Shown here: positions 1 to 64,000 of the stretch, one piece after another | Numbering within the stretch: position 1 is the stretch's first letter | How the letters are laid out: the number at the start of each line of letters is the position of its first letter | Source: Hydrolagus colliei | Taxonomy: Eukaryota | Length of the DNA: 64,000 nucleotides | Assembly: GCA_035084275.1 (NCBI GenBank) | Contig: CM068756.1 | Location: 14,384,001-14,448,000, forward strand | Reading direction: 5' to 3' | Translations under genes and position numbers: made by a program | Notes under the pieces: generated by a model | Told to the model about the DNA's origin: nothing | Seen by the model: the letters and a program-made list of their open reading frames with translations, nothing else | Databases searched by the model: none

Positions 1-127
1 TTTCACTACATTTGACTATTGCGAAACATATTGTTGACCTGGTTTCAGGTCAGCCCTTACCAAGTGCTGTTTCATTAACACTGTAGAGATGGAGTGACGA
101 GATGAGACCGGTTTATACAACTTGCGT

Positions 128-133
128 TTTATT
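128..133 (-). promoter_or_regulatory. Putative polyadenylation signal (AATAAA) of G1
   Basis: TTTATT on + lies in a 3' flank block conserved with G3 (19921-19926) and G5 (46242-46247). G4 has AGTAAA at the equivalent site. Confidence 0.55.
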
Positions 134-408
134 CAAAGCCTGACTGAGTGCGCTACACAGCAGACCCTCTGATTGTAGCAGCTAAACAAGCAATGTTTTA
201 AACAAATAATTAAGTATGGCTCTATCTGATTGTAAGCGACAATTTCCAAGAACTTTAAGGAGAGCGTATAATGTGATAAACACATACAGGCTATTGTGGT
301 TTAAACAGCTGTAAATTGAAAAACCTCTTAGGATTAATGTGCACGTTATTCGATATGTTGGAAAATCACATATAGTGTACACCGATATCAGTTTCTATCC
401 CTGATGCA

Positions 409-552
409 TTATTTAGTTCCTGGTTCTCTGAGATAAGCGGCGGCTGCTTCTCGGTGATGTCTCACATGCAGCTCTGCTTACTCTGTATTATTAACGGGAG
501 TCCAATTCAACCAGCCGTGAGCCACCGCCTCGTTCTCTGCTCCGGGTATCAT
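409..552 (-). pseudogene. G1 relic terminal exon (fused exon A/B), now downstream of the stop codon
   Basis: Acceptor ttttacag|ATG. It reads MIPGAENEAVAHGWLNWTPVNNTE*, with the ITIM Tyr replaced by His and the second Tyr codon read as TAA (478-480). The ancestral REPGTK* ending is at 409-411. Confidence 0.75.
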
Positions 553-929
553 CTGTAAAACATAACACATTGGTATTTCTAGAACATCTTTCATGTCGGG
601 AGCACATCCTCCGGCACCGATAGATTGTTGTTTTCACTGTTCTGAAGCGGGCTGTGAGGGACATGAGAAGGAAAGCTCTTTCCAGTTTCTGATGCGAATG
701 AGAAACAATTTTCCTTTTATTCTTATTATATGAAAATCAACTTGTTTCTCATTCGCATCAGGAACTGAAAATATTTCCCTCTCATTTTCACACATTATCA
801 TCCACACATAGGTCTCTTTGAAATGAGTTGTTTAGATTTCTTTTTTTCATAATTTTAAACAAAGAAAAACTGGAAAAACGCAAAATTTCGGTCTGGGGTA
901 CCAGCCTGAAATAAAGGCACCCACTCTTC

Positions 930-3900
930 TCACTGGCACAGTTGCTTCTGGTTTCTGCGAGGGCTTTTGAAAGAAATTCAATAAATCAAGTAATATTAAT
1001 TTTTGATGATATATTGCTTAGACCAAATGAAGAGCGTTTCGAAGCTAGCAAGCTGCCAGTCTGTCTTTTTTTCTAAAAATACATAAAGTTGTCTGTTTGC
1101 ATCAGATTGATTTTATTATACTCTAATCTAAACCCAGATGCAGAGAGTGGCAGAAATCAGACAATCACCAATTGATCACCACTCTCATTCCTTCTGCCTT
1201 TCCTGTGCCTGCTTCAATCAACGTCGTTGATGTAACAAGCGAGAGAATAGATGATTGAGGGTATATAATATAAAACTAACAAGGTAATATTAAACTTTTA
1301 TCAAGTGATGTGGAACTGTTCCTTTGGAACAAAGACATTTGGGTGTCGACCTGAGGAGATCTTTAGAATCGTGAGGTTAGCAATCCCATGTCGGGGGTAA
1401 TGGTTGAGACAAATGCACATTAGCTTTGTAAAGGCTACTCGATATAACATCTAAAATGAGTGAAATGCTAGAGTGTAAGGAAGAGGTAGATACATCTCAA
1501 AATGCATCTCTTTGACCTCAGTTTAAGTCGTCCTTCCTCTCCCCACAACTCAATCCCACCGCGGGCTGGGGAGCTGGGCCGGTAGTGAGATGTGTTTGGG
1601 GGATTGCCTCCAGACTTGAATGACGCTCGAAATATATATATTTGTGGTGCATTGTTAAATGTCGCCATAAGTTAAAATAACCTCTTTGACCCAAATTCAG
1701 AGTTCTACAGCTGTGTTTCTATCGATAACTGATACTTCCCTCCATTTATATGAACAATCTGCATTTGGGTTCAATTTGGGGCACTATTTCCAAATTTGCC
1801 AACGAGACAAAAAACGAACCTCAGAGTGAAGCGGGTTGTAATTCCATTGAAGAGACATTGTGGAAACCACAATGGTCAATTCTGTGGTTGTATCACAACC
1901 GATTTCAGAAATTCGTTGCTTGCAAATTTCCGATTAAATACGCAGCTAAACACACGCAGAGGGGCGAGTGTGTGAGGACATTGGCATTTGTGAATCGATC
2001 CCATCATAATGTATTAATCATTGGCTCTGCTTTACACGATTTCGCTCAGATTTTCGCTCCTCGTCACCCGGGATTCCCAAACCTGTAAAAAATGTATTGT
2101 TGGTATTGAATGATATATTTACATTCAAGTTAAATAAAATAGGAATACATCTTACCCTTCTCTTTTTTTTAATAATTGGCATTGATTCCCAATGACGACC
2201 AAAAGCAGCAGAATTACCAGTCCTCCCCCTGCACATCCAGCGAAGATTATGTAGTCAGTGTGAGACTCACTCTCTACAGGAAACACCATAAAGTGAGTGT
2301 GTTAGTGACCCCGGGAATGAGTTTCAGGAACAGCAATCTAGCAGGACATAGAGGAATTTAAGATACACGTTCGATATATATCATTTGATATCTTCATGTA
2401 ATAAATAAATATTGCATCGTTAGGGTAAACTAATTGTTGAATTTTCAGGGTTAGGGTTAGCGTTAGGGTTTTCAACAAAAATATAAATACTTTCCAATCC
2501 TAACTCAGCGAACATCGAGTGGTCGCGGGACGTTTGTGAGTTACCTGTGTTGGATTTCGAAACCGAGTAGACGGCAATCACCGGACTGCTGAGGGTCACG
2601 TGCTTTACCACACAGGTATAAACAACCCCTCCCTGTACAGGCTGCGTGTCCTCCACATTAACCTCGAACAGTCCATCCGAGTTCCTCTCCTTGGTCAAGT
2701 TTATCCCAGTTATAATTTCACTGTCGCCTCTATACCAAGTGAGCGTTATATCCCCCGGGTAAAAGCCGGCCGTTTTACACACGAGAATCCGAGACGTCAA
2801 TGAATCTCTGGCGAATATCTCCGGCGGGGTCGGGGAGGCTGCAGGACAGATGATGGAGTTACTTGTGATCAGTTGGAATCTACAAGTTTATTACCGTTTT
2901 GAATTGTATGTGAAATGTTTTCCTGCAACAGTACAAGAAGGAAAGTCGCTCTGAGACACTAACCATAGGACGGGCACAATACAAATGTCGTTGCCATCGC
3001 AAGGAATCATTCATTGTGACCGAAAGAGACCGATCCTGTTTTGTTTAAAACAATGTTCAGGGTAGGAAGCGTTAAAACGTGCTTTGCAGGAATTCCTGGA
3101 TGAAGTGATTCAACTGCGATGATAAAATGGGTTAAATGGTTTACCCCATTCGGGTACGTTTGATGGGTTTGGGAATGATGGGAGGTGATTTGTTTGAGCT
3201 GTCAACGAATGTCACAACAGAGTTAGGACGGATCATTTTAGTGGAGGAGAGAGAATGGAAGTCTGTCCCTCTCCAAAGTTTTGTGCCTAAACCTGTTAGA
3301 TGTGAAACGCAACAGCTCGGCTCACACGCGGGTCAGTAAAAATGACGGAATCCACTCCCTCGGGTGGCTTCAGACGCCGATTGAAGGGGATATTTAAATG
3401 CGAGAGAGATAAAAGATTTGAAGCGAGATTGGACGGTGGCGGGTGCAATTCAATTCAGAGTTCTGCAAACCTTGTCTTGCAACAATAACCCGTCTTTACA
3501 AAGCGCTCTGGCTCATAGAATAGCGTCCCGGGGAAAACTGGAGATTTCACTATAATTAGAGAATAGAGATATAAAGAAAACCTCCCCATTCACACCGAGA
3601 TTTATTTGGCTTTGATTTGCGTTTCTGAAATTTGATAAGTTTCCAGCAAATTTTTGCATGATGAGCATAGATCGTTCAAAAATAATCGAAGGAATGATTT
3701 GCGGGACATTGTTTTACGCAGATTGTTCAGGACATCAAATGTCGCCCGCCTTTGTTTACACATTTAGCTTTCAAATAAATGAGTAAATTGTACATTTACA
3801 TTTCAAATCAATGAGTCAATTGTAAATATCTGGAGAATAGGTCAAAGTGGTTTTGATTAATAATAATAATAATAATGCTTGCGTTTGATAGTCACTGTTT

Positions 3901-5426
3901 CCAATGATTTACTGTAAAGTGAGGCGACTTTGTTAGGGAACATAGCAGCCAATGTTGCAGAACACAATGCACTGCAAATAGCCACTAAGCGAATCACCGA
4001 TTGTATCTGGGGATTGTTTCACTAGCCAGCTCACGGGGAGGAAGAATCTGGTTTCTTCTTTCGAATAGTTTCAGGTTGATCTTGAATATCCACCAGAACA
4101 GGCGGAATGGATCTCGCTTCAGCGCTTCATACAAATAGCTGGAGCCTCAAGCCACAGCTGGAGCTCTCCCCTAGATTGTCCTTGCCCTAGGCATTAGACT
4201 GTCAGTGTACAGTGTGATCTTACGTATTGCCGTGGGACAATCTGAATCAATGCGTTTAGAACAGAATAAAGTATCACATATGGTTCAAATTCTACTTGCG
4301 GCGGTAGGTGAGATACATGTATTTGAAAGGATTGCTTATTAACGCAGTTATAAAGGAACCCAAACTCCCAAACTCCCACCAGTCCCGTGGCGATGGGACA
4401 GAATTGTACCAGATACATATTCTACGGATCAATGTGTTTCGGGTTAAAATAATAATAATAATCCTTGCATTTGATATAGCGCTTTCCACATCTTATCAAC
4501 GTCCCAAAGCGCTTCACAGAATATACTGTAAAGTGAATTGATTGTATATTTGTGGGCGAATCGCTGCAGCCAATTGCGCACAGCAGTGTCCCACACACAG
4601 CCGGGATTGAAATGACCAATGTTATTATTGTGGTATTTTGGGAGGGATTATTATTATTAGGTGTGTGGAGTAAGGAAACTTGCCCAAGGTTTCGCCCTGA
4701 CCTGCCTGGATTCGAACACAGGTCTCCCCATGCAAGACAAGTGATCTAACCACTGAGCCACAAATCTGTTCCCCCGTACTGCGCGATCACAGCCTTTTGT
4801 GGGAGTTGTAAATGAAACAAATAGTTTTCCCGCCACAATGTCAATTTGCCACAACACGTTCCCGGTTACTGTTGTGTCCAGACTTACCGTGTACGGTCAA
4901 ACTTGACCCGGTTCCATTCTCTACTCTTCTCCCCTGAAGGATGACTGCGCAGTGATAGACGCCGCAGTCGTTCACATTCACGTTTAGAATCTGGAACGTA
5001 TTGACATCAAACCTTTTCCTGCGGTCGGGGCCTTGGTGTAAATAGTCGCCCTCTCCTCGCTTCCACCAGCGAAACGTGAAGGGCGATTCGTGTTGAAAAT
5101 CTGTAAACTTGCAGCCAAAAGTAACGTTTTCTCCTCGCATCACTGTCCGGTCCCCGGGATATTCAATCACTTTCGCCATCGCATCACCTGCAACTGAGAG
5201 AAAATAACGCAAATCCGTAATAAGCGATTGCAGAGTGGAAGAAATGCGACGATTGCTGTTGGGAGAGAGAGAGCGAGAGAGAGGAGGTGGAGGAGTGAGA
5301 ACGATGGACTCACTCACTGAACACATTTTGAAATTGTTCATCGATATCGATCTGTGTTTAAATGCATTGTTGTGAAAAACACGAACCTGTGAAGATAATC
5401 CCCATAAGAGAAAGACAGGGGAACAT
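930..5426 (-). CDS. G1: SIRP-like V-C1 Ig-superfamily receptor with short tyrosine-free tail
   Basis: Exons: leader 5387-5426 (MFPCLSLMGIIFT), V 4888-5193 (C..WWK..GVYHC..NGTGSSLTVH), C1 2545-2838 (CKTAGFYP..W..YTCVVKH), TM 2156-2273 (IIFAGCAGGGLVILLLLVVIG), cyt1 921-963 with in-frame TGA at 930-932. All junctions are GT-AG. Confidence 0.8.
4450..4775 (-). mobile_element. tRNA-derived Deu-type SINE
   Basis: On the minus strand: A-box-like GCTCAGTGG, B-box GTTCGAATCC, a conserved core (tgtgggacactgctgtgcgcaattggctgc), an L2-like tail and (TAA)n. Many further copies occur in the window. Confidence 0.75.
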
Positions 5427-5511
5427 GTCGCTGGCCTCCACAGACTCGCCCTGAGCCTCTTGCTGGTGTAATACGGGTTTGCTGGTTGTCTGATATAAAA
5501 TAATTCGCAGT

Positions 5512-5527
5512 GTCATGTGACTTCCTG
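5512..5527 (-). promoter_or_regulatory. M-box/E-box plus ETS composite proximal promoter element of G1
   Basis: GTCATGTGACTTCCTG sits about 90 bp upstream of the ATG and is conserved in G4 and G5. Confidence 0.5.
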
Positions 5528-7139
5528 ACACAGATTAGTTGGATGTGATTTGCAAAGAGAATTGTGCGTTTCTATTAATTGTAACTCGAATCTCTCATCA
5601 GATCTGTAGCAAAGAGGAGGGTTACATTTCTATCTGCTCTGTGTGTTTGTTTTCTGCATTCTTTCATTGCCTCTTCCTTTTCCTTTCAAAATTCATATTT
5701 ATAGCAAGTGCACAAGGAACTATATTATATTAAATTGGAAATACATCTCTCTAGAGAAGCGACATCCTCATCAGTTTAAGATCAGTGTTGGGATACAACA
5801 TGTAACAAAGTCTAAAGGAAAGCACACTGAAAGCTGAAATAATCTTTGAATCCAACACAAAGATTTGATTCGTCTAATATTCTGAGGAAAGGCCCCATGA
5901 TTCCTGTTGAACCTGAGCAGTCAATCATTCAATGCATTGCCTTATTGAACGTGTTTCAAAGTTGTATTTAATCAAATTCGGTATAATGTGTACTACGCCT
6001 ATTCACCCACACAATATCAGTTCATGTGTTGCAAAAACTGCCTGTGAATGAAGACAATCATATTCTTTGTTTAACCCGGTACAGCAGAGACAATGGTAAA
6101 AAACTAATGTTGCTTCATTTTCACTTGTTATTGCACATACTTGCATAATGCCCACACAATAACCTGTTGATTTCGTCAAACGGATTGCATCACATGTTAT
6201 TATTTAGTTATTAAGGTAAATAATATCAGTTTATTTCTAATTTGAGACTGTACATTATTCTCATTAGATGAGGCAGCATAATATAAGTGAAGCAAAACAT
6301 TACCATCAATGCACACACCAAACTGAATATTTACTGTCAGGTTCAAATAGTTAAAGACAGATAATATTCAGTATGTAGATCAAATTCTCTCTAGAGGCAG
6401 TGAAATTCATGTTTCCAATTGAGGTTTTGCCATGTACCCCCCAGTGAAAATATGTTGCAGACCTGATTAGATGGATCAAACAAGAAGTCTCACTTAAAGT
6501 ATTATCATTTAAAACATGTAGGTTCTACTACCTGCATGTTCCCAGTCACAGGCTTGACTCGGAAGGATTACTAGAAAGGTAAATTACTGCCAGCAATCCA
6601 TGTTTAATGAAGGAACAACTTAATCCTGTAATGGGAAATACTCATTTAAAGTTGAGGTTTGTATGAAGGCAGTGAAGTTCATTTTCTGAACTGATGTTAT
6701 TTGCCTTCCACCATTGTGGAAATAGCAGAACTGATTACATGGATCAAACAAGAATTGTCCCTTAATGTATTATCACTTGAAACAGGCTGGGACTACTCAT
6801 GTTCCTAATCACAGGCCTGCCTCGGAAGGATTACGACAAAGTTAAAGTACTGCAAGCAAACCGTGTGTGTTTAAGTAACAACTTAATTGTGTAAAGGGAG
6901 GGAAATAAATAGGTCTGTAATTTTGTAGGAATTATGTTAAGGTTGAAGCTTTCAGTCCATAGTCCTATCTTGTTGAGGGTGGAAAGAAATTTGTCCGGTA
7001 TCCTGGTGAATGTATAATCATGATAAATTCACTCCATAAATGTAATTGTGTTGTTGTTATTATTGTTGGTACACTTTATCACGGTTTATGGGATAATATT
7101 GTGCGCAGGTTGGTTGGAGCAAATATAGTCACTACAAAG

Positions 7140-8046
7140 TAGGGTCCGTCAATATGGAAATTTTCCGATTTAGATATATCGACGGGCTCATATCGAGATA
7201 TACTGAAATATCGATATTTCCGGGTTTTTCATACTGTGCATGCGCGCGTGGTGCGCGCATTCGGAATGCGCGCGCATTTCGAGTACTATCTCCTCAGGAG
7301 GTAAATATCTTTCTCTCTCTGTGTCTCTCACTCTCACCATCTCTGTGTTTTTCTGTCTGTGTCTCTCTCACATCCCCCCCATCTCTATCTATCTGTATAT
7401 TATCACATCCACGCCGACTCTCCCCCCGCCCCCCCGCCGTCTCTCTCTCCCCCCCACCCCCTCCCAGTCAACTCTCTCCCCACCCGCCCCAGGCCGTCTC
7501 TCTCTCTCTCCCCCCCTACCCCCCCCAGGCCGTATCTCTTCCCCCCCCCACCCGCCGTCCCTCTCTGCCCACACCCCCCCCAGCCGTCTCTTTCCCCCCA
7601 CCCACCCCTCCGCCGTCCATCTCCCCCCCTACCCCCCCAGCCGTCTCTTTCCCCCTCCCCCCCGCCGTCTCTCTCTCCTCCCCACCCCCCCCAGCCGTGT
7701 CTCTCCCCCCCCCCCACTACCCCCCAGCCATTTCTCTCCCCCCCCCACAGCCGTCTCTCTGCCCCTCACCCACCCCCCAGCCTTCTCTCCCCCCTCCACC
7801 CCTTGCATACCTGTATATTGTATTCTAGGACTATGAATACAATATGGCGGCTTTGCACCTCGGTCTGTGCATCGTGTATAGAGATGAGCATTCTGGGTCT
7901 TGTAGTTCAGTGTGCGCGCATTCCGATTTTTTACCTCGATATATAGATTTTTCGATATATCGATATTTTTTGGATGCCTATATCGGCGTATCGATATGAA
8001 AACTATATCGGGTTTTAGTGATATATCGATATATTGCCAGACCATA
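7140..8046. mobile_element. Non-autonomous hAT element (907 bp)
   Basis: 8-bp TSD CTACAAAG at 7132-7139 and 8047-8054. TIRs TAGGGTCCGTCAATAT / TATGGTCTGGCAATAT match at 13/16. Subterminal GATATATCGA repeats are present, and the empty site is at about 13240. Confidence 0.85.
7370..7805. repeat. C-rich minisatellite inside the hAT element
   Basis: Repeated core ccccccagccgtctctct. The Pro-rich and Gly-rich ORFs here are by-products of the repeat. Confidence 0.8.
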
Positions 8047-8150
8047 CTACAAAGACAACGATTAAAATCTGTGAAGCATTTCAAGATGTTTGTAGTTATA
8101 GGAGCCACAATAATAATTACAAAATCGGTCCATTGGTCATCCAAATGATT

Positions 8151-8459
8151 TGCCATCTGAGCCCGGCTGGAGATACTAATTCTCACCCAGTTTCCACCAT
8201 TCAACAGTCACAGCGGAATTATCAGAAGGGGAGAAAATGCACCTAAAGGTAACATTGGCAGCTATGATGACAACAGTGGTTTCAGGGGTTTGGGTCACTT
8301 TGAGGGGAACATCGGCAGCCACTGTCAAAGATAAATACAAACTTTATGTATATGTATTTAACAAATAATACAAAAATATAGATTAAGAGAACCATATGAA
8401 ATACCTGGGCCAATGGCAAGAATTACGAGATACAGAAACACAATCCGTTTGAAAATCAT
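8151..8459 (-). pseudogene. Psi-A: leader plus 5' half of a V exon of an internally deleted SIRP-like gene
   Basis: Leader 8405-8459 MIFKRIVFLYLVILAIGP|gt, followed by an 83-nt intron. V fragment from 8321 reads VAADVPLKVTQTPETTVVIIAANVTFRCIFSPSDNSAVTVEWWKLGEN*YLQPGSDGK (TAG 8176-8178), then jumps into intron sequence. Confidence 0.8.
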
Positions 8460-9310
8460 TTTGCTCAGTGTGGGCTGCTGCTTGCTACCAATAAATTCGA
8501 AGCTCTGATGGGTGTACGAAAACTCAGTTTGTGTTTCGTTGGATGCAAATCGTGACGAGGTAACGTGATATCACAGCAGTGACACCAGAAAGTTGATAAT
8601 TGAGTTTAAGAGCATGAGATGTACAGACGTAAATGTCCTTATTGAGCTCCAATGTAACCCCAAAAGTTTACAATCTGTTCACTCTGATCCCTGGTGTATT
8701 TACTAAACCTGATGGAAAATATCTAAAAACAATTATATTGTGCAGAAATATTTTGTTTTTTGACCCTTTTAATCAGATGAATTAATTGGGTAACTGCAAT
8801 CTATTGGCACCCAGCATTACTGCAGTGGAAGGATATTTGACAATACTCTTTAACATTTCTACATAGAATACATAGATCGTGATAAACAAAAGCAAAACAA
8901 AAAATGACATTTGTATAGAGCCTTTCAAGTTGGGAGGACGTACCAAGGCACTGGGGCATTTCATAGAAGTGCTTTATCAAATACAAAGTTTATTATTAAT
9001 GGTAGTACAGGTTTTATTATTATATTTCCCATTTCCCATTTCGGCTCGAGAGAGCCACACAGATTTTCTAAAAATCTATTTTCTAACTGGAGAACAAATC
9101 AATTTGGCAATTGACTACCACCTCAGCAGGTATTAGTGTTTATCATTGCAATATTTAAGTGTTAACACAATTGTTCAAACCCAGAAATAACAGGTGCAAG
9201 TGATCATTCAAATTCTTATGCATTAAAACCTATTGTAAAAAAAGAAAATAACAAAATTACATTTATAGAGCTCCTTCCATATTGGGAGGATATCTGAAGA
9301 TGCTGAACAG

Positions 9311-9960
9311 TTAGGTCGGGACCCGAATAGGGGGAGGAGGAGGAGAGGTGGGAGAGTTAGGAGGGGAGCAGAAGGCACGGTTGAAAAGGAAGGTCTTGAG
9401 ACCGGTCTTGAAGGAGGAAAGGGGAAAGGATTGTGGGATAGAGTTCCAGAATGTGTGGACAGAATAACTTCTGCTTAAACACATTTTGCAAATACCGACA
9501 GGCATGTTTCTGTATTGCCCACAGCACAGAAACTGCTCTGGACGAGGTCACAAATAATATTCTGACGATTTGTTACCAGGGCTCCCTCTGTCTCCTCCTC
9601 CTGCTGGACCTATCTGCTGCCTTCGACACCATGGACCGCTCAATCCTCCTCCACCACCTCTCCTCCCACCTCAACCTTTAAGATTCTGTCCTTGACTGGT
9701 TCCGGTCCTATCTTTCACACCCTTCTGATTTGTGTCCACCAATGGCATTACCTCCAGCCCCCACACTGTCTCATATGGCATTCCTCAGGGCTCTGTCCTT
9801 CATCCCCTTCTCTTCAGTTGAATGTCTGTAAGACTGAGACCCTCCTGATTGGCTTTTATCAGTGCCTCCACACCTCAGGCGTTGGCAGCATCAGCATCCA
9901 GCACTCTCCACCTCTCAAATGCAGTCAGGAACCTTTTCAATGTGGTATTGCATCGCATTT
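9311..9960. mobile_element. L2-type LINE fragments (minus-strand 3' part plus plus-strand RT fragment)
   Basis: ORF 9451-9681 contains STETAL..V.N..LLLLLDLSAAFDTMD, an L2-like RT motif. Confidence 0.7.
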
Positions 9961-10644
9961 TCTGAGATAGTTGCTAGGGTAAATTACTTCTCATTTGAGA
10001 CTGGATATTATTTGCATCAAACGAGGTAACATAATGTAAGTGAAACAAAGCATTACCCTCACAACACACACTGAACTGGAAAGTATTTACTTCCAGCCGC
10101 ATGTATGGCAAGAGGACCTGGTATTGAACATATCAGATTCATCCAGGAGGCAGCAGCCCGAACTCAGGCTAATTTTCTTTTAAATGTAACAGATGGAGAA
10201 TTCTTTTTTACAATTGCTCATGTGCTCTATCAATTGTGTGGGCATCAAACTGGATCATTGCTGTTGAAATTGGCTACAAAGTCAATGGAATGAAGATAGA
10301 AGGAATGAACTAAATGGGCTGCTGTTCGGCCAAACATTCAATTGACGTATAATCTGTGAAGCACTTTGAGACATCTCGATGACGGGAGCATTAAATCAAC
10401 TACAGGGATTAATAATATGAGCAATTCTTAAAATGCTTGGATTTTCCAGAGAGAGAGAAACGTTACTGAATGTTAAAGAGTCATCATAATCTATGTCTCA
10501 AACCCACAGTAAGTACTTGACTAAGTTATATTTGAAACAAAGTGTAAGAATTTCATGTTATGGTTTTTGATTTTATTTATGTGATTCTATCGAAGATATA
10601 GATTGACCAATTCAAACCCAACACACTGTGTTCCATAATTGTTG

Positions 10645-10650
10645 TTTATT
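10645..10650 (-). promoter_or_regulatory. Candidate polyadenylation signal of G2
   Basis: AATAAA on the minus strand about 670 nt after the G2 stop, in the same tttattgaaag context as the G3 signal. Confidence 0.4.
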
Positions 10651-10689
10651 GAAAGTCAACACAATCGCTTGACAGTGTACACGTTATTG

Positions 10690-10729
<40 letters not shown>

Positions 10730-10735
10730 GCAACC
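10690..10735. repeat. (TCAA)n microsatellite
   Basis: Direct reading. Confidence 0.9.
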
Positions 10736-11320
10736 AAAACTTACATTTATATATCGCCTTTCACATCGAGCGGACGTCCCAAGACGCTATACACTTAGGT
10801 AGGGACAAGAGTGGGTGGGGGTGGGGAGGTGGGATGGGATGGGTTGGGGCATAATGAAAAAGGGTAGGAAAATTGACTGTACGTTTGTGGGCAAAATGTG
10901 GCAGCCAAATTGCGCACAGCAATGGAAGTGGGATTAGGGGAAAAGGGGGGGAAAGATGGCAAGGGGAGGGGTAGGGGCAATGAGAGCAGGAAAGCCGACT
11001 GTATATTTGTGGGCGAAACTGGTTCTAGATTTGTATTGGTATATTTTGTTCTCTTGATAATAGTTTCATTGCTTTTATAACTGATTATATTTTATAACAC
11101 AGCTACATTATCAGATTAGTATTAAACAATTTAGAAGATGAAATGGCATAATCAACTTGATAAATGGTGGGTAATACAAACGGAATCAAGAATGATGTCT
11201 TTCTGCACTGTCAAATCGGTGATACAATAGCAGACCAGCATTGATACATACATTGTCACTAGTCTACATTGACAGGGATCTGTGACTGACATGCAGAGGT
11301 AATAGTCTAATATTGTGACA

Positions 11321-14300
11321 TTATGCGGTTGCTGTTTCCATGACAGTGACAGCTTTGTATTTCCTGATATTTACTTCCGCATACTCTGAATTCTTGCCGC
11401 TGGGTTTAGCTTTTCCTGTTTGTTTGGAGCGAGGTAAATCCAGATCAGCGTAGGTCAGCTTGTCAGGGGCGGTTCCTCGCTTGGTCTGAAAAAGAACAAT
11501 GTTTGGGATTGTCTTTTTGCTGGTTCCATGTATAGATGTACATAGAATGGTACGGAAACTGGACAGCCAGTGTTTATACTTCACACGACATCCATCCTTG
11601 CCTATTTTCTTCTGTTCCTCTCGAATCTCTTCTCATTTATGCAACAAGTTTTATGTTGATAGTAATGTTACATTATTGTGAACCCATCATCCCGTGGCCA
11701 ATTGGTAAATATAATTCAAACTGCGATATCCAGCTGCAGATTTAAGGGCTGTAGATCTCAGCGACGAGCTGCCAGCCACTTTCATGTGTTGGTCCAGATT
11801 GGTTATCGCTGCCATTCCTAATTGCTCTATGAAAAACTAACATCTCAGGACATTTGAATAGGAACACATGTGATCCTCTTTAAATTATTTGGTGAATTGT
11901 TGCTTCTTGTATAAAGATACAATCTTAGCAATTGATAGCCTGGAAATGCTCTTTTAAACTGATCCGTTTTATAAATTTCCTTTATCGTCAGATAATAAAA
12001 TGATATTAGGTAAATCCTGAAAGGCTGAACGCGTTCGACAACCAAACGCAGCATCCAAAAGTGTTAGAAGATTCGATGGGATGGGATGGGGGTGGATTGG
12101 GGGAACAAAATCAAGGACAAATTTGGTTACCTGGGCGTATACTGTCCTCTCTTCCTGGTGTTTAGCTCTTGTTGTTTTATTGGAACTTTTCAAATCCAAT
12201 GTTACATAAGCCACATTGTCGCCCTGTGCTCCCTCCCCCATCTGTAAAACAAAATATAGAGTTAAATGGTTCCTCGATTGCCTTCCTTAATCCGTACTCT
12301 TTGACCATGGTATTGAATCAGTAGGGATTTTAGAGGAAACAACGGCTGTCTTCAAGTTGAATGGTTAAAGACAGATAATATTCAGTAAGAAGATCGAATT
12401 CTCTCTAGAGGCAGTGAAATTCATGTTTCCAACTGAGGTTTTGCCATGTACCCCCAGTGAAAATGTATTGCTGATTAAATGGATCAAACAAGAATTCTCA
12501 CTTAAAGTATTATCATTTAAAACATGCAGTTCCCAGTCACAGGCCTGACTTGGAAGGATTACTAGAAAGGTAAGTTACTGCCAGCAAACCGTGTTTATTC
12601 AAGGAACAACTTAATCCTGAATTGGGAAATAGATAGGTGTATAATTATGTAGGAATGATGCTAAGCTTGGGAAGTTTTAGTCCATACTCCAATTAAACGT
12701 AAGCCTGTCTTGTTGTGATGGGATGAGATGTGAACGGTGTCCTGGCGAATCATAATCAAGATAACTTAGTGATACACTTCGACAGCAACAACAAAATTGC
12801 ACGTGTATAGCGCCTTTCACGTCAGGAGGACGTCCGCAGGCGCTGGACAGTCACTGCTTCAGACCCGAGCTGAGGACAGGGGTGGGGGAAGGAAGTGGGG
12901 GATTAGGATTTGCCCATGGGTCCATCGAAGAGAAGTGTCTTGAGGCGAGACTTGAAGGAGGCCAGGATGGGGGTGAAACGGAAGGACTGCGAGATGGAGT
13001 TCCAGAGGTTGGGGCAGAGTGGTTGAAGGCTCGCCCACCAATGTTGAGGTGGGTGGATCGGGGAACGTGGAGAAGGCCAGAGCCTGCTGAGCAGAGGGTT
13101 GGTTAGGAGGTCATGGATGTAGAGTGAGGCGAGGTTGTGAAGGGCTTTAAATATGAGCAGCAGGATCTTGAATTGGATCCTCTGGTCCACGGTTTATAGA
13201 ACCATATTGAGTGCAAATTGGTTGTAGCAAATAGAGTCGCTACAATGATAACGATTAGCAGCCGTGAAGACATTTGGAATTATAGGGGCCACAATGATAA
13301 TTACTAAATTACCATGGTATTGGAGGAGAGGGTAGGAGAAATGGATAGAATAATTATAATCAGAGAGGAAGTTCTAAAAAGGTTGACGTCGCTCAAGGTG
13401 GATAAGTCACCTGGTCCGGATGGGATGCACCCTAGGTTACTAAGGGAGGCACGGGAGCAAATAGCAGGGACTCTGGCCACGATCATTCAATCTTCCTTGG
13501 ACACAGGGGTCATGCCAGAGGACTGGAGGATAGCTAATGTTACTCCCTTGTATAAAAAGGGGCAGAAGGACAAGCCTGGTAACTACAGACCAGTCAGTCT
13601 AACGTCGGTAGTGGGCAAACTTCTAGAGACCATAATCAGGGACAAGATAGATCTTCACTTAGAAAGATATAGGCTAATAAAGGACAGTCAACATGGATTT
13701 GTTAAAGGCAAATCTTGCCTTACAAATCTGATATAATTTTTTGATGAGGTAACGGAATGGGTGGATAATGGTAGCGCAGTTGATGTAGTTTACATGGACT
13801 TTCAAAAGGCATTTGACAAAGTGCCACATGAGAGACTTATAAGGAAATTAAAGGCCCATGGCGTAAAAGGGACAGTGGCAGCGTGGATCCACAACTGGCT
13901 GCGAGACAGAAAGCAGGGAGTTGTAGTGAGCGGCTGTTTTTCAGACTGGAGGGAAGTGAGCAGTGGTGTGCCACAGGGATCAGTTTTGGGACCATTGCTG
14001 TTTGTAATCTACATCAATGATCTGGACTTGGGTGCACGGAGTACAGTTTCCAAGTTTGCAGATGACACTAAGTTAGGGCGAATAGTAAATAGTGAGGAAG
14101 ATAGTAGCCATCTGCAAGAGGATATAGACAAATTGGTAAAGTGGGCAGACACATGGCAGATGAAGTTTAATGCAGAGAAGTGTGAGGTGATGCATTTTGG
14201 GAGAAGAAATGAAGGGAGGCAATATAGGCTAGATAGTACAATTTTAAATGGTGTGAAGGAACAGAGAGACCTGGGGATTTGTGTTAGTGACTCATTGAAG

Positions 14301-17300
14301 GTGGCAGGACAGGCTGTTAAGAAGGCATATGGGATACTAGGCTTTATAAATAGGGGTTTAGAGTACAAAAGTCAGGAAGTGCTGACTAACCTCTATAAGA
14401 CTTTGGTGAGGCCTCAGCTGGAATACTGTGTTCAATTCTGGTCACCACATTACAGAAAGGATGTGAAGACATTGGAAAGGGTACAAAGAAGATTTACTAG
14501 GATGGTGCCAGGATTGAGGGACTTCAGCTATGAGGAGAGGCTAGATAGGCGAGGGTTATTCTCTCTGGAGCAGAGAAGATTGAGGGGAGACCTAATAGAG
14601 GTTTATAAGATCATGAGGGGTTTCGACAGGGCAAATAGAGAAAAACTATTTCCACTCGTGGGCGAATCTGTGACTCGTGGTCACAGATTTAAAATAGTTT
14701 CAAGGTGAAGTAGAGGGGAGCCGAGGAGAAATTTTTTCACTCAGCGAGTTGTTCGAATCTGGAATGCATTGCCTGAAAAGGTGGTGGAGGCTGATTCGAT
14801 AACAACTTTTAAAAGGGAATTAGATCTTTATTTAGGGAGAACAGGTCTATTAGGCTATGGGGAGCGGGCACGGCAGTGGGATTGAATCGCTCTTTTCAAA
14901 GAGCCGGCACAGACTAGATGGGCCGAATGGCCTCCTTTTGTGCCGTAAAATTCTATGAATCTACGAATCAAAATTGGTCCATTGGTCACCCAAATGATTT
15001 CGTAGAACCATAGAATCTTACGGCACAAAAGGAGGCTATTTGGCGCATTAATTCTGTGCCGACTCTTTGAAAAGAGCAATTCAATCCCACTCTCCAGCTC
15101 TCTCCCCATAACCACACAAGCCTCTCCTCCCCAAATAAACATCTACCTCTCTTTTAAAAGTTGTTATCGAATCGATAACAACTAATTTGGTGATACACTT
15201 ACCCAATCTTCAAGATTGCCTGATCGAGTCGGGTTTCCCTGTGATCCTAAATATGAATAAAATTTACTGAATTAAATATTTACTCATTCAAGGTTAACAC
15301 TAAAATAATATCTTGGTTCTACATTTTGGAATAAATGTAATGTCACGTAGAATCTCCACGTCACTCATTCTTTCTGAATATTCTGAACGCTGGAATTATT
15401 TCTGTTACTTATTTTAAATCTCAATATGGCTACACCTGACAAAGTATTCCTTAAATCTTTTTGTTTTTCATCTTAAGAAACTTACTTGTTTCCTGTACTG
15501 TGGGCTGCATCTTTATGCTGGGACTCAAAATAATAAAAACATATTTTCGATTTCACGCATGCAATATAATCTATAACCGAATTGTATTACTGATAAACGT
15601 TAACTTGGTTCTAGTCCCTGCATTTGTTTGAAGCCATTCATCACCACAGTTAATTACAAATGCACATAATTCAACGTGTTTTAAGCCGGTTGAAATATAT
15701 TAAGTCAGATTTCAGACATTGGGTGTTGGAAAATAAGAAATTCTGGGATATTACAGTTCACCGTGTGAAATTGTTACAGTACTGAATCTGCTGCAATAAC
15801 TACAAGGAACATTTTCTCTGTGCTATGCATTGGTGCTTTCTAAGGTTTTGTATCAATAAATAAAGTTTAGAATTAATTGCAATGAAACCATAATTTGCTT
15901 ACCATTTTTCAATTGGTATCGCCACAAAATTAAGATCAAAAGCAACAGAAATATGAACACACCCGCCGCACATCCACCCCATAGTGCGTATTCGATTTCA
16001 CTTGTATTATCTGGAGAAGTAGAGTACATGGAGGTGAAACTGTACATTGTGTAGAGGGACGATTTGTAGATTCAGTAGAATAAAAATTTTAGGCAGTTCA
16101 TTTGTAAATTATATCTTGCAGTGATTTCAAGTAATTATTAAGCACAGTATCCAGTTTTATCTATTATATCTAATACTAATCTGTGTATTTGTTGAAATAT
16201 GAATAAACATTACAAGGAGACCATCACTGAAAACAGTTTGATAGTAATGTAGGGAAATACGGGTGTAGCCAATGAATCCGCTCTCGTTTATTCTGATCAT
16301 GGCTCTTGGTTTTAATATGCAGGAGAGGGTGGCACACAGAATAATGAAATAGAACATTGATTTCCAGAGTAACCCTCACAAAATACAATCCATAAATTGT
16401 AGCGTAAGATGCTTGTACCTGTTGACATCTGATTGCAATGAACAGTGCTCATTTCCTAACAAACAAAAAGCAGGAACTTGATGGGATAAAAAACATTTGA
16501 TGATCAGGTGTACTGAGCTGCCCGAGGTTATCGGACACTACCATTTGGATAATATTGGTTCGGTTCAACAAAATACTTGATGATTCACGTAAAATCTTTC
16601 ACAATCAAACGGCATAATGTAGCTGATCACCATCATGCACCCTCATCACCATCTCAACACATTTGTCTCCTTTTAACTCTGGCATCGCTTCCTATCGCTA
16701 CAGGTCTCCCGGGAGAGAGAGACAGTCACATTCCATGCCTCAAGTCACAGGCAGGAGCTGCCGAACATTGGCTGTACCTCAGGGCTCAATCCCTGTTCTT
16801 CTGACCTTCACTATCTATATGCTCCCACTTGGCGACAGCATCCATAGACATGTATCGCATGTCCACAGAAATCAGGATCTTGCAAAGAAATGAATCAAAA
16901 TTGATTTTTTCCAGATGATTGATGAAATTAATATGATTTTCCTCCATTATCTGTTCTACAGTTCCCCCAACCCCACTGAGGATTTTCTGTAGGAATTCAA
17001 CTAAGCATTGGACAATTGTGTGTGAAACTACCGCGTTTTACCCAAAGGATTTCACCCTCACATGGTATAAAAATGGGAACCAAATTACACCAACATCAGG
17101 ATCTCCCGTCCTCCTCCACACAAAACATCCACCTTCAGCCCGATTAGTGTCAAACATCAAGTCTTTGATGAGCTCTGACTTTCTTCAGCTGAATAATAAT
17201 CATCTCTGCATTTTAGTTAGAGCCTTATATATCGAAATCAGTGATTAATATTATTACTACCATCTCGTTATTGTTGTCTCAAATTGCATGAGACAATTGA

Positions 17301-19253
17301 CTGAAAGGCGCTATACAAATGTATTTTTGTTATTGATTTTGTTAATCAATGCAACTAAGACAATTGAATTATCAACAGTTGACTTTTTAAAATTCAGTTA
17401 GCTTCTTACCTGCGTTAGGTTTTGGGATGGAATGTTTTGTGTCAGTGTAGGTGGCAATAGCTGCAGACTTCAGGCTGACGTGGGACACCAGACAAGTATA
17501 AACAGACGCTATCTGGACAGACTGTGTGTCTTCAATAGAGCTAGAGACCTTATAGAGTTCCCACGAGTTCTGCTTTTCTATGGTTACTGTCTCTTCCACC
17601 TTGATTCCTGATGTTGGTGTAATTTCGTTCCCATCTTTATACCATATGAGGGTGAAATCCTTTGGGTAAAACGCGGTAGTTTCACACACAATTGTCCGAT
17701 GCTTAGTTGAATTCCTAGAGAAAATCCTCAGTGGAGTTGGGGGAACTGTAGAACAGATAATGGAGGAAAATCATATTAAATTTCATCAATCATCTGGAAA
17801 AATTCAATTTTGATTCATTTCTTTGCAAGATCCTGATTTCTGAGAGCAAACGGAGGTTTCTTTAGATACACAAATATCACTCGCACAGCTGAAGATGCCT
17901 TCCTCCTACTTTAATTACTTTGTTGTTTGAACATTAATATTCAGTCATAATAATTGTCTTCAATAACATACGACGTATAATGATTAGCAGACAGAATTGA
18001 TCGCTGCAAACTCTTGAACAGGGGAGATAGTGGATTCCTGACAGGAATCAGCACACTGTGGTATTCTAGATCAATTGATAACATTCCAGCCTCTGAATTA
18101 GCGTGGCTTCATGCTCCACATCGGGACTTAGAATTCATATAGTCAACACTGAAACACCCGCTGCAATGCCATTCTTAGGATGAGAAATCAAATCTGGGAA
18201 CATTTGCGCTGCCTCCACTCTCCTGGGTCCGGCCTCCTGGTTGTCCCCAATCCTCCGTTCAACCATCGGCGGCCGTGCTTTCAGCCACTACCCGAAGCTT
18301 TAGAACTACCTCTCTCAACCCCTTCACCTCAACCCCTTCACCTCAACCCCTTCACCTCAACCCCTTCACCTCAACCCCTTCCTTTCCCATGTGCAGGTCG
18401 CGCCTGAAGACCTTCTGTTCGACGGCGCCTATGGCTTCAGCCTCGAGGCTCCGCCAGTCTGAAGCGCTCTGATTCGCTGCCCGGTATGGAGTGCGCTATA
18501 GCAAAGCCAGCTGTTGCTTTAACATTATTCGATAAGTGTGGTGAGTTGTACTATTTTGTGTTTTAGGTGTGCAGAGGTTAATTCTCACTTAATATACTGT
18601 ACTCTAAAAACTAGTGAACAAACTAGTATGAACAAACAATACGAAAAGCTTTAAAGCATTCACTGCATTTATTACTTTCTATGTAATTTTCAGGTGCTTT
18701 CACTCTTCACTACACACTCACCCTGCACAGTTAAACGTGATCCAGGTCCTGTTCCAATTCCTGATCCCTGACGGATCACTGAGCAGCGATAGACTCCAGA
18801 GTCCTGTAAACTCACATTCAGGAGCTGGAAGAAGCCGCTTCCTTTGCTTTTCACACCAAATGTTTTCCTGCTGTCCGCCTGTGTGTCCAAGTAGCCGTCC
18901 TCACCCTCCTTCTCCCACTTCACCTCCACTTCAGAACCGTGTTGAGAGAAGGGGAAGATACAGATGAAATTGATGTCTGACCCTTTGATGACAGTCGTAT
19001 GTTCGGGGTTTTGACTCACTATGACCGAAGAACCTTCAGGGACTGTCAGAAAAGAAAGTCAATCAATGATACATTAGATGATGCGTCGTGGAGTAAACAG
19101 ACGAGTAAAAGAGGAAAGGACCGTAAGTGTATATAATTAACGCAAAGAAACAAGCTTGCACATATTTCATAGAAGAACTAAATTATAGAGTAAACATATA
19201 CCTGTTAAAATAAAAGTTAAGACAGACAGGTACAGAAAGACAACGCTCCCCAT
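11321..19253 (-). CDS. G2: intact inhibitory SIRP-alpha-like V-C1 receptor (type-2 V), four-tyrosine tail
   Basis: Leader 19202-19253 (MGSVVFLYLSVLTFILT), V 18722-19042, C1 17410-17745, TM 15903-16010 (YALWGGCAAGVFIFLLLLILILW), cyt1 15203-15246 (GSQGNPTRSGNLEDW), exon A 12131-12241 (VAYVTL...TVYAQ), exon B 11321-11485 (LTYADL...SEYAEV...*). Phases are 1-1-1-1-0-0 and the frame is open. Confidence 0.88.
12785..13190 (-). mobile_element. L2-type LINE 3' fragment
   Basis: (CAA)n followed by tatagcgcctttcac tail. It is absent from the paralogous intron copy at about 7.03 kb. Confidence 0.7.
13305..14969 (+). mobile_element. 5'-truncated CR1 LINE, ORF2 reverse-transcriptase region
   Basis: ORFs 13314-13736 and 13761-14708 contain KSPGPDG, PEDW, NYRPVSL, DFQKAFD, GVPQGSVLGP and FADD. 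Stops fall at 13734 and 14706, and the tail is (TTCTATGA)-like. The pre-insertion site is preserved at 8120. Confidence 0.92.
15003..15170 (-). mobile_element. CR1 3'-end fragment
   Basis: Reverse complement of 14800-14960. Confidence 0.75.
16866..17101 (+). repeat. Inverted duplicate of G2 C1 acceptor region and 5' part of the C1 exon
   Basis: Reverse complement of 17606-17842 with about 8 differences by manual alignment. The ORF 17018-17248 CETTAFYPKDFTLTW is this copy. Confidence 0.9.
18170..18520 (+). mobile_element. L2-type LINE 3' fragment with an internal 14-bp tandem repeat
   Basis: L2 3' sequence, with aaccccttcacctc repeated about 4 times at 18317-18378. Confidence 0.65.
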
Positions 19254-19318
19254 GTCCGTCCCTGGCTCTGCTGAGGTTGTGATACGCGGGTGAAGCGTTT
19301 GTTGCAGAGTAAGCAGCC

Positions 19319-19335
19319 GTGACACTGACTTCCTG
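19319..19335 (-). promoter_or_regulatory. ETS (CAGGAAGT) proximal promoter element of G2
   Basis: gtgacactgacttcctg is identical upstream of the G3 leader (21576-21592). Confidence 0.5.
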
Positions 19336-19920
19336 TTTTACATGGCTTTCTTCAATGAATCCAAACTGAAGGTGTATTGTTTGCTTTAAAGTATTGTTTG
19401 CTTTAAAAAAGTTTGCGTTGAACCGACGCCCTCAACCACAGAACACGCACGTAGCAAGAATGCATATCTGTTGTTACATCAACATTGAAATATTGTGCCC
19501 AGTAGGTACAGCTACTTTACAACAACAACTTAGATTATATAGCGCCCTCCACGCCGGACGGCGTCTCAGAGCTCTTTTCGTATTACTTTACTGTAATACG
19601 AACAGTGTAATTGCTGGAAAAAGTTCACAACCCGTGTTCTATGTGTAACTCAAGACAGCAAGACTCTTGTGATGGAATTATCCTTTGATATTTACAAGTA
19701 AGGCAGGACTATTTGGGTTTTGATGCTGAATTGTTTCATATCCGGTATATTTTTAGCAGATAGGTGAATAATTCAACACCCACGCTTCAAATTATTTCAC
19801 TGCTTTGGACTATTCCGCCACACATTGTTAACCAGCTCTTAAATTATCCCTCGCCAGGTGTTGTTTCGTTGATGTTGATGAGACAGGGCGACTAGAGGAG
19901 ACCGGTTTATACAACTTGCT

Positions 19921-19926
19921 TTTATT
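19921..19926 (-). promoter_or_regulatory. Putative polyadenylation signal of G3
   Basis: AATAAA in the conserved 3' flank block shared with G1 and G5. Confidence 0.5.
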
Positions 19927-20268
19927 GAAAGGCCGATTGAGCGTGCCGCACAGCAGTTCCCTATACCGTATTGTAACAGTTAAAGAGCTATTTTCTAATC
20001 AAATAATTCAGCAGTTACCTTTATGGATTGATCAGATTCACAGTGAATACATTTTGGCAATTAAATATGGTTATATGTGTATTGTAAGCAATATTTTCCG
20101 ATGAATTTCCTGAGAACGTATTGCTTAACAAACTAATAAATGCAATTATGGTTTAAGCAGCTGCAAATAGAATAGTTGCACAGAATTAATGTGCACGTTA
20201 TTCACTGTGGTGGATAAACTGTATCTAATGTACACCCCACACCAATACCAGTTTCTATCCCTGATGCA

Positions 20269-21516
20269 TTACTTTGATCTTGGTTCCCTGACCACGGCTG
20301 CTCCTCCGTGGTTTCTCAGATGGAGCTCAGCTTACTCTGTATCATTAACGGTAGTCAAATTCAACGTGACATAAGCCACCATCAACTTCTCTGCTCCGTG
20401 CATCATCTTTTACAGATAACATGACCACAACAACAACACATTGTGTTTGTAGAACACCTTTATTGTTGGGAGTACATCGCAGGGCGCTGACAGATTGTTG
20501 GATTCGCTGTTCTACCGATCGCTGTATACGTACTCATCGTGATGCTGATAAGTTTAGAATACTTCAAATATTTAAGAAGGAAACTTACATATTTATTAAA
20601 TATGCTGTTAACAATTACATGACATCTCGTATTTCAGTGATACCCCCACCACCCGCTCGGGTCCTGACCAGACTGTTCAGTGCTTTGGGACGTCCTCCCG
20701 AAGCGAAATGTGCTATATAGGTGCAATTTTGTTGTCGTTGTTGTTGATACATTGGGATTGAATAATTGCATGTGGGGATTGCATTTAAAATGTTCTTGTT
20801 TGCGGTGAACTGTATCTTTCCATTTCAACAACTCTGTTTTCAGATTAAATATCTGCTGCAATATAATGTACCTATTCTTCGCAATGTCTCAATCCCTTCT
20901 GATTTCTGCTTGTGCCTTTGAAAGAAATTCATATTTTGCTTAGACCAAATGAAAAACGTTTCGAAGCTCACGAGCTACCAGAGTCTATATTTCTAAAAAT
21001 ATATATAAAAAGTTGTCATCTTGAATCAAACTGAGTTTACTTAGCGGCTAATCTAAACACAGATGTGGAGTCACAAAAATCAGACAATTGTGATAAATTA
21101 TTTTGCACTCATTCCTTTCAACGTATTTCCATCCACTGCCCCGCGCTCCCTGAAACTCCATCCAAGAGCCTCTTTCAAGCACATCCTTCAAAAGCTTTGA
21201 TGAAATAACCAATTAATAGCTTGTTAAGGGGATAAGATATCAAACCCAAAAGGTAGCCACACTTTCGGGGATTTGAGTCACTTTCACTGAAGAATCACCA
21301 GCAACTGTGAGAAGATCGTCAAACAATGATATCTTAGATAATGTGTCAATGGGAAAAGCAAGCGAGTAAAAGAGGAAGAAACATGAGTGTGTATGATAAG
21401 CAGCAGATGGAAACAAGCTTGCACACATTTCATAGAATAACTAAATTGTAGAATAAATGTATACCTGTTGAAATCATATGTAAGACAGAGAGGTGCAGAA
21501 AGATAACACTGGCCAT
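20269..21516 (-). pseudogene. G3: internally deleted chimeric SIRP-like gene lacking most of V and all of C1 and TM
   Basis: Leader 21465-21516 (MASVIFLHLSVLHMIST). V start 21256-21304 (VAGDSSVKVTQIPESV) is fused to the TM-cyt1 intron. Cyt1 20872-20915 ends in TAG. Fused A/B exon 20269-20406 reads MMHGAEKLMVAYVTLNLTTVNDTE*. Confidence 0.85.
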
Positions 21517-22482
21517 GTCTAACTCTGGCTCTGATGAGCTGCAAACGTGGAGTGTTTGATATAGAGTACGTAGCTGTGACACTGACTTCCTGTTTCTTTG
21601 GGTTTGTGAAATGTAGCTGTTGTGGTCGATGTGAATAGTAATCCACTTCTTCAGTAAAATTGTGAAAACAATAATAATAATAATAATTATAATTAATAAT
21701 AATAATTCCTATTAATAGCATAGTTAAACAAATATCTAAACATAAAATAATAGTGTTCAGCATCACTTTCTCCAACCAGAAATGTTGTTTTCAGCATCAA
21801 CTTCACTTGGGAGTCAATAATTTCAGAAACATGCCAATCTGGTGCAATATTTCTGCTGATAGTTCTCTCTGTCCCATGTTGGTAGAAATTAATCTTTCCC
21901 TCTAAAGCGTGCCCCATCCCTCTGAACCTTCAAATGATTGTCCCATCTTAATCCTACCCTTCTTATCCAAAGTCCTGGCCACTGAACTTTACTTCCAACT
22001 GTTTCTCCACTGTATCTTAGAAGTCTATTTTCTACCCAAACCCAAAACAGCACAGTCAAAGTAACGTTGATACTGTGCACACTCTCTGTGTTTGTTTCCC
22101 CTTTTCTCTCTGGAACTACAGCCCTATGCTGTTTTATGTTCCTTCGTATCCAAGTTTCTAGTCACTTAACGTTGCTCCCACTTTTTACTTCACTCAGTAC
22201 TAGAATCCCTCAAGTTAAGTTTCTGTTGACAACATAGAAACAAATCCTCGACACAGTAAGCAATGATGTGCTGTCTCTCTCTGCTTCTCTCTCTCTCTCT
22301 CTCTCGTGCTCTCTCTTGTGTGTCTTTCTCTCTCTCAGCAACCACAGTGCCCCTGCCTTCTTGTCCTCCTCGATGTTCTGTTGGTTTTAACATAGTCCTC
22401 TGTCATTACTTGATGACTTCCCATCCCACATCCACCCCTTTGGTACTGTATGGCCACTTGCAAAGTATCCAAGAACTGTATT

Positions 22483-23500
22483 CTGTAGCCCTTTAGCTCT
22501 GTAATTAGAGCACTCGCCTTACAAGAGTGAGACCTGTGCTCGATTCCAGGGAAGTCAGGGCAAAACCTTGGGTAAATTTCCTTTCTCCACACAACTAATA
22601 ATAATCCCTAAAAATTTTTTTTTTAATTGGTTGTTTCGATCCATGACTATTTGTGGGAAATGGCTGTGTGAAATTGGCTGCCGCATTTCTGCCACAAATA
22701 TAGAATCATAGAATCTCACGGCACATAAGGAGGCCATTTAGCCCATCGAGTCTGTGCCGGCTCTTTAAAAAGAGCAATTTAATCCCACTCTCCAGCTCTC
22801 TCCCCATCACTTCGCAAATCTGTCCTCCCAAAATAAATGTCTACCTCCCTTTTAAAAGTTGTTATCGAATTGGTATATGGTCAATTCACTTCACAGTGTA
22901 ATCCCAAGTTGCAGATCTTCCAAAACTCTGCAGCTCATGTCCTCTACCGCACCAGGCTCCACGATTCCATCCCTCCCAGCGTTGCCCGGGTCCATTTACT
23001 CCCCATCCCCCAGAGGATCCAACTCAAGATACTCATCCTCACTTTTAAGCCCATCCATGGCTTTGCCCCTTTCTATCCCTCTGACTCCCTACCAACCTGC
23101 CCACCTCCTCCGTTCAGCAGGCTCTGGTCTGCTCCATGTCTACCGCCTGACCAACCCTATCATTGCTTTCCAGCCTCTCTGCCCCCCACACACTCAAACT
23201 CCATCTCACAGTCCATTCGCTTCACTTCCTCCCTTCCCTCCTTCAAGGCTGCTCTCAAGACCTGCCTTTTTGATCATGTCGTCTGCTGCACTCCTTCCTC
23301 TCTCTCTCTGCTCCCCGTCCCCTGGCCCTGCCCCATGCTCGGGTCCTGACCTCTGACTGTTCAACACATTGTACAGTCTTCCTGATGTGAAAGACGCTTC
23401 TATGTTGTTTTTAACAACATATTCTGTGAAGTGATTTGAGAAATCTAGAAGATGTGAAAAGAACTGTATCAAATGCAAGGATTATTATTATTATTAACTA
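22483..23500. mobile_element. Nested SINE (+), CR1 3' tail (-) and L2 3' fragment (+)
   Basis: SINE head at about 22485, CR1 tail 22703-22870, L2 ORF2 C-terminus (LQIFQNSAAH..LH.LPI..RIQLKIL) 22900-23400, then the SINE tail. Confidence 0.65.
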
Positions 23501-23739
23501 TATTTTTCAACTTCTGCTGTTGATTCTAGGTCCACTGATGCTCTATCTGTATGTGTGTTAAGTCCTAGATGACCCCAGACTTTCTCTAACTTAATATGGA
23601 TGACAGAAGCCTATTTGCCTTCTGCAAACATTGCCTTTCTTCCATGCCTTGCTGTACCCTCTCTGTTCCTCCATTAGTGGCCATATTTTCAGTTATTTTC
23701 CCACAAAATACACAGAAACATAATTTCAGATTGTAGGAA

Positions 23740-24040
23740 TAATAATAATTGATGACTTTGATATAGTGCTTTTGATGTCTTCTGGACATCTCAAAGTGCT
23801 TCACAGAATGTACTGTAAAGTGAATTCACCATCAGTTTATGGGTGGAAAGTGGCAGCCAAATTGCACACAGCAGTGTCCCACAAACAGTCGTGGATTAAA
23901 ATGACCAAATTATTCTTATTTTTTTCAAGCGATTATTATTAGGCATGGGAGTAACTTGTCTAAAGTTTCACCCTGCCTTGAATTCAACCCAGATCTTTTG
24001 TAAGTCGAGTCCTCCAATCACTGAGCTACAGGACTCCTGA
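23740..24040 (-). mobile_element. Deu-type SINE
   Basis: Full head-core-tail match to other copies. Confidence 0.7.
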
Positions 24041-24804
24041 TGGATGTTTCAATCAGAGGTTTCTTGATAGGAAGTTTCTATTACTTGAATATCCAGTTGC
24101 ATTCATTGTTCGTATGATATTAATAAGATGTAACCATATATTTAGTAATTGTCTTGGGGACGTTGGGCTTCCTCAAACCCAAAGTCATAGGAATCCGCTC
24201 AGCTGCTTCTGCCCTCCAGTCTTCTCCCCCTTCCCTATCTCTTCCTCACACCCTGGACCATTCCCATCCCTCACTACACACCTTTGAACCTGTCACCCAT
24301 CCTCTCTAACCATCACTATAAACTCATATCTCCCAACAATCCTATCCTTAAATAGCCATCCCTGGATCCATTCCAGTCTCAATCAACTACCCCATCTCCA
24401 ATCTCCCTTTCTTCTCCAGGGTCCTGGATGAGTTGTTGGTTCCCAGCTTCACTTCTTCCTTTCCCACCACTCCCGTCATGAACCCCTCCAATTAGGTTTC
24501 CATGCTGCCCACAGCACAGCCCATGTTAATAATAATATTAATAATAATAATCATTGCATTTGATTTAGTGCTTTTCATGTATTCTAGACATCTCAAAGCA
24601 TATCACAGAATACACTGTAAAGTGAATTAAATGTATTTTTGTGAGCAAAACGCAGCAGCCAATTGTGCACAGCAGTGTCCCACAAACAATTGTGGATTGC
24701 AATGATCGATTAATTATTGTGTGTTTTTTTGTTATTGAGGGATTATTATTACGTGAGTGTGTGTGTGTGGAGTAAGGAAACTTGCCCAAGATTTCGCCCT
24801 GACC

Positions 24805-25377
24805 TTCTGTAGTGTGGTGACCAGAATTCAATTCTGGTCACCACACTACAGAAAGGATGTGAAGGCATTGGAAAGGGTACAACGAAGATTTACTAGGATG
24901 GTGCCAGGATTGAGGGACTTCAGCTATGAGGAGAGGCTAGATAGGCTAGGGTTATTCTCTCTGGAGCAGAGAAGATTGAGGGGAGACCTAATAGAGGTTT
25001 ATAAGATCATGAGGGGTTTCGACAGGGCAAATAGAGAAAAACTATTTCCACTCGTGGGTGAATCTGTGACTCGTGGTCACAGATTTAAAATAGTTTCAAG
25101 GCGCAGTAGAGGGGAGCTGAGGAGAATTTTTTTCACTCAGCGAGTTGTTCGAATCTGGAATGCATTGCCTGAAAAGGTGGTGGAGGCTGATTCGATAACA
25201 ACTTTTAAAAGGGAATTAGATCTTTATTTAGGGAGAACGGGTCTATTAGGCTATGGGGAGCGGGCAGGGCAGTGGGATTGAATCGCTCTTTTCAAAGAGC
25301 CGGCACAGACTAGATGGGCCGAATGGCCTCCTTTTGTGCCGTAAAATTCTATGATTCTAGGATTCTGATTCTATGAT
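24805..25377 (+). mobile_element. CR1 3' fragment inserted in a SINE, with a 24-bp fold-back at its 5' junction
   Basis: Near-identical to 14435-14960. It is flanked by SINE halves (24560-24804 and 25378-25425). Confidence 0.88.
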
Positions 25378-26869
25378 CCTGCTTGTAAGGCGAGTGCTCT
25401 TCTAACCACTGAGCTACAGGACTCCACAATACCCGCCTCCCCATATGAAAGGCGCAATATAAATGCATTGTTGCTGTTGTTATTGTCACAAACATGCATG
25501 CGAGTTGAACACATGCAGCCATATGAACCTGTTAGATCTCTCCACCCAGTGGGCTCTGGCCTAATCTTATCCCCAGCTTCGCCCACCTTTAGGGACAGGC
25601 CTTTAGCCGCTCTGCACTCACTCCCTGGAACTCCATTCCATTGTCGCTGCACCTGCCTCTTTTGCTACCATCAAGACACATCTCAAGACACTCATCATTG
25701 ACTGTGCCATTCACCATCTATGATCACCCTCCCCTCTGTTTTCCACCATCCCCAATCCTGACCCACAGCTTGCGTCCGAAATATTGGCAGTCCAGCTCCT
25801 TTGGATGTCCTGCTGATGTGAAATGCGTTCTGGAAATGTAATTTTATTGTTGCTGTTGTTGTCTGTCCTATTTACACATCCTGGAGCACAACTCAAATTG
25901 TGAATGGAGTTTCTTCACGTGTCCTGGCCAACAATTCCATTCAAAGATTTGATGGTTCCTTTCATGACTGTTTGTTATTGCTGTGTACAATTGGTCTACT
26001 GTATTTTCCGACATCTATACAGTCCTACACTCCAAGGCTTCCTTGGAAGCGCTTTTTGATGCCAATGAGAAAGGCTGTATACCGAATGCAAACGAGTATG
26101 ATTATATTTCAATTGTTGTGTGTACTTTTTGATTATCCTCAGATTTTGTGCATTAACTGGATGCTATCATCTGATAATGAATATGTTTCTTTCTTCTTTT
26201 GCAATTGCTCAGATGATCATGGTACAATTTGAACAAATATTGATCTGTAGCTCCTTCTACAAATCTATAATTGCTCACAAAGTGTGGCACCAGGTCATGC
26301 TGCAGATTGCACCGTACTATGGTATGGAAAGCATTAATCCACATTTTTAGTTTCTATCGTTCAGCAGGTGCACCTTTGCTTCACTGGCTCAAGACTTGTG
26401 TGTGTACCCAAAGTCTCTGCTGCATCATTAGTGGCCGTTTCTTGAAGCCACTCCTGAACCTCTGGATTTCCGTGCCTCAATTGCTGTACCACACATTCTT
26501 AAATGTCTTCAAATCACACTTGATGATTTTCCACTTTGACTGTGCCTATGGTCTCCCTTGGATCTGTGTCAAACTGTGCCACTGTCAGTGCTAGGTATGT
26601 TATATAATCAAATTGTTGTTATTGTTGCTTCTTTGGTTCCATCAGAGCAGATGCATCAAAAGTCCAGATGACCAGTTTTGCCCAGCTAGTCTAGTCGTTA
26701 TGCATAAATCCTTGACCATGCTTATGAATATCCAAACAAACTGTATGCCACCAACACAAGGAAATGTCCCTCTGTCTGGAATGAAATGTGGTTTTTCTCC
26801 TGACATGGATTCACACTGCTTACCTAATTTTGCAGAATGTTTGCCAGAGTTTGGTGAGAAGTAGATTTG

Positions 26870-28870
26870 GAGGGGTGAAAAGGGGCTTGCTGTGATAGAT
26901 TTCAAAAATGAACACAAGCCTGAAGATTACGGGAAGGAATGAGAAGGTTGAAATTGATATCGATAAGATAATAGGAGATGTACTAAACCTGGAACACAAG
27001 AGTAACAAAAAGCACCATAGCACAATTTGATATATATTTACATAAATGCCAGAAATATCACTCAACATAAAATGGAATTAGAGGATCTTGCAGCATTGTG
27101 GTAGGATTCTCAGGATTCTCATGGATTGTTAAACATAATATTGGAAAGTAGTACAACTTACATGCTACCGATGGAAGATTGGAGATTTAGCAAAGATAGA
27201 GAGGTTTCAATGTATGTAGAACCCATAAGGATATCTTGTAAAGATATTAGGGGGCAAGGAGAGGATGACTATTGTGCTAAATTACAAGATTGTATGGAAA
27301 GAGGTTAAAAACATATTAGGGGAGCCAAGGGAGAACTGGAAAGGAACATTAAATGAAAAGCATATACCTTCAAATCCTTCCACTATTACAACAGAGAAGG
27401 CATGAAAACCTTAAGGGATTGAACTCAGGTTAAAAAAAAGAATGCTAGGAGGCAGCAAACATTAGATGAATGCTTCCTGGAGTTTTGTTTAAAAACAGAC
27501 AAAACACGTGAAATCATGAATACTACAGCCTAACTCAATTGGCAGCACTCTCACATCTGAGTCAGAATGTTATGCGTTGCACGTCTAAATATGCAACTAA
27601 TGTAGACAAAAAAGTAAAAATAATAATCCTTATATTTAATATAGCACCATATCACATCTTTCAGACAACTCAAAGTTCTTTGCAGAATGTACTGTAATGG
27701 AAATGAAAATCCAATGTAGTACTGAGCAATGTAGAATCTTTGTAGGTGCCATCCTTCAGATGATAAAGTAAACCAAGGGCTCACCTACCTAATCAGGTGG
27801 ACAGTGAAGATCCTATGGCACTGTTCAACAACCCAAGAAAGTTTTTCCATTTACCCAAATTGGTCATTTCCTTTATGGCTATTTTAAAGATATTGCTGTG
27901 TACTAAAACAGTCACTGAACGTTAGGGTATGAAGTGATTTGAGACTTTGAGACTTTGAGACTGAAAGGAGTGTGCTTCCAAATAGATTATGCTGTCAGTG
28001 CCCGAGGTGAGAAGGCACTGACTGAATGAGAGATCCTCTGTCTTATCAACATTCAAATGGAGTAAGAAAGCACTCATCAGGACTTACTATCCAAACAGGC
28101 AATCAATCAGGATTGCAGTAGTCTTGGAAACACAGTTGGAAACAGAAATATAAATTTTGTTATTATTTGAATACATGTTGCAGAAAACTCCTTGTCTACA
28201 ATGACATCATTGAACAGGAGAAAGTTATTATGAAAAGAAAAAGTCCAAAAACAGAACCCTAAATGGCCTGGATTTACAGACTCAATTAAATACCAATACC
28301 AATAGTAACACCAATTTGTGGAATTGGAGGAGGCAACAAAGTTCTGAGAAAGAGAATTTGATAAGGTAAGTACATGGGCTGTAAAATTAAGCTTGGATAA
28401 ATTAATGGTAAATTGATAGATAAACATATGGGATACACCAATAAGAAACAACAACAAAAACAACCACAAATTACATTTCATAGGTACTCCATGGAATGGA
28501 TAGAACTTGCCAAGGGGGAAACTGAAGGAAATCCAGGGATGTTAGTTGACTCATCACTCATGATGTCAAAACAGAGCAAGGTAGCAACAAACAAGATAAG
28601 CAGTTCGCTGTGTTATTTGCTGCACTGAATCAGTTGAGTTAGATTCTAAGACATCGCACACTGGTCAGACCACACCTTAAATATTGAAGTAAGGACATAA
28701 TGGGGCTGCCCAAGGGGCAATGCAGAGGACAGAAAATAATCTGATTACCATTAGAGAAATGTATTCTAATTTGATTGGTGTTTAACATTGTAAACAGGAT
28801 TGAACAAGTAAACCCAGATCAATACTTTATTTTACAACAAAACAACAGAATAAGAGGTACATAGCTTTCA
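26870..28870 (+). mobile_element. Old degraded CR1 fragments with SINE tail
   Basis: Endonuclease-start-like YINARNI at about 27040 and CR1 3'-like sequence at 28500-28870. Boundaries are approximate. Confidence 0.4.
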
Positions 28871-30166
28871 AGTTGCAAGGGCAATATCAGGATCTATACC
28901 AGCTTTTCCTTCACTGCAACTAAAATACAGAACTGGAATAGGTTGGAATGAAAGCTGGTTGATTATAATAATGATAATAATGATAATAATAATAATCCCT
29001 GCATTTGATATAGTGCTACGTCTTCTAGATGTCTCAAAGCGCTTCACAGAATGTACTGTAAAGTTAATTGACTGTATATCTGTGGGCAAAACGTGATACA
29101 GAGTGTCCCACAAACAGTCATGAATTGAAATGACTAATTTTATTATTGTGTTTCTTTTTAGGGATTATTATTAGGCGTGTGGAGAAAGGAAACTTGCCCA
29201 AAGTGACGCCATCTCATTTAAACCACAGCTTGATGCTGAGATAGGGGATGATAGGGCAGGTGTTCTGAAAGAAGGAGATGAAATATGCCAATTAATCCAA
29301 TTTAAAGATTTTTTTTTGAAAAAAGGTTCACGTTGTACAGACACTATTGGCCACAAAACACATTCAGCTACAACGCCAGCTCATGTAGTACAGATGTAGC
29401 ACATCTGTTGTTACATAAACAATGAAATATTGTGCACAGTAGATACAGCCACTTTACTGCAACAGGAACAGCGTAACTGATGGAAAAAGTTAATAATACG
29501 TGCTCTATATATAATTTGAGAGACAGAGACTCTTGTAATGGAAATATCCTTTAATATTTACAAAAACAGCAGAACAATTGAGGTTTCAACGCTGAGTTGT
29601 TTCATGTTCGGTATATTTTAAGCAGATACGTGAAAAGTTCAACACCCACGCTTCAAGCTATTTACTCAGTTAAACTATTGCACCACATATTGATGCCTAG
29701 CTTTGAAGTTGGTCTATACCAAGTGTTGTATCATTAATACTGCGGAGACAGAATGAATAAAGGAGACTGGTTTACACAAATTGCTTTTTTACTGAAAGGC
29801 TGATTGAGAATGTGACATAACTGTTCGTAATTTTGTTACAAGCTCTTGAAGAGCTATATTTCAGTCAAATAATTCAGTCTTCAACGTTTATAGATTGATC
29901 AGATTCACAGTGAATACCTATTGGCAATTACAACAACAAAATTACACTTGTATAGTGCCTTTCACATCAGGAGGTATGTTTACAGTAAGCAATATTTTCC
30001 AAGAGATTTCTTCAAGACACATAATGTAATAAACTAATAAATGCAATTATGGTTGAAATAAAATAGGTGCAAATAGAATAGCAGCACAGGTCTAATGTGC
30101 ACATTATTCACTATGGTGGAAAACTACATCTAATATGCACCAATATCAGTTTCTGCGCCTGTTGCA

Positions 30167-33100
30167 TTACTTGGATCTTGGTTCCCTGCAGATAGCGGCG
30201 GCTGCTCCTCCATAGTTTCTCTCATGGAGCTCTGCATACTCTGCATTCTTAATGGTACTTTTAACTTTTCCTGTTTTATTAGAAGGACAAAGATCCAGAG
30301 AGGCGTATGTCATCTTGTTCTCCGTTGCCCCTTGCTTGGTCTGTAAAGGCAATAGTTGAGAATTTATTTCTATTAATTTGTTTTCAGTCTTCAGAAATCT
30401 CCTCAAATATGCAGCAACACTTGCCTCATAACTCATTTGATGAAGTCACTCTTTTAAAGAACTGAGCCAAACAGAATGTAGTGGCGACAAATTCTGTTAC
30501 GAACAGTTAGAAAAGAGCAGTGAAAACAATGTATGAGTTTTTTATTGATCTACAGAAATGTGGGATGTATATTTCCATATATAGTTGATGTCCTCAGTGC
30601 CTCATAAATTGACACACAATAACTAGTCTTATACAAGAAAACAAATTATTTGGCTGTACAGTTAACCCTTGCCGTACATGGGGGTTACGTTTTTGGAACA
30701 CTGCACACTCGGTAAAATTGCGTTGGGTAAGCTTAACAAGTAATGGGAAAAGGGGGTTTAGGGGAATCCAGCCACAGGCTACCCACCCCAAGCCTCCAGG
30801 CACATCCACACTTGACCACCACCAACAACAACAACGTCAACAATAACAATTTATATAGCGCCCTCCACGCCAGACGGCGTCTCAGAGCGCTTCACAGTAG
30901 CGGATCCCGGGACCGAGCCAGGAGCAGGGGCAGGAAGGTGACCAAAGGTGACGAAAAGTTCGGTGACCAAAAGCTCGGTGACCAATGCAAGGTACACACT
31001 GAGGTGGACAACAGCCGGCTAGCACGCTCTCCCCGCTCTCATTTCTCTCCCCACTCTCCCTGCTCTCCCCACTCTCGTCACTCTCCCTGCTCTCATCGCT
31101 CTCCCTGCTCTCCCTGTTCTCATTGCTCTCCCAACTCTCCCCGCTCTCATCGCTCATCACTCTCCCCACTCTCATAGTAGTCCAAGGCCAAGGAATCATC
31201 AGCCTCAAACTCCATTGAAGTGGATGCTTGGGGAGAGGCAGAAGTGGATGGCCGAGAAGATGCAGCAGCAGGTAAGTGTCAGCGGATGACTGCTGAGACA
31301 AACTGGCAGGTTGAAAGAAGGAAGTGATTTTCCGTTGTTTTGCCTTCCACTAGAAGTCTTTCATGAGCTCCCTGTAAGGCCCTAAGAGGCCATCCAGACC
31401 TGTTTTAAATTTCAGACTCCTTTCCATTATAGGGTCCATCTCCAAGCTTGACCTCCCAAGTGTGCATTGCGCGACCGGCATCCTCCCCAGTGCGAATGCG
31501 CGCGGGGTCAGCCAGCACTTTGCAAGTTTTACACGTGTTACACAAAAGAGTGATGCATTTTTTTCTTCTCATATAGTTGAATTCGCAATCGAGAAAGTTG
31601 TGTTTAGCGATGGTTAACTGTACACTGGCAGGTTGTTGCAATCATACCACAGCTCAGGACAGTGCCGAGAGTGAAGATCAGAGGAGAAAGAAAGATTAAA
31701 CGTAGACTAAGAAGAACAGCAAAATTGCACTTGTAAAGTGCCTTTCGTGATGGGAGGATATGTCAAGGCACTAGACGGTCTGTTTTAGACCCGAGCTGGG
31801 GTCGGGATCGAGGGGGGTGGAGGGAAGGGAGGGGAGTGGTGGGGGCATCATTGAAGCAGAGGTTCTTGATGCGGGACTTGAAGGAAGCTAGGGAGGGTGC
31901 GAGGCAGAGGGATTGCAGGATGGAATTCCAGAGTTTGGTGGCAGAATGGTTGAAGGCTCACCTGCCAATGGGCAGGCGGGTAGGTCGGGGGACACAGAGC
32001 AGGCTGGAGCCCACTATGTGGAGGGAGCGGACAGGTTGTTAGTGAGTTACAAGGTCACAGAGGTAGAGTGGTGTGAGGCCATGGAGGGCTTTAAAGGTGA
32101 GTACCAGGATCCTGAATTGAATCCTTGGGATGATGGGGAGCCAATGGAGTTAGGCCAGAATGGTGGCAATGGGGTCAGGGAGCTTGATTTGGGAGAGAAC
32201 AGGTGCTGCAGAGTACTGGATGATCGCAGCCTATGGAGGGAAGAGTTAGGAAGGCTGACAAGCAGAGCGTTGGCATAATCGAGGGAGGACGAGAACAGTG
32301 CAGATGGTAACTGCTGGAGTTCGGAGGGTGACGTGAGATACCAGACAGGTATAAACAACTCCGCTCTAAACGGATTAACCCTGGAATATGGGCTGATTAG
32401 GATATGCAGCACCACTTACCTCATAGGTCATTTGGTAATGCCACTGCTCTTTCCTGAACTTAGCCAAACAGAATTCAGTGGCCACAATACTGTTCGGAAT
32501 AGGTTAGAAAAGAAAAGTGAAAATCAACCCAAGATGTGCATTGACCTACAGAAATGTCTGTGTGTATCTTGTTGGTACATACTTGATATTCGCAGTGTGG
32601 CATAGATTGACACACGCAATAAAGCAGAAGAATAAATATTTCACTATACAGTGGCAGACTGTGGCCACCATATCACTGGAAAGCACCAGAGAGTGAAGAT
32701 TAGAAGAGAAAGAAAAATTAACCGTATTATATTTGCTATATATCAAATGCCAGGATTATTACTAGTATTAACCACAGGAATAGTACAAACTGTCTTACAG
32801 TGAGCACTGAAGTTAGTTCCACTCTATTTACTGAAACAATTTTGTATTTCTCAGATATACCTGAGCGTACACTGTCCTGTCCTTTTGTTTTTTAGGTCTT
32901 GGAGGTTTCTTAGAACTGATCAAATTTAATGTGGCATAAGCCATCCGCTCATTCTCTGCTCCATGCATCATCTAAAAAACAAAACGTGATCACAACAAGA
33001 ACAACATTGCATTTGTACCTTTCACGTAGGGAGTACATCCCAGGGCGCTGACAGATTGTTGTCTTCACTGTTCTCAAGATTGCTGTGTAAGTACTCATCA

Positions 33101-36100
33101 GAAAGCCCATAAATTAAAAATATTTCAAGTATTTGATAAGGAAATTTATAGTTTTATTGAATACTAAGTCAAGAATTGCATGACGACAACAATAAAATTG
33201 CACTTATATAGCGCCTTTAAGCATCTACTGAGATGCAATTAATAAATGTACCTGTTCTTCGCAGTGGCTCGATCCCGTCTGGTTTCTGTGTGGGCCTTGG
33301 AAAAAAATTCAATTAATAAAGAACTTGCTTTCGAACATGTTCACTTTGACCGACTGAAAAGCGTTTCGAAGCTCACAAGCTGCCAGAGTCTGTTTTTCTA
33401 AACTATATAAACCATATCCTGGGTTTAGATTGGAGTCTTGCATCTTCTTGCATCAAACTGTCTTTATTTAGACTCTTATCTAAGCCCAGTAGTCACAGCA
33501 ATCAAACAATCACTAATTATAAACTTTCTTATACACTTATTCCTTTCAATGTGTTATCCCTGCTCTCTGGAACCCTTTCCCAGAGTCCTTCAAATTCTCT
33601 CTTTCCTGCACCAACTATAAAACCTTTGATGAAATTACCAAGAGAATAGATAACTAACGGTATAAGATATAAAACCAAAGAGGTAATGTTGAACTTATAT
33701 AAATTGGCAGTGACACAGTTAGAATATTGTATCCAGGATTGTTTACCTCACTTAGGAAATTTACCAGGATGATAGCGGGAAAGATTGTCCTATGAGCAGA
33801 GACTGGAGGAACTGGGACTATTTCTTTTGCAATAAAGATGTTTTGACTGTCGACCTGATACAGATCTTTCAAATCTTGAGTGGTTTTAATTGTGTAAATG
33901 GAGAATTTATTTCCAATGGTAGGTGAGTTATCAAAAAGGCAAATGTAGCAGGAGACTCTTTTTCACACACTGAGTAGTTAGGATATGGAATCCCCTGTCA
34001 GGAGTGAACATAGGAACTAGGAACAAGGGTAGACTATTCGGCTCTTGAAGCCTGCTCCACCATTTAACTAGATCATGGCTGATCTACTTCAACTAATCTT
34101 TTCAATTCCAATTTTGGGTTGAAGCAGTTTGAGGCAAAATCCACATTAGCCTCCAAAAGGTACTAGACGGAATCCTGTAGCTCAGCAGTTAGAGCACTCG
34201 CCTTACAAGTATGAGATCTGTGTTTCGAATCCAGGCACATCAGAGTGAAACCTCTGAATTGGTTTCCTTACTCCACTTGCCTAATAATAATCCAACCAAA
34301 AAAAAAACCTAGAATAAATTAGTCATTTCAATCCATTGACTGTTTTGGACACACTATTGTGCGCAATTGGCTGCTGCATTTGGCCCACAAATACAGTTAA
34401 CCCTCATCGAATGCGACTTTATCAATTGTGAACTCAAGTATACCCTTTTTGACGAATACGCGCTGGCTGGCCCCCGCACGCATGCGCACTTGTGAAGACG
34501 CCGGCAGCTCCCTAACCCACCATTTCCCATTACTTGTTAAGCTTACCCAACATTATACTGAGTGCACAGTTTTCCAGGAACGTAAACCCTGCAATCGATG
34601 AGGGTTAACTGTATACAGTTCAATTCACTTTACAGTATATTCTGTGAAGCGCTTTGAGACATTTAGAAGATGTGAAAAGCACCATATCAAAATGAAACAA
34701 TTATTATAGATACAATACCTAAAATGAATCAAATGTAGGAGTATAAGGAAGATTCGGGTAAATTGGGACTCAATGGATTGCTCTTAGAAACCTAGCAGAG
34801 ACAGATTGGATAGAATAGTCTTTCCCTGTGCTGTGAAAATGTATGGTTCAATCCATCTCAACATGTATTGAGTCAATGTCACCATCCCATCTCACCACCA
34901 GCTTGACCAGCAGTGTCAAGCGCTTTGGGACGTCATCCAGATTTGATGTGCATTTGTATTGTACTGCTAAATGATGCCATAAGCACTTTAACCCAAATTC
35001 AGAGTTCAACAGCTGCATTTCAATTGATACTCGATATGTTTCTCCATTTATATACACAATCTGGATTTTGGTATATTGGGCACAATATCTAGGGTTACTG
35101 AGGAGACAAAAATGAAACTAACAATGAAGAAGGTTGTAATCTCATGGAAGAGATATAAAGATTGGTAGGTTGGAAAGACAGTTGGCAGATGAAATTAAAT
35201 GGAGAAAAGTGTGTTTTCAAATTTGGGGAATTGTACTCAGGTCTGACTAACAGGGTGCTGCAGGTGCAGTGGCCCAGGTAGAAAGTGTATGTTTTATATA
35301 ATCAAATATTCTCTACTCATAGTTTGTAACACAAATTAATTGTAGCGCTATGTGGAAAAGACAGATTAATTGTATGTGGACTCTTTAAAGAACAAATACA
35401 GACACAGTAGACCTTCTGTGCTGTACGTTTCTGTTGTTGCAATAGATTTCAGACATTGGGTCACAATAGATTTCAGACATTCGTTGCATGGAAATTTCTA
35501 ATTAAATATTCAGCTAAATGTATGCAGAGGGAGATTCTGTGAGGATATTGGCATTTGTGAATCAATCGCAACATATTAATCATTGGCACTGCTTTATAGA
35601 ATTTTTCTCAGACTTTATAATAATAATTATTATTACCTTTCACTCCTTGTCACCCGATACTCCCAAGCCTATTAACTGAATTAAATTAAACATTCACATT
35701 TAACTTCAATAAAATAGGAATGCATTTTACCTTGTTTTTTTCTTAATTGGCATTGTTTCCCAATGATGATCAAAAGCAGCAGAAACACAAGGCCTCCCCC
35801 TGCACATCCAATAATCAGTATTTTCTCGTTGCGAGAGTCAGTATCTACAAGAATAGCATAAATTGAGTGTGTAGTGATCCCAGCAATGAATTGTAGTTTC
35901 AGTAACTGCGCGGTGCATCGGACTAAACATGTTTTCAACAGGTTTTTTCAATTAATTTTTAAACAGGGTCTTGGCACAGAGCAGCAATGCAAGGCACTGT
36001 TGATGATCAAGCAGATTTTGAAGCTTCCAATTCATTGTACTAGCCAACCTGCGTCTAATACAATTTCATATTAATTAAGAATGCAGATTCCAATCCAGAC

Positions 36101-39100
36101 ACAGGAAAATTCGAGGTGGATGCTATTATGATCGATCATATTTTCATCTGACATATCATTTTGAGGAAAAGCCTCAAAAATTCATCACAAATTGACAGTT
36201 GATTTATAGGCAAATGCTGCAATTAATTTCTGCTACATAATGCCACTTAGTGGTTGAAAATATGACAACAAAAATAATAATCCTTGCTTGTGATATAGCG
36301 CCTTATCACATCGTCGAGACATCTCAGAGCGCTTCACAGGATATCTTGTAGATTGACTGAAGATGTTGTGGGCAAAATCAATTGGGTAACCAATAGTCAA
36401 TTGTAGGGAGGCTTTTAGCATTTAATAGCAATTTATAGAACATACCGGGATGCAAAAGATGTACATTTGATAGTATCATTTCTAATTGAACAGAATCTAA
36501 GAGTTTCAAGGTTGATGAGTTTTTAAGAGACGTTTAAGTTTTTTAAGGGATAGAATGAATCTTTTCAATTCCAAGACTATTTATGTACAACGCATTGCCA
36601 TTTTACGTATTTTTCTATGGAGTATTTCAACAGAAAATTACATGATTCTAATCTTCAGTATAAGTGAAAATAAAATATTTTCGATTGGTAATTTAGCTAA
36701 CAACAATTCACTGCAAGATATTGGTAAATAACCTGTGTTGGATTTTGAAATGGTGAAGATGGCAACTGCTGGAGTTCGGATCTGACATGAGATGTCAGAC
36801 AGGTTTCAACAACCCTGCTTTCGATTCAAAGACTATACATTGATAATTGATAGTTTTGTATATATTGAGTCTACAGCGAGAAATTTGGAGACAGGAAATG
36901 ATGGCGTAAATAAATGTAAATACGTTTTCCAGTAACAAGGTGTTTAATAATAATGACAGTAAACAATTAGGATTCCTACCTTTCAATCCTATGTTGGTTT
37001 TCGGAACGGTGTAGACAGCAACCACTGGAGATTGGAGAGTGACATGAGATGCCAGACATGTATAAACAACACCACTCTGCAAAGGTTGTGCGTCTTCCAT
37101 ATAGCTAGAAGCTTCATAAAGTCCAACTGTATTCTTCTCTTTAGTAGAAGTTACCCCAGTTATAACTTTGCTGCCTTTATTCCAAGTGAGCGTTACACCG
37201 TCCGGGTAAAAAGCAGCCGTTTTACACACAAGAACCTGTGATGTTGATGACTCGCTTTCAGAATCTCTCCGGAATATCGTAAGTGGGGTCGGGGGGACTG
37301 CAGGAGAACAACAAAAAAATTGCATTTGTATAGCACCATTCAAGTCTGGAGGACGTCTCTAGGCACTGGATAGTCAGTGTTCCACAGCCAAGCTGGGGTC
37401 AGGTTCGGGGTGGGTAAAGGGAAGGGTGTGGGGTGAGGTTAACTGATGGCACGATAAAAAGGAAGCTGTAAGGCAGGACTTGAAAGAGGCTGGGAATGGG
37501 CGAAGTGTAGGGATTGCAGGATGAAACTCCAGAGGTTGTGGGAGGAATGTCTGAAGCCTAGCACACTGATGGTAAGGCAGGTGGGTCAGGGGACATGGAG
37601 CAGGCTGGAACCGACAGTAGGGAGTGAGTGGACTGGTTGTAGGGGTTAGTAGGTCACAGATGTAGGGTGGAGCAAGGCAGCAAGGCTTTAAAGATGAGGA
37701 CCAGGATCTTGAATTGAATCCTCTGATGATGGGAACGAATGGAGTCGGGTGAGAATGGGGGAGATGGGGGTCACAGAGCTTGATGGAGGAGAGGACATAG
37801 GCTGCAGAGCTCTAGATGATCTGCAGCCTATGGAGGGAGAAGGCAAGGCTGACAAGCCGGGACAGACAGAGCAGAATAGTGTTACGTGTGATTAGTTAGA
37901 ATATAAAACTTTATTCCCATTTGAATTGTATATGAAAGGTTTCATTGTAACATTATAAGGAGGAAGGTGCTCCGAGATGCTATCCATGTGACAGGCACTG
38001 GACAAATGCATGCTGTTGTTGTCATATCACAGAATCTGGATTGTATTGGAATGAAACTGATGCTATTTGGATTTTTAATTTTGAACGATGTTTAGAGTAA
38101 CAAATGTTAAAAAATGCCTTTCAGGAGGTTCAGTCACTATTCTGCAGATTAACAGCAAGATGAAAGGGTTTAACTGTGATGATAAGATGGGTAAACATGG
38201 ATTGTATTTGATAGATATGAGAAGAATGGAAGGTAATTTCATTGAGCTGTCAACGAATGCTAAAATAGTGGACAATGGATTATTTTAGAAGAGGATAGAA
38301 GAGAAAATAGAATGCTACCCAACTCTAAAAAATTGGTTGTACCTATTTATTGTGAAATGAAGCAGTTTGGTTCATATGCAGTTCAGTGAAATTGTGGAAT
38401 CCACTCCCATAGGTGGCCTTAGACGCCGATTGAATTGGGATATTTAACAGAAATAGATGAGAGTTTTAAGGGGTTTGCAAAGTGACAGTGAAATAGAATG
38501 AAAAGTTCTGCCACCATTCTCGAGCAGCAATAACTGATTTTGATAAACCGCCCTTCACACAGGAAAACTGGAAATTTCTCTTTAATTAGAGTTATAAGCA
38601 AAACCATCAACACCAACATTTATTCTGTTTTTCTCTGGATTTTTAAGATTTCGTCAGCCAATTTTTTATAAGTAGAATGGGTAATTCAAAATGATTTCAT
38701 GGCTGATTGTGGGACATCATTATGCGCAGATTATTCAAGTTATCTCAAATTGGCTAATTATTTTTTAATATTTGCTTTTCATATCCAATAGTAAATTGTA
38801 AACGTCTGTAGCATGGGTGAAACTGACTTTGATTAATAATAATAATGCTTGCATTTGTTATTGACCCTTTCATTTTGAGATGACTCTCTGAGAATTCCCA
38901 AAAGTTCACTGCAAAGTGCGGCGATTTTGTAGGTGAACATAGCAGCCACAATAAAAGCCACAAAAGTGAATAATCAATTGTATCTGGGGTTTCAGTAGCC
39001 AGCACACAGGGATGAAAAAGTTTTCTCCTTTTGAATAGTTGCACTTAATCTTTAATGTCCACCTGAAAAGGCAGAATGAACGGTTTAGCACCTCATTCAA

Positions 39101-40344
39101 ACCTTGGGTTTCTCAAGCCATCAAGTGCTTCCCTAGCATTGTATTGGATTGTCAGTGTGCACTGTGATCTTCATGTATTGCCGTGGGACAATCTGAATAC
39201 ATGTATTCAGGACAGAATAAAATAAAATAAAATTTAAAAATAAATAAACTTAGAAAATATATAAATAATAAGATAATTTTGAAATAAAATAAAGAAATGG
39301 TTATTTCAATCCATGACTGTTTGTGAGATACTGTTGTGCTCAATTGGCTGCTGTGTTTCATCCACAAACATACAGTTAATTCACTTTGCAGTATATTCTG
39401 TGAAGTGCTTTGAGATGTCTAGAAGATGTGAAAAGTGCTATATCAAATCCAAGGATTTATTTTACTAGAACACAGTGCTTTAAAATGAATTGACTGTATA
39501 TTTTTGGGCGAAACGCTGCAGCCAATTCCCACTTTGCTGAGTAGTATAAATCCACCGGCTCACATCAGCGCCATACTGAAGAGGCAGAATTGTAATACAA
39601 AAAATTCTACTGATAAAATGTGTTGCGGGTTAAAATCAAATCTGTTCCTGTTTACTGTGCAATCATAACTTTTTTTTCTGGGAGTTGTAAATTAAACAAA
39701 TGGTTTAATTTAAGTTTAAACAAATGATGTCAAATTGCCCCAACACGTTCCCCGTATTGTGTCCAGACTTACCGTGTACAGTCAAACTTGATCCAGTTCC
39801 ATTTTCTGCTAGTTTCCCCTGACGAATGACTGCACAGTAATAGACTCCAGAATCGTTGAAATTCACATTTAGAATCTGGAACGTTTTGGCATCAAATATT
39901 TTCCTGTTGTCTTGTCTTTTATGTAAATACTCACTCTCTCCTCGCTTCCACCAGAGATATTTTATATTTGATTTGTGTTGAATGTCGGTAAACTTGCAGC
40001 CAAAGGCAACGTTTTCACCTTGCATTACTGTCCGGTCTTCAGGATATTGAATCACTTTTGTCAACGAATCACCTGCAACTGTGAGAAAATAATGCAAATC
40101 TATAAAAATTATTTTTTACAGATAATCTATAATTAGTGATTATAGAGTTGAAAAAGGATGATGAAATAAATATAGGGAAGGAGTGAGAGAAGGTGGAAGA
40201 AAGAGAAAGAGAGATGGATGCATTCACTGAACACATTTTGAAACACTTCACTGATATCGATCTGTATTTAAATGCATTGAACCACTTACCTGTGAAAATA
40301 ATCCCCATTAGAGAAAGATAGGGGGACATATCACTGGCCATCAT
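30167..40344 (-). CDS. G4: intact inhibitory SIRP-like V-C1 receptor, chimeric origin
   Basis: Leader 40290-40344 (MMASDMSPYLSLMGIIFT), V 39773-40078, C1 36980-37297, TM 35731-35844, cyt1 33252-33295 (GPHRNQTGSSHCEEQ), exon A 32861-32971 (MAYATL...TVYAQ), exon B 30167-30340 (MTYASL...AEYAEL...REPRSK*). The frame is open. Confidence 0.88.
30659..31620 (-). mobile_element. Internally deleted pogo/Tigger-like DNA transposon with nested L2 tail and short-period repeat
   Basis: CAGTTAACC ends with TA flanks. The minus strand at 31290-31439 reads MDPIMERSLKFKTGLDGLLGPYR/ELMKDF*WKAKQRKITSFFQP, like a Tigger transposase C-terminus. Internal sequence is shared with the 34394 MITE. Confidence 0.7.
31715..32290 (-). 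mobile_element. L2-type LINE 3' fragment
   Basis: LDYANALLVSLP..SLHRL..S motif in ORF 32047-32415, with an L2 tail at the left end. Confidence 0.7.
32294..32375 (-). pseudogene. Orphan C1-exon fragment in the G4 exon A-B intron
   Basis: Reads V*SGVVYTCLVSHVTLRTPAVTICTV, the F-G strands of the family C1 domain. Confidence 0.8.
34169..34690 (+). mobile_element. Deu-type SINE interrupted by a MITE
   Basis: Head GGAATCCTGTAGCTCAG, B-box GTTTCGAATCC, core and tail. Confidence 0.75.
34394..34611. mobile_element. Tc1/mariner (pogo-like) MITE, 218 bp
   Basis: TIR CAGTTAACCCTCATCGA(A/T)TGC matches at 20/21, with TA TSD. Confidence 0.85.
36733..36818 (-). pseudogene. Remnant 3' end of a second C1 exon behind the functional G4 C1 exon
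   Basis: Reads RVVETCLTSHV(frameshift)RTPAVAIFTISKSNT G|gt and is followed by G5-like intron sequence. Confidence 0.8.
37305..37860 (-). mobile_element. L2-type LINE 3' fragment inserted just upstream of the G4 C1 acceptor
   Basis: The L2 tail abuts the acceptor. Ancestral intron sequence (ggacaga...tgtgattagtt) resumes at about 37860. Confidence 0.75.
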
Positions 40345-40429
40345 TGTGATCAGTTGTTCAGACTCGCCCTGAGCCTCTTGCTGGTGTAACACGGGTTTGC
40401 TGGTTGTCTAATATAAAATAATTCACAGT

Positions 40430-40445
40430 GTCATGTGACTTCCTG
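40430..40445 (-). promoter_or_regulatory. M-box plus ETS composite element of G4
   Basis: GTCATGTGACTTCCTG, as in G1. Confidence 0.5.
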
Positions 40446-43129
40446 ACAGATATGAGTTGGATGCGATTTGCAAAGAAAATTGTGCGTTTCAATTGTGACT
40501 TGAATCAATCTTCAGATCGGCAGCAAAGAGGAAGGTTAATTATGTCCATACAATTATCTGTTATTGTTTTCCCCATTCTTGTATTAATTCTTCCTTTTCA
40601 TGCTAATATTCAGTAATAACAACAAAATTACATTTTACAGCACTTTTCACGTCAGGAGGACCTCCCATTTATAATTGAAAACTCACATTTAGAACAAGTA
40701 ACTATATGTCTTTAATCATAAAAATACTTGCATTTGATATAGCACTTTTCACATCTTCTTTACGTCTCAAAGTAGTTCACAGAATATGCTTTAAAGTGAA
40801 TTGACTGTATATTTGTGGGCGAAACGGACGGCAGCCAATTGCGCATAACAGTGCCTCACTAATAGTCGTGGATTGAAATAACCAATTTAATATTGTTTGT
40901 TTCAAGAGGGTCTGATCAGGTGTGTGGAATAAGGAAATTTGCCAAAGGTTTTCATCCGGCCGGGAATACAATCCGGGTCTCTCATTTGTAAGATGAATGT
41001 TCCAAACACTCAGCCGCAACACATAACTGAAGAAATGCCTTGCTCTTCAGTTTAACATCAGTTTTAGGATGGAATTCCAATGGAAAGCCCACTGAGAGCC
41101 AAAATGATCTTTGAATCGACCATGTAGATTTAATTTATCTAATATTCTGAGCAAAGTTACAATGATTCCCTTCAACTTGAGCAGTTAATCATTCAAAGCA
41201 GCCACATATTGCCATGTTATGTTTTCATAATTTATTGAACATAATTCAATGTGATGAATACAAAAGTTATGTAGCAGGTTCGTCCTAATAATTTAGCAAC
41301 AGATGTTACAGAAATACAAGAAAACATATTTCCATTATTTCTAAATTAATTTATTTTCTTTACACACACTGCAATAATAATGAGTTTCTCTCAATAAATA
41401 AATTACCAGTTGTGCAGTTGAGTTGGAGAAATAACTGTAAGTAAATAGGGATCCTTTATATGTGATTGATTTGCCCGTATTTGTACACAGTAATGTCTCA
41501 TAAGCATGTATGAAGTGAATGACCAATTTTCTCTACAGAATTATTGATCATGATACTGTACTCTGACGATCCAATTTAACTGAGGAGTAACATTGAGGGA
41601 TTTTTAACTGAACAGACAGCCTGGACCTCGGTTCAAAATCTCATCTAAAGGATAAGAAAAATAACTTTCATACATATTGTGCCTTTCATGCAGGTTAGCG
41701 TCTCCGAGCATCTCAAACTACGATAATGCAGACAGATCACTTCGGCATTGGAGCGTCAGCCTAGAACATGACTTCAAAGTGTCAAACTTGGGCTTAAATC
41801 CAAATTGTCTGATTCATGTTACCAGGTATCATCTCATGGAAATTTCGATTGCACAGCATTCTCAGTCTCAGCTTTGGATAATGTCCATTGATAGTGTTTG
41901 ACAACGGCAGCAGAGGTGAACCATATGTATGTTTTGGAACCTCAGAATTGTACCTTGGCCCCATTCTTTTTCTCATCGTCATGATTTCTCTCTCTCTCTC
42001 TCTCTAATATTATCGACAGAGCAACGGTTAACTCTCACATTCATATGAATAACAGCTAAATCTAATTTTTTTACTTCTACTATTGATTCCAGGTATATTG
42101 ATGCTCTAGCCGTTTGCATGTCAACACCTAGATGAGCCCAGACTTCTTCTGACTTCATATGGATGAAGGAAGCCATCCTCCTGTCAACAATTCCTTTGTC
42201 GCATGTTTGCTGCACCCTCTCATTTCACTATATATCCCATGAAGCTACTTGAAATGTCTCAACAACATGATAAGGTCCTATATCAATAAAACATTGTCCT
42301 TTCATTATTATTAGATTCCTACACCCTAATTTATGTAAATCCCTCCTCATCCCAATATGTCCCACTCTTTCTCAATCTGCCTTTGATCTGACTCAATTCC
42401 TACCTTTTCCAACCTTTCTTTATCTACATCTCTCTTGGCCTCTCACCTCTCCCTTGATCTGTATCCAACCCAAACACTTTGAAGTCCTGATAGGCAATAC
42501 CCAATGTGAAGGATACTGTAATACTCTATAATAATCTTTGTATTGATATAATGTCTTAGTGCATCTTCGAGATACCTTAAAGTGTTTCACAGAATATATT
42601 GTAAAATGAATTAAAACGATGCTGTATAAATGCGTTGTTAATAGGTAACAAATAATCTAATCAATGCAGGATATTTTCTTAAATATATTATCCACTGACA
42701 AATCTATGCAAATAGTAGTTTAGGGACATCATGCATATCTGAGTGATTGCGATATTCACGAGCTGCCTTCCTAAACCATCACGTGAAAATGGCTTGTTGA
42801 TGGACTCAATCGGAAAGGTCAATACCCACGTCAACTGTAGCTTCTCTCTGTATCATTGTCATTTATTGAGGAGAAATGTCACAGAGCATAGGAAGTTTCT
42901 ATAAATTGTATATCCTATTCCAGACATTAACTCATATGGGATTACTCACTTAAACAATGCTATTTACTACTTGGTAATCCTATTAGCGCATCCTGGAGCA
43001 TTTTTGTTTCCAGCTCCATCCTCTCGTGAATACATTTGGCAAAAATGTCTTTCCATGAATTTCAGCATCCTCAAGTATCACGTATATATGGACCTTATTA
43101 ACACCTCCCACTGAATATTAGCAAATCCG

Positions 43130-43950
43130 AGGCATCCTGATTGGCATGCGCCTCCTCATTTCAGGCACTGGCAGCATCAGCATCCACAGATGCACACTCC
43201 ACCTTGCGAAGCCAGTCAGGAACCTGGGTGACTTGTTTGACCGTGAACTGTCCTTTCTCCACAATCCATGCCATGACCAGCAACACCTTCCACCACCTTT
43301 GTAACATTGCCAAACTCTGTCACTGCCTCAATCCCCAGGAAACTGAAACCCATAAACCCATTGTCATCCCAAGGCTTGACTATAGCAACTCACTCCTCGT
43401 CAGCCTCCACAACTCTTCCCTCCACAAGCTGCAGATCATCCAAAACTTTGCAGCTCATGTCACCTCACGCACCATGCTCTGTGACCCTATCATTCTCAAA
43501 CTCACCCAGTTCCACTGGTTCCCATTCCTCAGAGGATTGATTTCAAGATTCTTGTGCTCACTTTCAAGGCCTGGCACGGCCTTGCCCCTCCTACCTGTCT
43601 GACTTGCTGACCTCCTATCAACCCGTCCATTCCGTCCATTCAGCAGTCTCTGGCCTGCTCCATGTCTCCTGCCCGACACACCCTACCGTCTGCGGCCAGG
43701 CTTTTAGCCTCTCTGTCCCTACGCTTTAGAACTCCATCCTACAATCCCTTTGCCTCACTTCCTCCCTTTCCTCCTTCAAGACTGGTCTCAATACCCATCT
43801 CTTCCATCCTGTCTTCAGTCAAATTCTACCTCTCTGCCCTCCCTCATCCCCAAACCTGCATCCCCCAACTCACTGTACTCGGATCCTGACCCCTGACTGC
43901 TGAGTGCCTTAGGACGTCCTCCTGACATGAAAGTTGATCGACTATTTTGG
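43130..43950 (+). mobile_element. L2-type LINE 3' fragment
   Basis: ORF 43141-43602 contains HLCNIAKL..RLDYSNSLL..LHKLQIIQN, followed by an L2 tail. Confidence 0.75.
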
Positions 43951-46241
43951 TTGCTGTTGTTGTTATTCATGTTTAACAGGCAGAGTCAACAGATCCTATG
44001 GCTCTACTCAACAAGTGAGGACAGATTATCCTGTGTCCTGGCCAACAATTTCCCCCCAAAAATTGGTGATTCTTTTCATGGTTGTTTGTTGGACATTACT
44101 GTGTACAATTAGGCCACTGCATTTGCCTGCAACTGCAGTCATGACACTGCACAGCTTCCCGTGATGTGCTTTGAGATGTCAGCCCAACATGAAAGGAACT
44201 GTACCAATTGCAAGGAGTATTATTAGGTTCCAATTGTCGTGTGTCCATTTTAATTTTCCTCAGGTTCTGTGCATTAAATGCTATTTAATTAACTGATAGC
44301 AAACCTGTTGCTTTCATCTTTTGTAATTGCTCAGATGATCATGAAATAATTTCAAGAAACATTGATCTGTAGCTCGTTCTGAAACATTAGAATTGTTTGC
44401 AAATTATGGCACCTGGTGGCAGACTGTACCGTATTTATAATATGAAAAGCTGTAATCTACACAATTGTTTCCCTCGTTCACCTGTTGCACCTTTGTTTGA
44501 GTGGCTGAGTATGTTCTCTGAACCCTCTGCTGGTGACCATTGGTGACCATATCTCCATCTACTATCTCACATATCTCTGGAATCTCACGTGTCTTCAATT
44601 GGCACTTTTTCCACTTCGACTGTGCCTATGGACAATACAACTTGCACCCTGGCTCAGTGACACATTCTTCCACTGGTCAGTGCTGGGTGTGTTATATATA
44701 CGGTAGTTGTTGTTGCTTCTATACTTCCATCAGAGAGATGTATTGAAAACCCAGAAGACCATTTTTGCTCAGCTAGGCTTCTCACACATGCAGAAATCCT
44801 TACCATGCTTATGTGAGTCACACTGCTTAATTTGAAAGAATGTTCTTTGGTGAGAAGTAATAATAATAATGCTATTAATAATGCTATTGACATAATAATA
44901 ATGCTATTGACATAGTGAAATGTGGCAGCCAATTGCACACAGCAGTGTCCCACAAACAGTTGTGGATTGAAGTGACCGATTTTTTTTCTTGAGGGATTAT
45001 TATCAGGCATGCAGATTAAGGAACAATGTCTAGTGTTTCACCCTGCCAGGAATTGAATCCAGATCTCTCGATTCCAAGGCAAGTGTTTTAATCACGAAAA
45101 TACAGGATTACACACGTCATTTGGGAGGGATGAGTCAACGTTGGATAGAAAGCAAATACCAGGAATTACCTTGCGTTGAGTATCACATCAAAGCATTAAA
45201 TGTGTGAGAAGATAGACCCCTATTCTCCTGCGCATCTCGGCACATATTCATGTGGATTGGGCGATGGCTATACCAGTTGGTGCGGTGCCATTTTATTCAA
45301 GCATGGAGTGAACCACTGAATAACACTCCAACAATGTATTTAAAAAAGAGGTTTACATTACAATAGGACCAACAGATAGTTTTGCCCCAAAATACACAAA
45401 GCCGCAGCAGGTTATACTATCGCCTGTAATACTCTTAGAAACATTGTGATGATGGGATAAAGCACTATATTAAATTCATGGATAATTAATAAACACAAAT
45501 TTGAATTAACAACAACAACGTCGATTTATACACTGCTCTCCACACTGGATAGCGTCTCAGAGCGCTTCACAATAGCGGATTCCAGGACCGAGCCAGGGGC
45601 AGGGGTAGAAAGGTGACCAAAGGCGCGGTCGAAGAGAAAGGTCTTCAGCTGTGACCTGAAGCTGAGAAGAGAGGGGGCGAGGCGAAGGTAGTGGGGAAGG
45701 GAATTCCAGAGCCTCAGGGCATCGTGGCTGAAGGCACAGCCACCGAGGATGGAGCAGAGGATTCGGCGGATTAAACCACTCTACAGTTCATGCTTCACTT
45801 CTAGTGGACCAGGACACAATGTTCACTGCGATATACCTCACGTAGTACGAATGCATAACTGTTATATAAACAAAGAAATATTGTGCACATTTGGTACAGC
45901 CGCTTTACTACAATAACCACAGCCTAATGGATGGAAACAGTTCATAACCCATGCTCTATATATAATCTAAGAGAGCGTGACTCTTGTGATGGAATTATTC
46001 TGTGACAGTTATAGGCACAGCAGAACGTTTCATCACTTAGTTGTTTAATGTAGGTATATATTTAGAAGTTAAGTCAACAGCTCAACAGCTCACCGCCCAC
46101 GCCACAACTTTTTCACTGAGTTGGACAAACTGCATCATATTTTGTTGGCCAACTTTCATGTTAGCCCATACCAAGTGTTGTTTTATTAATACTAAAGAGA
46201 AAGAGTGAGCAGAAGAGACTGGTTTATGTAACTTATTTGGT

Positions 46242-46247
46242 TTTATT
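46242..46247 (-). promoter_or_regulatory. Putative polyadenylation signal of G5
   Basis: AATAAA at the conserved 3' flank position. Confidence 0.5.
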
Positions 46248-46379
46248 GAAAGGCTGATTGGACATGTTACACGACAGTTTTGTTGCTTAACGCGTTGTTT
46301 ATCCTGTTGGTTTTAGTTTTGTAGCAGCTAAATAACTTTTGTTAATCAACTAATTCAGTAGTTATCTTTATCAATTTGA

Positions 46380-47670
46380 TTCACTTGCATTTGATATAGT
46401 GCTTTTCACGACTTCTACATATCTCAAAGCGCTTCACAGAGTATACTGTAAAGTGAATTGACTGTAGATTTGTGGGTGAAACACGGCAGCCAATTGCACA
46501 CAGCAATGTCTCACAAACAGCCATGGATTGAAATGATATCATCATTGTATTTTTTTTTCGAGAGATTATTATCAGATGTGTGGAGGAAGAAAACTTGCCC
46601 AAAGTTTTGTCCTGCCTGGAATTGAACCAAGGTCTCTTGCTTGCCAGCCGAGTGCTCTACCACTGAACTACAGGACTTCAAATATTAAAATAATGTTTGA
46701 CAACAACAACGACAACAACAATTTACATTTATAGAGCGCCTTTCATGTCGGGAGGACGTCCCAAGGCGCTGAACAAGAGGCGTGTGACCCGAGCTGGGAG
46801 GGGAGTGTTTGGGAAGGGGTGAAACACGAAGGGGAGGTAAAAGAGTTCGGGGTGGAACAAAAGGCACGATCGAAGAGGAAAGTCTTCAAACCGGCCTTGA
46901 AAGAGGAAAGGGAAGAGGCGAAACGGAGGGATTGAGGGATGGTATTCCATAAGGTGGGAGAGGAGAAACTGAAGGCCCGGCCTCCGATGGTGGGGCGGTT
47001 CGGGTGGGGGGCTTGGAGCAGGCCAAGTCCTGTTGAACGGAGGGTCCGGGTGGGCGTGTAGGGGGAGAGTAGATCAGTTAGGCAGGATGGGGCAAGGCCG
47101 TGTAAGGCCTTGTAGGTGAGGACGAGGATCTTAAACCCGATCCTCTGGAGGATGGGGAGCCAGTGGAGACGGGCGAGGGTGGGGTTATGTGGTCACGGAG
47201 GCGGGTGCGGGATAGTTTAAGCATGGCTATATAGACATAGTAATCAGCTTTCTAAGAGATTTCCTAAAGATATATAATGTAATAAATCAACTTGTGGTTG
47301 AAACAGGTGCAAGTAGAATATATAGCACAGGAATCGTGTGCACATTATTCACTATAATAATAATCCTTGCTTTTAATATAGCACTTTTCACATCTTATCA
47401 ACGCCTCAAAATGGTTGATAGAAAAACTATAAAGTGAATTGAAGTGTATATTTGTGGGCAAAATGCGTCAGCCAATTGTGCACAGCTGTGTCACACAAAC
47501 AGTCATGGATTGAAATGACTAATTTTTGTTATTGTGTTTTTTTTGGACGGATTATTATTAGGCGTATGGTGTAAGGAAACTTGTCCAAGGTTTCGCCCTG
47601 TCCTCCCTGGATACGAACACAGGTCTCATGCTTGTATGGCAAGTGCTCTAACCACTGATATACAGGAGCT
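46380..47670 (-). mobile_element. SINE - L2 - SINE insertions in the G5 3' UTR/flank
   Basis: SINE 46380-46680, L2 46690-47210 and SINE 47360-47670 interrupt the block homologous to 29.9-30.1 kb. Confidence 0.7.
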
Positions 47671-47725
47671 TCTGGTGGAAAAGTATGTCTAATGTACATT
47701 AATATTAATTTCTGCGCCTGTTGCG

Positions 47726-50700
47726 TTATTTAGATCTTGGTTCCCTGCAGACAGTGGCTGCTGCTCTTCCATGGTTTCTCACAGGGAGCTCTGCATACTC
47801 TGTATTCTTAACGGTACTTTGCAGTTTTTCTGTTTTATTGGAAGGACGTAAATCCAGAGAGGCGTATGTCATCTTGTTCCCCGCTGCCCCTTGCTTGGTC
47901 TGTAAAGGCAATGTTTGAGAATTTATTTCTATTAGTCTGTTTTCAGTCTTCAGAAATCTGCTCAAATATGCAGCAACACTTGCCTCATAACTCATTTGAT
48001 GAAGTCACTGCTCTTTTAAAGAACTGAGCCAAACAGAATGTAGTGGCGACAAATTCTGTTACGATCAGTTAGGACAGAGCAGTGAAAATGAACAGTGTAT
48101 GAGTTGTTCATTGACCTACAAAAATGTGGGGTGTGTATTTCCATATACAGTTGATGTCCCCAGTGACTCTTAAATTGACACCCAATAACTAGCCTTACAC
48201 AAGAAAAATAACTATTTTCTATACAGTTGCATATTGTCACAGTCTTTGCACAGAGCCAGGATAGTGCCGAGAGTGAAGATCAGAGGAGAAAGCTTATTAA
48301 CCAAAGATATGGTACTGCAGTCAGTTCCACTCTATTTACCAATGCAATGAAATTAGGTGGATACAAAAGGTTTATGTCTCGATTTTGTGTTTCTCAGATA
48401 TACCTCGGCGTACACAGTTCTCTCCTCATGTTTTTTCAGTCGTGGAGTTTTCTTGGAACTTGTCAAATTCAACGTGACATAATCCACTGACTTGCTCTCT
48501 GCTCTGTGCATCATCTATAAAAGAGAATGTGATCACAACAACAACACATTGCATTTGTAGAGCACCTCTCACATTGGGCTACTACTAAATATTTGTCCTC
48601 ACTATTCTGAAGACTACTGTGTACTTGCTGATCATAAAGCCATTAAATTTAAAATATTATCATTTATCTTCCATATGTTTTACAAGCAGACAGTTTTATT
48701 TAATACCACATTACCAATTGCTTGATACTGGGCACCTCTTATTTCAGTGATATATTGAGGCTGCGTAGATACGCGTAGGAAATCTATTTAAAATGCTCCT
48801 AGTTATTTATAATGAACAGCATCTTTCCATTACAACAACTCTGGTTTCAGATGAAACATTTACTGAGATGAAGAAATATACCTGGTCTTCAAAATGTTCC
48901 GATCCCCTCTGGTTTTCAAGCGGGCCTTCGAAAGAAATTAACAAATGAAAATTCACTCAATTTCCACAAAAGCATTTCTGGATATAGTTTGCTTTGACAG
49001 GATGTAAAGCGATTCAAAGTCCAAGAGCTTTTTTAAAAATAAAGTTGTCTTCTTGCATCTAATTGTCCTTATTTAGACTTCAATCTACAACAACAACAAC
49101 TTTGATTTATATAGCGCCCTCCACGCCGGACGGCGTCTCAGTGCGGCTTCACAACAACGGATTCTGGGGGTGAGCCAGGGTCAGGGGGAGAAGGTTGACT
49201 GAAGACGCGCTCGAAGAGAAAGGTCTTTAGCCGAGACCTGAAACTGGGAGGAGAGGTGGAGAGGCAAAGGGAGTGAGGAAGGTAGTTCCAGAGCCTCAAA
49301 GCGTAGTGGCTGAAGGCACGGCCGCCAATGGTGGAGCAGAAGATTCGGGGGACAAGGAGGAGGCCACACCCAGTAGAGCGAAGGCAATGGGTGCTGTTTT
49401 GAGGAGACAGGAGGTTGGAGAGGTTGAAGGACTGGGGTAATGGGGGAGAGAAGTTTGACGTGGGTGAAAATGCAGGCGGCAGAGGTTTGTATCAGTTGGA
49501 TTTTATGGATTGTGGTGGAGGGGAGACCGGTGAGGAGAGCATTGGTATAGTCCAGCAGAAAGGTAACAAAGGCATGGACCAGGGCTTCAACGGCTTTGGG
49601 GGCGAGATGTTGGCAGAGACAGGTGATCCGTCATAGGTGAAAAAAAGCGGTACTGGTGAGGGACTGGATGTGGGGGATGAAGGACAGTTGTGGGTTGAAC
49701 CTGACACCTAGGTTGCATATGGGTTCGGAGAGTTTTAGGGGCAGGCCCGGTAGGTAGAGGAGGTGAGAACCATGTGGTAAAGGCAGAAACCTAAACCCAA
49801 GAGTAGAGTAAAATAAATTACACAATTCATAACCTATCTTGTCCTCTCACTCTTATTCTTGTTAACGTATTTCCATTCACTAACCCTGTTCTCTGTAACT
49901 CCATCATGGAGTCCCTCCAATTCCCTCTTTCTTAAGCCTCCTTCAAAATCTGCTACAAAATAACCGAGAGAATAGATAATCCAGAATATAAAATATAAAA
50001 CCAAAGACTTGTTCATTACACAATTAGAATATTACATCCAGTATAATTTACCTCATTTAGGATATTAACCAGAATGATATCGGGGAGAATCGTTTTGCCA
50101 TATGAGCAGAGACTGGAGAAAGTAGAAGTTTTCCGCTTGGAACAAGGAGGGTTGAAGTCGACCTGATAGAGATCTTTAAAATCATGAGTGTTTCCATTGC
50201 GTCAATGTAGAGTTTATTTCAAATGTAATGTGAGCTAGCAAACAAGCAGAAGTGTGGTTGGAAAACTCTTTCCCAAACACTGAGTTGTTAGATTATGTAA
50301 TCCCAGGTCAGACGAAATGCTTGACCACATTAGCTTTCAAAAAGATACTGGATACAATACCTTAAAAGAAATAAATGAGGGAGTATAGATAGGTAAATTA
50401 GATATGTCTCAAGATGCATTTATTTGACCTTGATTTAAGCCATTTTTCCTTTCCCCACTACCCCATCCCACTGGATGCCTGGCCAGCAGTGTCAAGCACT
50501 TTGGAATTTCCTCCAGACTTAAATGGATTATATAAAAGTATAATTGTATGGCATATTTGTATTATTCTGTTAAATATTGTTCTAATTTACAATAACCTCT
50601 TTGACCCAAATTCTGAGTTATATCACTGCATTTCTATCGATAGCTTTTACTTTTCTCCATCTATATAAACAATCTGGATTGTGGTATAACAGGGCACAAT

Positions 50701-53700
50701 TTCTAAGGTTGCTCAAGAGACAAAAGTGAAACTAAGAGTGAAGAAGATAGTAATTTCATGGAAGAGATATCAAGTCTAGTAGATTGGATAGACAAGTGGC
50801 GGATTAAATTAAATCGAGAAAAGCATGGTTGAACATTTTGTGATTTGTGCCCGGTCCTGACAGGATGCTGTGGGAGCAGTGGCCAGGGCAGAATGTGCAT
50901 TTTATATAATCAAACATTCTCTACCTGTATTTTGTAAAACTAGTTCATTGTGGCGCAATGTGGAAAAGGCAGATAGATGGGTTGTGGACTATTCAAAGAG
51001 TGAATAAAGAATCTGTGTGCTGAATGGCCTTCTATCCACCACGTAGTCCCTCCACCTCACCCCGTCCCTGGCCTCCTTCAAGTCCCGCCTCAAGATTCTC
51101 CCGTTCGATGGATCCATCAGCACCTCCTGATCCCCACTTTCCTCTCTACCACCCTGTCCTAAACTCGGGTCTGAAACACTAACTGTCCAGTACCTTGGGA
51201 AGTCCTTCTGACGTGAAAGGCGCTATAAACAAGTGTAATTTTGTTGTTGTTGTATGCCTTAGCCTTCTGTAGTTGTATCACAACAGATTTCAGACATTCA
51301 TTGCACGGAAATTTCTGATTAAATATACACGGGAAGAGATTCTGTTAGGTTATTTGTAATTCAATCGCAATAAATCGACGATTGTCATCACTTTACCAGG
51401 ATGTCTTTCTCTCCTTGTCACCTCGAATTCTCTCACCGATTGACTGAATTTTTGTACTAAATTAAGCATTTCCATTTAATCTCAATGGAATAGGAATACA
51501 TCTCACCTTTCTTTGTTTTTAATTGGCATTGTTTGCCAATGATGATCAAAAGCAACAGAAATACCAGGCCTCCCACTGTACATCCAGCGATCAGTCTGTA
51601 GTTAGGTAGAGCAGCATGTTCTACAAGAAAAGCATAAGTTGAGTGTGTTTGGGATCCCAGCAATCAGTTATAGTTTCAGCAACTGTACGATGCACCAGAA
51701 TAGGGATGTTTTAGCAGGTTTTGCTACTGTTTTTTTAAAATTTTTAAACAAGGTCTTGGCAGGTTTGTAGCAGTCCAAGGCAATGTTGATGAAAAACCAG
51801 ATAGTCTAGATGATGAACAAGACCTGGAATTGCAGGACAGTCACAGTGGGGGAAGGTTCTTGGGCAACCTTTGCCAAATGCTATTCTGAATAGGCTAGAA
51901 AGATGAGTCTGTCCAGGGAGACAAAGCATATTGCAATCCAAAGCACATTGCACCGAACATTGCACCGAACATTGCAATCCAAAGGAAAAATTAGATGTGG
52001 ATGACATTATTGAGCAGGGACCAGGAATTTCAATTTTGATGAGTTTTAAGAATCCTTTTTCTTGGGGAGATGGTACAAATCTTTTCAATTCAAAGACTGT
52101 ACACATGAAGCTGCATGTTATTTTATATATGTTTCTATGGATACTGGGCAAGAAAATGATATGGTTGTCTATATATAATTTAAATATGTTTGAATAACAA
52201 TTTAGTTAACAACAATTAATAGTAGGATATTGGTAGATGTGTGGAGTCCTGTAGTTTAGTGGTTAGAGTAATAGTGTCGCAAGCGAGAGACCATGGATTC
52301 GATAGCCGAGCAGGGCAAAATGTTGGGCAAATTTCCTTACTCTATATTCTGTTCACTTAGCAGTAAGTATGAATCCAGTTGTTGGTCAATTTGTGTATCA
52401 CTTTCCCAGGGATAATAATACATTAAAAACACTGTTTAAAAATTTTAATTAATAATTTTGTCACTCAATCCATGACTCTTTGTGGGATACTGCTATGCGC
52501 AATTTGCTGCCACAATTTGTCCACAAAATATACAGTCAATTCACTTCACAGTAGCTCTTTCAAATGTCTCGAAGATGTGCTGTGGCTCTATATCATATGC
52601 AAGGATTATTATCATTATCATTAAATTACCTGGGATAGAAACTGTGAATCTCGAAACTGCTGGAATCCGGAGGCTGTTGTGAGACACGGAACAGGAATAA
52701 ACAACCCCGCTCTGTACAGGCTGCTTCTCTTCTAAATAGCTGGAAACTCTGTAAAGGCCATTTGAATCCCTTTCTTTACTGGAATTTATGCCAGTTTTAA
52801 CTTCATTGCCATTTTTACTCCAGGTGAGTGTTATATCTTCAGGGTAAAATGCAGCCGTTTCACACACAAGAGTCAGAGGCTTTGTTGAATCTCCTTCAGA
52901 TTCTCTGGAGAATATCGTCAGCGGGGTCGGGGGGACTGTAGGACAGACAATGGTGGAGAATCAGTTAATTGTGATCAGTTGGAAGGTTAGACTTTATTCC
53001 CATTTGAATTCTCTTTAAATTGTTTCCTTACAACATTATAATAAACAAGATCCTCTGAGATGTTACCACACATTAAGGGCACTATGTTGCAAGTTATTAA
53101 GCAATCTGGAGGGAACTGATCCTGTTCGGATCTTTTATTTCAAACACTGTTAAAAGATGCCTTGGAGGAGGTCTTTCCACTATTCAGCAGATTATTAGCT
53201 TGATGAAAGGATTTAACTGTGACAAGAAGGTGCGTAAACATGGTTTATATTGATAGATTGGAGATAATTTGATTGGGCTGTCAATGAATGATAACATATT
53301 GCATGATGCATTCTTCTGATAGAGGTATACAAATAGAAGGAGACATAATTCTGATATTTTGGCAAAGTGTATTAGGCCTGATATGAAAGTTAAATGTATC
53401 AACGGGGACGGAAAGTGGTGAACAAATTGGATTCAAATTTATTCCACCATTCTCCAGAACAGTGGAGATTTCACCATCAACAACAACAACAATTTACATT
53501 TATAGAGCGCCTTTCACGTCGGGAGGACGTCCCAAGGCGCTGAAATTTGAGATATCAGCAAATCTCCCCATTAACACTAATATTCCTTTTGTTCGGTTGC
53601 ATTTGTTTACATTCTATGAGCTTTGAACCAACTTACCATAATTAAAATAAGAAATTCAAAACCATTTTATGACTATTGATGTGTGCAAATTTGTGCAAAT

Positions 53701-55429
53701 TGTCAAAGATTTTAAACATCTGTCTTTCATACAAATCAGAGATTCTGATCATTATTCTCATTAGTATTGTCTGTAAACTTATTAGTGTTACTGTTAGTAT
53801 ATAATAAGTAGTATTATTGTTGCATTAATATTAATAGAAATAATAGTAAACCTTGCAGTCAATATAGGGCCGTTTGTATTGAGATGACTTCTCAAAGCAT
53901 TTTCATATGATTCACTATAAAAGGCGGTGATTTAGTAAGGAGACCACAGCAGCCGGTTTTGCATGCAGCAATGTGCCATAAACAGCCATGGAGTGAATAA
54001 CAAACATTATCTGGGGATTCGTTGGCCAGGACACGGGAGGAACAATCTATTTTCTGTTTTCGAATATCACATGGTCTTTAACCTGAACAGGCAGAAGGGA
54101 CCTCAGTTTAGCGTCTCATCCAAATAAGGGGGAACCTCATGGAATTGTATTAGACTGTCAGTGTACACTGTGATCTTCAAGTTTTGAATCGGGACAATTG
54201 GAATAAATTTGTTGAGAACCGAATCAAATATGAGGTGGAATTAATTTTCTACATGTGACATTAGGAGGGTTATAAATGTTTGAAGGCATTGCTGAAAACA
54301 ATTATTGAGCAACTTAGATTCCACTTTGATGTGTGTGGTATAAATCTGCCAGCTCCTATGAATACAATTTTAAAAATTGCAATACTTTATTTGAATATTC
54401 TGTTAATAAAAATAAGTCAGGTTGAAATTTTAAAAAACCTCGGTGCTTTATTATCATAAATTTGTATCAAAGCAGAAAATTAAAAAATTAAGTAGGCATA
54501 AAATAATTTATCCAATACTGTTTCAAAATGCTGGCATGGACAGCCTTTCAACATTCTCTCTTACTATTGTATTCACACTCACCATGTACAATTAAACGCG
54601 ATCCAGTTCCATTCCCTAATGCTTTCCCCTGACAGATCACTGCACAGTGATAGACTCCTGATTCTTGGGAAGTCACATTTAGGAGTTGGAATGATTTGAA
54701 ACCAAATATTTTTCTGTTGTCGGGTCTTTTATGTAAGTATTCACTCTCTCCTTGCTTCCACCAGTGAAATGTTAGATCTGAACTGGGTTGGTTACCGGCA
54801 AACTTGCAGCTGAAGGTAACGTTATCACCTTGGAGTGCTGTCCGGTCTAAAGGATATTGAATCACTTTCATCGATGCATCACCAGCATCTGTGAGAAAAC
54901 AATTAAAACCATGCGTTGGTGATTATAGTGTTGAAGAAAGGTAACAAATTAACTATAGAGAATAATAATACTAATAATAATAATGCTTGCATTTGATATA
55001 GCACTTTTCACATCTTCTAGGCATCTCAAAGCACTTCACAGAATAAAGTGAATATGTGGGTGAAAGGCGGCAGCCAATTGTGCACAGCAGTGTCCCACAA
55101 ATAGTCATGGATTGAAATTACCCCCAAAAAATTTCAAGGGATTATTATTAGGTTTGTGGAGTAAGGAAACTTGCCCAAGGTTTCACCCTGCCTGGAATTG
55201 AACCCAGGTCTCAAGCTTGCAAGGCGAGTACCCTAACTACTGAGCTACATGACTCCACAAGACTCCCGGGAAAGGAGGGAAAGAGGATGCAAGAAAGTGA
55301 AAGAGTGAGAAACATTTTGAAACTATTCATCAATATTATTTTGCACTTAAGATGCGCTGCAGTAAAACACTTACCTGTGAAAATAAACCCCATTACAGAA
55401 AGATAGAGGAACAAATCATTCGCCATCAT
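47726..55429 (-). CDS. G5: intact inhibitory SIRP-like V-C1 receptor
   Basis: Leader 55375-55429 (MMANDLFLYLSVMGFIFT), V 54583-54888, C1 52630-52935, TM 51507-51620, cyt1 48882-48925 (GPLENQRGSEHFEDQ), exon A 48404-48514 (VDYVTL...TVYAE), exon B 47726-47899 (MTYASL...TEYAEL...REPRSK*). The frame is open. Confidence 0.9.
49085..49780 (-). mobile_element. L2-type LINE 3' fragment
   Basis: L2 tail plus CNLGVRF..LSF.PHI and PWSMPL motifs. Confidence 0.7.
52243..52625 (+). mobile_element. Deu-type SINE ending just past the G5 C1 donor
   Basis: Head GGAGTCCTGTAG, core and (ATT)n tail. Confidence 0.7.
54975..55260 (-). mobile_element. Deu-type SINE in the G5 leader-V intron
   Basis: Full-length match to the family. 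Confidence 0.75.
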
Positions 55430-55509
55430 TGCAATCAGTTGTTGAAACTCACACTGAGCCTCTTGCTCGGTGCAAGAAATGTTTGCTGATTGTCGAAATA
55501 ATTTGCAGT

Positions 55510-55525
55510 GTCATGTGATTTCCTG
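55510..55525 (-). promoter_or_regulatory. M-box plus ETS composite element of G5
   Basis: GTCATGTGATTTCCTG. Confidence 0.45.
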
Positions 55526-55689
55526 TATCCGTTTATCAGAGATGAGTTAGACGCAGTTTGCAAAGTGTGGCTTTCTATCATAACTGTAATCATTCCTCAG
55601 ATTGGTAGCAAAGAGAAGGGGTAAATAAATGCACATTATTGCCTGTTTTTATTTTCTGCATTCCTGCATTAATTCTTCCTTATCATAAG

Positions 55690-56110
55690 AACATTAGAGA
55701 TGGTAGACATAAACATACCAAGGTCCATCTAGTTCAACTTTTACCTTCCTGGTGTCCACATGCACATTCATACCTATGTGCTATATACCACAATGATATT
55801 TCCTGAAAAACGTATCTAATTTGTGTTTGAAGGAATCAATGCTTCACGCTTCACCATCTCCCTAGGCAGCCTGTTCCACAATGTGTAGATATGTTTTAAT
55901 GTACAGTCCTTCTATCGAAAGGCATGTTGAGACTAGTTGAAACAGCTTGATCTATATTGGCTAGCCCCTTCAGAATCTTAAAGATAAAAATTGTGTTGCC
56001 TTTTAATCTTCTCTTTTCCACCACGAAAATAGCTAATCTACTCAGTCGTTCCTCATAGACCAGTCCTTCCATTTCCTGAATCAATAAACGATTTTGACTA
56101 TCCCAAACAT
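55690..56110 (-). mobile_element. Degraded CR1 3' fragment
   Basis: ORF 55896-56114 reads GLVYEERLSRL..EKRRLKG..IFKILKG. Confidence 0.6.
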
Positions 56111-59100
56111 TCACATTTATAATATGTATATTATCAGGAACAATATGTTTTTAAAGCTGAAAAACAGAGTTTAGGAAGCTTCATTCTCTCCAGTTTAACA
56201 TCATCTTTAGGCTTCACCATTGTTTGGAATCTAATGAAAAGCACACGGAAAACCAAAATGATCTTTGAATCAAACACAAAGATTTTAATTATTTAATGTT
56301 TATTGCATCTATTTGTGCATGGCAATATCACAGAAGCAAGTATGAAGTCACTGGCCAATTTTCCCCAGAGGACACACTTCAGTATAAGAGTAATGCTAAG
56401 ATCTTTAACTTACACCTGACCAGGCAGCCTGGATAAGAACAGCAACTTGCATACATACATATTATATGTTAACATGGGAAGCATCTCCGAGCATCTTGAA
56501 CTTGAGCATTCTCAAGGCTGAGACTGATAGATTTTTTTTAAATAGAGGGATTAGGGGATATGGGTATAGGGAAGGTAATTAGCGTTAGGTCAGAAGGTCA
56601 GCCATGATCTTATCGAATGCCGGGGCAGACTCGAGGGGCTGAATGACCTACTCCTGCTCCTAATTCTTATGATCTTATGTTCTAACTGCACCCACAACAA
56701 GGCAAAGAATCCCATTACAACACCCTAGAATATGAGCAGCAATCAGTAGAAGTGAAACATATGTACGTTCTGGAGGGTTAGACTATGTATGTTTTGAGCG
56801 CTCTAACAACTGAGTAACAGGGCTCCACTAATTATTAGAAACAGGAACCCTGCATTGAACAAGAGGCCACATACATACTATTTAAAGGTGAAACCCTGAA
56901 AGTTCACTCAGCAAAAAGACGAACAAGGAGTTGTTTTCTTTTTGTTTTCCAAACTACAAAGAGTGTAAATAAACTGTACTTGAATAATATGTTTAACGAA
57001 GGAAAGGAATGATGCAGAAGAAGGTGACATTATTCCGTCTGATGGCAATCATGTGTTCTGAGACTTTGACTGAAAAATCACCAGTAACTATCATAAAAAA
57101 TAACAAGAACCAGATTGCTACAGTAAAATACACACCCACCACCACCCAACCCCATGATTCTGATCAATTTTGACCTGATGGTCTGTAACACAATGACTTG
57201 CAACAATGCTACACAGATGTTTTACCCACAGAAACTTCTGTGTCATTTGACTTCCTGTCTTTGAGGGTTCAGGAAATTGAATTTGAGTTGCAAGTGCAAT
57301 TTGTAAGGAAACGTGATCACGAAAGCTATGACGAGTTAACCCAATCCGTTGGTCGCACATCTAGCCTTCATGGCAGTATTCAAACTCATGTTGTGTACGG
57401 AGGGATGCTGGGGTTGACTGATACCAATTTGGTGGATCATCACATCTTCAGATAGTTCCATACAGCTATTGATAGAAACCAATAGGCAACAAAATAATTA
57501 GATCCATCTTCACGGATATCACGGATATCTATGTAATTATTTTTTCTTATCTGGGTGTCAAATCCATGCAGAAACCCATCACCATGTTTAAGATCCCACA
57601 AAGTAAATTAAGAGTTCCATGCATCCCGATTTGGTGTGGAAATTCCCATGTATTGGGAATAGATCCTCTCCCTTGCAGGGAAAAATCCTGTTTAGCTAAT
57701 CCTAGAGAGTATTAATAACAGGCAAAAGCCAAGTTCTGGGGACTCTAGTTTGCCATTTAACAATTGACAAAGGCAGGTTTTAGCCCTCACTTGGTGGACA
57801 TCAGGTAGCAACACCTCCCTATGAAAGTCTTGGTGGGCATCACTGCTCAGTGTGAAATGTTTGATATAGACTCAATTACTCTGCTCACAGTTTGGATAAG
57901 CATTTAGCGATGAGAGTGCAGTGGGAGAGTGACATAGAGAGGGGCAGAGAGAGCGGCTGTGAATGGCAGTGGTGTTGGGGATGGGGTGGTGTTCACAGAA
58001 TGAGAGAGAGCCTGAGAGCGTGAGAGAAAGAAACAAGAGTAAATTAGGGAGCACAGAGCTTAGGGATTCAGAGTTGGAGAGAGTGTGTGTGTGTAGGGCT
58101 GGAGTCCCTTCAAATCGCTCCTTCCCTCGTCTCTTTCAAGGCACATGAAGAACTCTTTGACTGCCATCGTTTCCTCTCCCCAACTCCTCCCTTGTCTTAC
58201 ATCCCTAGCTCAGGTGCTCAGCCAGGAATGTCAGCGGTTTGACATCCCCACTTCCCCGAAAAGGGTACTTGTGTAAACGTTGTTATGTATATTGAAGTGT
58301 AACACACATATATTACATATACAGCCTACAGATGTTTCTTAAATAGGGCATTCAGTGCTGAACAGCCAAAAGGCTGGACCAACCTGTCCTAGAGTATATG
58401 AGTTCCAAGTCCCCATATGGAGCTTGAATCTAAAAACTTCTAACTCAGAGGTGAGGAGTCTTCCAAATGAGCCAGACTGATGCACTATATTTGGTTCACT
58501 TCACACTCCTCAGCAGACTTATTTGAGCTATTTGGATGTATTTTTAAAATGAACAACATCAAATCATAACAGGACTCAGTGACACATGCTAAGCCTGTAT
58601 GGATAAAAGCTTAAATAAGAGGTAAAGATGCTTCATTCTCTACATGGTAACATTAGTTTCATGTCAAACTCTAATGAATAAAATCAACAGAGATCTGAAC
58701 GCTCTGGGGCTAATGAAGTGGGTATGAGGGGGTGGGGGGAATGGGGGGGTGGGGGGCGTGGGATGGTTCTGCTTTTTTTAAGCATTATAGGATACCATTG
58801 AAGAAGTCAGAGTTGGAGTGGGAAGGAGGAATAAAGTGGCAAGCAACCAAAAGCTCAGGGTTACACTTGCGAAAAGAAGCGAGCTGTGCGGCAAAGCGAT
58901 CTAGGTTCCAATCTAGGTTTGGTCTCAACGACCAGAGATGATGGATTCAAAACGTGTTGCTTCAAGAACAAAGTAGATACATTAATCATGAATAATAATA
59001 ACTCAGGATATCAGGATACAGTACTGTATATAGTGACGCAACATGTCAAGCGACTGCCAGGATAGTGAAAGGCGACCTGATGGACCTTGGTCTTCTTTCG

Positions 59101-59885
59101 CCAGCAAAATTACGTTTTCATGTTCTTAAATTGGCGTTGTTACCAACATTACAGGATCAGCAAATAGATCTAATCAATATTTTGCAACTCAATGATTGAT
59201 GCTTTTAATGGATTTCCGCATGTCTCAGACATTGTTTCCTTTGGAGCATAGACAATCAATGATTGATTAAACTACCGTATTCAAGTTCATTAAACATTTT
59301 ATTTACTGCAATTCAACAGGATAAAATCAAAGCTGTTATGTTCAATTATAATGCATGATACAGAGAATTTTGTTGGAGATTTTAGGCAAGTGCTCCTACA
59401 TATATTACACTGAACATAAAATAAAACTTTTATTCTTTGCAAAGCCATAGCCACCAATCATCGTTACTAAAAATGAATAGCTCTATATTAATGCAATAAA
59501 ACACAGAGTGACCTGGGACCTGGCGATCAAGTCTCAATAGTTCACATGTGCCTGTGAGTGCAATGTAAAATATTTGGAAACTTGTGGTAGAACGGCAAAC
59601 TTGACTCCATTTTCTGGTGCTGAATTTGAAATGTTTGCGAATTTAAAAACAAATAACAAGATAATCTGGGACTTTTTTGTAACTACGATAAAACAGACCA
59701 AGGTTTTATTTTTAAAAAGCTGAAAAATTTGAAGTGTTTATGCTGGTCCACTATAAAATTGGAACAGAAGTATAGATCAAAGTGCAGCTGCCTTCTGGAT
59801 CCTTTTGTGGAGAAAGCTCTCTGTGGCATAGAATTATTGAAACAAGACAGTAGCAGTCAGAAAACTTGATGTCATCTACAATCAT

Positions 59886-60525
59886 GGAGTCCTGTAGCTC
59901 AGTGGTTAGAGCACTCACCTTAAAAGCCAGCGACCTGGGTTCAATTCCAGGCAGATGAAACCTTGGACAAATTTCCTTACGCCACATGCCTAACAATAAT
60001 CGCTCAAAAAAAATTGATAATTTCAATCCATGATTGTTTGTGGGACACTATTGAGTGAAATTCGCTGCCACTTTTTGCCCATATACAGTAAAAGCCCATT
60101 TATCCATGACCCGATCGACTGGATTGCGTGACCCCCTCCTGGGGCAATTCCCCATTCCAGCAATCGTGAGTATGCTCACTTCATGCATGCGCGCAATACG
60201 TGCGCATGCGCATTTATTAAATTTACGAGCTCTAGGTTTCTACAGATCGGTAGAAAATGCTTTTTTACTGATCATTTTTTTACCGAGTATTGGAATCTTT
60301 ATTGGTAAGTATCCATACAATATTCTGTTCCTATTTAGCATATTATTAATATGGTATGTTTTAAAATAAGTAAATTTTTTGTGTTGGGTTTTCGGCAACT
60401 TGCCGCCTGATTATCCGACACAGTCAATTAGTCGACCCAATGTGTGCCGGATAAACAGCTTTTACTGTATATAGAGTCAATTCACTTTACAGTATATTTT
60501 GTGAAGCGCTTTGAGATGGCGAGAA
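59886..60525 (+). mobile_element. Deu-type SINE interrupted by a MITE
   Basis: Head GGAGTCCTGTAGCTCAGTGGTTAGAGC. The tail resumes at 60470. Confidence 0.75.
60086..60467. mobile_element. Tc1/mariner (Tigger-like) MITE, 382 bp
   Basis: TIRs CAGTAAAAGCCCATTTATCC / CAGTAAAAGCTGTTTATCC, with TA TSD. Confidence 0.8.
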
Positions 60526-61260
60526 CAACAACAACAACTTTGATTTATATGGCGCCCTCCAAGCTGGATGGCGTCTCAGAGCGCTTCACAATAGCGGATC
60601 CCAGGACTGAGCCAGGGCAGGGGTAGGAAGGTGACCAAACGCACGGTCGAAGTGAAAGGTCTTTAACTGAGACCTGAAACTGGGAAGAGAGGGGGCGAGG
60701 CGAAGATAGTGAGGAAGGGAGTACCAGTGCCTTGGAGCATAGTGGCTGAAGGCCTGGACGCTGAGGGTGGAGTGGAGGATTTGGGGGGACATGGAGGAGG
60801 CCAGACCTGGTGGAGCGAAGGTAGCGGGAGCTGGTTTGGAGAGGCAGGAGATCAGAGAGATTGGGGGCTGCAGAGAAGTGGAGGGACTTGAAAACAAAGG
60901 TGAGGATCTTGAAATTGATCCTCTCAAGGACAGGGAGCCAGTGAAGTCTGGCAAGGCCTGGGGTAATGGGGAGCGACGCTTGGTGAGGGTGACTATGCGG
61001 GTGGCAGAGTTTTGAATTAGCTGGATTTTGTGGATTGTAGTGACCGGGAGACCAGCGAGGAGGGCGTTGCAGTAGTCCAGCTTCAGAGGTGACAAAGGCA
61101 TGGACCAAGGTTTCAGCAGCTTTCGGCGTGAGTATTGCCGAAGACGGGCGATCTGTCGGAGGTGGTAGAAGGCGGTGGTGGTGAGCAACCAGATGTGGGC
61201 GAGGAAGGACAGTTGTGAGACAAACCTGATGCCTAGGTTGCGCACAGGTTCGGAGAGTGT
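60525..61260 (-). mobile_element. L2-type LINE 3' fragment
   Basis: ORFs 60545-61108 and 60586-61245 contain MRNLGIRF, LDYCNALLAGLP and RLHWLPV. Confidence 0.85.
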
Positions 61261-61974
61261 AACGTGTAATGTGCTACATTAAAAGCAAGGTTAATTGTAT
61301 TATTATTTTGGATGGAGAACTGGACTCCGGGATATGTCCCTAAGATATTTTTTTAAAACACTATATTGGTTGCATTTGATGTATGATATTATATTCATAA
61401 TTCTCGGTTTATTGGAGCCAAATTGACCAAACTGATGTGTAATATTTTGATCTGAGTCTACAACGAAGCCTGGGAAATTGCTAACATTCGCTGGGTAAGA
61501 AGCAAATAACGGTTGATAATGTAGACATATTCTGACTCCTAAATGGTATAAATCGTATGGACTCAAATATGTTTAATATAGTATACCAGTCCAAAATGTA
61601 CAGTCTTCGGTTTCTTCCAGTCAGTGCATTTCCACCAGCATAATTCAAACAATATGATCGTTTCTTCTTTCCTTCATCTATAATTAAACAAGCAGTGCCA
61701 TCGTGAATATTACCAACCTTTTGATTCTATGATTAATTGTAAAGATTGCTGCTTCTTCGGCTAACAAATTTATGTATCAATTTGATATGTTTACAATGAA
61801 ACTACAAACTTAGAGTGTTTTAGCTATAATTTTAAACGACAATTAAACATATTCAGGCAACACAATTTATATCTATTTCACATCTTTCACGTTGGAAGGA
61901 CGTCTGAAAGTGCTTGACACCCGAGCTGGAGACGGAAACCCAAATACCAATTAAAACTCAACACAGAGCTGGCT

Positions 61975-62180
61975 GGGAACACTCATCAGGTCGGGCACAT
62001 CTATGGAGAAAGTAAAGTGGGTAACGTTTCTGGTCCATGATCCTTCGTTAGAAGCCTTCGTGATGAAGAGCCATGGACCTTAACAATTTACTCACTTTCC
62101 TTTCTCCGTAAATGCTGCCTGATCTGCTGAGTGTTCCTTACAATCTCTGTAATTGTTTAAGATATCCAGCATCTGCAGTA
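61975..62180. repeat. Imperfect fold-back element (Penelope-like inverted terminal repeat remnant)
   Basis: ggaacactcatcaggtcgggcacatct pairs with atgctgcctgatctgctgagtgttcc. The family assignment is from recall only. Confidence 0.45.
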
Positions 62181-62364
62181 TTTTGCGTTTGATCACCAAT
62201 GACTGCCTAATTTCATGTGTCTCTAGGACGGTATCAATTTATTATTACACTGTTCGTATTTTCAACTTATCTTCAACATTGTCCAGCCTCTTGTGAGCAG
62301 AGTTTATGATCGATGATATGAATATTAAAATGATAACCAAGTAACAGATATGGAAATTATTACA

Positions 62365-63894
62365 CTAAGATATTGTTTCATGTTGTTCCAGACACCTGGA
62401 TATTTGGAGGAGATATCTTTATATCCACTGATTATTAGAGAATCCTCCAATATAACAAATTGTCATGTCCACAATCTAAACAGTCTGGTCCCGGTTAGCA
62501 GCGAACAACATAAATTTGATTCCTGTTGATTGATAATTTTATGGGCTACGATACAAATACAATAATGTGAATCAAATCACAATATTATTTTGAAGCAAAG
62601 AATGCCTCCTTACCTTTCAAGTTGTGAGATTTTAACATGGTCAACAATGAAGATGGTCAACACTATCACTACCAAGAAACAGGATATATACCGTGAAATC
62701 ATCATATTCTCTGACATTCCACGATAACCTAGAAAACAAATATTGGAATGCAAAAGGATTTACATGGAAACTATTCAATAATTAGGCTTTATTGGGAAAA
62801 TGCACACGTTCTTAACTATTTTCTATTGGAAGCTACAATGAGGTGGAGGAATATTATAAACTGTGCATTCAATTGATTGAAAACAGTAGAGAATAGCAGT
62901 GAATACCAATGCACAGGCAGTTTATTAGTGCTGTTTTAGAGATGTGTTTATATATTATGTGGTAATAGTTCCCCTGAGACTGTGTGCTCAACTTCAAATG
63001 TACCAGAGAGAATGACTCTTCAGACCCAAGCTGTGGCCACTATCGTAATCAAAACTGATTCCATTGGACATCTACTATTAAACTGAATTTCTTTAAAACA
63101 TCTCACAAAAGAGTTTTATTTTAATTACGGTGATTTTTGTTCCAAAGGAATAAGTAACAAAAGGTTTGTTCAAAAAATTAATCAGAAAATTCAATGGATT
63201 GATTAACAAATATTATTTGTTTCATTTGTACGTATGTATTAGTCCAAAAGTTTGATTTCTGATTTCAAACCTAAATATAGGTGGGGAGAGGACTATTGCA
63301 GGACTATTGCAGTTTGGCATGTTACTAAATGCCACAAAAGTAATGAACTTATTTGAAGGGAAGATATTTAGAATTTAATGGATAAACAAGAAATACTCAG
63401 ATCTGAGATATTCTTCGATTCAAAGACTCTACATTTATAGTTGCTAGTTTTGTATATATTAAGTCTACAGCGGGAAGATTGGATGCCTACAAATGGTGGC
63501 GTAAATAAATGTAAATATATTTTCTAGTAGCAAGGTGTTAAACAACAAAAGACTGCAAAACAAGTAGGCATCCTACCTTCCAATGCTGTGTACACTTTAG
63601 GAACAGTGTAGACGGCAACCACTGGAGATTGGAGGGGGACGTTAGATGCCAGACAGGTATAAACAACACCGAACTATACAGGTTGTGTGTCTTCCATATA
63701 GCTAGAAACTTCATAAAGTCCATCTGTATTCTTCTCTTCAGTAAAATTTATCCCAGTTATAACTTCACTACCTTTATTCCAAGTGAGCGTTGCACCGTCG
63801 GGGTAAAACGCAGCCGTTTTACACACAAGAATCTGAGATGTTGATGAATCTCTTTCAGAATCTCTGGGGAATATCCGCAGGGGGGTCGGGGGGA
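62365..63894 (-). pseudogene. G6 (3' part): activating-type SIRP-like receptor with Arg in TM and a nonsense codon in C1
   Basis: C1 63577-63894 has an in-frame TAG at 63674-63676. TM exon 62614-62728 reads GYRGMSENMMISRYISCFLVVIVLTIFIVDHVKISQLE. A candidate last exon 62365-62395 gives RCLEQHETIS* (uncertain). V and leader lie beyond the window. Confidence 0.75.
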
Positions 63895-64000
63895 CTGTAG
63901 GACACACATTGGAGTAAAATCGCGTTACTTGTGATTACTTGGAATATAAAACTTTATTCCCATTATTGTTGTTGTCCGAACAAGTTGTCTGGATTGTAAC

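What the first reader, a model, noticed from the sequence alone, without database searches (positions are those of the whole stretch)
409..64000. Tandem cluster of paired V-C1 SIRP-like receptors built from interchangeable ectodomain and signalling modules
Seen: seven related units on one strand, all using symmetric phase-1 Ig/TM exons. Three have neutral TM plus ITIM/ITSM tails, one a stub tail, one an Arg TM, and two are deleted relics. Known: mammalian SIRPs (alpha inhibitory, beta activating via a TM basic residue, gamma tailless) have a VJ-type V domain plus C1-set domains and evolve as paired receptors. Inferred: a chondrichthyan SIRP-like paired-receptor system with a single C1, remodelled by birth-and-death and exon shuffling. 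I cannot tell whether it is already described.
Basis: partly seen in the sequence, partly recalled or inferred. Interest (0 to 1): 0.85.

Follow-up and report, generated by a model that had tools for sequence, protein, structure and literature searches.

The report
Chimaera paired V-C1 immune receptor cluster
The window is part of a tandem array of immune-receptor genes of a chimaera-like cartilaginous fish, each with one variable-type and one constant-type antibody-like domain and either an inhibitory, an activating or a cut-short signalling end; the family resembles mammalian SIRP but is just as close to NKp30/B7-H6 and is already present, under inconsistent automatic names, in public shark and ray annotations.

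Summary
On the minus strand there are three intact seven-exon genes (U2, U3, U4; 378, 373 and 369 aa). Each has a split leader, a VJ-type V exon, one C1-set exon, a neutral TM exon and three tail exons carrying four tyrosine motifs. U1 has an early stop in its tail (263 aa). U5 is cut by the window edge; it has an Arg...Asp TM exon and one in-frame TAG in its C1 exon. There are also two gutted relics and several exon fragments. Copies are 65-88% identical including introns, so this is not a haplotype artefact, and dN/dS is 0.2-0.6.

The SIRP reading is only partly supported. SIRPα is among the best structural matches, the C1 falls in a clade with SIRP d2 and B7-H6 C, and the tail aligns colinearly with SIRPα's four tyrosines. 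Against it, there is one C1 rather than two, and the activating TM carries Arg/Asp rather than Lys. The V profile scores human NKp30 highest, and V as sister of SIRP d1 is marginally rejected (AU p=0.027). B7-H6 is at least as good a sister for C1.

The family occurs across chimaeras, sharks and rays. It is best called a chondrichthyan VJ-C1 paired-receptor family of unresolved orthology. Function is inferred, not shown.

The parts
63577..63894 (-). U5 C1-set exon (318 nt, phase 1-1) with an in-frame TAG at 63674-63676. The U5 V exon lies beyond the window end.
   Evidence: tblastn; translation; 85-86% nt identity to the U3 C1 region.
62610..62728 (-). U5 terminal exon: stalk, Arg...Asp transmembrane segment and stop ('YRGMSENMMISRYISCFLVVIVLTIFIVDHVKISQLER*').
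   Evidence: The motif is conserved in C. milii and sharks.
57002..57088 (-). Weak relic of a type-B V exon upstream of U4.
   Evidence: tblastn E 0.01-1.3; translation. This is a weak call.
55375..55429 (-). U4 leader exon (MMANDLFLYLSVMGFIFT + 1 nt; donor GTAAGT).
54583..54888 (-). U4 VJ-type V exon (306 nt, phase 1-1), ending ...GNGTGSRLIVH.
   Evidence: V-only AF2 model pLDDT 90.
52630..52935 (-). U4 C1-set exon (306 nt).
   Evidence: Pfam C1-set 77.7 bits.
51507..51620 (-). U4 stalk and neutral TM exon (114 nt).
48882..48925 (-). U4 cyt1 exon (44 nt, phase 1 to 0; GPLENQRGSEHFEDQ).
48404..48514 (-). U4 cyt2 exon (111 nt; VDYVTL and TVYAE|T).
47726..47899 (-). U4 cyt3 exon with stop (MTYASL and TEYAEL).
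40290..40344 (-). U3 leader exon.
39773..40078 (-). U3 V exon (306 nt).
36980..37297 (-). U3 C1-set exon (318 nt).
36734..36825 (-). Fragment of the 3' end of a C1 exon, just downstream of the U3 C1 exon.
   Evidence: tblastn (E 0.3-0.4). This is a weak call.
35731..35844 (-). U3 stalk and neutral TM exon (114 nt).
33252..33295 (-). U3 cyt1 exon (44 nt).
32861..32971 (-). U3 cyt2 exon (MAYATL and TVYAQ|T).
32252..32494 (-). C1 exon relic with two stops, lying in the U3 intron between cyt2 and cyt3.
30167..30340 (-). U3 cyt3 exon with stop (MTYASL and AEYAEL).
   Evidence: 88% nt identity to the U4 copy.
21267..21332 (-). Relic R21k: the first ~20 codons of a type-B V exon; the rest is deleted.
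20860..20931 (-). Relic R21k: cyt1 exon with a stop.
20244..20452 (-). Relic R21k: hybrid cyt2/cyt3 exon with the 'TE*AEL' stop.
19202..19253 (-). U2 leader exon (MGSVVFLYLSVLTFILT + 1 nt).
18722..19042 (-). U2 V exon (321 nt; type B with a 5-residue insert).
17410..17745 (-). U2 C1-set exon (336 nt).
16866..17101 (+). Inverted copy of the 5' part of the U2 C1 exon and adjoining intron (96.6% identical to 17842-17606).
15903..16010 (-). U2 stalk and neutral TM exon (108 nt).
15203..15246 (-). U2 cyt1 exon (44 nt; GSQGNPTRSGNLEDW).
   Evidence: Found with C. milii orthologue P0065.
12131..12241 (-). U2 cyt2 exon (VAYVTL and TVYAQ|T).
11321..11485 (-). U2 cyt3 exon with stop (LTYADL and SEYAEV).
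8149..8328 (-). Relic of a type-B V exon (5' half, one stop), upstream of U1.
5387..5426 (-). U1 leader exon. The ancestral ATGATG is lost, so it starts at an internal ATG; the donor is GTTCGT.
4888..5193 (-). U1 V exon (306 nt).
2545..2838 (-). U1 C1-set exon (294 nt).
2156..2273 (-). U1 stalk and neutral TM exon (118 nt; 4-nt insertion in an A-run).
930..963 (-). U1 cyt1 exon. The acceptor is shifted by 1 nt, which restores the frame; a TGA ends the protein ('GPRRNQKQLCQ*').
385..560 (-). U1 decayed hybrid cyt2/cyt3 exon, lying beyond the stop. It has the same junction and the same 'TE*AEL' as R21k.

Best explanation
The window is a 64-kb slice of a large tandem array of non-rearranging immunoglobulin-superfamily receptor genes. 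It comes from a holocephalan (chimaera) other than Callorhinchus milii.

Gene structure (shown): each gene has a split leader, one V exon with a built-in J-like G-x-G-(T/S)-x-L-x-V strand, one C1-set exon, a stalk/TM exon and short cytoplasmic exons.

Three signalling formats are shown from sequence:
1. A neutral TM plus a tail with two tandem pairs of tyrosine motifs (U2, U3, U4).
2. A terminal TM exon with an Arg near the outer leaflet, an Asp 17 residues further on and almost no tail (U5; its C1 exon carries a TAG in this assembly).
3. A neutral TM with the tail cut after about 20 residues (U1).

Inferred mechanism: the V domain binds a cell-surface or pathogen ligand. In the long-tailed forms, phosphorylated ITIM-type tyrosines recruit SHP-1/SHP-2-type phosphatases and dampen the cell. 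The Arg-TM forms pair through the charged TM with an ITAM adaptor and activate. The position of the Arg fits an FcRγ/CD3ζ-type adaptor better than DAP12. The stub form would bind ligand without signalling.

How the array changes (shown): block duplication, unequal crossing-over between the two homologous tail exons, swapping of the region downstream of the C1 exon, and decay.

Evolutionary placement: the family is chondrichthyan-wide and belongs to the same branch of VJ/C1 proteins as SIRP, NKp30 and B7-H6. My data do not make it the orthologue of any one of them.
For: Gene models: full-length ORFs over seven GT-AG exons for U2, U3 and U4.

Domain identity:
- Pfam V-set/Ig_3 plus C1-set.
- C1 hallmarks FYP, 13 residues from Cys to Trp, and CxVxH, read directly from the sequence against the criteria in PMC2785349.
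- G112/G114/L117/V119 invariant across 13 family members.
- AF2 ectodomain pLDDT 80-90 and V-only pLDDT 90.

Selection: dN/dS is 0.2-0.6 at dS 0.27-1.5 between paralogues.

Distribution: the family profile finds 208 proteins at E<=1e-30. All those I looked up, apart from two reptile multi-V proteins at the bottom of the list, are from chimaeras, sharks, skates and rays.

Activating module: the R...D TM module is conserved from C. milii to Heptranchias, Heterodontus and Chiloscyllium.

Comparison locus: the C. milii cluster spans at least 15.35-15.66 Mb of MU249845.1 and has the same gene structure.

Module exchange: the shared hybrid exon, and U3/U5 C1 homology that ends about 160 bp into the downstream intron.

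Relationship to known families.
Against: No expression, protein or binding data exist for this locus; everything functional is inferred from motifs.

The only activating-type unit in the window has a premature stop and lacks its V exon, so pairing within this window rests on one damaged copy plus relatives in other species.

The second tyrosine motif is TxYxxT after splicing, so it is not a canonical ITSM.

Reference sampling for the trees is thin.

Domains of about 100 residues resolve deep nodes poorly. The family V clade itself has only 84/94 support.
Confidence: 0.75

Rival explanations
1. These are true SIRP co-orthologues: the chondrichthyan version of the SIRP locus, with one C1 domain lost or not yet duplicated.
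For: - Foldseek ranks SIRPα d1 first for the V model (E 4e-8, TM 0.75).
- SIRPα 2wng has the best TM-score for the two-domain ectodomain (0.43/0.50, rmsd 4.6).
- C1 lies in a starred clade with SIRP d2 (97/84*), and C1+SIRP d2 as a clade is not rejected (p=0.29).
- The tail is colinear with SIRPα's four tyrosines at 17-22 bits.
- The NCBI pipeline names most members 'SIRPα-like'.
Against: - One C1 instead of two.
- Arg/Asp in the activating TM rather than Lys.
- The V profile prefers NKp30.
- V sister to SIRP d1 gives AU p=0.027.
- B7-H6 C shares the same C1 clade.
- A 2026 survey dates the SIRP family to Tetrapoda (PMC13262535).
- The tail similarity is at the level of short motifs that many ITIM receptors share.
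Confidence: 0.18
2. The family belongs to the NKp30/B7-H6 lineage. It would be what earlier work on B7-H6/NKp30 co-evolution 'from sharks to mammals' counted as shark NKp30 and B7-H6 genes, with V close to NKp30 and C close to B7-H6.
For: - The family V HMM scores human NKp30 highest (40.2 bits) and the family C HMM scores human B7-H6 C highest (59.0 bits).
- NKp30 3pv6_B gives the best TM/rmsd for the V model (0.76, 2.8 Å).
- AU does not reject V+NKp30 (p=0.27). C1+B7-H6 is 0.32 lnL better than the free tree.
- The activating TM uses Arg, as NKp30 does.
- NCBI names some members NCR3-like or NCR3LG1-like, and C. milii annotates an isoform without the C1 exon as NCR3-like (P0009).
- Some family members (P0101, P0133) have basic tails without ITIMs, which is ligand-like.
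Against: - The score margins over SIRP are small.
- B7-H6 V scores poorly (16.7 bits).
- NKp30 has no C domain and no ITIM tail, and B7-H6 has a long unrelated tail.
- In sawfish the genes curated as NCR3 sit in the MHC next to ddah2. I could not show that this cluster is MHC-linked.
- The key paper (Immunogenetics 2012, PMC3709836) is not held in the library, so the equation with its shark genes rests on my memory of its abstract.
Confidence: 0.3
3. The genes encode ligands or adhesion molecules (B7- or nectin-like) rather than signalling receptors, and the tyrosine motifs are incidental.
For: V-C ectodomains are the B7/butyrophilin format. Pfam also gives weak C2-set_2/C2-set_3 matches for U4. 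Some relatives lack ITIMs.
Against: - Four tyrosine motifs at conserved spacing are kept between paralogues at dS 0.4-0.8 with dN/dS 0.4-0.5, and are kept in C. milii orthologues (75% identity in the tail).
- A conserved charged-TM counterpart exists across chondrichthyans.
- This inhibitory/activating pairing is typical of receptors.
Confidence: 0.08
4. The array is an assembly artefact (collapsed or duplicated haplotypes), or all units are dead pseudogenes.
For: U5 has a premature stop. U1 has lost its first ATG and carries a frameshifting insertion. There are many relic exons.
Against: - Units differ by 12-35% at DNA level, including introns.
- Three units keep complete ORFs across seven exons.
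- dN/dS is below 1.
- The same organisation is present in an independent C. milii assembly.
Confidence: 0.02

Closest known systems
SIRP family (SIRPα / SIRPβ / SIRPγ; mammals, reported from tetrapods)
   Same: - N-terminal V domain with a J-like strand encoded in one exon, followed by C1-set domain(s).
- A clustered family with inhibitory, activating and tail-less members.
- An inhibitory tail with four tyrosines in two pairs, colinear with SIRPα.
- C1 in the same clade as SIRP d2, and SIRPα among the best structural matches.
   Different: - One C1 domain, not two.
- The V domain is about 15 residues shorter in the C'-D region.
- The activating form uses Arg plus Asp in the TM, not the Lys that pairs with DAP12.
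- V is not the sister of SIRP d1 in my tree (AU p=0.027).
- No evidence for CD47 binding or for synteny.
NKp30 (NCR3)
   Same: A VJ-type V domain, which gives the highest profile score and the best TM/rmsd. Arg in the TM of the activating form. A non-rearranging gene with a split leader.
   Different: NKp30 has no C domain and no inhibitory counterpart. It is single-copy and MHC-linked in most vertebrates. The family genes here all carry a C1 exon.
B7-H6 (NCR3LG1)
   Same: A V + C1-type ectodomain and a single TM. Its C domain is the best-scoring reference and is a possible sister of the family C1.
   Different: The B7-H6 V domain scores poorly. It has a long unrelated cytoplasmic tail, no paired ITIMs and no charged-TM variants.
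Other paired IgSF receptor clusters (NITR of bony fish, KIR/LILR, CHIR, CD300, PILR)
   Same: The same logic: tandem multigene arrays, similar ectodomains joined to ITIM tails or charged TMs, and birth-and-death evolution with many pseudogenes. NITRs also have a VJ-type V domain.
   Different: Their membrane-proximal domains are I-, C2- or absent, not C1-set. No NITR appears among the sequence or structure matches.
UrIg / UrIg2 (non-rearranging VJ-C1 genes of elasmobranchs)
   Same: A non-rearranging VJ exon with a split leader, followed by C1 domains. UrIg2 is the second-best PDB sequence match.
   Different: UrIg proteins have 3-11 C domains, form disulfide-linked dimers, are secreted or carry long stalks, and have no ITIM/charged-TM pairing (PMC12227049).

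Membership tests
SIRP | N-terminal V-set domain with a germline-joined J-like strand | tested here: met
   Pfam V-set/Ig_3. G-x-G-(T/S)-x-L-x-V is invariant across family members. SIRPα d1 ranks first in Foldseek for the V model.
SIRP | Two membrane-proximal C1-set domains (V-C1-C1) | tested here: not met
   There is exactly one C1 exon between the V and TM exons in U1-U4. The one V-C1-C1 relative (skate P0018) has two near-identical C1 copies, so it is a recent duplication or an annotation effect.
SIRP | C1-set hallmarks (F/Y-F/Y/H-P in the BC loop, 13 residues from Cys to Trp, xVxH after the F-strand Cys) | tested here: met
   For example U4 has C-ETAAFYPEDITLT-W (13 residues) and YSCSVSH, judged against the criteria in PMC2785349. 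Pfam C1-set scores 43-78 bits.
SIRP | V domain groups with SIRP d1 | tested here: not met
   In the ML tree SIRP d1 lies outside the group that holds the family. AU for family+SIRP as one clade gives p=0.027. The rejection is marginal and sampling is limited.
SIRP | C1 domain groups with SIRP d2/d3 | tested here: inconclusive
   (family,(B7-H6 C, SIRP d2)) has 97/84* support, and adding SIRP d3 gives 93/73.
SIRP | SIRPα-type tail: four tyrosines forming two ITIM pairs | tested here: met
   The U4 tail aligns colinearly with 26 mammalian SIRPα tails at 17-22 bits. This is motif-level similarity only.
SIRP | Activating member with a Lys in the TM (DAP12 pairing) | tested here: not met
   U5 and its relatives have Arg followed 17 residues later by Asp. 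Human SIRPβ1 has Lys (P0205).
SIRP | Binding of CD47; conserved synteny with the SIRP locus | not testable with these tools
   No binding assay is available and no eukaryotic genome browser. Only 10-kb flanks of two C. milii genes were seen, and both lie inside the cluster.
NKp30 (NCR3) | Single V domain, no C domain | tested here: not met
   Every unit has a C1 exon. A C1-skipping isoform is annotated in C. milii (P0009).
NKp30 (NCR3) | V domain groups with NKp30 | tested here: inconclusive
   It has the highest profile score (40.2 bits) and the best TM/rmsd. The tree shows a polytomy. AU p=0.27.
NKp30 (NCR3) | Arg in the TM for an ITAM adaptor | tested here: met
   The U5 TM is 'ISRYISCFLVV...'. 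This applies only to the activating-type members.
NKp30 (NCR3) | MHC class III linkage | not tested
   Sawfish NCR3-like genes lie next to ddah2. The chromosomal neighbourhood of this cluster was not reached.
B7-H6 (NCR3LG1) | V + C1-type ectodomain, with C grouping with B7-H6 C | tested here: inconclusive
   The architecture is met. B7-H6 C is the best C reference (59.0 bits), and sister placement is not rejected. However, B7-H6 V scores only 16.7 bits.
B7-H6 (NCR3LG1) | Long cytoplasmic tail of the B7-H6 type, with no inhibitory/activating variants | tested here: not met
   The tails here are 90-115 residues with four tyrosine motifs, or are absent.
Paired activating/inhibitory IgSF receptor cluster (generic kind) | Closely related ectodomains joined to opposite signalling modules within one tandem array | tested here: met
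   The U3 (ITIM) and U5 (Arg-TM) C1 regions are 85-86% identical at DNA level, with dS 0.27. Both formats occur throughout the family.
NITR | VJ-type V plus an I-type second domain; bony fish | tested here: not met
   The second domain is C1-set. No NITR appears among PDB sequence or fold matches.

The most novel reading that the evidence does not exclude
The family is a surviving, little-changed descendant of the ancestral membrane-bound VJ-C1 receptor from which SIRP, NKp30 and B7-H6 later diverged. It would carry an NKp30-like V and a B7-H6/SIRP-like C1 in one chain. It would serve cartilaginous fish as their main polygenic activating/inhibitory NK-cell or myeloid receptor system, a role for which no receptor family has been described in this group.
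Probability: 0.15. Interest if true: 0.8.

Novelty: new member of a known kind. Interest (0 to 1): 0.5.

Why it matters
Paired inhibitory/activating receptor clusters (KIR, LILR, SIRP, NITR and others) drive innate recognition of self and pathogens. For sharks, rays and chimaeras I found no such family described in the searchable literature.

C1-set domains are otherwise confined to antigen receptors, MHC and a handful of relatives. A large chondrichthyan VJ-C1 family with ITIM and charged-TM formats therefore bears on how the non-rearranging relatives of antigen receptors (SIRP, NKp30, B7-H6, UrIg) are related.

It also gives concrete candidates for shark NK-cell or myeloid receptors. One published survey dates SIRP to tetrapods (PMC13262535); showing or excluding orthology here would move or confirm that date.

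Practically, the inconsistent automatic names in public annotation call for a curated family name. They include SIRPα-like, SIRPβ1-like, NCR3-like, NCR3LG1-like, TAPBPL-like, Ig lambda-like and MHC class II β-like.

Tried and rejected
- PDB sequence search with V alone or C1 alone gave only generic hits: multi-Ig adhesion proteins for V and Ig constant domains for C1. Neither SIRP nor NKp30 was listed, so it did not discriminate.
- I spent the second word-index search on a mixed SIRPα+B7-H6+NKp30 alignment, hoping to collect all three families. Only mammalian SIRPs filled the 120 rows. It confirmed my typed SIRPα sequence but gave no NKp30 or B7-H6 orthologues.
- I spent the third search on the U2 tail alone, to ask which tails in the database are closest. 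Only 21 candidates passed the word filter, and the two hits were the C. milii orthologues. That was useless for the SIRP-tail question, but it revealed the missing U2 cyt1 exon.
- My first splice-site scan for the U2 cyt1 exon missed it because of a polypyrimidine threshold.
- Synteny: two look-ups in C. milii landed inside the cluster. Walking out with 10-kb flanks was not practical. The MBE 2023 supplements gave no mapping for scaffold MU249845.1.
- The Immunogenetics 2012 B7-H6/NKp30 paper and the 2015 review are not held. The elephant-shark genome paper has no held supplement.
- I considered alternative splicing between ITIM and Arg-TM exons within one gene, because C. milii P0004 and P0005 share a V. 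I rejected it for the locus examined: there is no Arg-TM exon inside the P0004 gene.
- I rejected haplotype artefact and bulk pseudogene explanations.

Full report
**What is in the window.** The 64-kb window has no gaps and about 40% G+C. Every Ig-type open frame lies on the minus strand. Self-tblastn with the V, C1 and tail pieces finds four complete V exons, five complete C1 exons, four neutral TM exons and three complete sets of tail exons. It also finds partial or stop-bearing copies. Candidate splice sites show that V, C1 and TM exons begin with two nucleotides completing a codon and end with one extra nucleotide (phase 1-1), behind polypyrimidine-AG acceptors and before GTAAGT- or GTGAGT-type donors. 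C. milii homologues located the leader and the 44-nt cyt1 exons.

**Gene models.**
- U4 (55429-47726), U3 (40344-30167) and U2 (19253-11321) each splice into an uninterrupted ORF of 369, 373 and 378 residues over seven exons. The U2 cyt1 exon (15246-15203) was found only after its C. milii orthologue surfaced.
- U1 (5426-930) has lost the ancestral ATGATG and starts at an internal ATG. It carries a 4-nt insertion in the TM exon that is exactly offset by a 1-nt shift of the next acceptor. A TGA in cyt1 then ends it, giving a 263-residue protein with a tail of about 20 residues. Further downstream lies a decayed hybrid of the cyt2 and cyt3 exons (560-385).
- U5 is cut by the window end. Its C1 exon (63894-63577) has a TAG where U3 has CAG. 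Its last exon (62728-62610) encodes 'YRGMSENMMISRYISCFLVVIVLTIFIVDHVKISQLER*'.
- Relic R21k (21332-20244) keeps about 20 codons of a V exon, a cyt1 exon with a stop, and the same cyt2/cyt3 hybrid exon with the same 'TE*AEL' stop as U1.
- A half V exon with a stop lies at 8328-8149.
- Further fragments lie at 57088-57002, 36825-36734, 32494-32252 and, inverted, at 16866-17101.

**Real genes, not chance or artefact.**
- Pfam gives C1-set at 43-78 bits (cut-off 21), and Ig_3/ig/V-set for the first domain, in all four complete ectodomains.
- The C1 exons show the C1 hallmarks listed in the SIRPα structure paper (PMC2785349): FYP after the B-strand Cys, exactly 13 residues from Cys to Trp, and C-x-V-x-H.
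- The G strand of the V domain carries an invariant G-x-G-(T/S)-x-L-x-V across 13 family members. This is a germline-joined 'VJ' domain with a split leader.
- AlphaFold2 models are confident for the ectodomain (pLDDT 80-90) and for V alone (pLDDT 90.2).
- Units are 65-88% identical at DNA level with homology running through introns. The only copies at or above 96% identity are LINE fragments and one short inverted duplication. Collapsed or duplicated haplotypes are excluded.
- Pairwise dN/dS is 0.2-0.6 at dS 0.27-1.5 for V, C1 and tail, so the exons have been kept as coding sequence.

**Module exchange.**
- U1 and R21k share a deletion that fuses the two homologous tail exons at the same point, which is unequal crossing-over followed by duplication.
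- The U3 and U5 C1 regions are 85-86% identical (dS 0.27), but the homology ends about 160 bp into the downstream intron. After that point U3 has a neutral TM and an ITIM tail, and U5 has the Arg-TM exon.
- Between U3 and U4, dS is about 0.39 for V, 0.37 for the tail and 0.74 for C1. This is suggestive of mosaic history, though it is noisy at about 100 codons.
- A decayed type-B V exon sits 1.6-2.7 kb upstream of the type-A genes U1 and U4, and also upstream of a C. milii gene. The duplicated block was therefore larger than one gene.

**Relatives.**
- A database search with U3 returned only chondrichthyan proteins, best from Callorhinchus milii at 55-63% identity and none identical. The U2 tail is 75% identical to its C. 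milii orthologue.
- The window therefore comes from another holocephalan, or at least not from the C. milii assemblies in the collection.
- A profile of 13 members searched against 1.84 billion representatives finds 208 proteins at E<=1e-30.
- All family members looked up are from chimaeras, sharks, skates and rays. Two multi-V reptile proteins appear at the bottom of the list.
- Automatic names are inconsistent: SIRPα-like, SIRPβ1-like, NCR3-like, NCR3LG1-like, TAPBPL-like, Ig lambda-like, MHC class II β-like and uncharacterized.
- In C. milii the genes lie on one scaffold between at least 15.35 and 15.66 Mb.
- The charged TM module (Arg, 16 residues, Asp-His) is conserved from C. milii to Heptranchias, Heterodontus, Mustelus and Chiloscyllium. 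The inhibitory/activating pairing therefore predates the chimaera-shark split.

One search returned a 100% match plus many mammalian SIRPs, and one search gave exact matches to PDB 3pv6 chains A and B. Other outgroups (Ig, TCR, MHC, β2m, tapasin, CD8, PD-1, CTLA-4, MOG, PVR domains) are from memory and unverified.

V domain:
- Profile scores: the family V HMM gives NKp30 40.2 bits, SIRP d1 21-35, Igκ V 30 and B7-H6 V 16.7.
- ML tree: the family is one clade (84/94) and SIRP d1 is one clade (98/96*). The family sits in an unresolved group with NKp30, B7-H6, PD-1, CTLA-4, MOG and PVR, and SIRP lies outside that group.
- AU tests: family+SIRP p=0.027, family+NKp30 p=0.27, family+B7-H6 p=0.38.

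C1 domain:
- Profile scores: the family C HMM gives B7-H6 C 59.0 bits, SIRP d3 up to 57.6, Igλ C 56.9 and SIRP d2 up to 56.9.
- ML tree: the family (96/88*) joins (B7-H6 C + SIRP d2) at 97/84*. SIRP d3 joins next at 93/73, apart from Ig/TCR/MHC domains.
- AU tests: sister to SIRP d2 is allowed (p=0.29). Sister to B7-H6 is allowed (p=0.52) and is slightly better than the free tree. A clade with Ig light-chain/CH1 domains is marginally rejected (p=0.033).

Structure and tail:
- For the two-domain model, SIRPα 2wng has the best TM-score among Fab light chains.
- For V alone, SIRPα d1 is rank 1 by E-value and NKp30 has the best TM-score and rmsd.
- The U4 tail aligns colinearly with the four tyrosines of SIRPα tails at 17-22 bits. 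This is motif-level similarity.

Taken together, the family belongs with SIRP, NKp30 and B7-H6 among VJ/C1 proteins. It resembles SIRP in architecture and signalling logic. It fails two defining SIRP features, namely two C1 domains and a Lys TM, and it is not closer to SIRP than to NKp30/B7-H6.

**Likely mechanism (inferred).**
- Long-tailed members would act as inhibitory receptors through SHP-1/2 recruitment to the ITIM-type tyrosines. U2, for example, has VAYVTL, LTYADL and SEYAEV. The second motif is TxYxxT after splicing.
- Arg-TM members would signal through an ITAM adaptor. The Arg near the outer end of the TM is the arrangement seen in NKp30 and other FcRγ/CD3ζ-coupled receptors, from my own knowledge, rather than the mid-membrane Lys of SIRPβ.
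- The conserved Asp near the inner end is unexplained.
- U1 would be a non-signalling or decoy form if it is expressed.

**Literature.** The searchable library holds no description of this family. A 2026 survey dates the SIRP family to Tetrapoda (PMC13262535). Work on the cartilaginous-fish MHC lists NCR3-like genes next to ddah2 in sawfish. The 2012 paper on B7-H6/NKp30 co-evolution 'from sharks to mammals' is not held. It may already have counted members of this family as shark NKp30 or B7-H6, and I could not check this.

**Verdict.** This is a new, or at least uncurated, member of the known kind 'paired IgSF receptor cluster'. It is of moderate interest for the evolution of VJ-C1 proteins and for finding NK-cell or myeloid receptors in cartilaginous fish.

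Noticed in passing
window 4449-4762, 23738-24044, 46384-46680, 54972-55257, 59885-60092 and at least 15 more copies, both strands: A tRNA-derived SINE family of about 300 bp is scattered through the introns and spacers. The three Rfam tRNA hits (46607-46677, 55183-55254, 59890-59959; the first of these is also ARAGORN's single call, tRNA-Ala) lie in the heads of these elements rather than being free-standing tRNA genes.
   Followed up: partly
window 13314-14708 (+) and 24757-25365 (+): LINE reverse-transcriptase fragments (Pfam RVT_1, 90.5 bits) lie inside the U2 intron between cyt1 and cyt2. The 3' part (14431-14969) is 97.4% identical to 24827-25365, so the element was active recently.
   Followed up: partly
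window 16866-17101 (+) versus 17842-17606: A 236-bp inverted duplication (96.6% identity) covers the 5' half of the U2 C1 exon and adjoining intron, about 500 bp downstream of the real exon. It is the youngest rearrangement in the window and could form a hairpin in the pre-mRNA.
   Followed up: no
window 8149-8328 and 57002-57088; C. milii locus L001 7751-7918: A decayed type-B ('CIFP') V exon sits 1.6-2.7 kb upstream of the leader of the type-A genes U1 and U4, and upstream of the C. milii gene for P0004. The position is conserved in two holocephalans, so the duplicated block held more than one gene.
   Followed up: partly
window 62610-62728; relatives P0005, P0007, P0014, P0026, P0031, P0094, P0095: The activating TM carries Arg and, 17 residues later, Asp-His ('..R[FYL]x15[IV]DH[VFL][KR]'). 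The motif is conserved from chimaeras to sharks. The role of the inner Asp is unexplained.
   Followed up: partly
window 7150-7950: A CT-rich, proline-coding low-complexity tract with strong negative GC skew (-0.23) produces several overlapping long ORFs on both strands. It is very likely simple repeat rather than a gene.
   Followed up: no
family members P0101 (C. milii) and P0133 (Narcine): Some members of the same family have lysine-rich tails with no ITIM and no charged TM; NCBI names P0133 NCR3LG1-like, while P0101 is 'uncharacterized'. P0101 also lies within the C. milii cluster. They could be ligand-like partners of the receptor-like members.
   Followed up: no
P0147 (Carettochelys) and P0152 (Vipera): These reptile proteins have three tandem VJ-type V domains, a TM and ITIM-type tails (EVTYADL..). 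They are the only non-chondrichthyan proteins of receptor size in the top 150 profile hits. Their relation to the family was not examined.
   Followed up: no

Follow-up and report, generated by a model that had tools for sequence, protein, structure and literature searches.

A cartilaginous-fish V(J)-C1 receptor gene with a four-tyrosine tail resembling that of SIRPα

Exon structure of G2 and its gene cluster

The gene designated G2 occupies seven exons on the minus strand of the window, that is, of the whole 64,000-nucleotide stretch that was analysed. All exon junctions are of the GT-AG type, and the exons join into an open frame of 378 codons (378 aa). The gene is intact and encodes a leader, a V domain with a J-like motif, a single C1 domain, a transmembrane (TM) segment and a cytoplasmic tail. 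Exon 1 (19202..19253) carries the ATG and the leader MGSVVFLYLSVLTFILT and ends in phase 1 at a gtatat donor; leaders resembling it are present in paralogs. Exon 2 (18722..19042, phase 1-1, canonical ag/gt sites) encodes a V-set domain (Pfam V-set, E 2.2e-8) with the J-like end GTGPGSRLTV, for which the family consensus is GNGTGSxLxV. The sole C1-set domain (..VYTCLVSHVSL..; Pfam C1-set, E 1.4e-9) is encoded by exon 3 (17410..17745, phase 1-1). Exon 4 (15903..16010, phase 1-1) contains the stalk, the uncharged TM segment YALWGGCAAGVFIFLLLLILILW and the stop-transfer sequence RYQLKN; its assignment is based on a hydropathy scan, on the splice sites and on a helix predicted at residues 240-271. 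Between the V and TM exons, no second membrane-proximal C1 domain, as expected for the d2+d3 plan of SIRP, was found. The only other C1-like sequence near G2 is an inverted, opposite-strand fragment (16961-17215), which lies inside one G2 intron; a LINE lies inside another.

The cytoplasmic tail, of about 110 residues, is encoded by the last three exons. Exon 5 (cyt0, 15203..15246) is a membrane-proximal mini-exon of 44 nt, (G)SQGNPTRSGNLEDW, which leads from phase 1 to phase 0. It was located by a search for ag/gt sites and phase, scoring against annotated relatives, and has counterparts in the window at 33295-33252 and 48925-48882 and also in Callorhinchus milii. Exon 6 (cyt1, 12131..12241, phase 0-0), bordered by a ...ttttacag acceptor and a gtaacc donor, encodes the first tyrosine unit, MGEGAQGDNVAYVTLDLKSSNKTTRAKHQEERTVYAQ, with Y299 in VAYVTL (12214-12197) and Y322 in TVYAQ (12145-12131). 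Exon 7 (cyt2, 11321..11485) starts in phase 0 after a ...ctttttcag acceptor and encodes the second unit, TKRGTAPDKLTYADLDLPRSKQTGKAKPSGKNSEYAEVNIRKYKAVTVMETATA, with Y336 in LTYADL (11458-11441) and Y359 in SEYAEV (11389-11372), followed by the stop codon (11323-11321). The tail peptides quoted in the original prediction were thus recovered, on the minus strand, in exons 12241-12131 and 11485-11321. Successive tyrosines are separated by 23, 14 and 23 residues (Y299-Y322-Y336-Y359). Three of the four motifs (VAYVTL, LTYADL and SEYAEV) fit [SIVL]xYxx[IVL], but the second (TVYAQT) does not.

When the full protein was compared with Pfam, the Ig domains alone were matched, and no family was found for the tail exons. 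An AF2 model of G2 displayed two confident Ig domains (C1 included) and a TM helix, with the tail disordered. G2 combines the features of ITIM-bearing inhibitory IgSF receptors in general (type I topology, Ig ectodomain, chargeless TM segment and three canonical ITIMs) with the UrIg-like V(J)-C1 arrangement of a germline-joined V(J) exon followed by C1.

G2 belongs to a tandem cluster with four or five paralogs within the window. Tail exons paralogous to those of G2 are found on the minus strand in gene B (47726..48514; cyt1 48514-48404, cyt2 47899-47726) and in gene C (30167..32971; cyt1 32971-32861, cyt2 30340-30167). An annotated ortholog of C. milii has the same exon plan and likewise one C1 domain. 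The paralogous copies in the window, together with this identical exon plan in C. milii, indicate that the G2 tail exons are real. Apart from family members and repeats, nothing was detected in the window or around the C. milii locus (±10 kb). The family spans chimaeras, sharks and rays, with 39 chondrichthyan relatives at E<=1e-74 in a full-length profile search, and its C1 domains form a single clade in the C1 tree (support 97/99). Many of its members are already called "SIRPα-like" by automatic NCBI annotation.

The cyt1 and cyt2 exons are themselves paralogous, as seen from tblastn cross-matches (E about 1e-3 to 1e-5) and from a score of about 25 bits between the profiles of shark units 1 and 2. 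Relatives with three units also exist (P0008, P0015, P0021 and P0023). All four tyrosines are invariant or nearly so throughout the family, with variable spacers between them, and conservation along the family tail peaks at the Y322 site, TVYAQT. Between G2 and its C. milii ortholog, only one of the four tyrosine cores differs, and by a single residue; the tail dN/dS between the two chimaeras is 0.69 over 91 codons, indicating fast evolution. The cluster evolves by birth-and-death. Hybrid cyt1/cyt2 exons occur in the window, as do relics, namely a C1 exon with an in-frame stop (63895-63605) and V relics.

Similarity of the G2 tail to that of SIRPα

The original prediction, relying on human SIRPα motifs, held that the G2 tail echoes the SIRPα tail closely enough in motifs and spacing to indicate real homology rather than a generic ITIM. 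These motifs proved correct, since bat SIRPα (P0064) reads ITYADLNL..TEYASI..SLTYADLDM..SEYASVQVQRK. Its spacing of 24/17/26 is similar, but not identical, to the 23/14/23 of G2. Smith-Waterman comparison of the G2 tail with SIRPα tails gave z = 10-14.5 against full shuffles, and z = 3.4-5.3 when only the spacers were shuffled and the four 6-residue cores kept fixed. As judged from these alignments, the similarity between the two tails is far above chance.

The search with the tail alone that had been proposed as a check was performed with a profile of ten chondrichthyan tails against 1.84e9 (1.84 billion) representative proteins, with no word filter. It returned 53 matches at E<=1e-3, and those from mammals and birds were SIRPα only, with E values of 8e-9 (P0040), 1.2e-7 (P0044 and P0045) and 5e-5 to 6e-4 (P0058, P0060, P0062, P0064 and P0068). 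SIRPα tails scored 38-57 bits on this profile, against less than 18 bits for sixteen other human ITIM tails. Since the profile retrieves SIRPα of amniotes and, among the ITIM receptors of mammals, nothing else, the tail of G2 cannot be called generic, and this part of the original claim stands. However, proteins that are not orthologs reached equal scores. These include a secreted protein from a bacterial gene neighbourhood (P0042; E 1.4e-8, 51-56 bits), a BID-domain T4SS effector of Bartonella (P0066) scoring about level with SIRPα, several teleost multi-Ig receptors (P0047, 1.9e-7; P0052, P0056, P0057, P0059 and P0061) and a crinoid Ig protein (P0067) that carries LTYADLDL..TEYSSV in two copies. 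In Pfam, the SIRPα tail in turn hits the model of an unrelated adaptor, SIT, at 2e-6. Equal scoring of unrelated ITIM receptors, named beforehand as evidence against homology, was absent among the sixteen human tails and present among teleost receptors. Because bacterial and unrelated fish proteins resemble the tail equally well, ancestry shared with SIRPα is possible only, and tail similarity alone cannot identify SIRP orthologs. A word-indexed search with the tail only had yielded 23 candidates, of which two C. milii orthologs alone passed; it is uninformative on distant relatives.

Closer inspection weakens two further points of resemblance. The LTYADLD match on which the original prediction leaned is present in G2, but its final D is found in G2 alone among the ten family tails, the C. 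milii ortholog reading LTYAALDL. When the units were compared separately with profiles of 37-42 columns, both SIRPα units matched shark unit 2 best (18-26 bits), with no unit-to-unit pairing. The comparison of intron positions with tetrapod SIRPA did not bear out the expected agreement: in two bird SIRPA loci the tail plan consists of a TM exon, mini-exons and one terminal phase-0 exon holding all four tyrosines, whereas in G2 the tyrosines are divided between two phase-0 exons. The bird genes do agree with G2 in the phase of the TM exon (1-1) and in having a phase-0 intron placed 8-11 codons ahead of Y1.

Ectodomain affinity and origin of the tail

In the full-length profile search, SIRPα came next after the chondrichthyan sequences, at 129-173 bits, a ranking affected by a word pre-filter owing to which Ig light chains, with C domains that score higher per domain, never became candidates. 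Taken separately, the domains gave a different picture. The V domain scored only 12-25 bits against SIRP d1, and no SIRP appeared among the matches of the V-domain search of the PDB. With the G2 C1 domain, phmmer matched the PDB entries of IgM Cμ2 (1e-13), SIRPα d2 (6.5e-10) and UrIg2 (1.4e-9). The match to SIRPα d2 had suggested a specifically SIRP-like C1, an idea dropped after per-domain scoring and the C1 tree. Ig CL and MHC II β2 scored equal to or above SIRP C1 on the family profile. Foldseek returned Ig light chains and TCRβ as top matches. Profile searches of the PDB with the V and C1 alignments were dominated by summed multi-domain scores (titin, contactins, Ig heavy chains), so they are unable to rank SIRP. 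An ectodomain tree excluding SIRP had been named as a further sign against homology, and the C1 tree does not give one: in AU tests a shark+SIRP clade was neither rejected nor favoured (p 0.34-0.39), with p 0.37 for shark+Ig CL. By these comparisons, V and C1 appear to have no specific SIRP affinity.

On balance, we favour the reading that G2 is an intact IgSF type I receptor whose likeness to SIRPα is real and whose four-tyrosine layout most likely arose separately. Where G2 genuinely resembles SIRPα is in the two-tyrosine unit and in the order of parts along the receptor, a V domain bearing a J motif being followed by C1, a TM segment and an inhibitory tail. The layout of four tyrosines probably results from separate duplications, by duplication of an exon in the G2 family and within one exon in SIRPA. 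Two of the observations could nevertheless be read otherwise: if the duplication was ancient and shark unit 1 has since diverged faster, the pattern of the unit comparison could follow from that, and the SIRPA lineage could have lost an inter-unit intron.

It is possible, although we do not favour it, that the tails share no ancestry at all and that both were shaped by the partners they have in common, namely Src-family kinases and, in SHP-1/2, the tandem SH2 domains. Such partners would select [ILV]-x-Y-A-x-L followed, about 22-26 residues on, by [ST]-x-Y-A-x-[VIL], together with basic spacers and repetition in tandem. The SIRPα-level scores of P0042 (51-56 bits) and of the Bartonella effector P0066, the doubled LTYADLDL..TEYSSV of the crinoid protein, the resemblance of the SIRPα tail to SIT and the lack of one-to-one correspondence between units are all in line with this. 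However, PECAM-1, PZR, BTLA, PD-1, Siglecs, LILRB and KIR stay below 18 bits, and since these other mammalian SHP-1/2 binders score so low, common partners alone do not force such similarity. The resemblance also extends beyond the six-residue cores, as the spacer shuffles attest (z 3.4-5.3). As for the bacterial mimics, they may copy exactly such host tails and are for this reason no proof of convergence between the host tails.

That the G2 family consists of orthologs or co-orthologs of SIRP, having inherited the whole four-tyrosine tail from the jawed-vertebrate ancestor, seems to us doubtful. SIRPα is indeed the sole mammal or bird protein retrieved with the tail, its four tyrosines line up in the same order within a single alignment (profile positions 5-79 with SIRPα residues 420-503), and the receptor plan, a V domain with J motif followed by C1, is alike. 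The TM exon phases and the phase-0 intron ahead of the first tyrosine also agree, SIRPα d2 is among the top non-immunoglobulin PDB matches of the G2 C1 domain, and the shark+SIRP clade survives the AU tests. Against this reading stand the equal tail scores of non-orthologous proteins, the units without one-to-one counterparts, the absence of an inter-unit intron in the two bird SIRPA genes, the single C1 domain where SIRP has two, the low V scores with no SIRP in the PDB search, the equal or better match of Ig CL and MHC II β2 to the family profile, and the dependence of the exact LTYADLD match on a residue unique to G2. Neither the tail-only nor the full-length profile search returned an amphibian, lungfish or ray-finned-fish SIRP that would bridge the gap.

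We regard as unlikely the proposal that the phase 0-0 exon with two tyrosines is a mobile cassette passed between unrelated Ig receptor genes, so that the tails of the shark family, of teleost LITR-like receptors and perhaps of SIRP would be homologous and the ectodomains not. The unit exon is symmetric and varies from two to three copies within the family, and the hybrid cyt1/cyt2 exons of the window are products of recombination of these exons. Moreover, teleost C2/I-set receptors have the linker ..VYAxVKxGAxxxxLxYAxI.. and the 14-residue Y2-Y3 spacing of the shark family. The units of bird SIRPA, however, are not separate exons, and sequences this short do not allow a dependable tree of the units. 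Finally, it is highly improbable that G2 is a decaying or unexpressed copy with a functionless tail, despite the wealth of relics in the cluster (stop-bearing C1 exon, V relics, inverted C1 fragment, LINE) and the tail dN/dS of 0.69, as all seven exons are open with canonical splice sites, the tyrosine cores are conserved in C. milii and the orthologous gene there is annotated with the same structure.

Proposed signalling and comparison with known receptors

G2 is regarded here as a probable SIRPα-type inhibitory receptor, with shared ancestry with SIRPα possible from the sequence comparisons. SIRPα, PECAM-1 and PZR work by docking SHP-1/SHP-2 on phosphotyrosine pairs, which damps activating signals. 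In G2, two paralogous phase-0 exons make up the tyrosine-bearing tail, each supplying an ITIM-type tyrosine and a second tyrosine 23 residues on. Upon ligand engagement, Src-family kinases would phosphorylate the tail tyrosines; each doubly phosphorylated pair would then dock the tandem SH2 domains of SHP-1 or SHP-2, and the phosphatase, once opened, would dampen neighbouring activating signals. With T at +3, Y322 (TVYAQT) is not a canonical ITIM/ITSM, so binding of tandem SH2 domains by pair 1 may depart from the classical mode.

SIRPα ranks among the major "don't eat me" checkpoint receptors, and to our knowledge its evolutionary origin is poorly documented. In the literature searched, no paper describing SIRP-like genes in cartilaginous fishes was found. 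For comparative immunology, the present data define a multigene V(J)-C1 receptor family in chimaeras, sharks and rays. Among vertebrate receptors, its tail is the one most like that of SIRPα, and this tail is put together from phase-0 exons that can be duplicated. The original prediction further proposed that the SHP-recruiting architecture predates the split between cartilaginous and bony fishes. This is very probably true, and tails of this kind before the split are already expected from the ITIM receptors of teleosts and invertebrates, but the locus is no proof of it for the SIRP lineage. We can entertain only tentatively, and with some doubt, the idea that the SIRP family began with a single C1 domain and that this inhibitory family represents that ancestral form. 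If so, inhibitory signalling of the SIRP type would be as old as the base of the jawed vertebrates, as might be a self-recognition axis like that of CD47, and V(J)-C1 receptors that do not rearrange and that carry SHP-recruiting tails would stand close to the ancestral stock of antigen receptors.

Among known systems, amniote SIRPα (SHPS-1 / PTPNS1) resembles G2 in being a type I protein with an N-terminal V domain bearing a J-like motif, a C1-set domain and an uncharged TM segment. Both tails have four YA-containing tyrosine motifs in two pairs, with xTYAxL[ND]L and [ST]EYAx[VI] in common. SIRPα differs in having two C1 domains instead of one, in the hydrophobic +3 residue that is missing at Y2 of G2 (TVYAQT), and in the tyrosine units, which occupy one exon in bird SIRPA and two in G2.

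The UrIg and UrIg2 genes of cartilaginous fishes, which are non-rearranging V(J)-C1 genes, share with G2 an unsplit V exon with a J-like end followed by C1. UrIg2 (PDB 9dmx) is among the top PDB matches of C1; the single sequence reaches it at 1.4e-9 and the family profile at 1e-33. The name of the 9dmx chain, V-C1-C2-C3, gives UrIg2 a larger number of constant domains than G2, and no mention of ITIMs or SIRP was found in the UrIg literature examined. Identification of G2 as a UrIg was set aside, since the number of domains differs and G2 has a TM segment and an ITIM tail.

Teleost LITR/FcR-like receptors (Siganus KAM3590527, tilapia LOC102081169) reach a comparable 34-46 bits on the tail profile and share with G2 the Y2-Y3 spacing of 14. 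Their tails repeat an ITIM followed by about 22 residues, xVYAxVKxGA, 14 residues and xxYAxI, but their ectodomains are strings of C2/I-set-like domains, in contrast to the V + C1 of G2. The bacterial proteins P0066 and P0042 (41-56 bits) likewise repeat xVYAxLDL, about 21 residues and xTVYAxI; they contain neither Ig domains nor a TM segment and show that this type of tail exists outside the receptor lineage. PECAM-1 and PZR/MPZL1, whose tandem ITIMs dock SHP-2, have tyrosines about 22-26 residues apart, and by analogy each pair of G2 is predicted to occupy the two SH2 domains of SHP-1/2. PECAM-1 and PZR/MPZL1 score only 9-12 bits on the shark tail profile, and they carry one tyrosine pair where G2 carries two.

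Structure of the G2 gene and its cluster

G2 was modelled upstream from its tail, on the same strand of the window, a eukaryotic sequence with a GC content of 40% and zero runs of N. The seven minus-strand exons code a leader (19253-19202), a V domain with the J-like C-terminal end GTGPGSRLTV (19042-18722), a C1-set domain (17745-17410), a stalk with an uncharged transmembrane (TM) segment (16010-15903), a 44-nt mini-exon, cyt0 (15246-15203), and a tail split between cyt1 (12241-12131), coding MGEGAQGDNVAYVTLDLKSSNKTTRAKHQEERTVYAQ, and cyt2 (11485-11321), coding TKRGTAPDKLTYADLDLPRSKQTGKAKPSGKNSEYAEVNIRKYKAVTVMETATA followed by a stop. All splice junctions are GT-AG, the 378-codon frame is open and the phases are compatible (Ig and TM exons 1-1, cyt0 from 1 to 0, cyt1 0-0); the intron between cyt1 and cyt2 measures 645 bp, with canonical acceptor and donor sites at both exons. 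The tail strings, exon break and 23-residue spacings from which the original prediction started were all found to be right. Pfam called a V-set and a C1-set domain, and an AlphaFold model computed from a 14-sequence family alignment predicted both Ig domains with confidence, along with a TM helix and disorder in the tail. The analysis shows G2 to be a type I membrane protein whose ectodomain comprises V and C1 domains; its TM segment is uncharged and its tail bears four family-conserved tyrosines (Y1 to Y4). Three of the four lie in canonical ITIMs, and they form two pairs, Y1-Y2 (unit 1, cyt1) and Y3-Y4 (unit 2, cyt2), with 23 residues within each.

The intron between cyt0 and cyt1 contains long open reading frames resembling a LINE reverse transcriptase (13308-14705, plus strand), as judged by appearance; a second, truncated LINE-like copy lies at 24757-25278. 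In the intron between the C1 and TM exons, part of the C1 exon recurs in inverted orientation (16961-17215, plus strand; 55% identity to the G2 C1 over 87 residues). G2 spans about 8 kb, versus about 5.5 kb for its Callorhinchus milii ortholog.

The window carries a tandem cluster of G2-type genes on the minus strand, including genes B, C and E and a partial gene A, interspersed with many exon relics. The paralog gene B has V (54898-54581), C1 (52936-52643), TM (51594-51505) and tail (48925-47726) exons, and the corresponding exons of the paralog gene C lie at 40088-30167. Gene E has a leader (5435-5385), a V exon (5203-4886), further exons (2833-2564 and 2277-2161) and an uncharged TM segment; its tail is one hybrid exon (552-412) coding MIPGAENEAVAHGWLNWTPVNNTE and a stop. 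As histidine replaces the first tyrosine and the stop falls at the codon for Y4 in the paralogs, gene E is left without any tyrosine motif and may serve the inhibitory copies as a decoy-type partner. A relic mini-gene on the minus strand between G2 and gene C (21516-20272) retains a leader (21516-21463), 16 residues of a V domain (21311-21264), a cyt0-like segment (20916-20875) and a hybrid tail exon (20406-20272) coding MMHGAEKLMVAYVTLNLTTVNDTE and a stop. Fusion of the cyt1 head to the cyt2 end and the stop at the Y4 codon are common to this tail and that of gene E. Further minus-strand relics are a C1 exon interrupted by an in-frame stop, at the upper end of the window (63605-63895), a V exon with a stop (8140-8328), a C1 fragment in a gene C intron (32309-32497) and a V fragment (57002-57103). 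The exon relics point to birth-and-death turnover of the clustered genes.

A chondrichthyan family with a SIRPα-type tail

The database proteins closest to G2 come from C. milii (elephant shark), with 60-76% identity and never identical, and relatives were found in Heptranchias, Heterodontus, Scyliorhinus, Chiloscyllium, Stegostoma, Mobula, Hemitrygon, Hypanus, Narcine and Pristis. The exon plan of the C. milii ortholog equals that of G2, mini-exon and two tail exons included. Between the two chimaeras, overall constraint on the tail is only weak (dN/dS 0.69, dS 0.20, 91 codons); of the four tyrosine cores, two are unchanged and two carry a single-residue difference each. The automatic NCBI names of the relatives disagree (SIRPα-like, SIRPβ1-like, tapasin-related-like, CD276 homolog, NCR3LG1-like, Ig lambda-like, TCRβ-like, MHC II α-like), a first hint that no stable nearest neighbour exists for the ectodomain. 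No paper describing SIRP-like genes in cartilaginous fishes was found in the searchable literature, and the UrIg papers examined do not mention them. G2 is a new member of a family, the chondrichthyan SIRPα-type inhibitory receptors, whose genes carry annotations but apparently have no published description.

A word-indexed search scored on the tail only had 23 candidates, of which just the two C. milii orthologs passed, and was uninformative on distant relatives. A profile of ten chondrichthyan tails (A1) was run without word filter against 1.84 billion representative proteins, and its 53 hits at E≤1e-3 were identified from their sequences and source names. About 35 were members of the chondrichthyan family. 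Eight were amniote SIRPα (E 8e-9 to 6e-4): a bat short isoform (P0040, 8e-9), P0044 and camel P0045 (both 1.2e-7), and, more weakly (5e-5 to 6e-4), bilby P0058, corvid P0060, P0062, bat P0064 and bird P0068. Six were teleost proteins, in which the tail is carried by multi-Ig (C2/I-set-like) receptors, and of the remaining four, P0066 is a T4SS effector of Bartonella with a BID domain, P0067 an Ig protein of a crinoid, P0063 a metagenomic protein and P0042 (1.4e-8) a bacterial one. No mammalian ITIM receptor other than SIRPα was among these 53 hits. When tails only were scored locally on A1, SIRPα reached 38-57 bits, P0042 56, teleosts 34-46, and P0067 and P0066 41 each, versus 0-17 bits for sixteen manually entered human ITIM tails (Siglec-7, CD33, PZR, CLEC12A, BTLA, LILRB1, PECAM-1, PD-1, CEACAM1, PILRα, LAIR1, G6b-B, KIR2DL1, CD300A, CD22 and FcγRIIB). 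Smith-Waterman comparison of the G2 tail with SIRPα tails gave z values of 10-14.5, and still 3.4-5.3 with the four six-residue cores frozen; P0042 and a tilapia tail matched G2 equally well.

These hits, bit scores and z values indicate, at the level of sequence, that the G2 tail is of a specific SIRPα type and not a generic ITIM tail, as originally proposed. The same type also occurs in proteins that cannot be SIRP orthologs. The outcome that would have spoken against homology on the side of the tail, equally good scores against unrelated ITIM receptors, was thus observed in part.

P0042 (163 residues, signal-peptide-like start; 6001-6492 of the locus retrieved from contig CAXWUM010000012.1) has a bacterial gene neighbourhood, with MutS, MutL, a radical-SAM gene and, adjacent to it, a PI-PLC gene. 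With its two xVYAxLDL..(21)..TVYATI units, it scores on A1 as high as SIRPα and looks like a mimic of inhibitory-receptor tails of the host. P0067, from the feather star Anneissia japonica (XP_033117483.1), has two Ig domains and a tail with LTYADLDL..TEYSSV twice, so that the heptapeptide LTYADLD is also present in an echinoderm. The SIRPα tails of P0064 and P0060 match the Pfam model of the unrelated adaptor SIT (PF15330; E 2e-6 and 1.4e-4), a further indication that tails with tyrosine motifs cross-match from one family to another.

Motifs, spacing and introns of the tail

The LTYADLD and SEYAxV matches and the spacing had been read as a sign of real homology to SIRPα. The strings are real, but the D of LTYADLD is found only in G2 among the ten family tails, the others having S, A or T (LTYAALDL in the C. 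milii ortholog), and the tyrosines are spaced 23/14/23 in G2 versus 24/17/26 in SIRPα. It is the teleost tails, not SIRPα, that have the same 14 residues between Y2 and Y3. The most conserved block of A1, ERTVYAQ|TKQG, spans the cyt1/cyt2 junction (12131-12145 and 11474-11485). Its tyrosine has T at +3, unlike the SIRPα counterpart TEYASI, and matches neither the ITIM nor the ITSM consensus; it may therefore bind a partner other than that of the remaining three sites.

A1 was also split into unit 1 and unit 2, and the two SIRPα units of six amniotes were scored on each. Both SIRPα units gave 18-26 bits on shark unit 2 versus 7-19 bits on shark unit 1, so that no unit-to-unit correspondence between SIRPα and the shark family was detected with these profiles. 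The two shark units score about 25 bits against each other; the distance of the SIRPα units from shark unit 2 is thus about equal to that between the two shark units.

Intron positions were compared with two bird SIRPA genes. The bird TM exon has phase 1-1; in one gene (L003) the Gly codon at its end is split, just as in G2, and in the other (L001) the exon falls in a gap of the assembly. Downstream come two mini-exons (22 and 40 nt) and a single phase-0 terminal exon, which opens 8 codons ahead of Y1 and encodes all four tyrosines. In G2 there is a single 44-nt mini-exon, the next exon opens in phase 0 and 11 codons ahead of Y1, and an extra phase-0 intron separates Y2 from Y3. The TM phase and the phase-0 intron before Y1 agree, but such features are frequent in Ig-superfamily receptor genes and hence carry little weight, whereas the Y2-Y3 intron is not shared. 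Together with the absence of a one-to-one unit match, this intron suggests, from sequence comparison, separate doublings: the shark family would have duplicated an exon, and SIRPA would have doubled the unit inside one exon. Relatives with three units exist, and hybrid cyt1/cyt2 exons are present in the window, showing that tail exons duplicate and recombine readily.

Relationship to SIRP and proposed function

In the PDB, the G2 C1 domain matched IgM Cμ2 (1e-13), then SIRPα domain 2 (d2; 6.5e-10), UrIg2 (1.4e-9) and SIRPγ (3e-9), and the V domain had no SIRP hit. On the family C1 profile, single SIRP d2 and d3 domains scored 34-46 bits, and human Ig λ, MHC II β2 and Ig κ constant domains (manually entered sequences) 54, 51 and 46 bits; on the family V profile SIRP d1 reached only 12-25 bits. 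Foldseek placed the G2 model nearest to Ig light chains and TCR β chains. In a full-length profile search with a word pre-filter, SIRPα came next after the chondrichthyan hits (129-173 bits) and far ahead of all others; this rank is due to two C1 domains plus the tail. A maximum-likelihood tree of C1 domains united the chondrichthyan family in one clade (97/99), with no support for any place among SIRP d2, SIRP d3 and Ig constant domains. AU tests did not reject grouping with SIRP d2 (p 0.39), SIRP d3 (p 0.36) or both (p 0.34), but grouping with Ig CL was equally retained (p 0.37); the ectodomain tree thus neither excludes SIRP nor supports it.

The original prediction held that a SHP-recruiting, SIRPα-homologous architecture predates the split of cartilaginous and bony fishes. 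Its observations were confirmed, and its interpretation is partly supported. An ancient origin is possible for the two-tyrosine unit; the layout with four tyrosines was probably not inherited as such. G2 may be an ortholog of SIRP.

Phosphorylation by Src-family kinases, docking of SHP-1/2 and inhibition are established for SIRPα, PECAM-1 and PZR. By analogy with these receptors, Src-family kinases would phosphorylate the G2 tail tyrosines, each pair would dock the tandem SH2 domains of SHP-1/2, and the phosphatase activated by docking would inhibit nearby activating receptors.

Follow-up and report, generated by a model that had tools for sequence, protein, structure and literature searches.

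The cytoplasmic tails of three SIRP-like receptor genes in a holocephalan (chimaera) genome end in two look-alike exons, A and the terminal exon B, and we consider it likely that they arose when a terminal two-tyrosine exon was duplicated and its upstream copy became internal through a splice donor on a Val codon. Under this reading, splicing from A to B would be the default and read-through into the last intron a by-product. The complete genes, G2, G4 and G5, belong to a tandem cluster on the minus strand of the window, the 64-kb stretch of DNA that was analysed. Each of them encodes a signal peptide, a V-set domain, a single C1-set domain, a transmembrane (TM) segment and a tyrosine tail. 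The V exon of G5 scored 27.9 bits against the Pfam V-set threshold of 26 bits, the C. milii relative P0040 reached 38.5 bits, and the C1-set score of the G5 exons was 66.6 bits. Every gene has a single C1-set exon; a second one between C1 and TM was looked for in the window genes and none was found. The closest non-antibody solved structure was the SIRP-alpha ectodomain 2wng (E 4.6e-16), and the closest proteins carry the database name 'tyrosine-protein phosphatase non-receptor type substrate 1-like'. Since, in addition, all three tails contain four tyrosines in the two-pair arrangement of SIRP-alpha, G2, G4 and G5 are, as judged from their sequence, SIRP-alpha-like V-C1 receptors with a putative inhibitory role.

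The exon and intron borders are collected in Table 1. Exon A measures 111 nt (37 codons) in all three genes and follows acceptors ending in ttacag or tttag, while exon B runs for about 20 codons beyond the same cassette, up to its stop. In G5, the frame of exon A is fixed because the preceding cyt1 exon leaves in phase 0. The length of the last G5 intron agreed with that in the preliminary description of this DNA, and its sole AATAAA lies 28 nt upstream of the exon B acceptor. The last intron of G4 has grown by repeat insertions and a C1-exon fragment.

Table 1. Tail exons and introns in the window (a slash marks the splice junction in donor sequences).
Feature	Position	Strand	Description
G5 cyt1 exon	48882..48925	-	GPLENQRGSEHFEDQ; phase 1 in, phase 0 out; donor CAG/GTATAT
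G5 exon A	48404..48514	-	37 codons, phase 0-0; MMHRAESKSVDYVTLNLTSSKKTPRLKKHEERTVYAE; donor GAG/GTATAT
G5 last intron	47900..48403	-	504 nt; initial 15 nt GTATATCTGAGAAAC, in register with exon-B coding
G5 exon B, terminal	47726..47899	-	57 codons plus stop; TKQGAAGNKMTYASLDL...NTEYAELPVRNHGRAAATVCREPRSK, stop
G4 exon A	32861..32971	-	MMHGAENERMAYATLNLISSKKPPRPKKQKDRTVYAQ; donor CAG/GTATAT
G4 last intron	30341..32860	-	2520 nt; start resembles that of the G5 intron
G4 exon B, terminal	30167..30340	-	TKQGATENKMTYASLDL...NAEYAELHERNYGGAAAAICREPRSK, stop
G2 exon A	12131..12241	-	MGEGAQGDNVAYVTLDLKSSNKTTRAKHQEERTVYAQ; donor CAG/GTAACC
G2 last intron	11486..12130	-	645 nt; start unlike exon B beyond GTA
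G2 exon B, terminal	11321..11485	-	keeps GAA GTA AAT ATC AGG AAA (EVNIRK)
G3 hybrid terminal exon	20272..20406	-	A-type upstream intron and codons 1-17, joined to B-type codon 28 through stop
G1 hybrid terminal exon	412..552	-	A/B deletion junction and TAA at the Tyr codon, as in G3

Exons A and B carry the same motif order, xxYxxL at codon 12 and TxYxx at codon 35, and the two tyrosines are present in all six exons, as had been described. Strict matches to the ITIM consensus number three in G2 (VAYVTL, LTYADL and SEYAEV) and one in G5 (VDYVTL), where MTYASL and TEYAEL are near matches; G4 has near matches only (MAYATL, MTYASL and AEYAEL). The earlier account of the exon A border was likewise accurate. 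Exon A ends in TVYAQ or TVYAE directly before GTA, splicing places the Thr of the exon B codon ACC at Y+3, and the resulting TVYAQT or TVYAET departs from the ITSM consensus TxYxx[V/I]. Read-through of the donor yields TVYAQV or TVYAEV (TxYxxV) and reaches a stop after 10 codons in G4 (VYLRNTKLFQ) and after 16 codons in G5 (VYLRNTKSRHKPFVST); in G2 it continues for 53 codons. The placement of the donor on a Val codon, to which the preliminary description drew attention, is indeed seen in the sequence, but it leaves no coincidence to account for: any phase-0 intron beginning with GT gives Val on read-through, so that Val at Y+3 needs no explanation.

The proposed duplication was borne out. When A and B were compared without gaps from the acceptor onward, 49 to 61 of 111 nt were identical (44-55%, with 25% expected), which is 4.5-7 sd over a window-wide null of 28 ± 4.7 of 111 nt and thus well above chance. 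In tblastn, exon B of G5 matched exon A plus read-through with E values of 2.6e-6 to 3e-4, and hhalign paired the A profile with the B profile at E 2.9e-12, columns 1-37 on columns 1-37. Both exons show what is expected of a tandem exon duplication, namely 111 nt from acceptor to Y+2, phase 0 and similarity in register. Conceivably, the likeness could instead reflect convergence on ITIM/ITSM-like motifs, combined with a chance match at the intron start. Y12, L15, T33 and Y35, which A and B have in common, are indeed motif positions, and the 15-nt match discussed below has a P value of only ~1e-3 per comparison and is missing in G2. However, A and B are also equal in length to Y+2, in phase and in Tyr spacing, they have residues outside the motifs in common (A5, S20, K22, T23, L26, A36 and E37), and both the nucleotide identity against the null and the hhalign E value already contradict convergence, which we regard as scarcely credible.

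Similarity to exon B had also been described for the start of the last intron in G4 and G5, and this was confirmed. In these two genes, 9-10 of the 15 nt past the donor agree with exon B (null 4.0 ± 1.7; P ~1.5e-3 per comparison, the comparisons not being independent), whereas the 3-5 of 15 found in G2 correspond to chance. The closest agreement of the G4 and G5 intron starts, 12 of 15 nt, was with the G3 hybrid. The string CTCCATCTGAGAAAC (LHLRN), cited earlier as exon-B-type coding, does exist at 20311-20325, but it belongs to this broken A/B hybrid and not to an intact exon B; the intact B exons read CTCCCTGTGAGAAAC (G5) and CTCCATGAGAGAAAC (G4). In the B-type exons of G2 and of the Callorhinchus ortholog (C. 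milii L002), the site homologous to the exon A donor is coding and reads GAA or GAG followed by GTA A, with GTA as a Val codon. These comparisons support the view that the copied unit extended beyond the present donor of exon A.

On their 5′ side, the hybrid exons of G1 and G3 share 81% identity with A, on their 3′ side 81-82% with B, and a single sharp junction separates the two parts. In G3, TAA takes the place of the Tyr codon of TEYAEL, and in G1 the first Tyr is moreover replaced by His. The LHLRN exon of G3 was considered as an ancestral or intact form of B and was ruled out, as it is an A/B deletion hybrid. Together with mosaic cassettes, these hybrids show that recombination between cassettes takes place.

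The 111-nt, phase 0-0 cassette is not confined to the window, but is repeated two to five times per tail in chimaeras, sharks and a ray. A tail-profile search of 1.84 billion proteins returned 28 matches, and all those for which the source was looked up were chondrichthyan SIRP-like proteins or mammalian SIRP-alpha. The mammalian tails, from a bat (E 4.7e-5) and the bilby (E 2.7e-6), matched in two stretches each, so that the cassette matches the mammalian SIRP-alpha tail in both of its halves. A-to-B splicing is annotated in C. milii (P0040, P0003 and P0035), Heptranchias (P0007) and Heterodontus (P0039). In a cassette tree of only 34 columns, the A-type cassettes of chimaeras and elasmobranchs clustered together (key branch 90/79), so the A/B duplication would be older than the split between chimaeras and sharks. 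Together with the repeats, this indicates that cassette duplication is ancient and recurrent.

We propose the following route for the origin of exon A. A terminal exon would have been tandemly duplicated together with its acceptor, and the upstream copy would have become internal once AG/GTA, formed by the Y+2 codon and the Val codon at Y+3, came to act as a 5′ splice site. Default splicing from A to B would then leave a tail of four tyrosines in which the second is followed by Thr at Y+3, while the two-tyrosine tail with TxYxxV expected from read-through would be a side product of this exon layout. The same terminal-to-internal route would have been reused in the Callorhinchus paralog L007, in which positions 9764-9880, together with the intron that follows, can be aligned with terminal B exons for 197 nt without a gap. 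Here the donor reads CAG/GTGAGT, the TAA stands in the same column as in the B exons but is now intronic, and the old reading frame with its stop is still to be found in the intron at the ancestral position. From this alignment, L007 is a clear candidate for a B-type terminal exon turned internal, by a change of CAT GTG AGA to CAG/GTGAGT two codons further on.

The duplicate nature of A and B, the extension of the copied unit past the donor and the parallel in L007 all favour the earlier claim that exon A was once terminal. The B-like start of ~15 nt in the G4 and G5 introns does suggest that A-type exons stem from terminal-type sequence. However, since the A/B split predates the divergence of chimaeras and sharks, this likeness is more likely to have been refreshed than to be a relic of >350 My; neutral decay cannot explain its persistence, so that either conversion or constraint must be assumed, and it was probably renewed by later exchange between cassettes. 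The direction of change from terminal to internal is itself an inference, and its proof calls for an outgroup gene structure. In the opposite direction, exon A would always have been internal, and B would be a copy of A plus the intron start in which the donor was lost (GTA to CTC, ATA or TTA); coding would then have run on into the former intron and created a new last exon. The homologous block, consisting of the acceptor, the 111 nt and ~15 nt beyond, would look identical either way, and the Y+3 residue in most B exons is Leu or Ile and not Val. Against this, the terminal continuation Y-A-E-V-x-[IV]-x-[KR] recurs in B exons of distant chondrichthyans and is similar to the C-terminus of mammalian SIRP-alpha (YASVQVPRK/QRK), so it looks old as coding sequence. 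The sole unambiguous case in the family, L007, runs from terminal to internal, and the opposite direction requires an earlier terminal exon that has since been lost. We therefore consider it quite improbable.

A bolder proposal in the preliminary description was that regulated retention of the last intron converts TVYAQ/E-T to a TxYxxV ITSM and leaves the tail with two tyrosines instead of four, as an ITIM+ITSM switch with a selected function. Several observations would suit it. All A-type exons examined, those of chimaeras as well as of a shark, give Val at Y+3 when read through; over nucleotides 1-42 of the intron, G5 and its C. milii ortholog L003 share 88% identity, while the rest of the intron is ~66% identical; and the Ensembl-derived C. 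milii proteins P0008, P0032 and P0033 carry the read-through tail, although NCBI splices the same gene. A stop inside a retained last intron should escape exon-junction-dependent decay, and under retention the peptide TVYAEVYLRNTK would be expected in proteomes. The proposal is nevertheless not supported. The read-through peptides are 1, 10, 10, 13, 15, 16, 24, 48 and 53 codons long, with no conserved stop, and most of the read-through-frame differences between G5 and L003 are non-synonymous, with even the stop affected. The conservation of the intron start is inconsistent, as G2 and L002 are just 28% identical there and G4 has a deletion of ~37 nt. A poly(A) signal was looked for near the read-through stops and none was found. 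Furthermore, the GTATAT donor is also present on the cyt1 exon that the NCBI model P0040 of C. milii splices in. The Ensembl models fuse two adjacent genes and may come from unspliced or misassembled RNA, although the three read-through proteins may mean that retention is more than noise. Finally, all seven aligned B-type exons (from the window, C. milii and Heptranchias) begin with a Thr codon, which suggests constraint on the spliced Y+3 residue itself. For these reasons we hold a selected switch to be unlikely. The A-B intron has nonetheless lain right at the Y+2/Y+3 boundary of the second motif since before the chimaera-shark split. It might have been kept there because splicing or retention toggles Y+3 between Thr and Val, a conserved retuning of SH2 recruitment in SIRP-like receptors, but this is a long shot. 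Toggling could also be achieved via shifted donors or another first codon in the next cassette, and Y+3 residues among paralogs comprise Thr, Asn, Ile and Val.

Mammalian SIRP-alpha (SHPS-1, PTPNS1 or CD172a) resembles the chimaera receptors in its N-terminal V-set followed by C1-set and a single TM segment, and in a tail with four tyrosines as two look-alike pairs. CD47 binding and, upon tyrosine phosphorylation, recruitment of SHP-1/SHP-2 characterise the SIRP family, and for the chimaera receptors both would be predictions. The cytoplasmic part of the mouse gene spans three exons, 6-8 (PMC12324903), and the chimaera genes likewise use three. In contrast to the single C1 domain of the chimaera genes, the mammalian protein has two; the chimaera tyrosines stand 23 residues apart in each half; the spliced chimaera product has Thr at Y+3 of its second tyrosine, where mammals have Ile (TEYASI); and the chimaera genes make up a large tandem cluster, specific to their lineage, with tails of two to five cassettes. 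A pair of mammalian SIRP-alpha isoforms differs by VQSS, four residues with Val first, inserted just before the first cytoplasmic tyrosine motif; seen at the protein level, this difference may reflect a choice between 5′ splice sites at an exon border. In the ITAM exons of Xenopus and mammalian CEACAMs, a characteristic phase-0 intron splits YxxL (PMC5112662). As in CEACAM and classical ITAM chains, the chimaera motif is split by a phase-0 intron and completed by the next exon, but in those chains an ITAM is split and its consensus Leu or Ile is restored by the exon downstream, whereas the chimaera downstream exon mostly gives Thr, so that the spliced motif is off the ITIM/ITSM consensus. Depending on the 3′ exon chosen, the 2B4 and CEACAM1 isoforms differ in how many tyrosine motifs they carry and of which kind, as would be so in the chimaera case, which is read from genome sequence. 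The alternatively spliced tails of mouse 2B4 (long and short) and CEACAM1 (L and S) are documented by cDNA and function.

The assembly of a four-tyrosine tail of SIRP-alpha type in cartilaginous fish is now given with coordinates. For annotation, this provides exact exon borders and phases, and identifies the G1 and G3 hybrids as products of deletion rather than ancestral forms. A functional switch at the A-B border, if true, would be the interesting part, and is still an idea. The tail is built from a symmetric 37-codon cassette that is copied in the form of a terminal exon and would be internalised once the GT within a Val codon serves as donor, which makes the family a tidy example of a last exon becoming an internal one, with a clean fossil in Callorhinchus. 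Copying of this cassette accounts for the two to five motif pairs per tail in the SIRP-like family.

On the minus strand of the window, Ig-type receptor genes form a tandem cluster, and their gene models were derived by homology from the window's own exons and from Callorhinchus milii proteins. The exons of the complete SIRP-alpha-like genes G2, G4 and G5, together with the hybrid tail exons of the related G1 and G3, are listed in the table below. Since the transmembrane (TM) exon ends in phase 1 and the cytoplasmic exon upstream of exon A (cyt1) ends in phase 0, exon A, the internal tail exon with two tyrosines, is a symmetric phase 0-0 exon, and exon B, its terminal paralogous copy, likewise starts in phase 0. 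The G5 exons matched the Pfam V-set (27.9 bits; cut-off 26) and C1-set (66.6 bits) domains, and for P0040, a C. milii relative, the top solved structure other than antibodies was the SIRP-alpha ectodomain 2wng (E 4.6e-16).

Exons of the receptor genes in window positions
Gene	Exon	Position	Strand	Basis
G5	signal peptide	55429-55373	minus	homology mapping
G5	V	54889-54581	minus	homology mapping
G5	C1	52942-52637	minus	homology mapping
G5	TM	51642-51493	minus	homology mapping
G5	cyt1	about 48925-48882	minus	homology mapping
G5	A	48514-48404	minus	homology mapping
G5	B	47899-47726	minus	homology mapping
G4	signal peptide	40344-40288	minus	homology mapping
G4	V	40076-39771	minus	homology mapping
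G4	C1	37304-37005	minus	homology mapping
G4	TM	35866-35717	minus	homology mapping
G4	cyt1	near 33296-33252	minus	homology mapping
G4	A	32971-32861	minus	homology mapping
G4	B	30340-30167	minus	homology mapping
G3	hybrid tail exon	20406-20272	minus	A/B mosaic
G2	signal peptide	19253-19200	minus	homology mapping
G2	V	19031-18720	minus	homology mapping
G2	C1	17749-17444	minus	homology mapping
G2	TM	near 16011-15907	minus	homology mapping
G2	A	12241-12131	minus	homology mapping
G2	B	11485-11321	minus	homology mapping
G1	hybrid tail exon	552-412	minus	A/B mosaic

The C1 exon of G6 (63901-63602, minus) contains an in-frame stop (…DTQPV-stop-FGVVY…), as does an isolated V-like exon between G1 and G2 (8352-8140, minus), whose intact counterpart adjoins the G2 ortholog in C. 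milii (locus L002, 21142-21456). About 360 nt from the real C1 exon of G2 there is a partial copy of it in inverted orientation (16958-17086, plus), and long LINE-type reverse-transcriptase-like ORFs run antisense in the G2 intron from TM to exon A (13308-14705, plus). Within the enlarged G4 A-B intron, a fragment (32425-32294, minus; SGVVYTCLVSHVTLRTPAVTICTV) resembles the 3′ half of a C1 exon, and the segment usually preceding exon B is present twice, near 32440 and near 30445.

The preliminary description regarded exons A and B as copies of one terminal exon, with the donor of exon A placed on the Val codon of an ITSM. Indeed, exon A measured 111 nt in G2, G4 and G5, both exons had Tyr at codons 12 and 35 in all three genes, and the exon A donors were CAG/GTAACC (G2), CAG/GTATAT (G4) and GAG/GTATAT (G5), the slash marking the exon end. 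Aligned from the acceptor, in register and without gaps, A and B were identical at 49-61 of 111 nt, as compared with 28 ± 4.7 for random placements within the same window. When exon B of G5 was used as a tblastn query against the six-frame window, exon A plus its read-through was matched at E 2.6e-6 (G2), 1.6e-4 (G5) and 3e-4 (G4), while hhalign aligned columns 1-37 of a profile of eight A exons to columns 1-37 of a profile of seven B exons (probability 97.6%, E 2.9e-12). All three results were far beyond chance. Convergence on the ITIM/ITSM motifs alone does not account for the residues that A and B have in common outside the motif positions (A5, S20, K22, T23, L26, A36 and E37). By these alignments, the A/B duplication is firmly supported.

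In G4 and G5, the likeness to B-type coding sequence was also said to continue into the start of the intron. This held: of the first 15 nt past the donor, 9-10 were identical to B exons and 12 to the G3 hybrid, against a null of 4.0 ± 1.7 (P about 1.5e-3 per comparison with B exons, the comparisons not being independent); the likeness ended after these 15 nt. In G2, nothing past GTA was B-like (3-5 of 15). The comparator cited for this likeness, CTCCATCTGAGAAAC (LHLRN), is present at 20311-20325, but its source is a broken hybrid exon and not an intact exon B. At the site of the A-type cut, exon B of G2 codes through GAA GTA AAT ATC AGG AAA (EVNIRK) and its C. milii ortholog through GAG GTA AAG ATC AGA AAC (EVKIRN); in both, a Val GTA with AG before it occupies the exact position of the cut. 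In the C. milii paralog L006, the A intron starts with GTAAAGAT, 8 nt being identical to that B-type coding sequence. The GTA-coding B exons and the L006 intron start strengthen the reading that homology extends past the donor.

According to the proposed mechanism, exon A would be a former terminal exon whose Val codon came to serve as the donor. L007, a C. milii locus (protein P0034), provides an unambiguous and younger case of this mechanism. Its middle exon (9764-9880) is of B type and ends ...TAT GCA CAA CTA CAG/GTGAGT AAC CAC GGT GGA...; the corresponding stretch of terminal B exons is ...TAT GCA GAG CTC CAT GTG AGA AAC CAC GGA GGA.... The middle exon and its intron align with terminal B exons gap-free over 197 nt, and the TAA stop stands in the same column, now intronic. 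Here, a duplicated terminal exon plainly turned internal via mutation of the Val codon (GTG) and its neighbours to a consensus donor, which lies two codons further 3′ than the A-type donor. With B exons coding GTA at the same site and the L007 fossil, the origin of exon A from a terminal exon, with the donor on the Val codon, is well supported as a mechanism, although exchange between cassettes, the repeated two-tyrosine tail units, probably keeps up the intronic relic.

On their 5′ side (upstream intron and first 17 codons) the hybrid tail exons of G1 and G3 were 81% identical to exon A of G5, and on their 3′ side ('ACC GTT AAT' through the 3′ UTR) 81-82% identical to exons B of G4 and G5, with one common sharp junction joining A codon 18 to B codon 28. 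In both, TAA replaces the Tyr of the second motif (TEYAEL), and the G1 hybrid has also lost the first Tyr (His); such exons would yield short tails that carry at most one motif. That they represent the unduplicated ancestor was rejected, since they are mosaics with a common junction and a common TAA. Judged from this structure, the G1 and G3 hybrids are descendants of one deletion, in which A lost its 3′ part, B its 5′ part, and the intron between them disappeared. A signal-peptide-like sequence (MASVIFLHLSVLHMIST) and the beginning of a V exon (21516-21255, minus) are found directly upstream of the G3 hybrid. G3 has neither a C1 nor a TM exon and thus looks like a heavily deleted gene remnant. 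Further mosaics were found in cassette 1 of the related protein P0041 and cassette 1 of the Heterodontus protein P0002, and together with the hybrids they show that cassettes exchange sequence. Unconstrained intron parts of G5 and the C. milii locus L003 were only about 60-66% identical, and 15 nt of intron should not persist neutrally since before the chimaera-shark split. In view of this low neutral persistence and of cassette exchange, the VYLRN stretch at the G4/G5 intron start more likely stems from a later exchange in which terminal-type and A-type copies took part.

It had further been proposed that retention of the last intron switches the tail to one with a TxYxxV ITSM. Splicing indeed puts Thr (exon B ACC) at Y+3, and read-through gives TVYAQV or TVYAEV with a stop after 10 (G4), 16 (G5) or 53 (G2) codons; the last intron of G5 is 504 nt long. 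Two points favour the switch. As this intron is the last one, a stop within it should not provoke junction-dependent decay. In addition, three Ensembl-derived C. milii UniProt entries (P0008, P0032 and P0033) end in TVYTQVYPRNTKSKHKPLVSNW, the exact translation of the L003 intron. However, these models, under the accessions A0A4W3H4Z2, A0A4W3H5Y4 and A0A4W3H6H3, splice V-C1 of the upstream neighbour L001 to TM-cyt1-A of L003 and may thus rest on incompletely processed or misjoined RNA, whereas NCBI's P0040 joins the same L003 exon A to exon B. The Val at Y+3 needs no special explanation, being automatic on read-through because any phase-0 intron starts with GT. Across nine A-type introns, read-through lengths were 1, 10, 10, 13, 15, 16, 24, 48 and 53 codons, with no conserved stop. 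Between G5 and L003, the first 17 read-through codons had eight differences, one of them synonymous, and the stop was changed to Trp; the first 42 intron nt were 88% identical in this pair, but 28% identical between G2 and L002, and G4 carries a deletion there. No protein-level constraint on the read-through ORF was found, in view of the unconserved stops, the mostly non-synonymous changes and the unconserved G2-L002 and G4 sequences. No AATAAA or ATTAAA was found near the read-through stops, the sole signal in G5 and G4 directly preceding the exon B acceptor, which argues against exon A being a composite last exon made by intronic polyadenylation. Nor can the weak donor be read as a sign of regulated retention, as cyt1 has the same CAG/GTATAT or GTACAT type, and a cyt1 exon with such a donor is spliced in by P0040. 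Regulated last-intron retention as an ITSM switch is unproven and, with read-through ORFs that are not conserved, unlikely to be a conserved function.

When a profile of six tail exons was searched against 1.84 billion proteins, 28 matches were obtained, none of them the exact product of the window. Eighteen of the 20 source-checked matches were chondrichthyan (Callorhinchus, Heptranchias, Heterodontus, Mustelus, Scyliorhinus and Pristis), mostly named 'tyrosine-protein phosphatase non-receptor type substrate 1-like', and the other two were mammalian SIRP-alpha (bat and bilby) with two matched stretches apiece. Chondrichthyan tails had 2 to 5 matched stretches each; that of P0003, the C. milii G2 ortholog, was about 85% identical. 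These matches identify the source of the window as a holocephalan distinct from C. milii. The layouts included A+B (P0005, P0007, P0040), A+B'+B (P0004/P0034, P0014), A+A'+B (P0039) and A+A' with B disabled (P0041), and acceptor to Y+2 spanned 37 codons in every locus readable, except in Heptranchias, whose exon A begins three codons further on. A maximum-likelihood tree built from 42 cassettes and 34 columns put the A-type cassettes of chimaeras, sharks and one ray into one group with every B-type cassette outside it, at weak support (UFboot 90, SH-aLRT 79). The signatures QEERTVYAQ in A and TKQG..NKLTYA..L in B fit this grouping. By this grouping and these signatures, the A/B duplication is ancient and predates the holocephalan-elasmobranch split.

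The C. milii locus L004 (10918-12866) carries two tandem A-type cassettes, and its second A intron starts GTA TAA, such that read-through would stop directly after Val; a TAA at codon 3 disables its B exon, and the NCBI model has ...TVYAQTK as its C-terminus. L001 has a frameshifted B-type exon (14942-15089) and no exon A, its NCBI model ending after the TM exon. In P0002 (Heterodontus francisci, XP_067906074.1), a cassette pair is repeated at 100% identity in one tail, with the same cassette internal once (…PIYAV/KEQG) and terminal once (…PIYAVYSSSKY…); the repeat reflects either tandem duplication in the very recent past or an artefact of the gene model.

A search of the accessible literature returned nothing directly relevant on chondrichthyan SIRP-like genes, their exon history, or exon duplication or intron retention affecting ITSMs. 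The mouse SIRP-alpha gene has eight exons, of which 6-8 are cytoplasmic (PMC12324903). A bat isoform pair differs by a cytoplasmic VQSS insert just before the first tyrosine motif, which starts with Val, as a phase-0 alternative 5′ splice site would give, judging from the proteins. In CEACAM ITAM exons, phase-0 introns splitting YxxL have been called characteristic (PMC5112662). From these cases, an intron within a tyrosine motif and splice-made tail isoforms are known themes, and the chief interest of the present findings lies in the evolution of paired immune receptors.

What the first reader, a model, noticed from the sequence alone, without database searches (positions are those of the whole stretch)
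35731..37297. G4 is an ectodomain swap: activating-type (G6-like) C1 grafted onto an inhibitory (G5-like) TM and tail, with the junction visible
Seen: G4 C1 is about 77% identical to G6 C1 versus about 56% to G5 (hand counts). G4 and G6 share the 318-nt exon length, a one-residue deletion (WNKGS) and about 160 nt of downstream intron (36818-36979 versus 63415-63576). At about 36818 this homology ends inside the 3' stub of another C1 exon, after which intron, TM, cyt1, A and B are G5-like. Known: paired receptors exchange ligand-binding domains between activating and inhibitory members. Inferred: a recombination that reversed the signalling sign of an ectodomain, rarely seen with its scar intact.
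Basis: partly seen in the sequence, partly recalled or inferred. Interest (0 to 1): 0.8.

Follow-up and report, generated by a model that had tools for sequence, protein, structure and literature searches.

The report
Old activating/inhibitory receptor fusion gene scar
One inhibitory immune-receptor gene in this chimaera-like fish cluster carries the constant-domain exon and adjoining intron of the activating type, joined at a decayed leftover of its own old exon. The elephant shark counterpart has the same build, so this is probably an old, shared fusion rather than a fresh swap.

Summary
G4's C1 exon (36980-37297) is 86% nt and 77% aa identical to G6's, against 57% aa to G5. Both share a 318-nt exon, a one-codon deletion and 160 nt of downstream intron (81%). 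The homology stops at 36820. An 83-nt frameshifted remnant of another C1 exon follows (36733-36815), with its donor site and an inhibitory-type intron.

- Six Callorhinchus milii loci show that the long C1 exon end plus introns "a" and "b" mark activating genes in both species. G4 is therefore a true activating/inhibitory hybrid, and G6 is not the derived one.
- The window is collinear with the C. milii cluster, and G4's positional counterpart there (the P0003 gene) is the same kind of hybrid, with its own C1 remnant just before the same intron.
- In C. milii that scar is demonstrably older than the latest 95-97% homogenisation with an activating neighbour.
- G4 and G6 are not recent relatives (dS 0.27).
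- G4's tail is not specifically G5-like.
- G6 carries an in-frame stop.

Best reading: an old illegitimate fusion, kept as an intact ITIM-bearing gene, whose ectodomain half later exchanged sequence with activating neighbours. This is a new member of a known kind of paired-receptor evolution, as in Siglec-5/14.

The parts
40290..40344 (-). G4 leader exon (ATG to donor GT)
   Evidence: tblastn with C. milii P0003; splice and ORF assembly
39773..40078 (-). G4 V exon with a J-like GTGSSLTV motif
   Evidence: Pfam V-set residues 29-120
37305..37857 (.). Interspersed repeat inserted about 5-8 nt upstream of the G4 C1 acceptor. It is absent from G6 and from the C. milii counterpart. Its end now supplies the polypyrimidine tract.
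   Evidence: Other copies at 31710-32263, 12786-13184 and 43417-43703. G6 and L001 are contiguous across the site.
36980..37297 (-). G4 C1 exon, 318 nt, activating-type (long exon end, one-codon deletion shared with G6)
   Evidence: 86.2% nt and 77% aa to G6; tree (G4,G6) 99/94; Pfam C1-set
36820..36979 (-). Intron part 'a': the first 160 nt of the activating-type C1-TM intron
   Evidence: 81% to G6 63414-63576 and 72-75% to four C. milii activating or hybrid genes; absent from plain inhibitory genes
36816..36819 (-). Junction, 4 nt (AGCA on the gene strand) of ambiguous origin between part 'a' and the stub
   Evidence: Alignments; coordinates
36733..36815 (-). Stub: decayed last 83 nt of an inhibitory-type C1 exon. 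It has a 1-nt frameshift, has lost the YxC tyrosine and keeps a CAG|GT donor.
   Evidence: blastn E = 9e-12 and 4e-10 in the window, 2e-12 to the C. milii C1; identities 69-82%; alignment
36053..36732 (-). Intron part 'c': inhibitory-type C1-TM intron directly after the stub
   Evidence: Proximal 119 nt 81.5% to C. milii L001, 67.6% to G5. The distal 458 nt was found only in L001.
35731..35844 (-). G4 TM exon, uncharged (inhibitory type)
   Evidence: region tree groups G4 with G1, 89/90
33252..33295 (-). G4 cytoplasmic exon cyt1
32861..32971 (-). G4 cytoplasmic exon A (MAYATL and TVYAQ tyrosine motifs)
30167..30340 (-). G4 cytoplasmic exon B (MTYASL, AEYAEL; stop codon). Its region is 88% identical to G5's.
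63577..63894 (-). G6 C1 exon, 318 nt, with an in-frame TAG at 63674-63676
62800..63576 (-). G6 intron parts 'a' (63414-63576) and 'b' (62800-63413), conserved in C. milii activating genes
62610..62728 (-). G6 activating-type TM exon (arginine in the TM, short tail, stop)
   Evidence: tblastn to C. milii P0005; frame check; 77-78% nt to C. milii activating loci

Best explanation
**The cluster.** The window holds part of a tandem cluster of V-C1-TM immunoglobulin-superfamily receptors of a holocephalan-like fish. Two old gene types alternate in it.
- Activating genes: C1 with a long exon end, then intron a, intron b, then a TM exon with an arginine and a short tail.
- Inhibitory genes: C1 with a short exon end, then intron c, an uncharged TM exon and tyrosine-motif exons.

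**What G4 is.** G4 is a fusion of the two types. The 5' half of an activating-type gene, at least the C1 exon and intron a, was joined illegitimately to an inhibitory gene broken inside its C1 exon. This left the last about 83 nt of that exon as a dead stub in front of intron c.

**When it formed (inferred).** The fusion most likely arose before this lineage split from the Callorhinchus lineage. The gene at the same position in C. milii has the same build. The likeliest route is a deletion or unequal exchange between an activating gene and the inhibitory gene downstream of it. This step is inferred, not shown.

**What happened since.** The fused gene has stayed an intact ITIM-type inhibitory receptor. 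Its ectodomain half has gone on exchanging sequence with activating neighbours by ordinary homologous gene conversion. Such conversion can run no further than the scar, because homology ends there. That is why G4 resembles G6 up to 36820 and no further. G4's present a|stub junction probably also reflects loss of intron part b.

**Function (inferred from motifs only).** Splicing from the C1 donor at 36980 to the TM acceptor at 35844 would skip the stub. The product would present an activating-like ectodomain on an inhibitory tail, which is the usual logic of paired receptors.
For: **G4 is coding-intact.** It has a 373-aa ORF, all seven exons have canonical splice sites, and Pfam finds V-set and C1-set domains.

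**The two gene types are consistent across species.**
- G6 and C. milii L004act, L005act and L006act all have the long exon end plus a, b and TMact. L003act keeps late b joined to TMact.
- G5 and the P0007, P0039, P0040 and P0046 genes all have the short exon end followed by c and TMinh. G1 has the short exon end and TMinh without detectable c.

**Hybrids with C1 remnants immediately 5' of c.** These are G4 (83 nt), L001/P0003 (about 24 nt plus an internal deletion) and L003/P0006 (about 28 nt).

**Positional correspondence.**
- Window 64000 to 17700 is collinear with C. milii L006+L001. In both species the order is activating, inhibitory, hybrid, then a G2-like gene.
- The distal part of c (458 nt, 72%) was found only in G4 and L001. 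Proximal c is 81.5% to L001 against 67.6% to G5.

**The scar is older than the latest homogenisation in C. milii.**
- L001 is 95-97% identical to L004act from the 5' flank to about 46 nt before its junction.
- The last 46 nt keep 19 nt that L004act and L006act have lost.
- Its stub differs from C. milii C1 exons at about 5 of 26 positions.

**Within-species similarity exceeds between-species similarity.**
- Intron a: G4-G6 81% against 72-76% to C. milii.
- C1 tree: (G4,G6) 99/94, while G5 groups with C. milii inhibitory genes.
Against: - The three hybrid junctions differ: a|stub83 in G4, b|stub in L001 and a'|stub28 in L003. A single old event therefore needs later deletions spanning the original junction in each gene. 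G4's stub reaches about 30 nt further 5' than L001's.
- The overlap between the stubs is only about 25 nt and shows no convincing shared derived change.
- Tandem repeats make positional orthology less than certain. G6's TM exon is closer to L003act and L005act than to its positional counterpart L006act.
- Only about 150 kb of the C. milii cluster was sampled.
- G6's V exon lies outside the window, so it is unknown whether the whole ectodomain of G4 is G6-like.
- No transcript or read evidence was available.
Confidence: 0.6

Rival explanations
1. After the split from the Callorhinchus lineage, a G6-like activating gene donated its C1 exon and 160 nt of intron to an inhibitory gene of this species. 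The a|stub join at 36816-36820 is the primary breakpoint. The similar C. milii hybrids then arose independently. One possible route is recurrent one-sided repair that starts by homology in the ectodomain exons and ends by end-joining.
For: - G4's nearest relative for C1 and intron a is G6 (99/94; 86% and 81%).
- Homology ends exactly at the stub.
- The three hybrids have three different clean two-part junctions. G4's stub is longer at its 5' end than L001's, which a single primary junction cannot give without extra deletions.
Against: - Independent breaks would have to fall within the last 90 nt of the same exon of the same positional gene in two lineages.
- In C. milii the scar demonstrably predates the latest homogenisation, so similarity to an activating gene does not date a scar.
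- G4-G6 divergence (dS 0.27; 19% in the intron) is close to the between-species distance of about 25%.
- The stub is no closer to any inhibitory C1 in the window (69-82%) than to C. milii ones (75-80%).
Confidence: 0.25
2. G6 is the derived chimera. On this view, an inhibitory G4-like gene donated its C1 to a gene with an activating TM exon, and the G4 arrangement is the original one.
For: - Inhibitory G1 has a C1 that clusters with G4+G6 (94/95) and no scar.
- C. milii P0007 is a scarless inhibitory gene with an activating-like C1 sequence.
Against: - The contiguous C1(long)-a-b-TMact arrangement of G6 is conserved in three complete C. milii activating genes, at 72-78% across about 1.6 kb. 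A truncated fourth copy keeps b joined to TMact.
- G4, not G6, carries two C1 3' ends in tandem.
Confidence: 0.03
3. Assembly artefact. On this view, the a|stub join is a mis-join of reads from different paralogues in a repetitive cluster.
For: - The cluster is full of 65-88% similar paralogues and repeats.
- No read data were available.
Against: - An independent assembly of another species shows the same order of parts in the counterpart gene: activating-type C1 and intron, then a C1 remnant, then the same c intron.
- The stub is a decayed sequence, not a copy of any paralogue in the window.
- Paralogues here are too diverged (at most 88%) for collapse.
Confidence: 0.03

Closest known systems
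Siglec-5/Siglec-14 and Siglec-11/Siglec-16 paired receptors of primates (partial gene conversion of the ligand-binding exons)
   Same: - Adjacent inhibitory and activating genes keep similar ectodomain exons by repeated sequence exchange, while the TM and tail exons stay distinct (PMC4042635; PMC5701461).
- Here, within-species similarity of C1 and flanking intron exceeds similarity to the other species' counterpart, and it stops before the TM exon.
   Different: - The proteins here are V-C1 rather than V-C2 lectins, and the lineage is a cartilaginous fish.
- The 3' limit of exchange is fixed by a non-homologous scar (an exon stub) rather than by fading homology.
- No ligand, expression or signalling data exist.
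Human SIGLEC14/5 fusion allele (SIGLEC14-null)
   Same: A single gene combines the 5' part of the activating gene with the 3' part of the neighbouring inhibitory gene (PMC4042635, citing Yamanaka 2009). G4 and the C. milii P0003 gene have the same logic and sit in the same gene order, activating gene upstream of inhibitory.
   Different: - The human fusion arose by recombination within highly similar sequence. It leaves no scar and is a polymorphism.
- G4's junction is illegitimate, with an intron joined to mid-exon, and keeps an 83-nt exon remnant.
- G4's neighbouring activating and inhibitory genes (G6, G5) are still present, and the fusion appears fixed and old.
CEACAM paired receptors (mammals, Xenopus)
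   Same: Ligand-binding domains of ITIM-bearing and activating members co-evolve in a species-specific way within tandem clusters (PMC2832619; PMC5112662).
   Different: The domain types and signalling motifs differ. No exon-stub scar was noted in the abstracts seen here; the full texts were not read.
SIRP family (SIRP-alpha, -beta, -gamma), the name given automatically to the C. milii relatives
   Same: - An N-terminal V domain with a J-like motif is followed by a C1-set domain.
- There are ITIM-type inhibitory members and members with a basic TM residue.
- PDB SIRP-alpha (2wng) is among the sequence matches, E = 2e-11.
   Different: - There is one C1 domain here, not two.
- Antibody light chains and shark UrIg2 match equally well.
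- Orthology to SIRP was not tested and should not be assumed.

Membership tests
Paired activating/inhibitory IgSF receptors | Closely related ectodomains on members with opposite signalling parts, encoded in one cluster | tested here: met
   - G4 (uncharged TM, tyrosine motifs) and G6 (arginine TM, short tail) share a C1 at 86% nt and 77% aa.
- C. milii P0003 and the L004 activating gene are 95-97% identical over the V-C1 region.
Paired activating/inhibitory IgSF receptors | Inhibitory member carries ITIM/ITSM-type tyrosine motifs | tested here: inconclusive
   - G4's tail has MAYATL, TVYAQT, MTYASL and AEYAEL. These are ITIM-like, but the -2 residues (M) are not canonical.
- C. milii relatives have the canonical VAYVTL and LTYASL.
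- Phosphatase recruitment was not tested.
Paired activating/inhibitory IgSF receptors | Activating member has a charged TM residue and pairs with an ITAM adaptor | tested here: inconclusive
   - An arginine lies in the TM of G6 and of the C. milii activating exons.
- Adaptor pairing cannot be tested with these tools.
- G6's C1 has an in-frame stop.
Concerted evolution of paired-receptor ectodomains by gene conversion (Siglec-5/14 type) | Paralogues within a species are more alike in ectodomain exons and flanks than positional counterparts between species | tested here: met
   - C1 tree: (G4,G6) 99/94.
- Intron a: 81% within the species against 72-76% between species.
- L001-L004act is 95-97% against G4-L001 75%.
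Concerted evolution of paired-receptor ectodomains by gene conversion (Siglec-5/14 type) | The exchange stops before the TM and tail exons | tested here: met
   - G4-G6 homology ends at 36820.
- L001-L004act near-identity ends about 46 nt before the b|stub junction.
Fusion gene between neighbouring paired receptors (SIGLEC14/5 type) | 5' part of the activating gene joined to the 3' part of the inhibitory gene | tested here: met
   Activating-specific long exon end plus intron a lies upstream, with inhibitory-specific c, TM and tail downstream.
Fusion gene between neighbouring paired receptors (SIGLEC14/5 type) | Junction formed by homologous recombination within similar sequence, leaving no scar | tested here: not met
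   The junction joins an intron to mid-exon with 4 ambiguous nt and leaves an 83-nt exon remnant.
SIRP family | V-C1-C1 ectodomain and orthology to SIRP genes | tested here: not met
   - There is a single C1 domain.
- PDB matches to SIRP-alpha are no better than those to light chains or UrIg2.
- Orthology was not tested.

The most novel reading that the evidence does not exclude
The same inhibitory backbone gene has been re-grafted independently in two chimaera lineages, and a third time in the C. milii P0006 gene. The proposed route is a one-sided repair process. It starts by homology in the ectodomain exons, copies on into the activating gene's private intron, and ends by end-joining back into the recipient's own C1 exon. 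Each event would leave a differently trimmed stub. That would amount to a recurrent mechanism for moving an ectodomain from activating to inhibitory signalling.
Probability: 0.2. Interest if true: 0.6.

Novelty: new member of a known kind. Interest (0 to 1): 0.4.

Why it matters
Paired activating and inhibitory receptors are thought to keep matching ligand-binding domains through repeated sequence exchange. Most worked examples come from mammals.

Here the same dynamics appear in the deepest-branching jawed-vertebrate lineage with sequenced genomes, in an apparently undescribed V-C1 receptor cluster. A physical fossil of the founding fusion is still readable in two species.

The fixed non-homologous scar gives a natural boundary marker. 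It separates the age of the fusion from the age of later homogenisation, which ordinary scarless conversion does not allow.

The scope is limited. This is comparative genomics only, the principle is already known, and no function has been measured.

Tried and rejected
- **Activating-type relatives by protein search.** Searching the C-terminal 61 residues of C. milii P0005 returned only P0005 itself and P0003. The activating genes had to be found by tblastn in fetched loci instead.
- **Exact look-ups.** P0008 and P0015 were not on record. Cluster members P0039, P0040 and P0046 were used instead.
- **Shared derived changes in the stubs.** 'GTCAG' looked shared between the G4 and L001 stubs, but it is simply the Ser codon common in functional C. 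milii exons. The shared CCGA is a CpG transition. I rejected both as evidence.
- **Dating the stub from its divergence.** The 69-82% identities to functional exons fit both an old and a younger origin, because 83 nt is too short.
- **G1 as the unswapped parent of G4's backbone.** G1 is sister to G4 for V and TM. However, the stub is only 70% identical to G1's C1 end, and G1-G4 introns are as diverged as the between-species distance. It does not discriminate between the models.
- **UrIg/UrIg2 as the family.** The PDB match is no better than to light chains, and the paper does not describe these genes.
- **G6's V exon.** It lies beyond the window. The window's own genome does not appear in the protein collection, where the best identity was 63%, so it could not be fetched.

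Full report
**What the window holds.** There are no N runs. Six related genes or fragments lie on the minus strand. Each is built from leader, V, C1, TM and cytoplasmic exons. The best protein matches are uncharacterised V-C1-TM proteins of the elephant shark Callorhinchus milii at 54-63% identity. These carry automatic names such as "SIRP-like". More distant relatives occur in sharks and rays. No protein of the window's own genome is in the database, so the window comes from a different, probably holocephalan, species.

**Exon map.**
- G6: C1 63577-63894. The TM exon at 62610-62728 encodes MMISRYISCFLVVIVLTIFIV plus a short tail, which is the activating type. It matches C. milii P0005. The V exon lies beyond the window.
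- G5: leader 55376-55429, V 54584-54898, C1 52640-52936, uncharged TM 51505-51621, cyt1, A and B.
- G4: seven exons from 40344 down to 30167. All have canonical splice sites and assemble into an intact 373-aa ORF with V-set and C1-set domains and four tyrosine motifs in the tail.

**Checking the observation.** It holds.
- G4 and G6 C1 exons are both 318 nt and match at 274/318 positions (86.2%) and 77% of residues. G4 against G5 is 57% of residues.
- They share a one-codon gap.
- blastn aligns 36820-37305 with 63414-63902 at 84.9%, E = 5e-154. The 160-nt intron part alone is 81%.
- The homology ends at 36820. After 4 nt comes an 83-nt remnant of the last part of a C1 exon (36733-36815). It is frameshifted and has lost its conserved tyrosine, but keeps its CAG|GT donor. 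The intron that follows is one that directly follows the C1 exon in G5.
- The remnant is significant: E = 9e-12 and 4e-10 within the window, and 2e-12 against a C. milii C1 exon.
G6's C1 has an in-frame TAG at 63674-63676. A 553-nt repeat sits 5-8 nt upstream of G4's C1 acceptor, absent from G6 and from C. milii.

**Evidence from C. milii.** I fetched six loci covering about 150 kb of one C. milii scaffold. Introns are still alignable between the two species at about 70-77%. This allows the C1-TM intron to be split into parts.
- 'a' is G4 36820-36979 and G6 63414-63576.
- 'b' is G6 62800-63413.
- 'c' is G4 36053-36732.

The parts sort the genes as follows.
- Every complete activating gene has a long C1 exon end, then a, then b, then the arginine TM exon. 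These are G6 and the C. milii activating genes in L004, L005 and L006. A truncated copy in L003 keeps late b joined to the TM exon. The unit is 72-78% identical between species across about 1.6 kb.
- Plain inhibitory genes (G5 and the C. milii P0007, P0039, P0040 and P0046 genes) have a short C1 exon end followed at once by c and the uncharged TM exon. G1 has the short exon end and the uncharged TM exon, but no detectable c.
- Part b and the activating TM flank occur nowhere else, except in one C. milii inhibitory gene, L001.

G4's C1 and intron a are therefore truly of activating type. G6's arrangement is the ancestral one for activating genes. The idea that G6 is the derived chimera fails.

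**The hybrid build is not private to G4.**
- The window from 64000 to about 17700 is collinear with the merged C. milii loci L006+L001. The gene order is the same: activating gene, plain inhibitory gene, hybrid inhibitory gene, then a G2-like gene.
- G4's counterpart is the P0003 gene (L001), and it is also a hybrid. It runs C1 with the long end, a, b, then about 24 nt that align to the C1 exon (CACGTCAGTTTCCGAATTCCAGCG), a roughly 55-nt internal gap, and then c.
- The distal 458 nt of c was found only in G4 and L001 among all sequence examined. Proximal c is 81.5% identical between them, against 67.6% to G5.
- A second C. milii gene, P0006 in L003, is a third hybrid. It has about 100 nt of a, then the last about 28 nt of a C1 exon with its donor, then c.

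**Scar age against similarity age.**
- In C. milii, L001 is 95-97% identical to the activating gene in L004 from about 600 nt upstream of the start codon through V, C1, a and most of b.
- That near-identity ends about 46 nt before the junction. In those last 46 nt L001 keeps 19 nt that L004act and L006act have lost but that L005act, L003act and G6 retain.
- L001's stub is also far more decayed than 3-5% divergence would allow. The scar there is therefore older than the latest homogenisation.
- In other words, a pre-existing hybrid was later converted by an activating neighbour, over the stretch where the two are homologous.
- The same reasoning applies to G4. Resemblance to G6 up to 36820 does not date the junction.
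- G4 and G6 are in any case not close. dS is 0.27 with dN/dS 0.44, and intron a differs by 19%, against about 25% between species.

**Trees by segment.**

| Segment | Result |
|---|---|
| C1 exon | (G4,G6) 99/94, joined by inhibitory G1 at 94/95; G5 groups with C. milii plain inhibitory genes |
| V exon | (G4,G1) 99/99 |
| TM exon with flanks | (G4,G1) 89/90; G5 unresolved |

- Only the exon B region of G4 is specifically G5-like (88% over 557 nt). It lies beyond a roughly 2-kb insertion in the A-B intron that contains another C1 fragment and a repeat.
- "G5-like tail" is therefore too specific. The tail is inhibitory-type and is itself a mosaic.
- C1 sequence type is also not a strict marker of signalling sign. 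The robust markers are the exon end and introns a and b.

**Best explanation.** An activating-type gene head was joined illegitimately to an inhibitory gene broken in its C1 exon. This most likely happened once, before the two lineages split. The order activating-then-inhibitory in every unit makes a deletion or unequal exchange between neighbours the simplest route, though that step is inferred. The product has been kept as an intact inhibitory receptor. Its head has continued to be homogenised with activating neighbours in each species. Loss of b in G4, and trimming of the stub in the C. milii genes, would be later deletions.

I put this at about 0.6. Its main weakness is that the three junctions differ, and G4's stub extends about 30 nt further 5' than L001's. 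A single origin therefore needs deletions spanning the original junction in each gene.

**Rivals.**
It needs breaks within the last 90 nt of the same exon of the same positional gene in two lineages.
- Mis-assembly is unlikely (about 0.03), because an independent assembly of another species shows the same order of parts and the stub is not a copy of any paralogue.

**Comparison with what is known.** Paired receptors that keep their ligand-binding exons alike by gene conversion are well documented. Examples are Siglec-5/14 and Siglec-11/16 (PMC4042635, PMC5701461) and the CEACAMs (PMC2832619, PMC5112662). The human SIGLEC14/5 allele is a fusion of the activating gene's 5' part with the inhibitory gene's 3' part (PMC4042635).

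G4 works like these. It differs in that the junction is non-homologous and has left a readable exon remnant, and in that the fusion appears old and fixed. The family should not be filed as SIRP. It has one C1 domain, and its PDB matches to SIRP-alpha are no better than those to light chains. I found no paper describing this holocephalan cluster, but the library searched is incomplete.

**Verdict.** This is a real, tidy molecular fossil of an activating-to-inhibitory fusion. It is probably ancient and shared rather than a fresh swap, and it is an instance of a known evolutionary pattern. Interest is moderate.

Noticed in passing
window 63674-63676 (minus strand): G6's C1 exon has an in-frame TAG where other genes have CAG (..QPV*FGVVYTC..). 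In this assembly the activating partner of G4 is therefore a pseudogene, a null allele or a sequencing error. The C1 fragment at 32293-32425 has TAG at the same codon.
   Followed up: partly
window 31710-32425 and 30380-32726: G4's A-B intron holds a roughly 2-kb insertion. It contains the 3' third of a C1 exon (32293-32425, truncated by a repeat at 31710-32283). About 280 nt of the intron is duplicated on either side (32380-32660 and 30380-30662). The C. milii counterpart lacks the insertion. Exon B beyond it is 88% identical to G5's.
   Followed up: partly
window 37305-37857: A 553-nt interspersed repeat is inserted 5-8 nt upstream of G4's C1 acceptor. Its T-rich end now forms the polypyrimidine tract. 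Whether this affects splicing is unknown.
   Followed up: partly
window 16961-17089 (+) next to G2 C1 17402-17746 (-): An inverted partial copy of the 5' part of G2's C1 exon lies about 300 nt downstream of the exon. It is another rearrangement scar in the cluster.
   Followed up: no
window about 2440-2470 (G1 C1-TM intron, minus strand): A short telomere-like run (CCCTAA-type units: CCCTAACGCTAACCCTAACCCTGAAAA) lies inside G1's unusually short C1-TM intron. G1 also has small deletions in C1 and a stop in its exon B homologue (412-501), so it may be a pseudogene.
   Followed up: no
window 36820-36850 and 63414-63445; L001 12795-12830 and the C. milii activating genes: The last about 30 nt of intron part a (AATGTATAGTCTTTGAATCGAA) is nearly invariant across both species and all activating or hybrid genes. 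This is far more conserved than the surrounding intron. G4's junction lies exactly at its end.
   Followed up: no
L003 23440-24029; L005 2563-3608 (C. milii): Two C. milii activating genes are truncated. One keeps only the 5' part of C1 joined directly to mid-b. The other keeps only the 3' part of C1. Activating TM exons fall into two sequence subtypes, and G6's is closer to the L003/L005 subtype than to its positional counterpart in L006.
   Followed up: partly
window 20272-21332 and 8149-8328: Gene debris lies between the main genes. There are cyt1-like and B-like exon remnants with a stop (20272-20919), a leader/V-like fragment (21267-21332) and a G2-type V pseudo-exon with a stop (8149-8328).
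   Followed up: no

Follow-up and report, generated by a model that had tools for sequence, protein, structure and literature searches.

LILRA and PIR-A are immunoglobulin receptors of the kind that is coupled to FcR-gamma or CD3-zeta, and the transmembrane (TM) residue through which SIRP-beta couples to DAP12 is a lysine. CD89 binds the FcR-gamma dimer by means of an arginine close to the upper end of its TM segment, an arrangement referred to as RDD assembly, and NKp30 and NKp46 are assumed to bind zeta or gamma likewise, whereas for adaptors that carry a DxxxT/S motif (DAP12 and the CD3 dimers) the partner residue is a lysine in the centre of the span (PMC13107469). SIRP-beta couples to DAP12 (PMC12975943), and macaque activating KIRs with a TM arginine use FcR-gamma rather than DAP12 (PMC8102735). 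In this article, we describe a gene of a cartilaginous fish, here termed G6, whose TM exon encodes an arginine and whose reading frame is interrupted by a stop codon. It belongs to a family of V-C1 receptors for which our literature searches found no paper describing its members in cartilaginous fish; the same searches found no specific paper on SIRP-like or adaptor genes in these animals, and a search of NCBIfam returned nothing.

The analysed DNA is a stretch of 64,000 nucleotides from Hydrolagus colliei (GCA_035084275.1 CM068756.1:14384001-14448000), referred to below as the window. It contains a cluster of V-C1 receptor genes of the immunoglobulin superfamily on the minus strand, of which G6 is the final gene. 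Using tblastn and blastn within the window, other C1 exons were located on the minus strand in G1 (2543-2833), G2 (17435-17743), G4 (36981-37295) and G5 (52640-52933), the corresponding block in G6 being 63578-63892, and a decayed piece lies at 32294-32449. The TM exons of these genes are of the inhibitory type (2161-2265 in G1, 15907-15975 in G2, 35729-35836 in G4 and 51505-51594 in G5). Of G6, the C1 exon and the sequence 3' to that exon can be read, its V and leader exons being past the end of the window. The nearest public proteins come from Callorhinchus milii, the elephant shark (63-75% identity). Repetitive sequences are also present: ORFs resembling reverse transcriptase (LINE-type) lie on the plus strand at 13314-14708 and 24757-25281 within the receptor cluster, and interspersed repeats are found at 59885-60090 and 60469-61258. 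The former is a unit of about 200 bp with more than 10 copies in the window on both strands, and an element at 60525-61258, with long ORFs rich in proline, serine and leucine, has copies at 45508-45769 and 49087-49733.

We conclude, with a probability of about three in four, that G6 is a paired receptor of the activating type that has been inactivated in this assembly and whose predicted anchor points to probable coupling with FcR-gamma or CD3-zeta. The original prediction presented G6 as the activating counterpart of its neighbours, and this is borne out by several features, namely the homology of its ectodomain to the inhibitory neighbours (seen in the C1 domain, with the V exon beyond the window end), an arginine in the TM segment, a tail without tyrosine, and synteny with units of other fish in which an activating gene is followed by an inhibitory one.

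The TM exon of G6 (62615-62728, on the minus strand, as are all exons, introns and codons of G6 given below) comprises 114 bases and is placed about 850 bp downstream of the C1 exon. It has the acceptor ttttctag and the donor AG/gtaagg, is entered in phase 1 and left in phase 2, and codes for a short stalk, a hydrophobic span of 21 residues, a boundary aspartate and the beginning of a short tail that lacks tyrosine. The codon CGG at 62691-62693 specifies an arginine, which takes the fifth place in the best hydrophobic window of 21 residues (with a mean Kyte-Doolittle value of 2.4), and the span contains no lysine. Without the arginine and the four residues that precede it only 16 hydrophobic residues remain, which is too few for a membrane span, so in all probability the arginine is embedded in the bilayer, in its outer part. 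Sequence and translation thus agree with the original prediction of a TM exon with an arginine at this codon and an end in phase 2, and position 5 of 21, near the outer end of the span, is in accord with its description of the arginine as N-terminal in the TM segment.

The exon had further been claimed to be unrelated to the other TM exons, and tblastn and blastn searches with it within the window found no second copy; the TM exons of G1, G2, G4 and G5 constitute a separate family. Similarly, tyrosine exons and an exon B had been reported missing ahead of G5, and our search of the interval from G6 to G5 found neither a tyrosine-tail exon nor a TM exon of the inhibitory type. The first ~160 bp of the intron between the C1 and TM exons (63414-63576) are common to G4 (36820-36980), with 82% identity.

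A HMMER scan with the C1 piece of G6 returned, in addition to many inhibitory relatives, the protein XP_067853651.1 (P0017) of the sevengill shark Heptranchias perlo. The NCBI model of this protein splices the C1 domain to a TM segment homologous to that of the G6 exon, with the same arginine and with identity at 17 of 30 core residues; past the span, both read Asp-His-Val-Lys-Ile-Ser. As comparison DNA we used two elephant-shark loci around inhibitory genes (L002 and L003) and the Heptranchias perlo locus (L001), the tblastn search with the G6 TM exon being run against about 77 kb of loci. Homologous TM exons were found at L003:3495-3608 (66% identity to G6, E=7.6e-14) and L002:4095-4211 (48% identity to G6, E=9.5e-07) in the elephant shark and at L001:12663-12776 (E=5.5e-08) in Heptranchias perlo, and the next-best matches had E values of at least 0.025. 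Both elephant-shark exons are unannotated and each lies upstream of an inhibitory gene.

The four genes agree closely in their organization. In every one of them the TM exon with arginine is found ~800 bp past the C1 exon and retains an AG acceptor and an AG/GTAAG donor; the arginine is invariant in all four copies, occupies position 5 of the best 21-mer in each, and is separated from the boundary aspartate by exactly 16 residues. A chance ORF was considered as an explanation of the G6 TM exon and is ruled out by the synteny and by the homologous exons in three other loci. The split between chimaeras and elasmobranchs is dated to about 420 Mya (PMC6238376). Between the TM exons of G6 and Heptranchias perlo the synonymous differences are saturated (pS 0.76) while pN is 0.39, which, together with the date of the split, indicates that the exon is old and has been constrained over the long term. 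On these comparisons, we judge that the TM exon with arginine is real, old, and common to chimaeras and a shark.

Over the whole interval between the C1 exon of G6 and the beginning of G5, the window is colinear (about 73-79% identity) with the two elephant-shark units in which an inhibitory gene follows an activating one; in L002, the segment colinear with the C1 region of G6 is 2923-4214. The activating gene at this locus has a V exon (859-1164), a C1 exon (2993-3310) and the TM exon with arginine, all open, apparently intact and unannotated. Its predicted tail starts with V-D-Y-L-T-I, which by its letters fits the ITIM consensus but lies directly at the membrane boundary. The activating gene of L003 (Callorhinchus milii MU249845.1) is a pseudogene with a stop at the last codon of its V exon (951-1262) and a C1 exon (2569-2680) devoid of its 5' two-thirds, the homology to G6 beginning at the equivalent of 63665. 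This point is nine bases after the stop in G6. The TM exon of the same pseudogene is the closest to that of G6. The elephant-shark annotation has no gene model over the activating gene at either locus.

In Heptranchias perlo, the C1 domain of the activating gene differs at few aligned positions from that of the inhibitory protein P0157, and near-identity of activating and inhibitory C1 domains is the usual signature of paired receptors homogenised by gene conversion. The NCBI name of XP_067853651.1 (L001:10001-13630), 'H-2 class II histocompatibility antigen, A-S beta chain-like', is wrong. The model is also 5'-truncated, since it begins within the V exon, whose full extent is about 9752-10066. 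A search with the TM region alone of this shark protein (117-160) returned only the match to itself, a search with the whole protein returned inhibitory relatives only, and a second Heptranchias locus contained no exon of the arginine type.

The 3' end of G6 can be read in two ways. The splice donor of the TM exon overlaps a TAA triplet (62610-62612, AG/GTAA), which is also the case in both elephant-shark copies, and if the donor is unused the protein would end one codon past the TM exon, with an arginine and then the stop, in all three chimaera-lineage copies. Alternatively, a three-way alignment points to a candidate terminal mini-exon at 62365-62395, whose AG acceptor (62396-62397) has an aligned AG in each of the two elephant-shark copies. 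Read in phase 2, the candidate gives R-C-L-E-Q-H-E-T-I-S-stop, the final base of the stop being 62365, where the interval of the original prediction begins. It is 68% identical to L002, which is no better than its flanks (about 70%). Under either option, the predicted tail of G6 has 10-19 residues and no tyrosine. A block of 67 bp at 62393-62459 is 82% identical to L002 (compared to about 70% for the flanks) and almost invariant in the three-way alignment, and it contains a branch-point-like CTAAT motif and a pyrimidine run just ahead of the conserved AG. This block may carry the splicing signals of the terminal mini-exon. For the 3' exon that the shark model adds, neither the window nor the elephant shark has a counterpart, and the first AATAAA downstream of the TM exon (62238-62243) is not conserved. 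Phase 2 is the end phase of all three chimaera-lineage copies of the TM exon, whereas the Heptranchias exon stops one base earlier, in phase 1.

The sequence, its translation and Pfam define the C1-set Ig domain exon of G6 at 63577-63894, with phases 1-1, an acceptor ending in ctacag and the donor G/gtagga. The Pfam C1-set model PF07654 matches the first 72 codons of the exon (E=1.8e-07, 31.8 bits, gathering cut-off 21); the codons for both cysteines and the tryptophan are present, the domain is cut by the stop, and the histidine of the C-x-V-x-H motif is changed to asparagine. Compared to the C1 exon of G4, that of G6 has 86% nucleotide and 77% amino-acid identity, and the amino-acid identity of the domain is 57% with G5 and 61% with G1. 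When the window's five C1 exons are aligned by codon, the in-frame TAG is placed at codon 73 (63674-63676), eight codons ahead of the second cysteine of the domain (V-stop-F-G-V-V-Y-T-C), and the aligned codon is CAG, for glutamine, in all four paralogues (G1, G2, G4 and G5). The original prediction was therefore correct in placing a change of CAG to TAG just ahead of this cysteine, and also in describing the splice sites as canonical despite the stop, which holds for all four sites of the C1 and TM exons.

The protein alignment of the G6 C1 domain comprised 18 relatives. The column of the stop contains glutamine in four of the five aligned elephant-shark relatives and a two-residue gap in the fifth. 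Two further changes, both at conserved F/G-strand positions, are specific to G6, namely the replacement of histidine by asparagine in the C-x-V-x-H motif (63641-63643), where 22 of 23 relatives have histidine, and, two residues past it, a replacement of serine or threonine by proline (63635-63637). The codon that follows the stop is TTC in G6 and AGT, AGC or GGA in the paralogues, being altered in G6 only. At 63671-63676, G6 has three substitutions in five bases relative to the paralogues (CAGAG to TAGTT), which make both the stop and a change of serine or glycine to phenylalanine; judged from the sequence, these look like one complex mutation rather than independent events.

Owing to the TAG at 63674-63676, the ORF of G6 fails as that of a membrane protein. 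The usual rule for nonsense-mediated decay refers to a distance of 50-55 nt. The stop sits 97 nt upstream of the junction between the C1 and TM exons, and consequently a normally spliced G6 mRNA would, by this general rule, be expected to be a target of such decay.

In order to assess the state of the gene, differences between the C1 exons of G6 and G4 were polarised, for which G5 and the L002 exon of the elephant shark served as outgroups. The G6 branch has eight non-synonymous changes and one synonymous change (nine in 315 nt), and the G4 branch has 10 and 7, respectively. The ratio of 8:1 is suggestive of relaxed constraint in G6, although it involves nine changes and is not significantly different from the G4 branch. 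The overall dN/dS between the two C1 exons is 0.44, and their identity of 86% compares to 82% in the adjoining intron. For the TM exon, the comparison of G6 with L003 gives a dN of 0.21 and a dS of 0.20, where L003 is itself a pseudogene and alone able to bring omega to ~1, and the comparison with L002 gives 71% identity versus 70% in the intron, i.e., no excess conservation. The absence of any frameshift, the four canonical splice sites and the short branch argue that any loss of function in G6 is not old when set against the chimaera/elephant-shark divergence. This fits a fairly recent pseudogene or a null allele in this assembly, as far as can be inferred from the sequence. G6 as an ancient pseudogene was also considered and is ruled out by the absence of indels and the small number of lineage-specific changes.

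Presence/absence and null polymorphism of activating members are common in paired-receptor families. The stop could accordingly be a recent or segregating null, and other haplotypes with CAG would then make the full V-C1-TM(Arg) receptor. The stop taken alone is a single C-to-T transition, the gene has neither a frameshift nor a damaged splice site, and the polarised changes on the G6 branch are few, 9 in 315 nt as opposed to 17 for G4, all of which speaks for a null allele. However, the codon beside the stop is changed and G6 has its own substitutions of histidine by asparagine and of serine or threonine by proline at conserved sites of the C1 domain. The 8:1 ratio of polarised changes, and a dN of the TM exon that is about equal to dS relative to its closest orthologue, the L003 pseudogene, likewise speak in part against a fresh null. 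We regard this account as possible but tentative.

In the reading that we prefer, G6 would be the activating member of a tandem activating/inhibitory V-C1 unit that is conserved in cartilaginous fish, and it is inactivated in this assembly. An intact copy would have V and C1 domains like those of its inhibitory neighbour and would take its anchor from a separate, ancient exon. This anchor would place the arginine about five residues into the outer leaflet of the membrane, and the tail following it would be short and tyrosine-free. Such a receptor would not signal alone; it would presumably reach the surface and signal via pairing of its arginine with the pair of aspartates of a dimeric ITAM adaptor. 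Given how deep the basic residue lies and which residue it is, the likeliest adaptor would be of the FcR-gamma or CD3-zeta type and not DAP12. In the copy analysed here, the change of CAG to TAG in the C1 exon would truncate the protein ahead of both the second cysteine and the anchor, and the normally spliced mRNA would in addition be open to nonsense-mediated decay.

The arginine at position 5 of 21 in the G6-type anchor provides a reasonable fit to the zeta/gamma pattern, by analogy with a positional rule that was learned from mammals. One could argue instead that the arginine of the intact paralogues couples to an adaptor of the DAP12 or DAP10 type, or to none, in which case the contrast with SIRP-beta would be confined to the residue. 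NKG2D, for example, uses an arginine with DAP10 (PMC13107469). However, the arginine of NKG2D is central in the span and other users of the DxxxT/S adaptors have a central lysine, whereas an arginine at position 5 of 21, as found in all four copies, is the arrangement of CD89, NKp46 and TCR-alpha (PMC13107469), which makes coupling to DAP12 or DAP10 unlikely. A more far-reaching proposal is that the arginine anchor, marked by the arginine at position 5, the 16 residues to the aspartate and some 420 million years of conservation in chimaeras and sharks, represents the ancestral FcR-gamma/zeta wiring of the SIRP-like V-C1 receptors of jawed vertebrates, that the lysine and DAP12 of mammalian SIRP-beta came later, and that the C1 exon of G6 is perhaps skipped to yield a V-TM receptor. 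We consider this combination of claims quite improbable.

The skipping of the C1 exon can also be proposed by itself, as was done in the original prediction: G6 would be functional as a V-TM(Arg) activating receptor and the stop would be tolerated or irrelevant. The claim that loss of a phase 1-1 exon keeps the frame is correct, the phases permitting an in-frame join of V to TM, and neither the TM exon nor either of its splice sites is damaged. On the other hand, the splice sites of the C1 exon are canonical and inclusion should therefore be the default, no annotated relative here is without a C1 domain, and the L003 copy, with its truncated C1 exon, also has a stop in the V exon and is simply dead. 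Moreover, the TM exon of G6 is not conserved in excess of intron DNA relative to its elephant-shark counterparts. We treat this account as a conjecture and as very unlikely. An assembly or base-calling error at the TAG, which would leave G6 intact and would take only a single-base change, is more improbable still, because the adjacent codon and two more conserved codons are altered in G6 only, which resembles real divergence and not an isolated miscall.

G6 as an inactivated activating-type receptor is a broken gene, and its value would be to illustrate how genes turn over in clusters of this sort and to point to intact paralogues. The shared exon with the arginine anchor implies that an activating partner with a zeta/gamma-style anchor predates the split between chimaeras and sharks, which adds a data point on the age of the paired activating/inhibitory receptor design. 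The kind of gene, an activating paired receptor, is ordinary; the wider interest lies, in our opinion, in the great age of the anchor and its exact geometry.

The G6 family would work in the manner of SIRP-alpha/SIRP-beta and of other paired receptors. Among the known systems, mammalian SIRP-beta1 resembles G6 in being the activating partner within a paired family in which the inhibitory members carry a multi-tyrosine tail, and it shares with the G6 family a V-set and C1-set ectodomain, a basic TM residue and a tail that is very short. In automatic annotation, the relatives from the elephant shark are called SIRP-beta-like or SIRP-alpha-like. There are also differences: SIRP has a V-set and two C1-set domains, whereas the relatives of G6 have V and one C1, and between its TM exon and the window end G6 has just one C1 exon; SIRP-beta has a TM lysine for DAP12, whereas G6 has an arginine near the outer end of the span and no lysine. 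When the full-length inhibitory elephant-shark protein P0151 was matched to solved structures, SIRP-alpha (2wng) tied with an IgA1 heavy chain (both E=1.9e-15), and SIRP-gamma (E=2.6e-14) was followed closely by antibody light chains. On such matches, orthology of the G6 family with SIRP, or its membership in the SIRP family proper, is unproven. The entry 9dmx_A of the PDB, 'UrIg2 V-C1-C2-C3', is among the top five matches of P0151 (E=5.1e-13) and may be a closer structural comparator for the G6 family than SIRP.

CD89, NKp46 and NKp30 are similar to G6 in having an arginine in the top part of the TM segment and a short tail without signalling motifs, but they are built from C2/I-set domains, whereas the G6 family has V and C1-set domains and lies in a different gene cluster. 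The closest likeness is to XP_067853651.1 and the genes of L002 and L003, which share with G6 the C1-to-TM(Arg) build, the spacing of ~800 bp, the spacing from the arginine to the aspartate, and an adjoining inhibitory gene. These copies differ in their state: the C1 and TM exons are open in the L002 gene and in the shark gene, G6 has the stop, and L003 is a pseudogene with different lesions. Clusters of paired receptors are known to have null or pseudogene members, such as the pseudogenes of activating KIR, LILR and Ly49. Like G6, these combine one nonsense mutation with an otherwise well-preserved activating gene in a rapidly duplicating cluster, and the difference is one of lineage, G6 being a gene of a cartilaginous fish.
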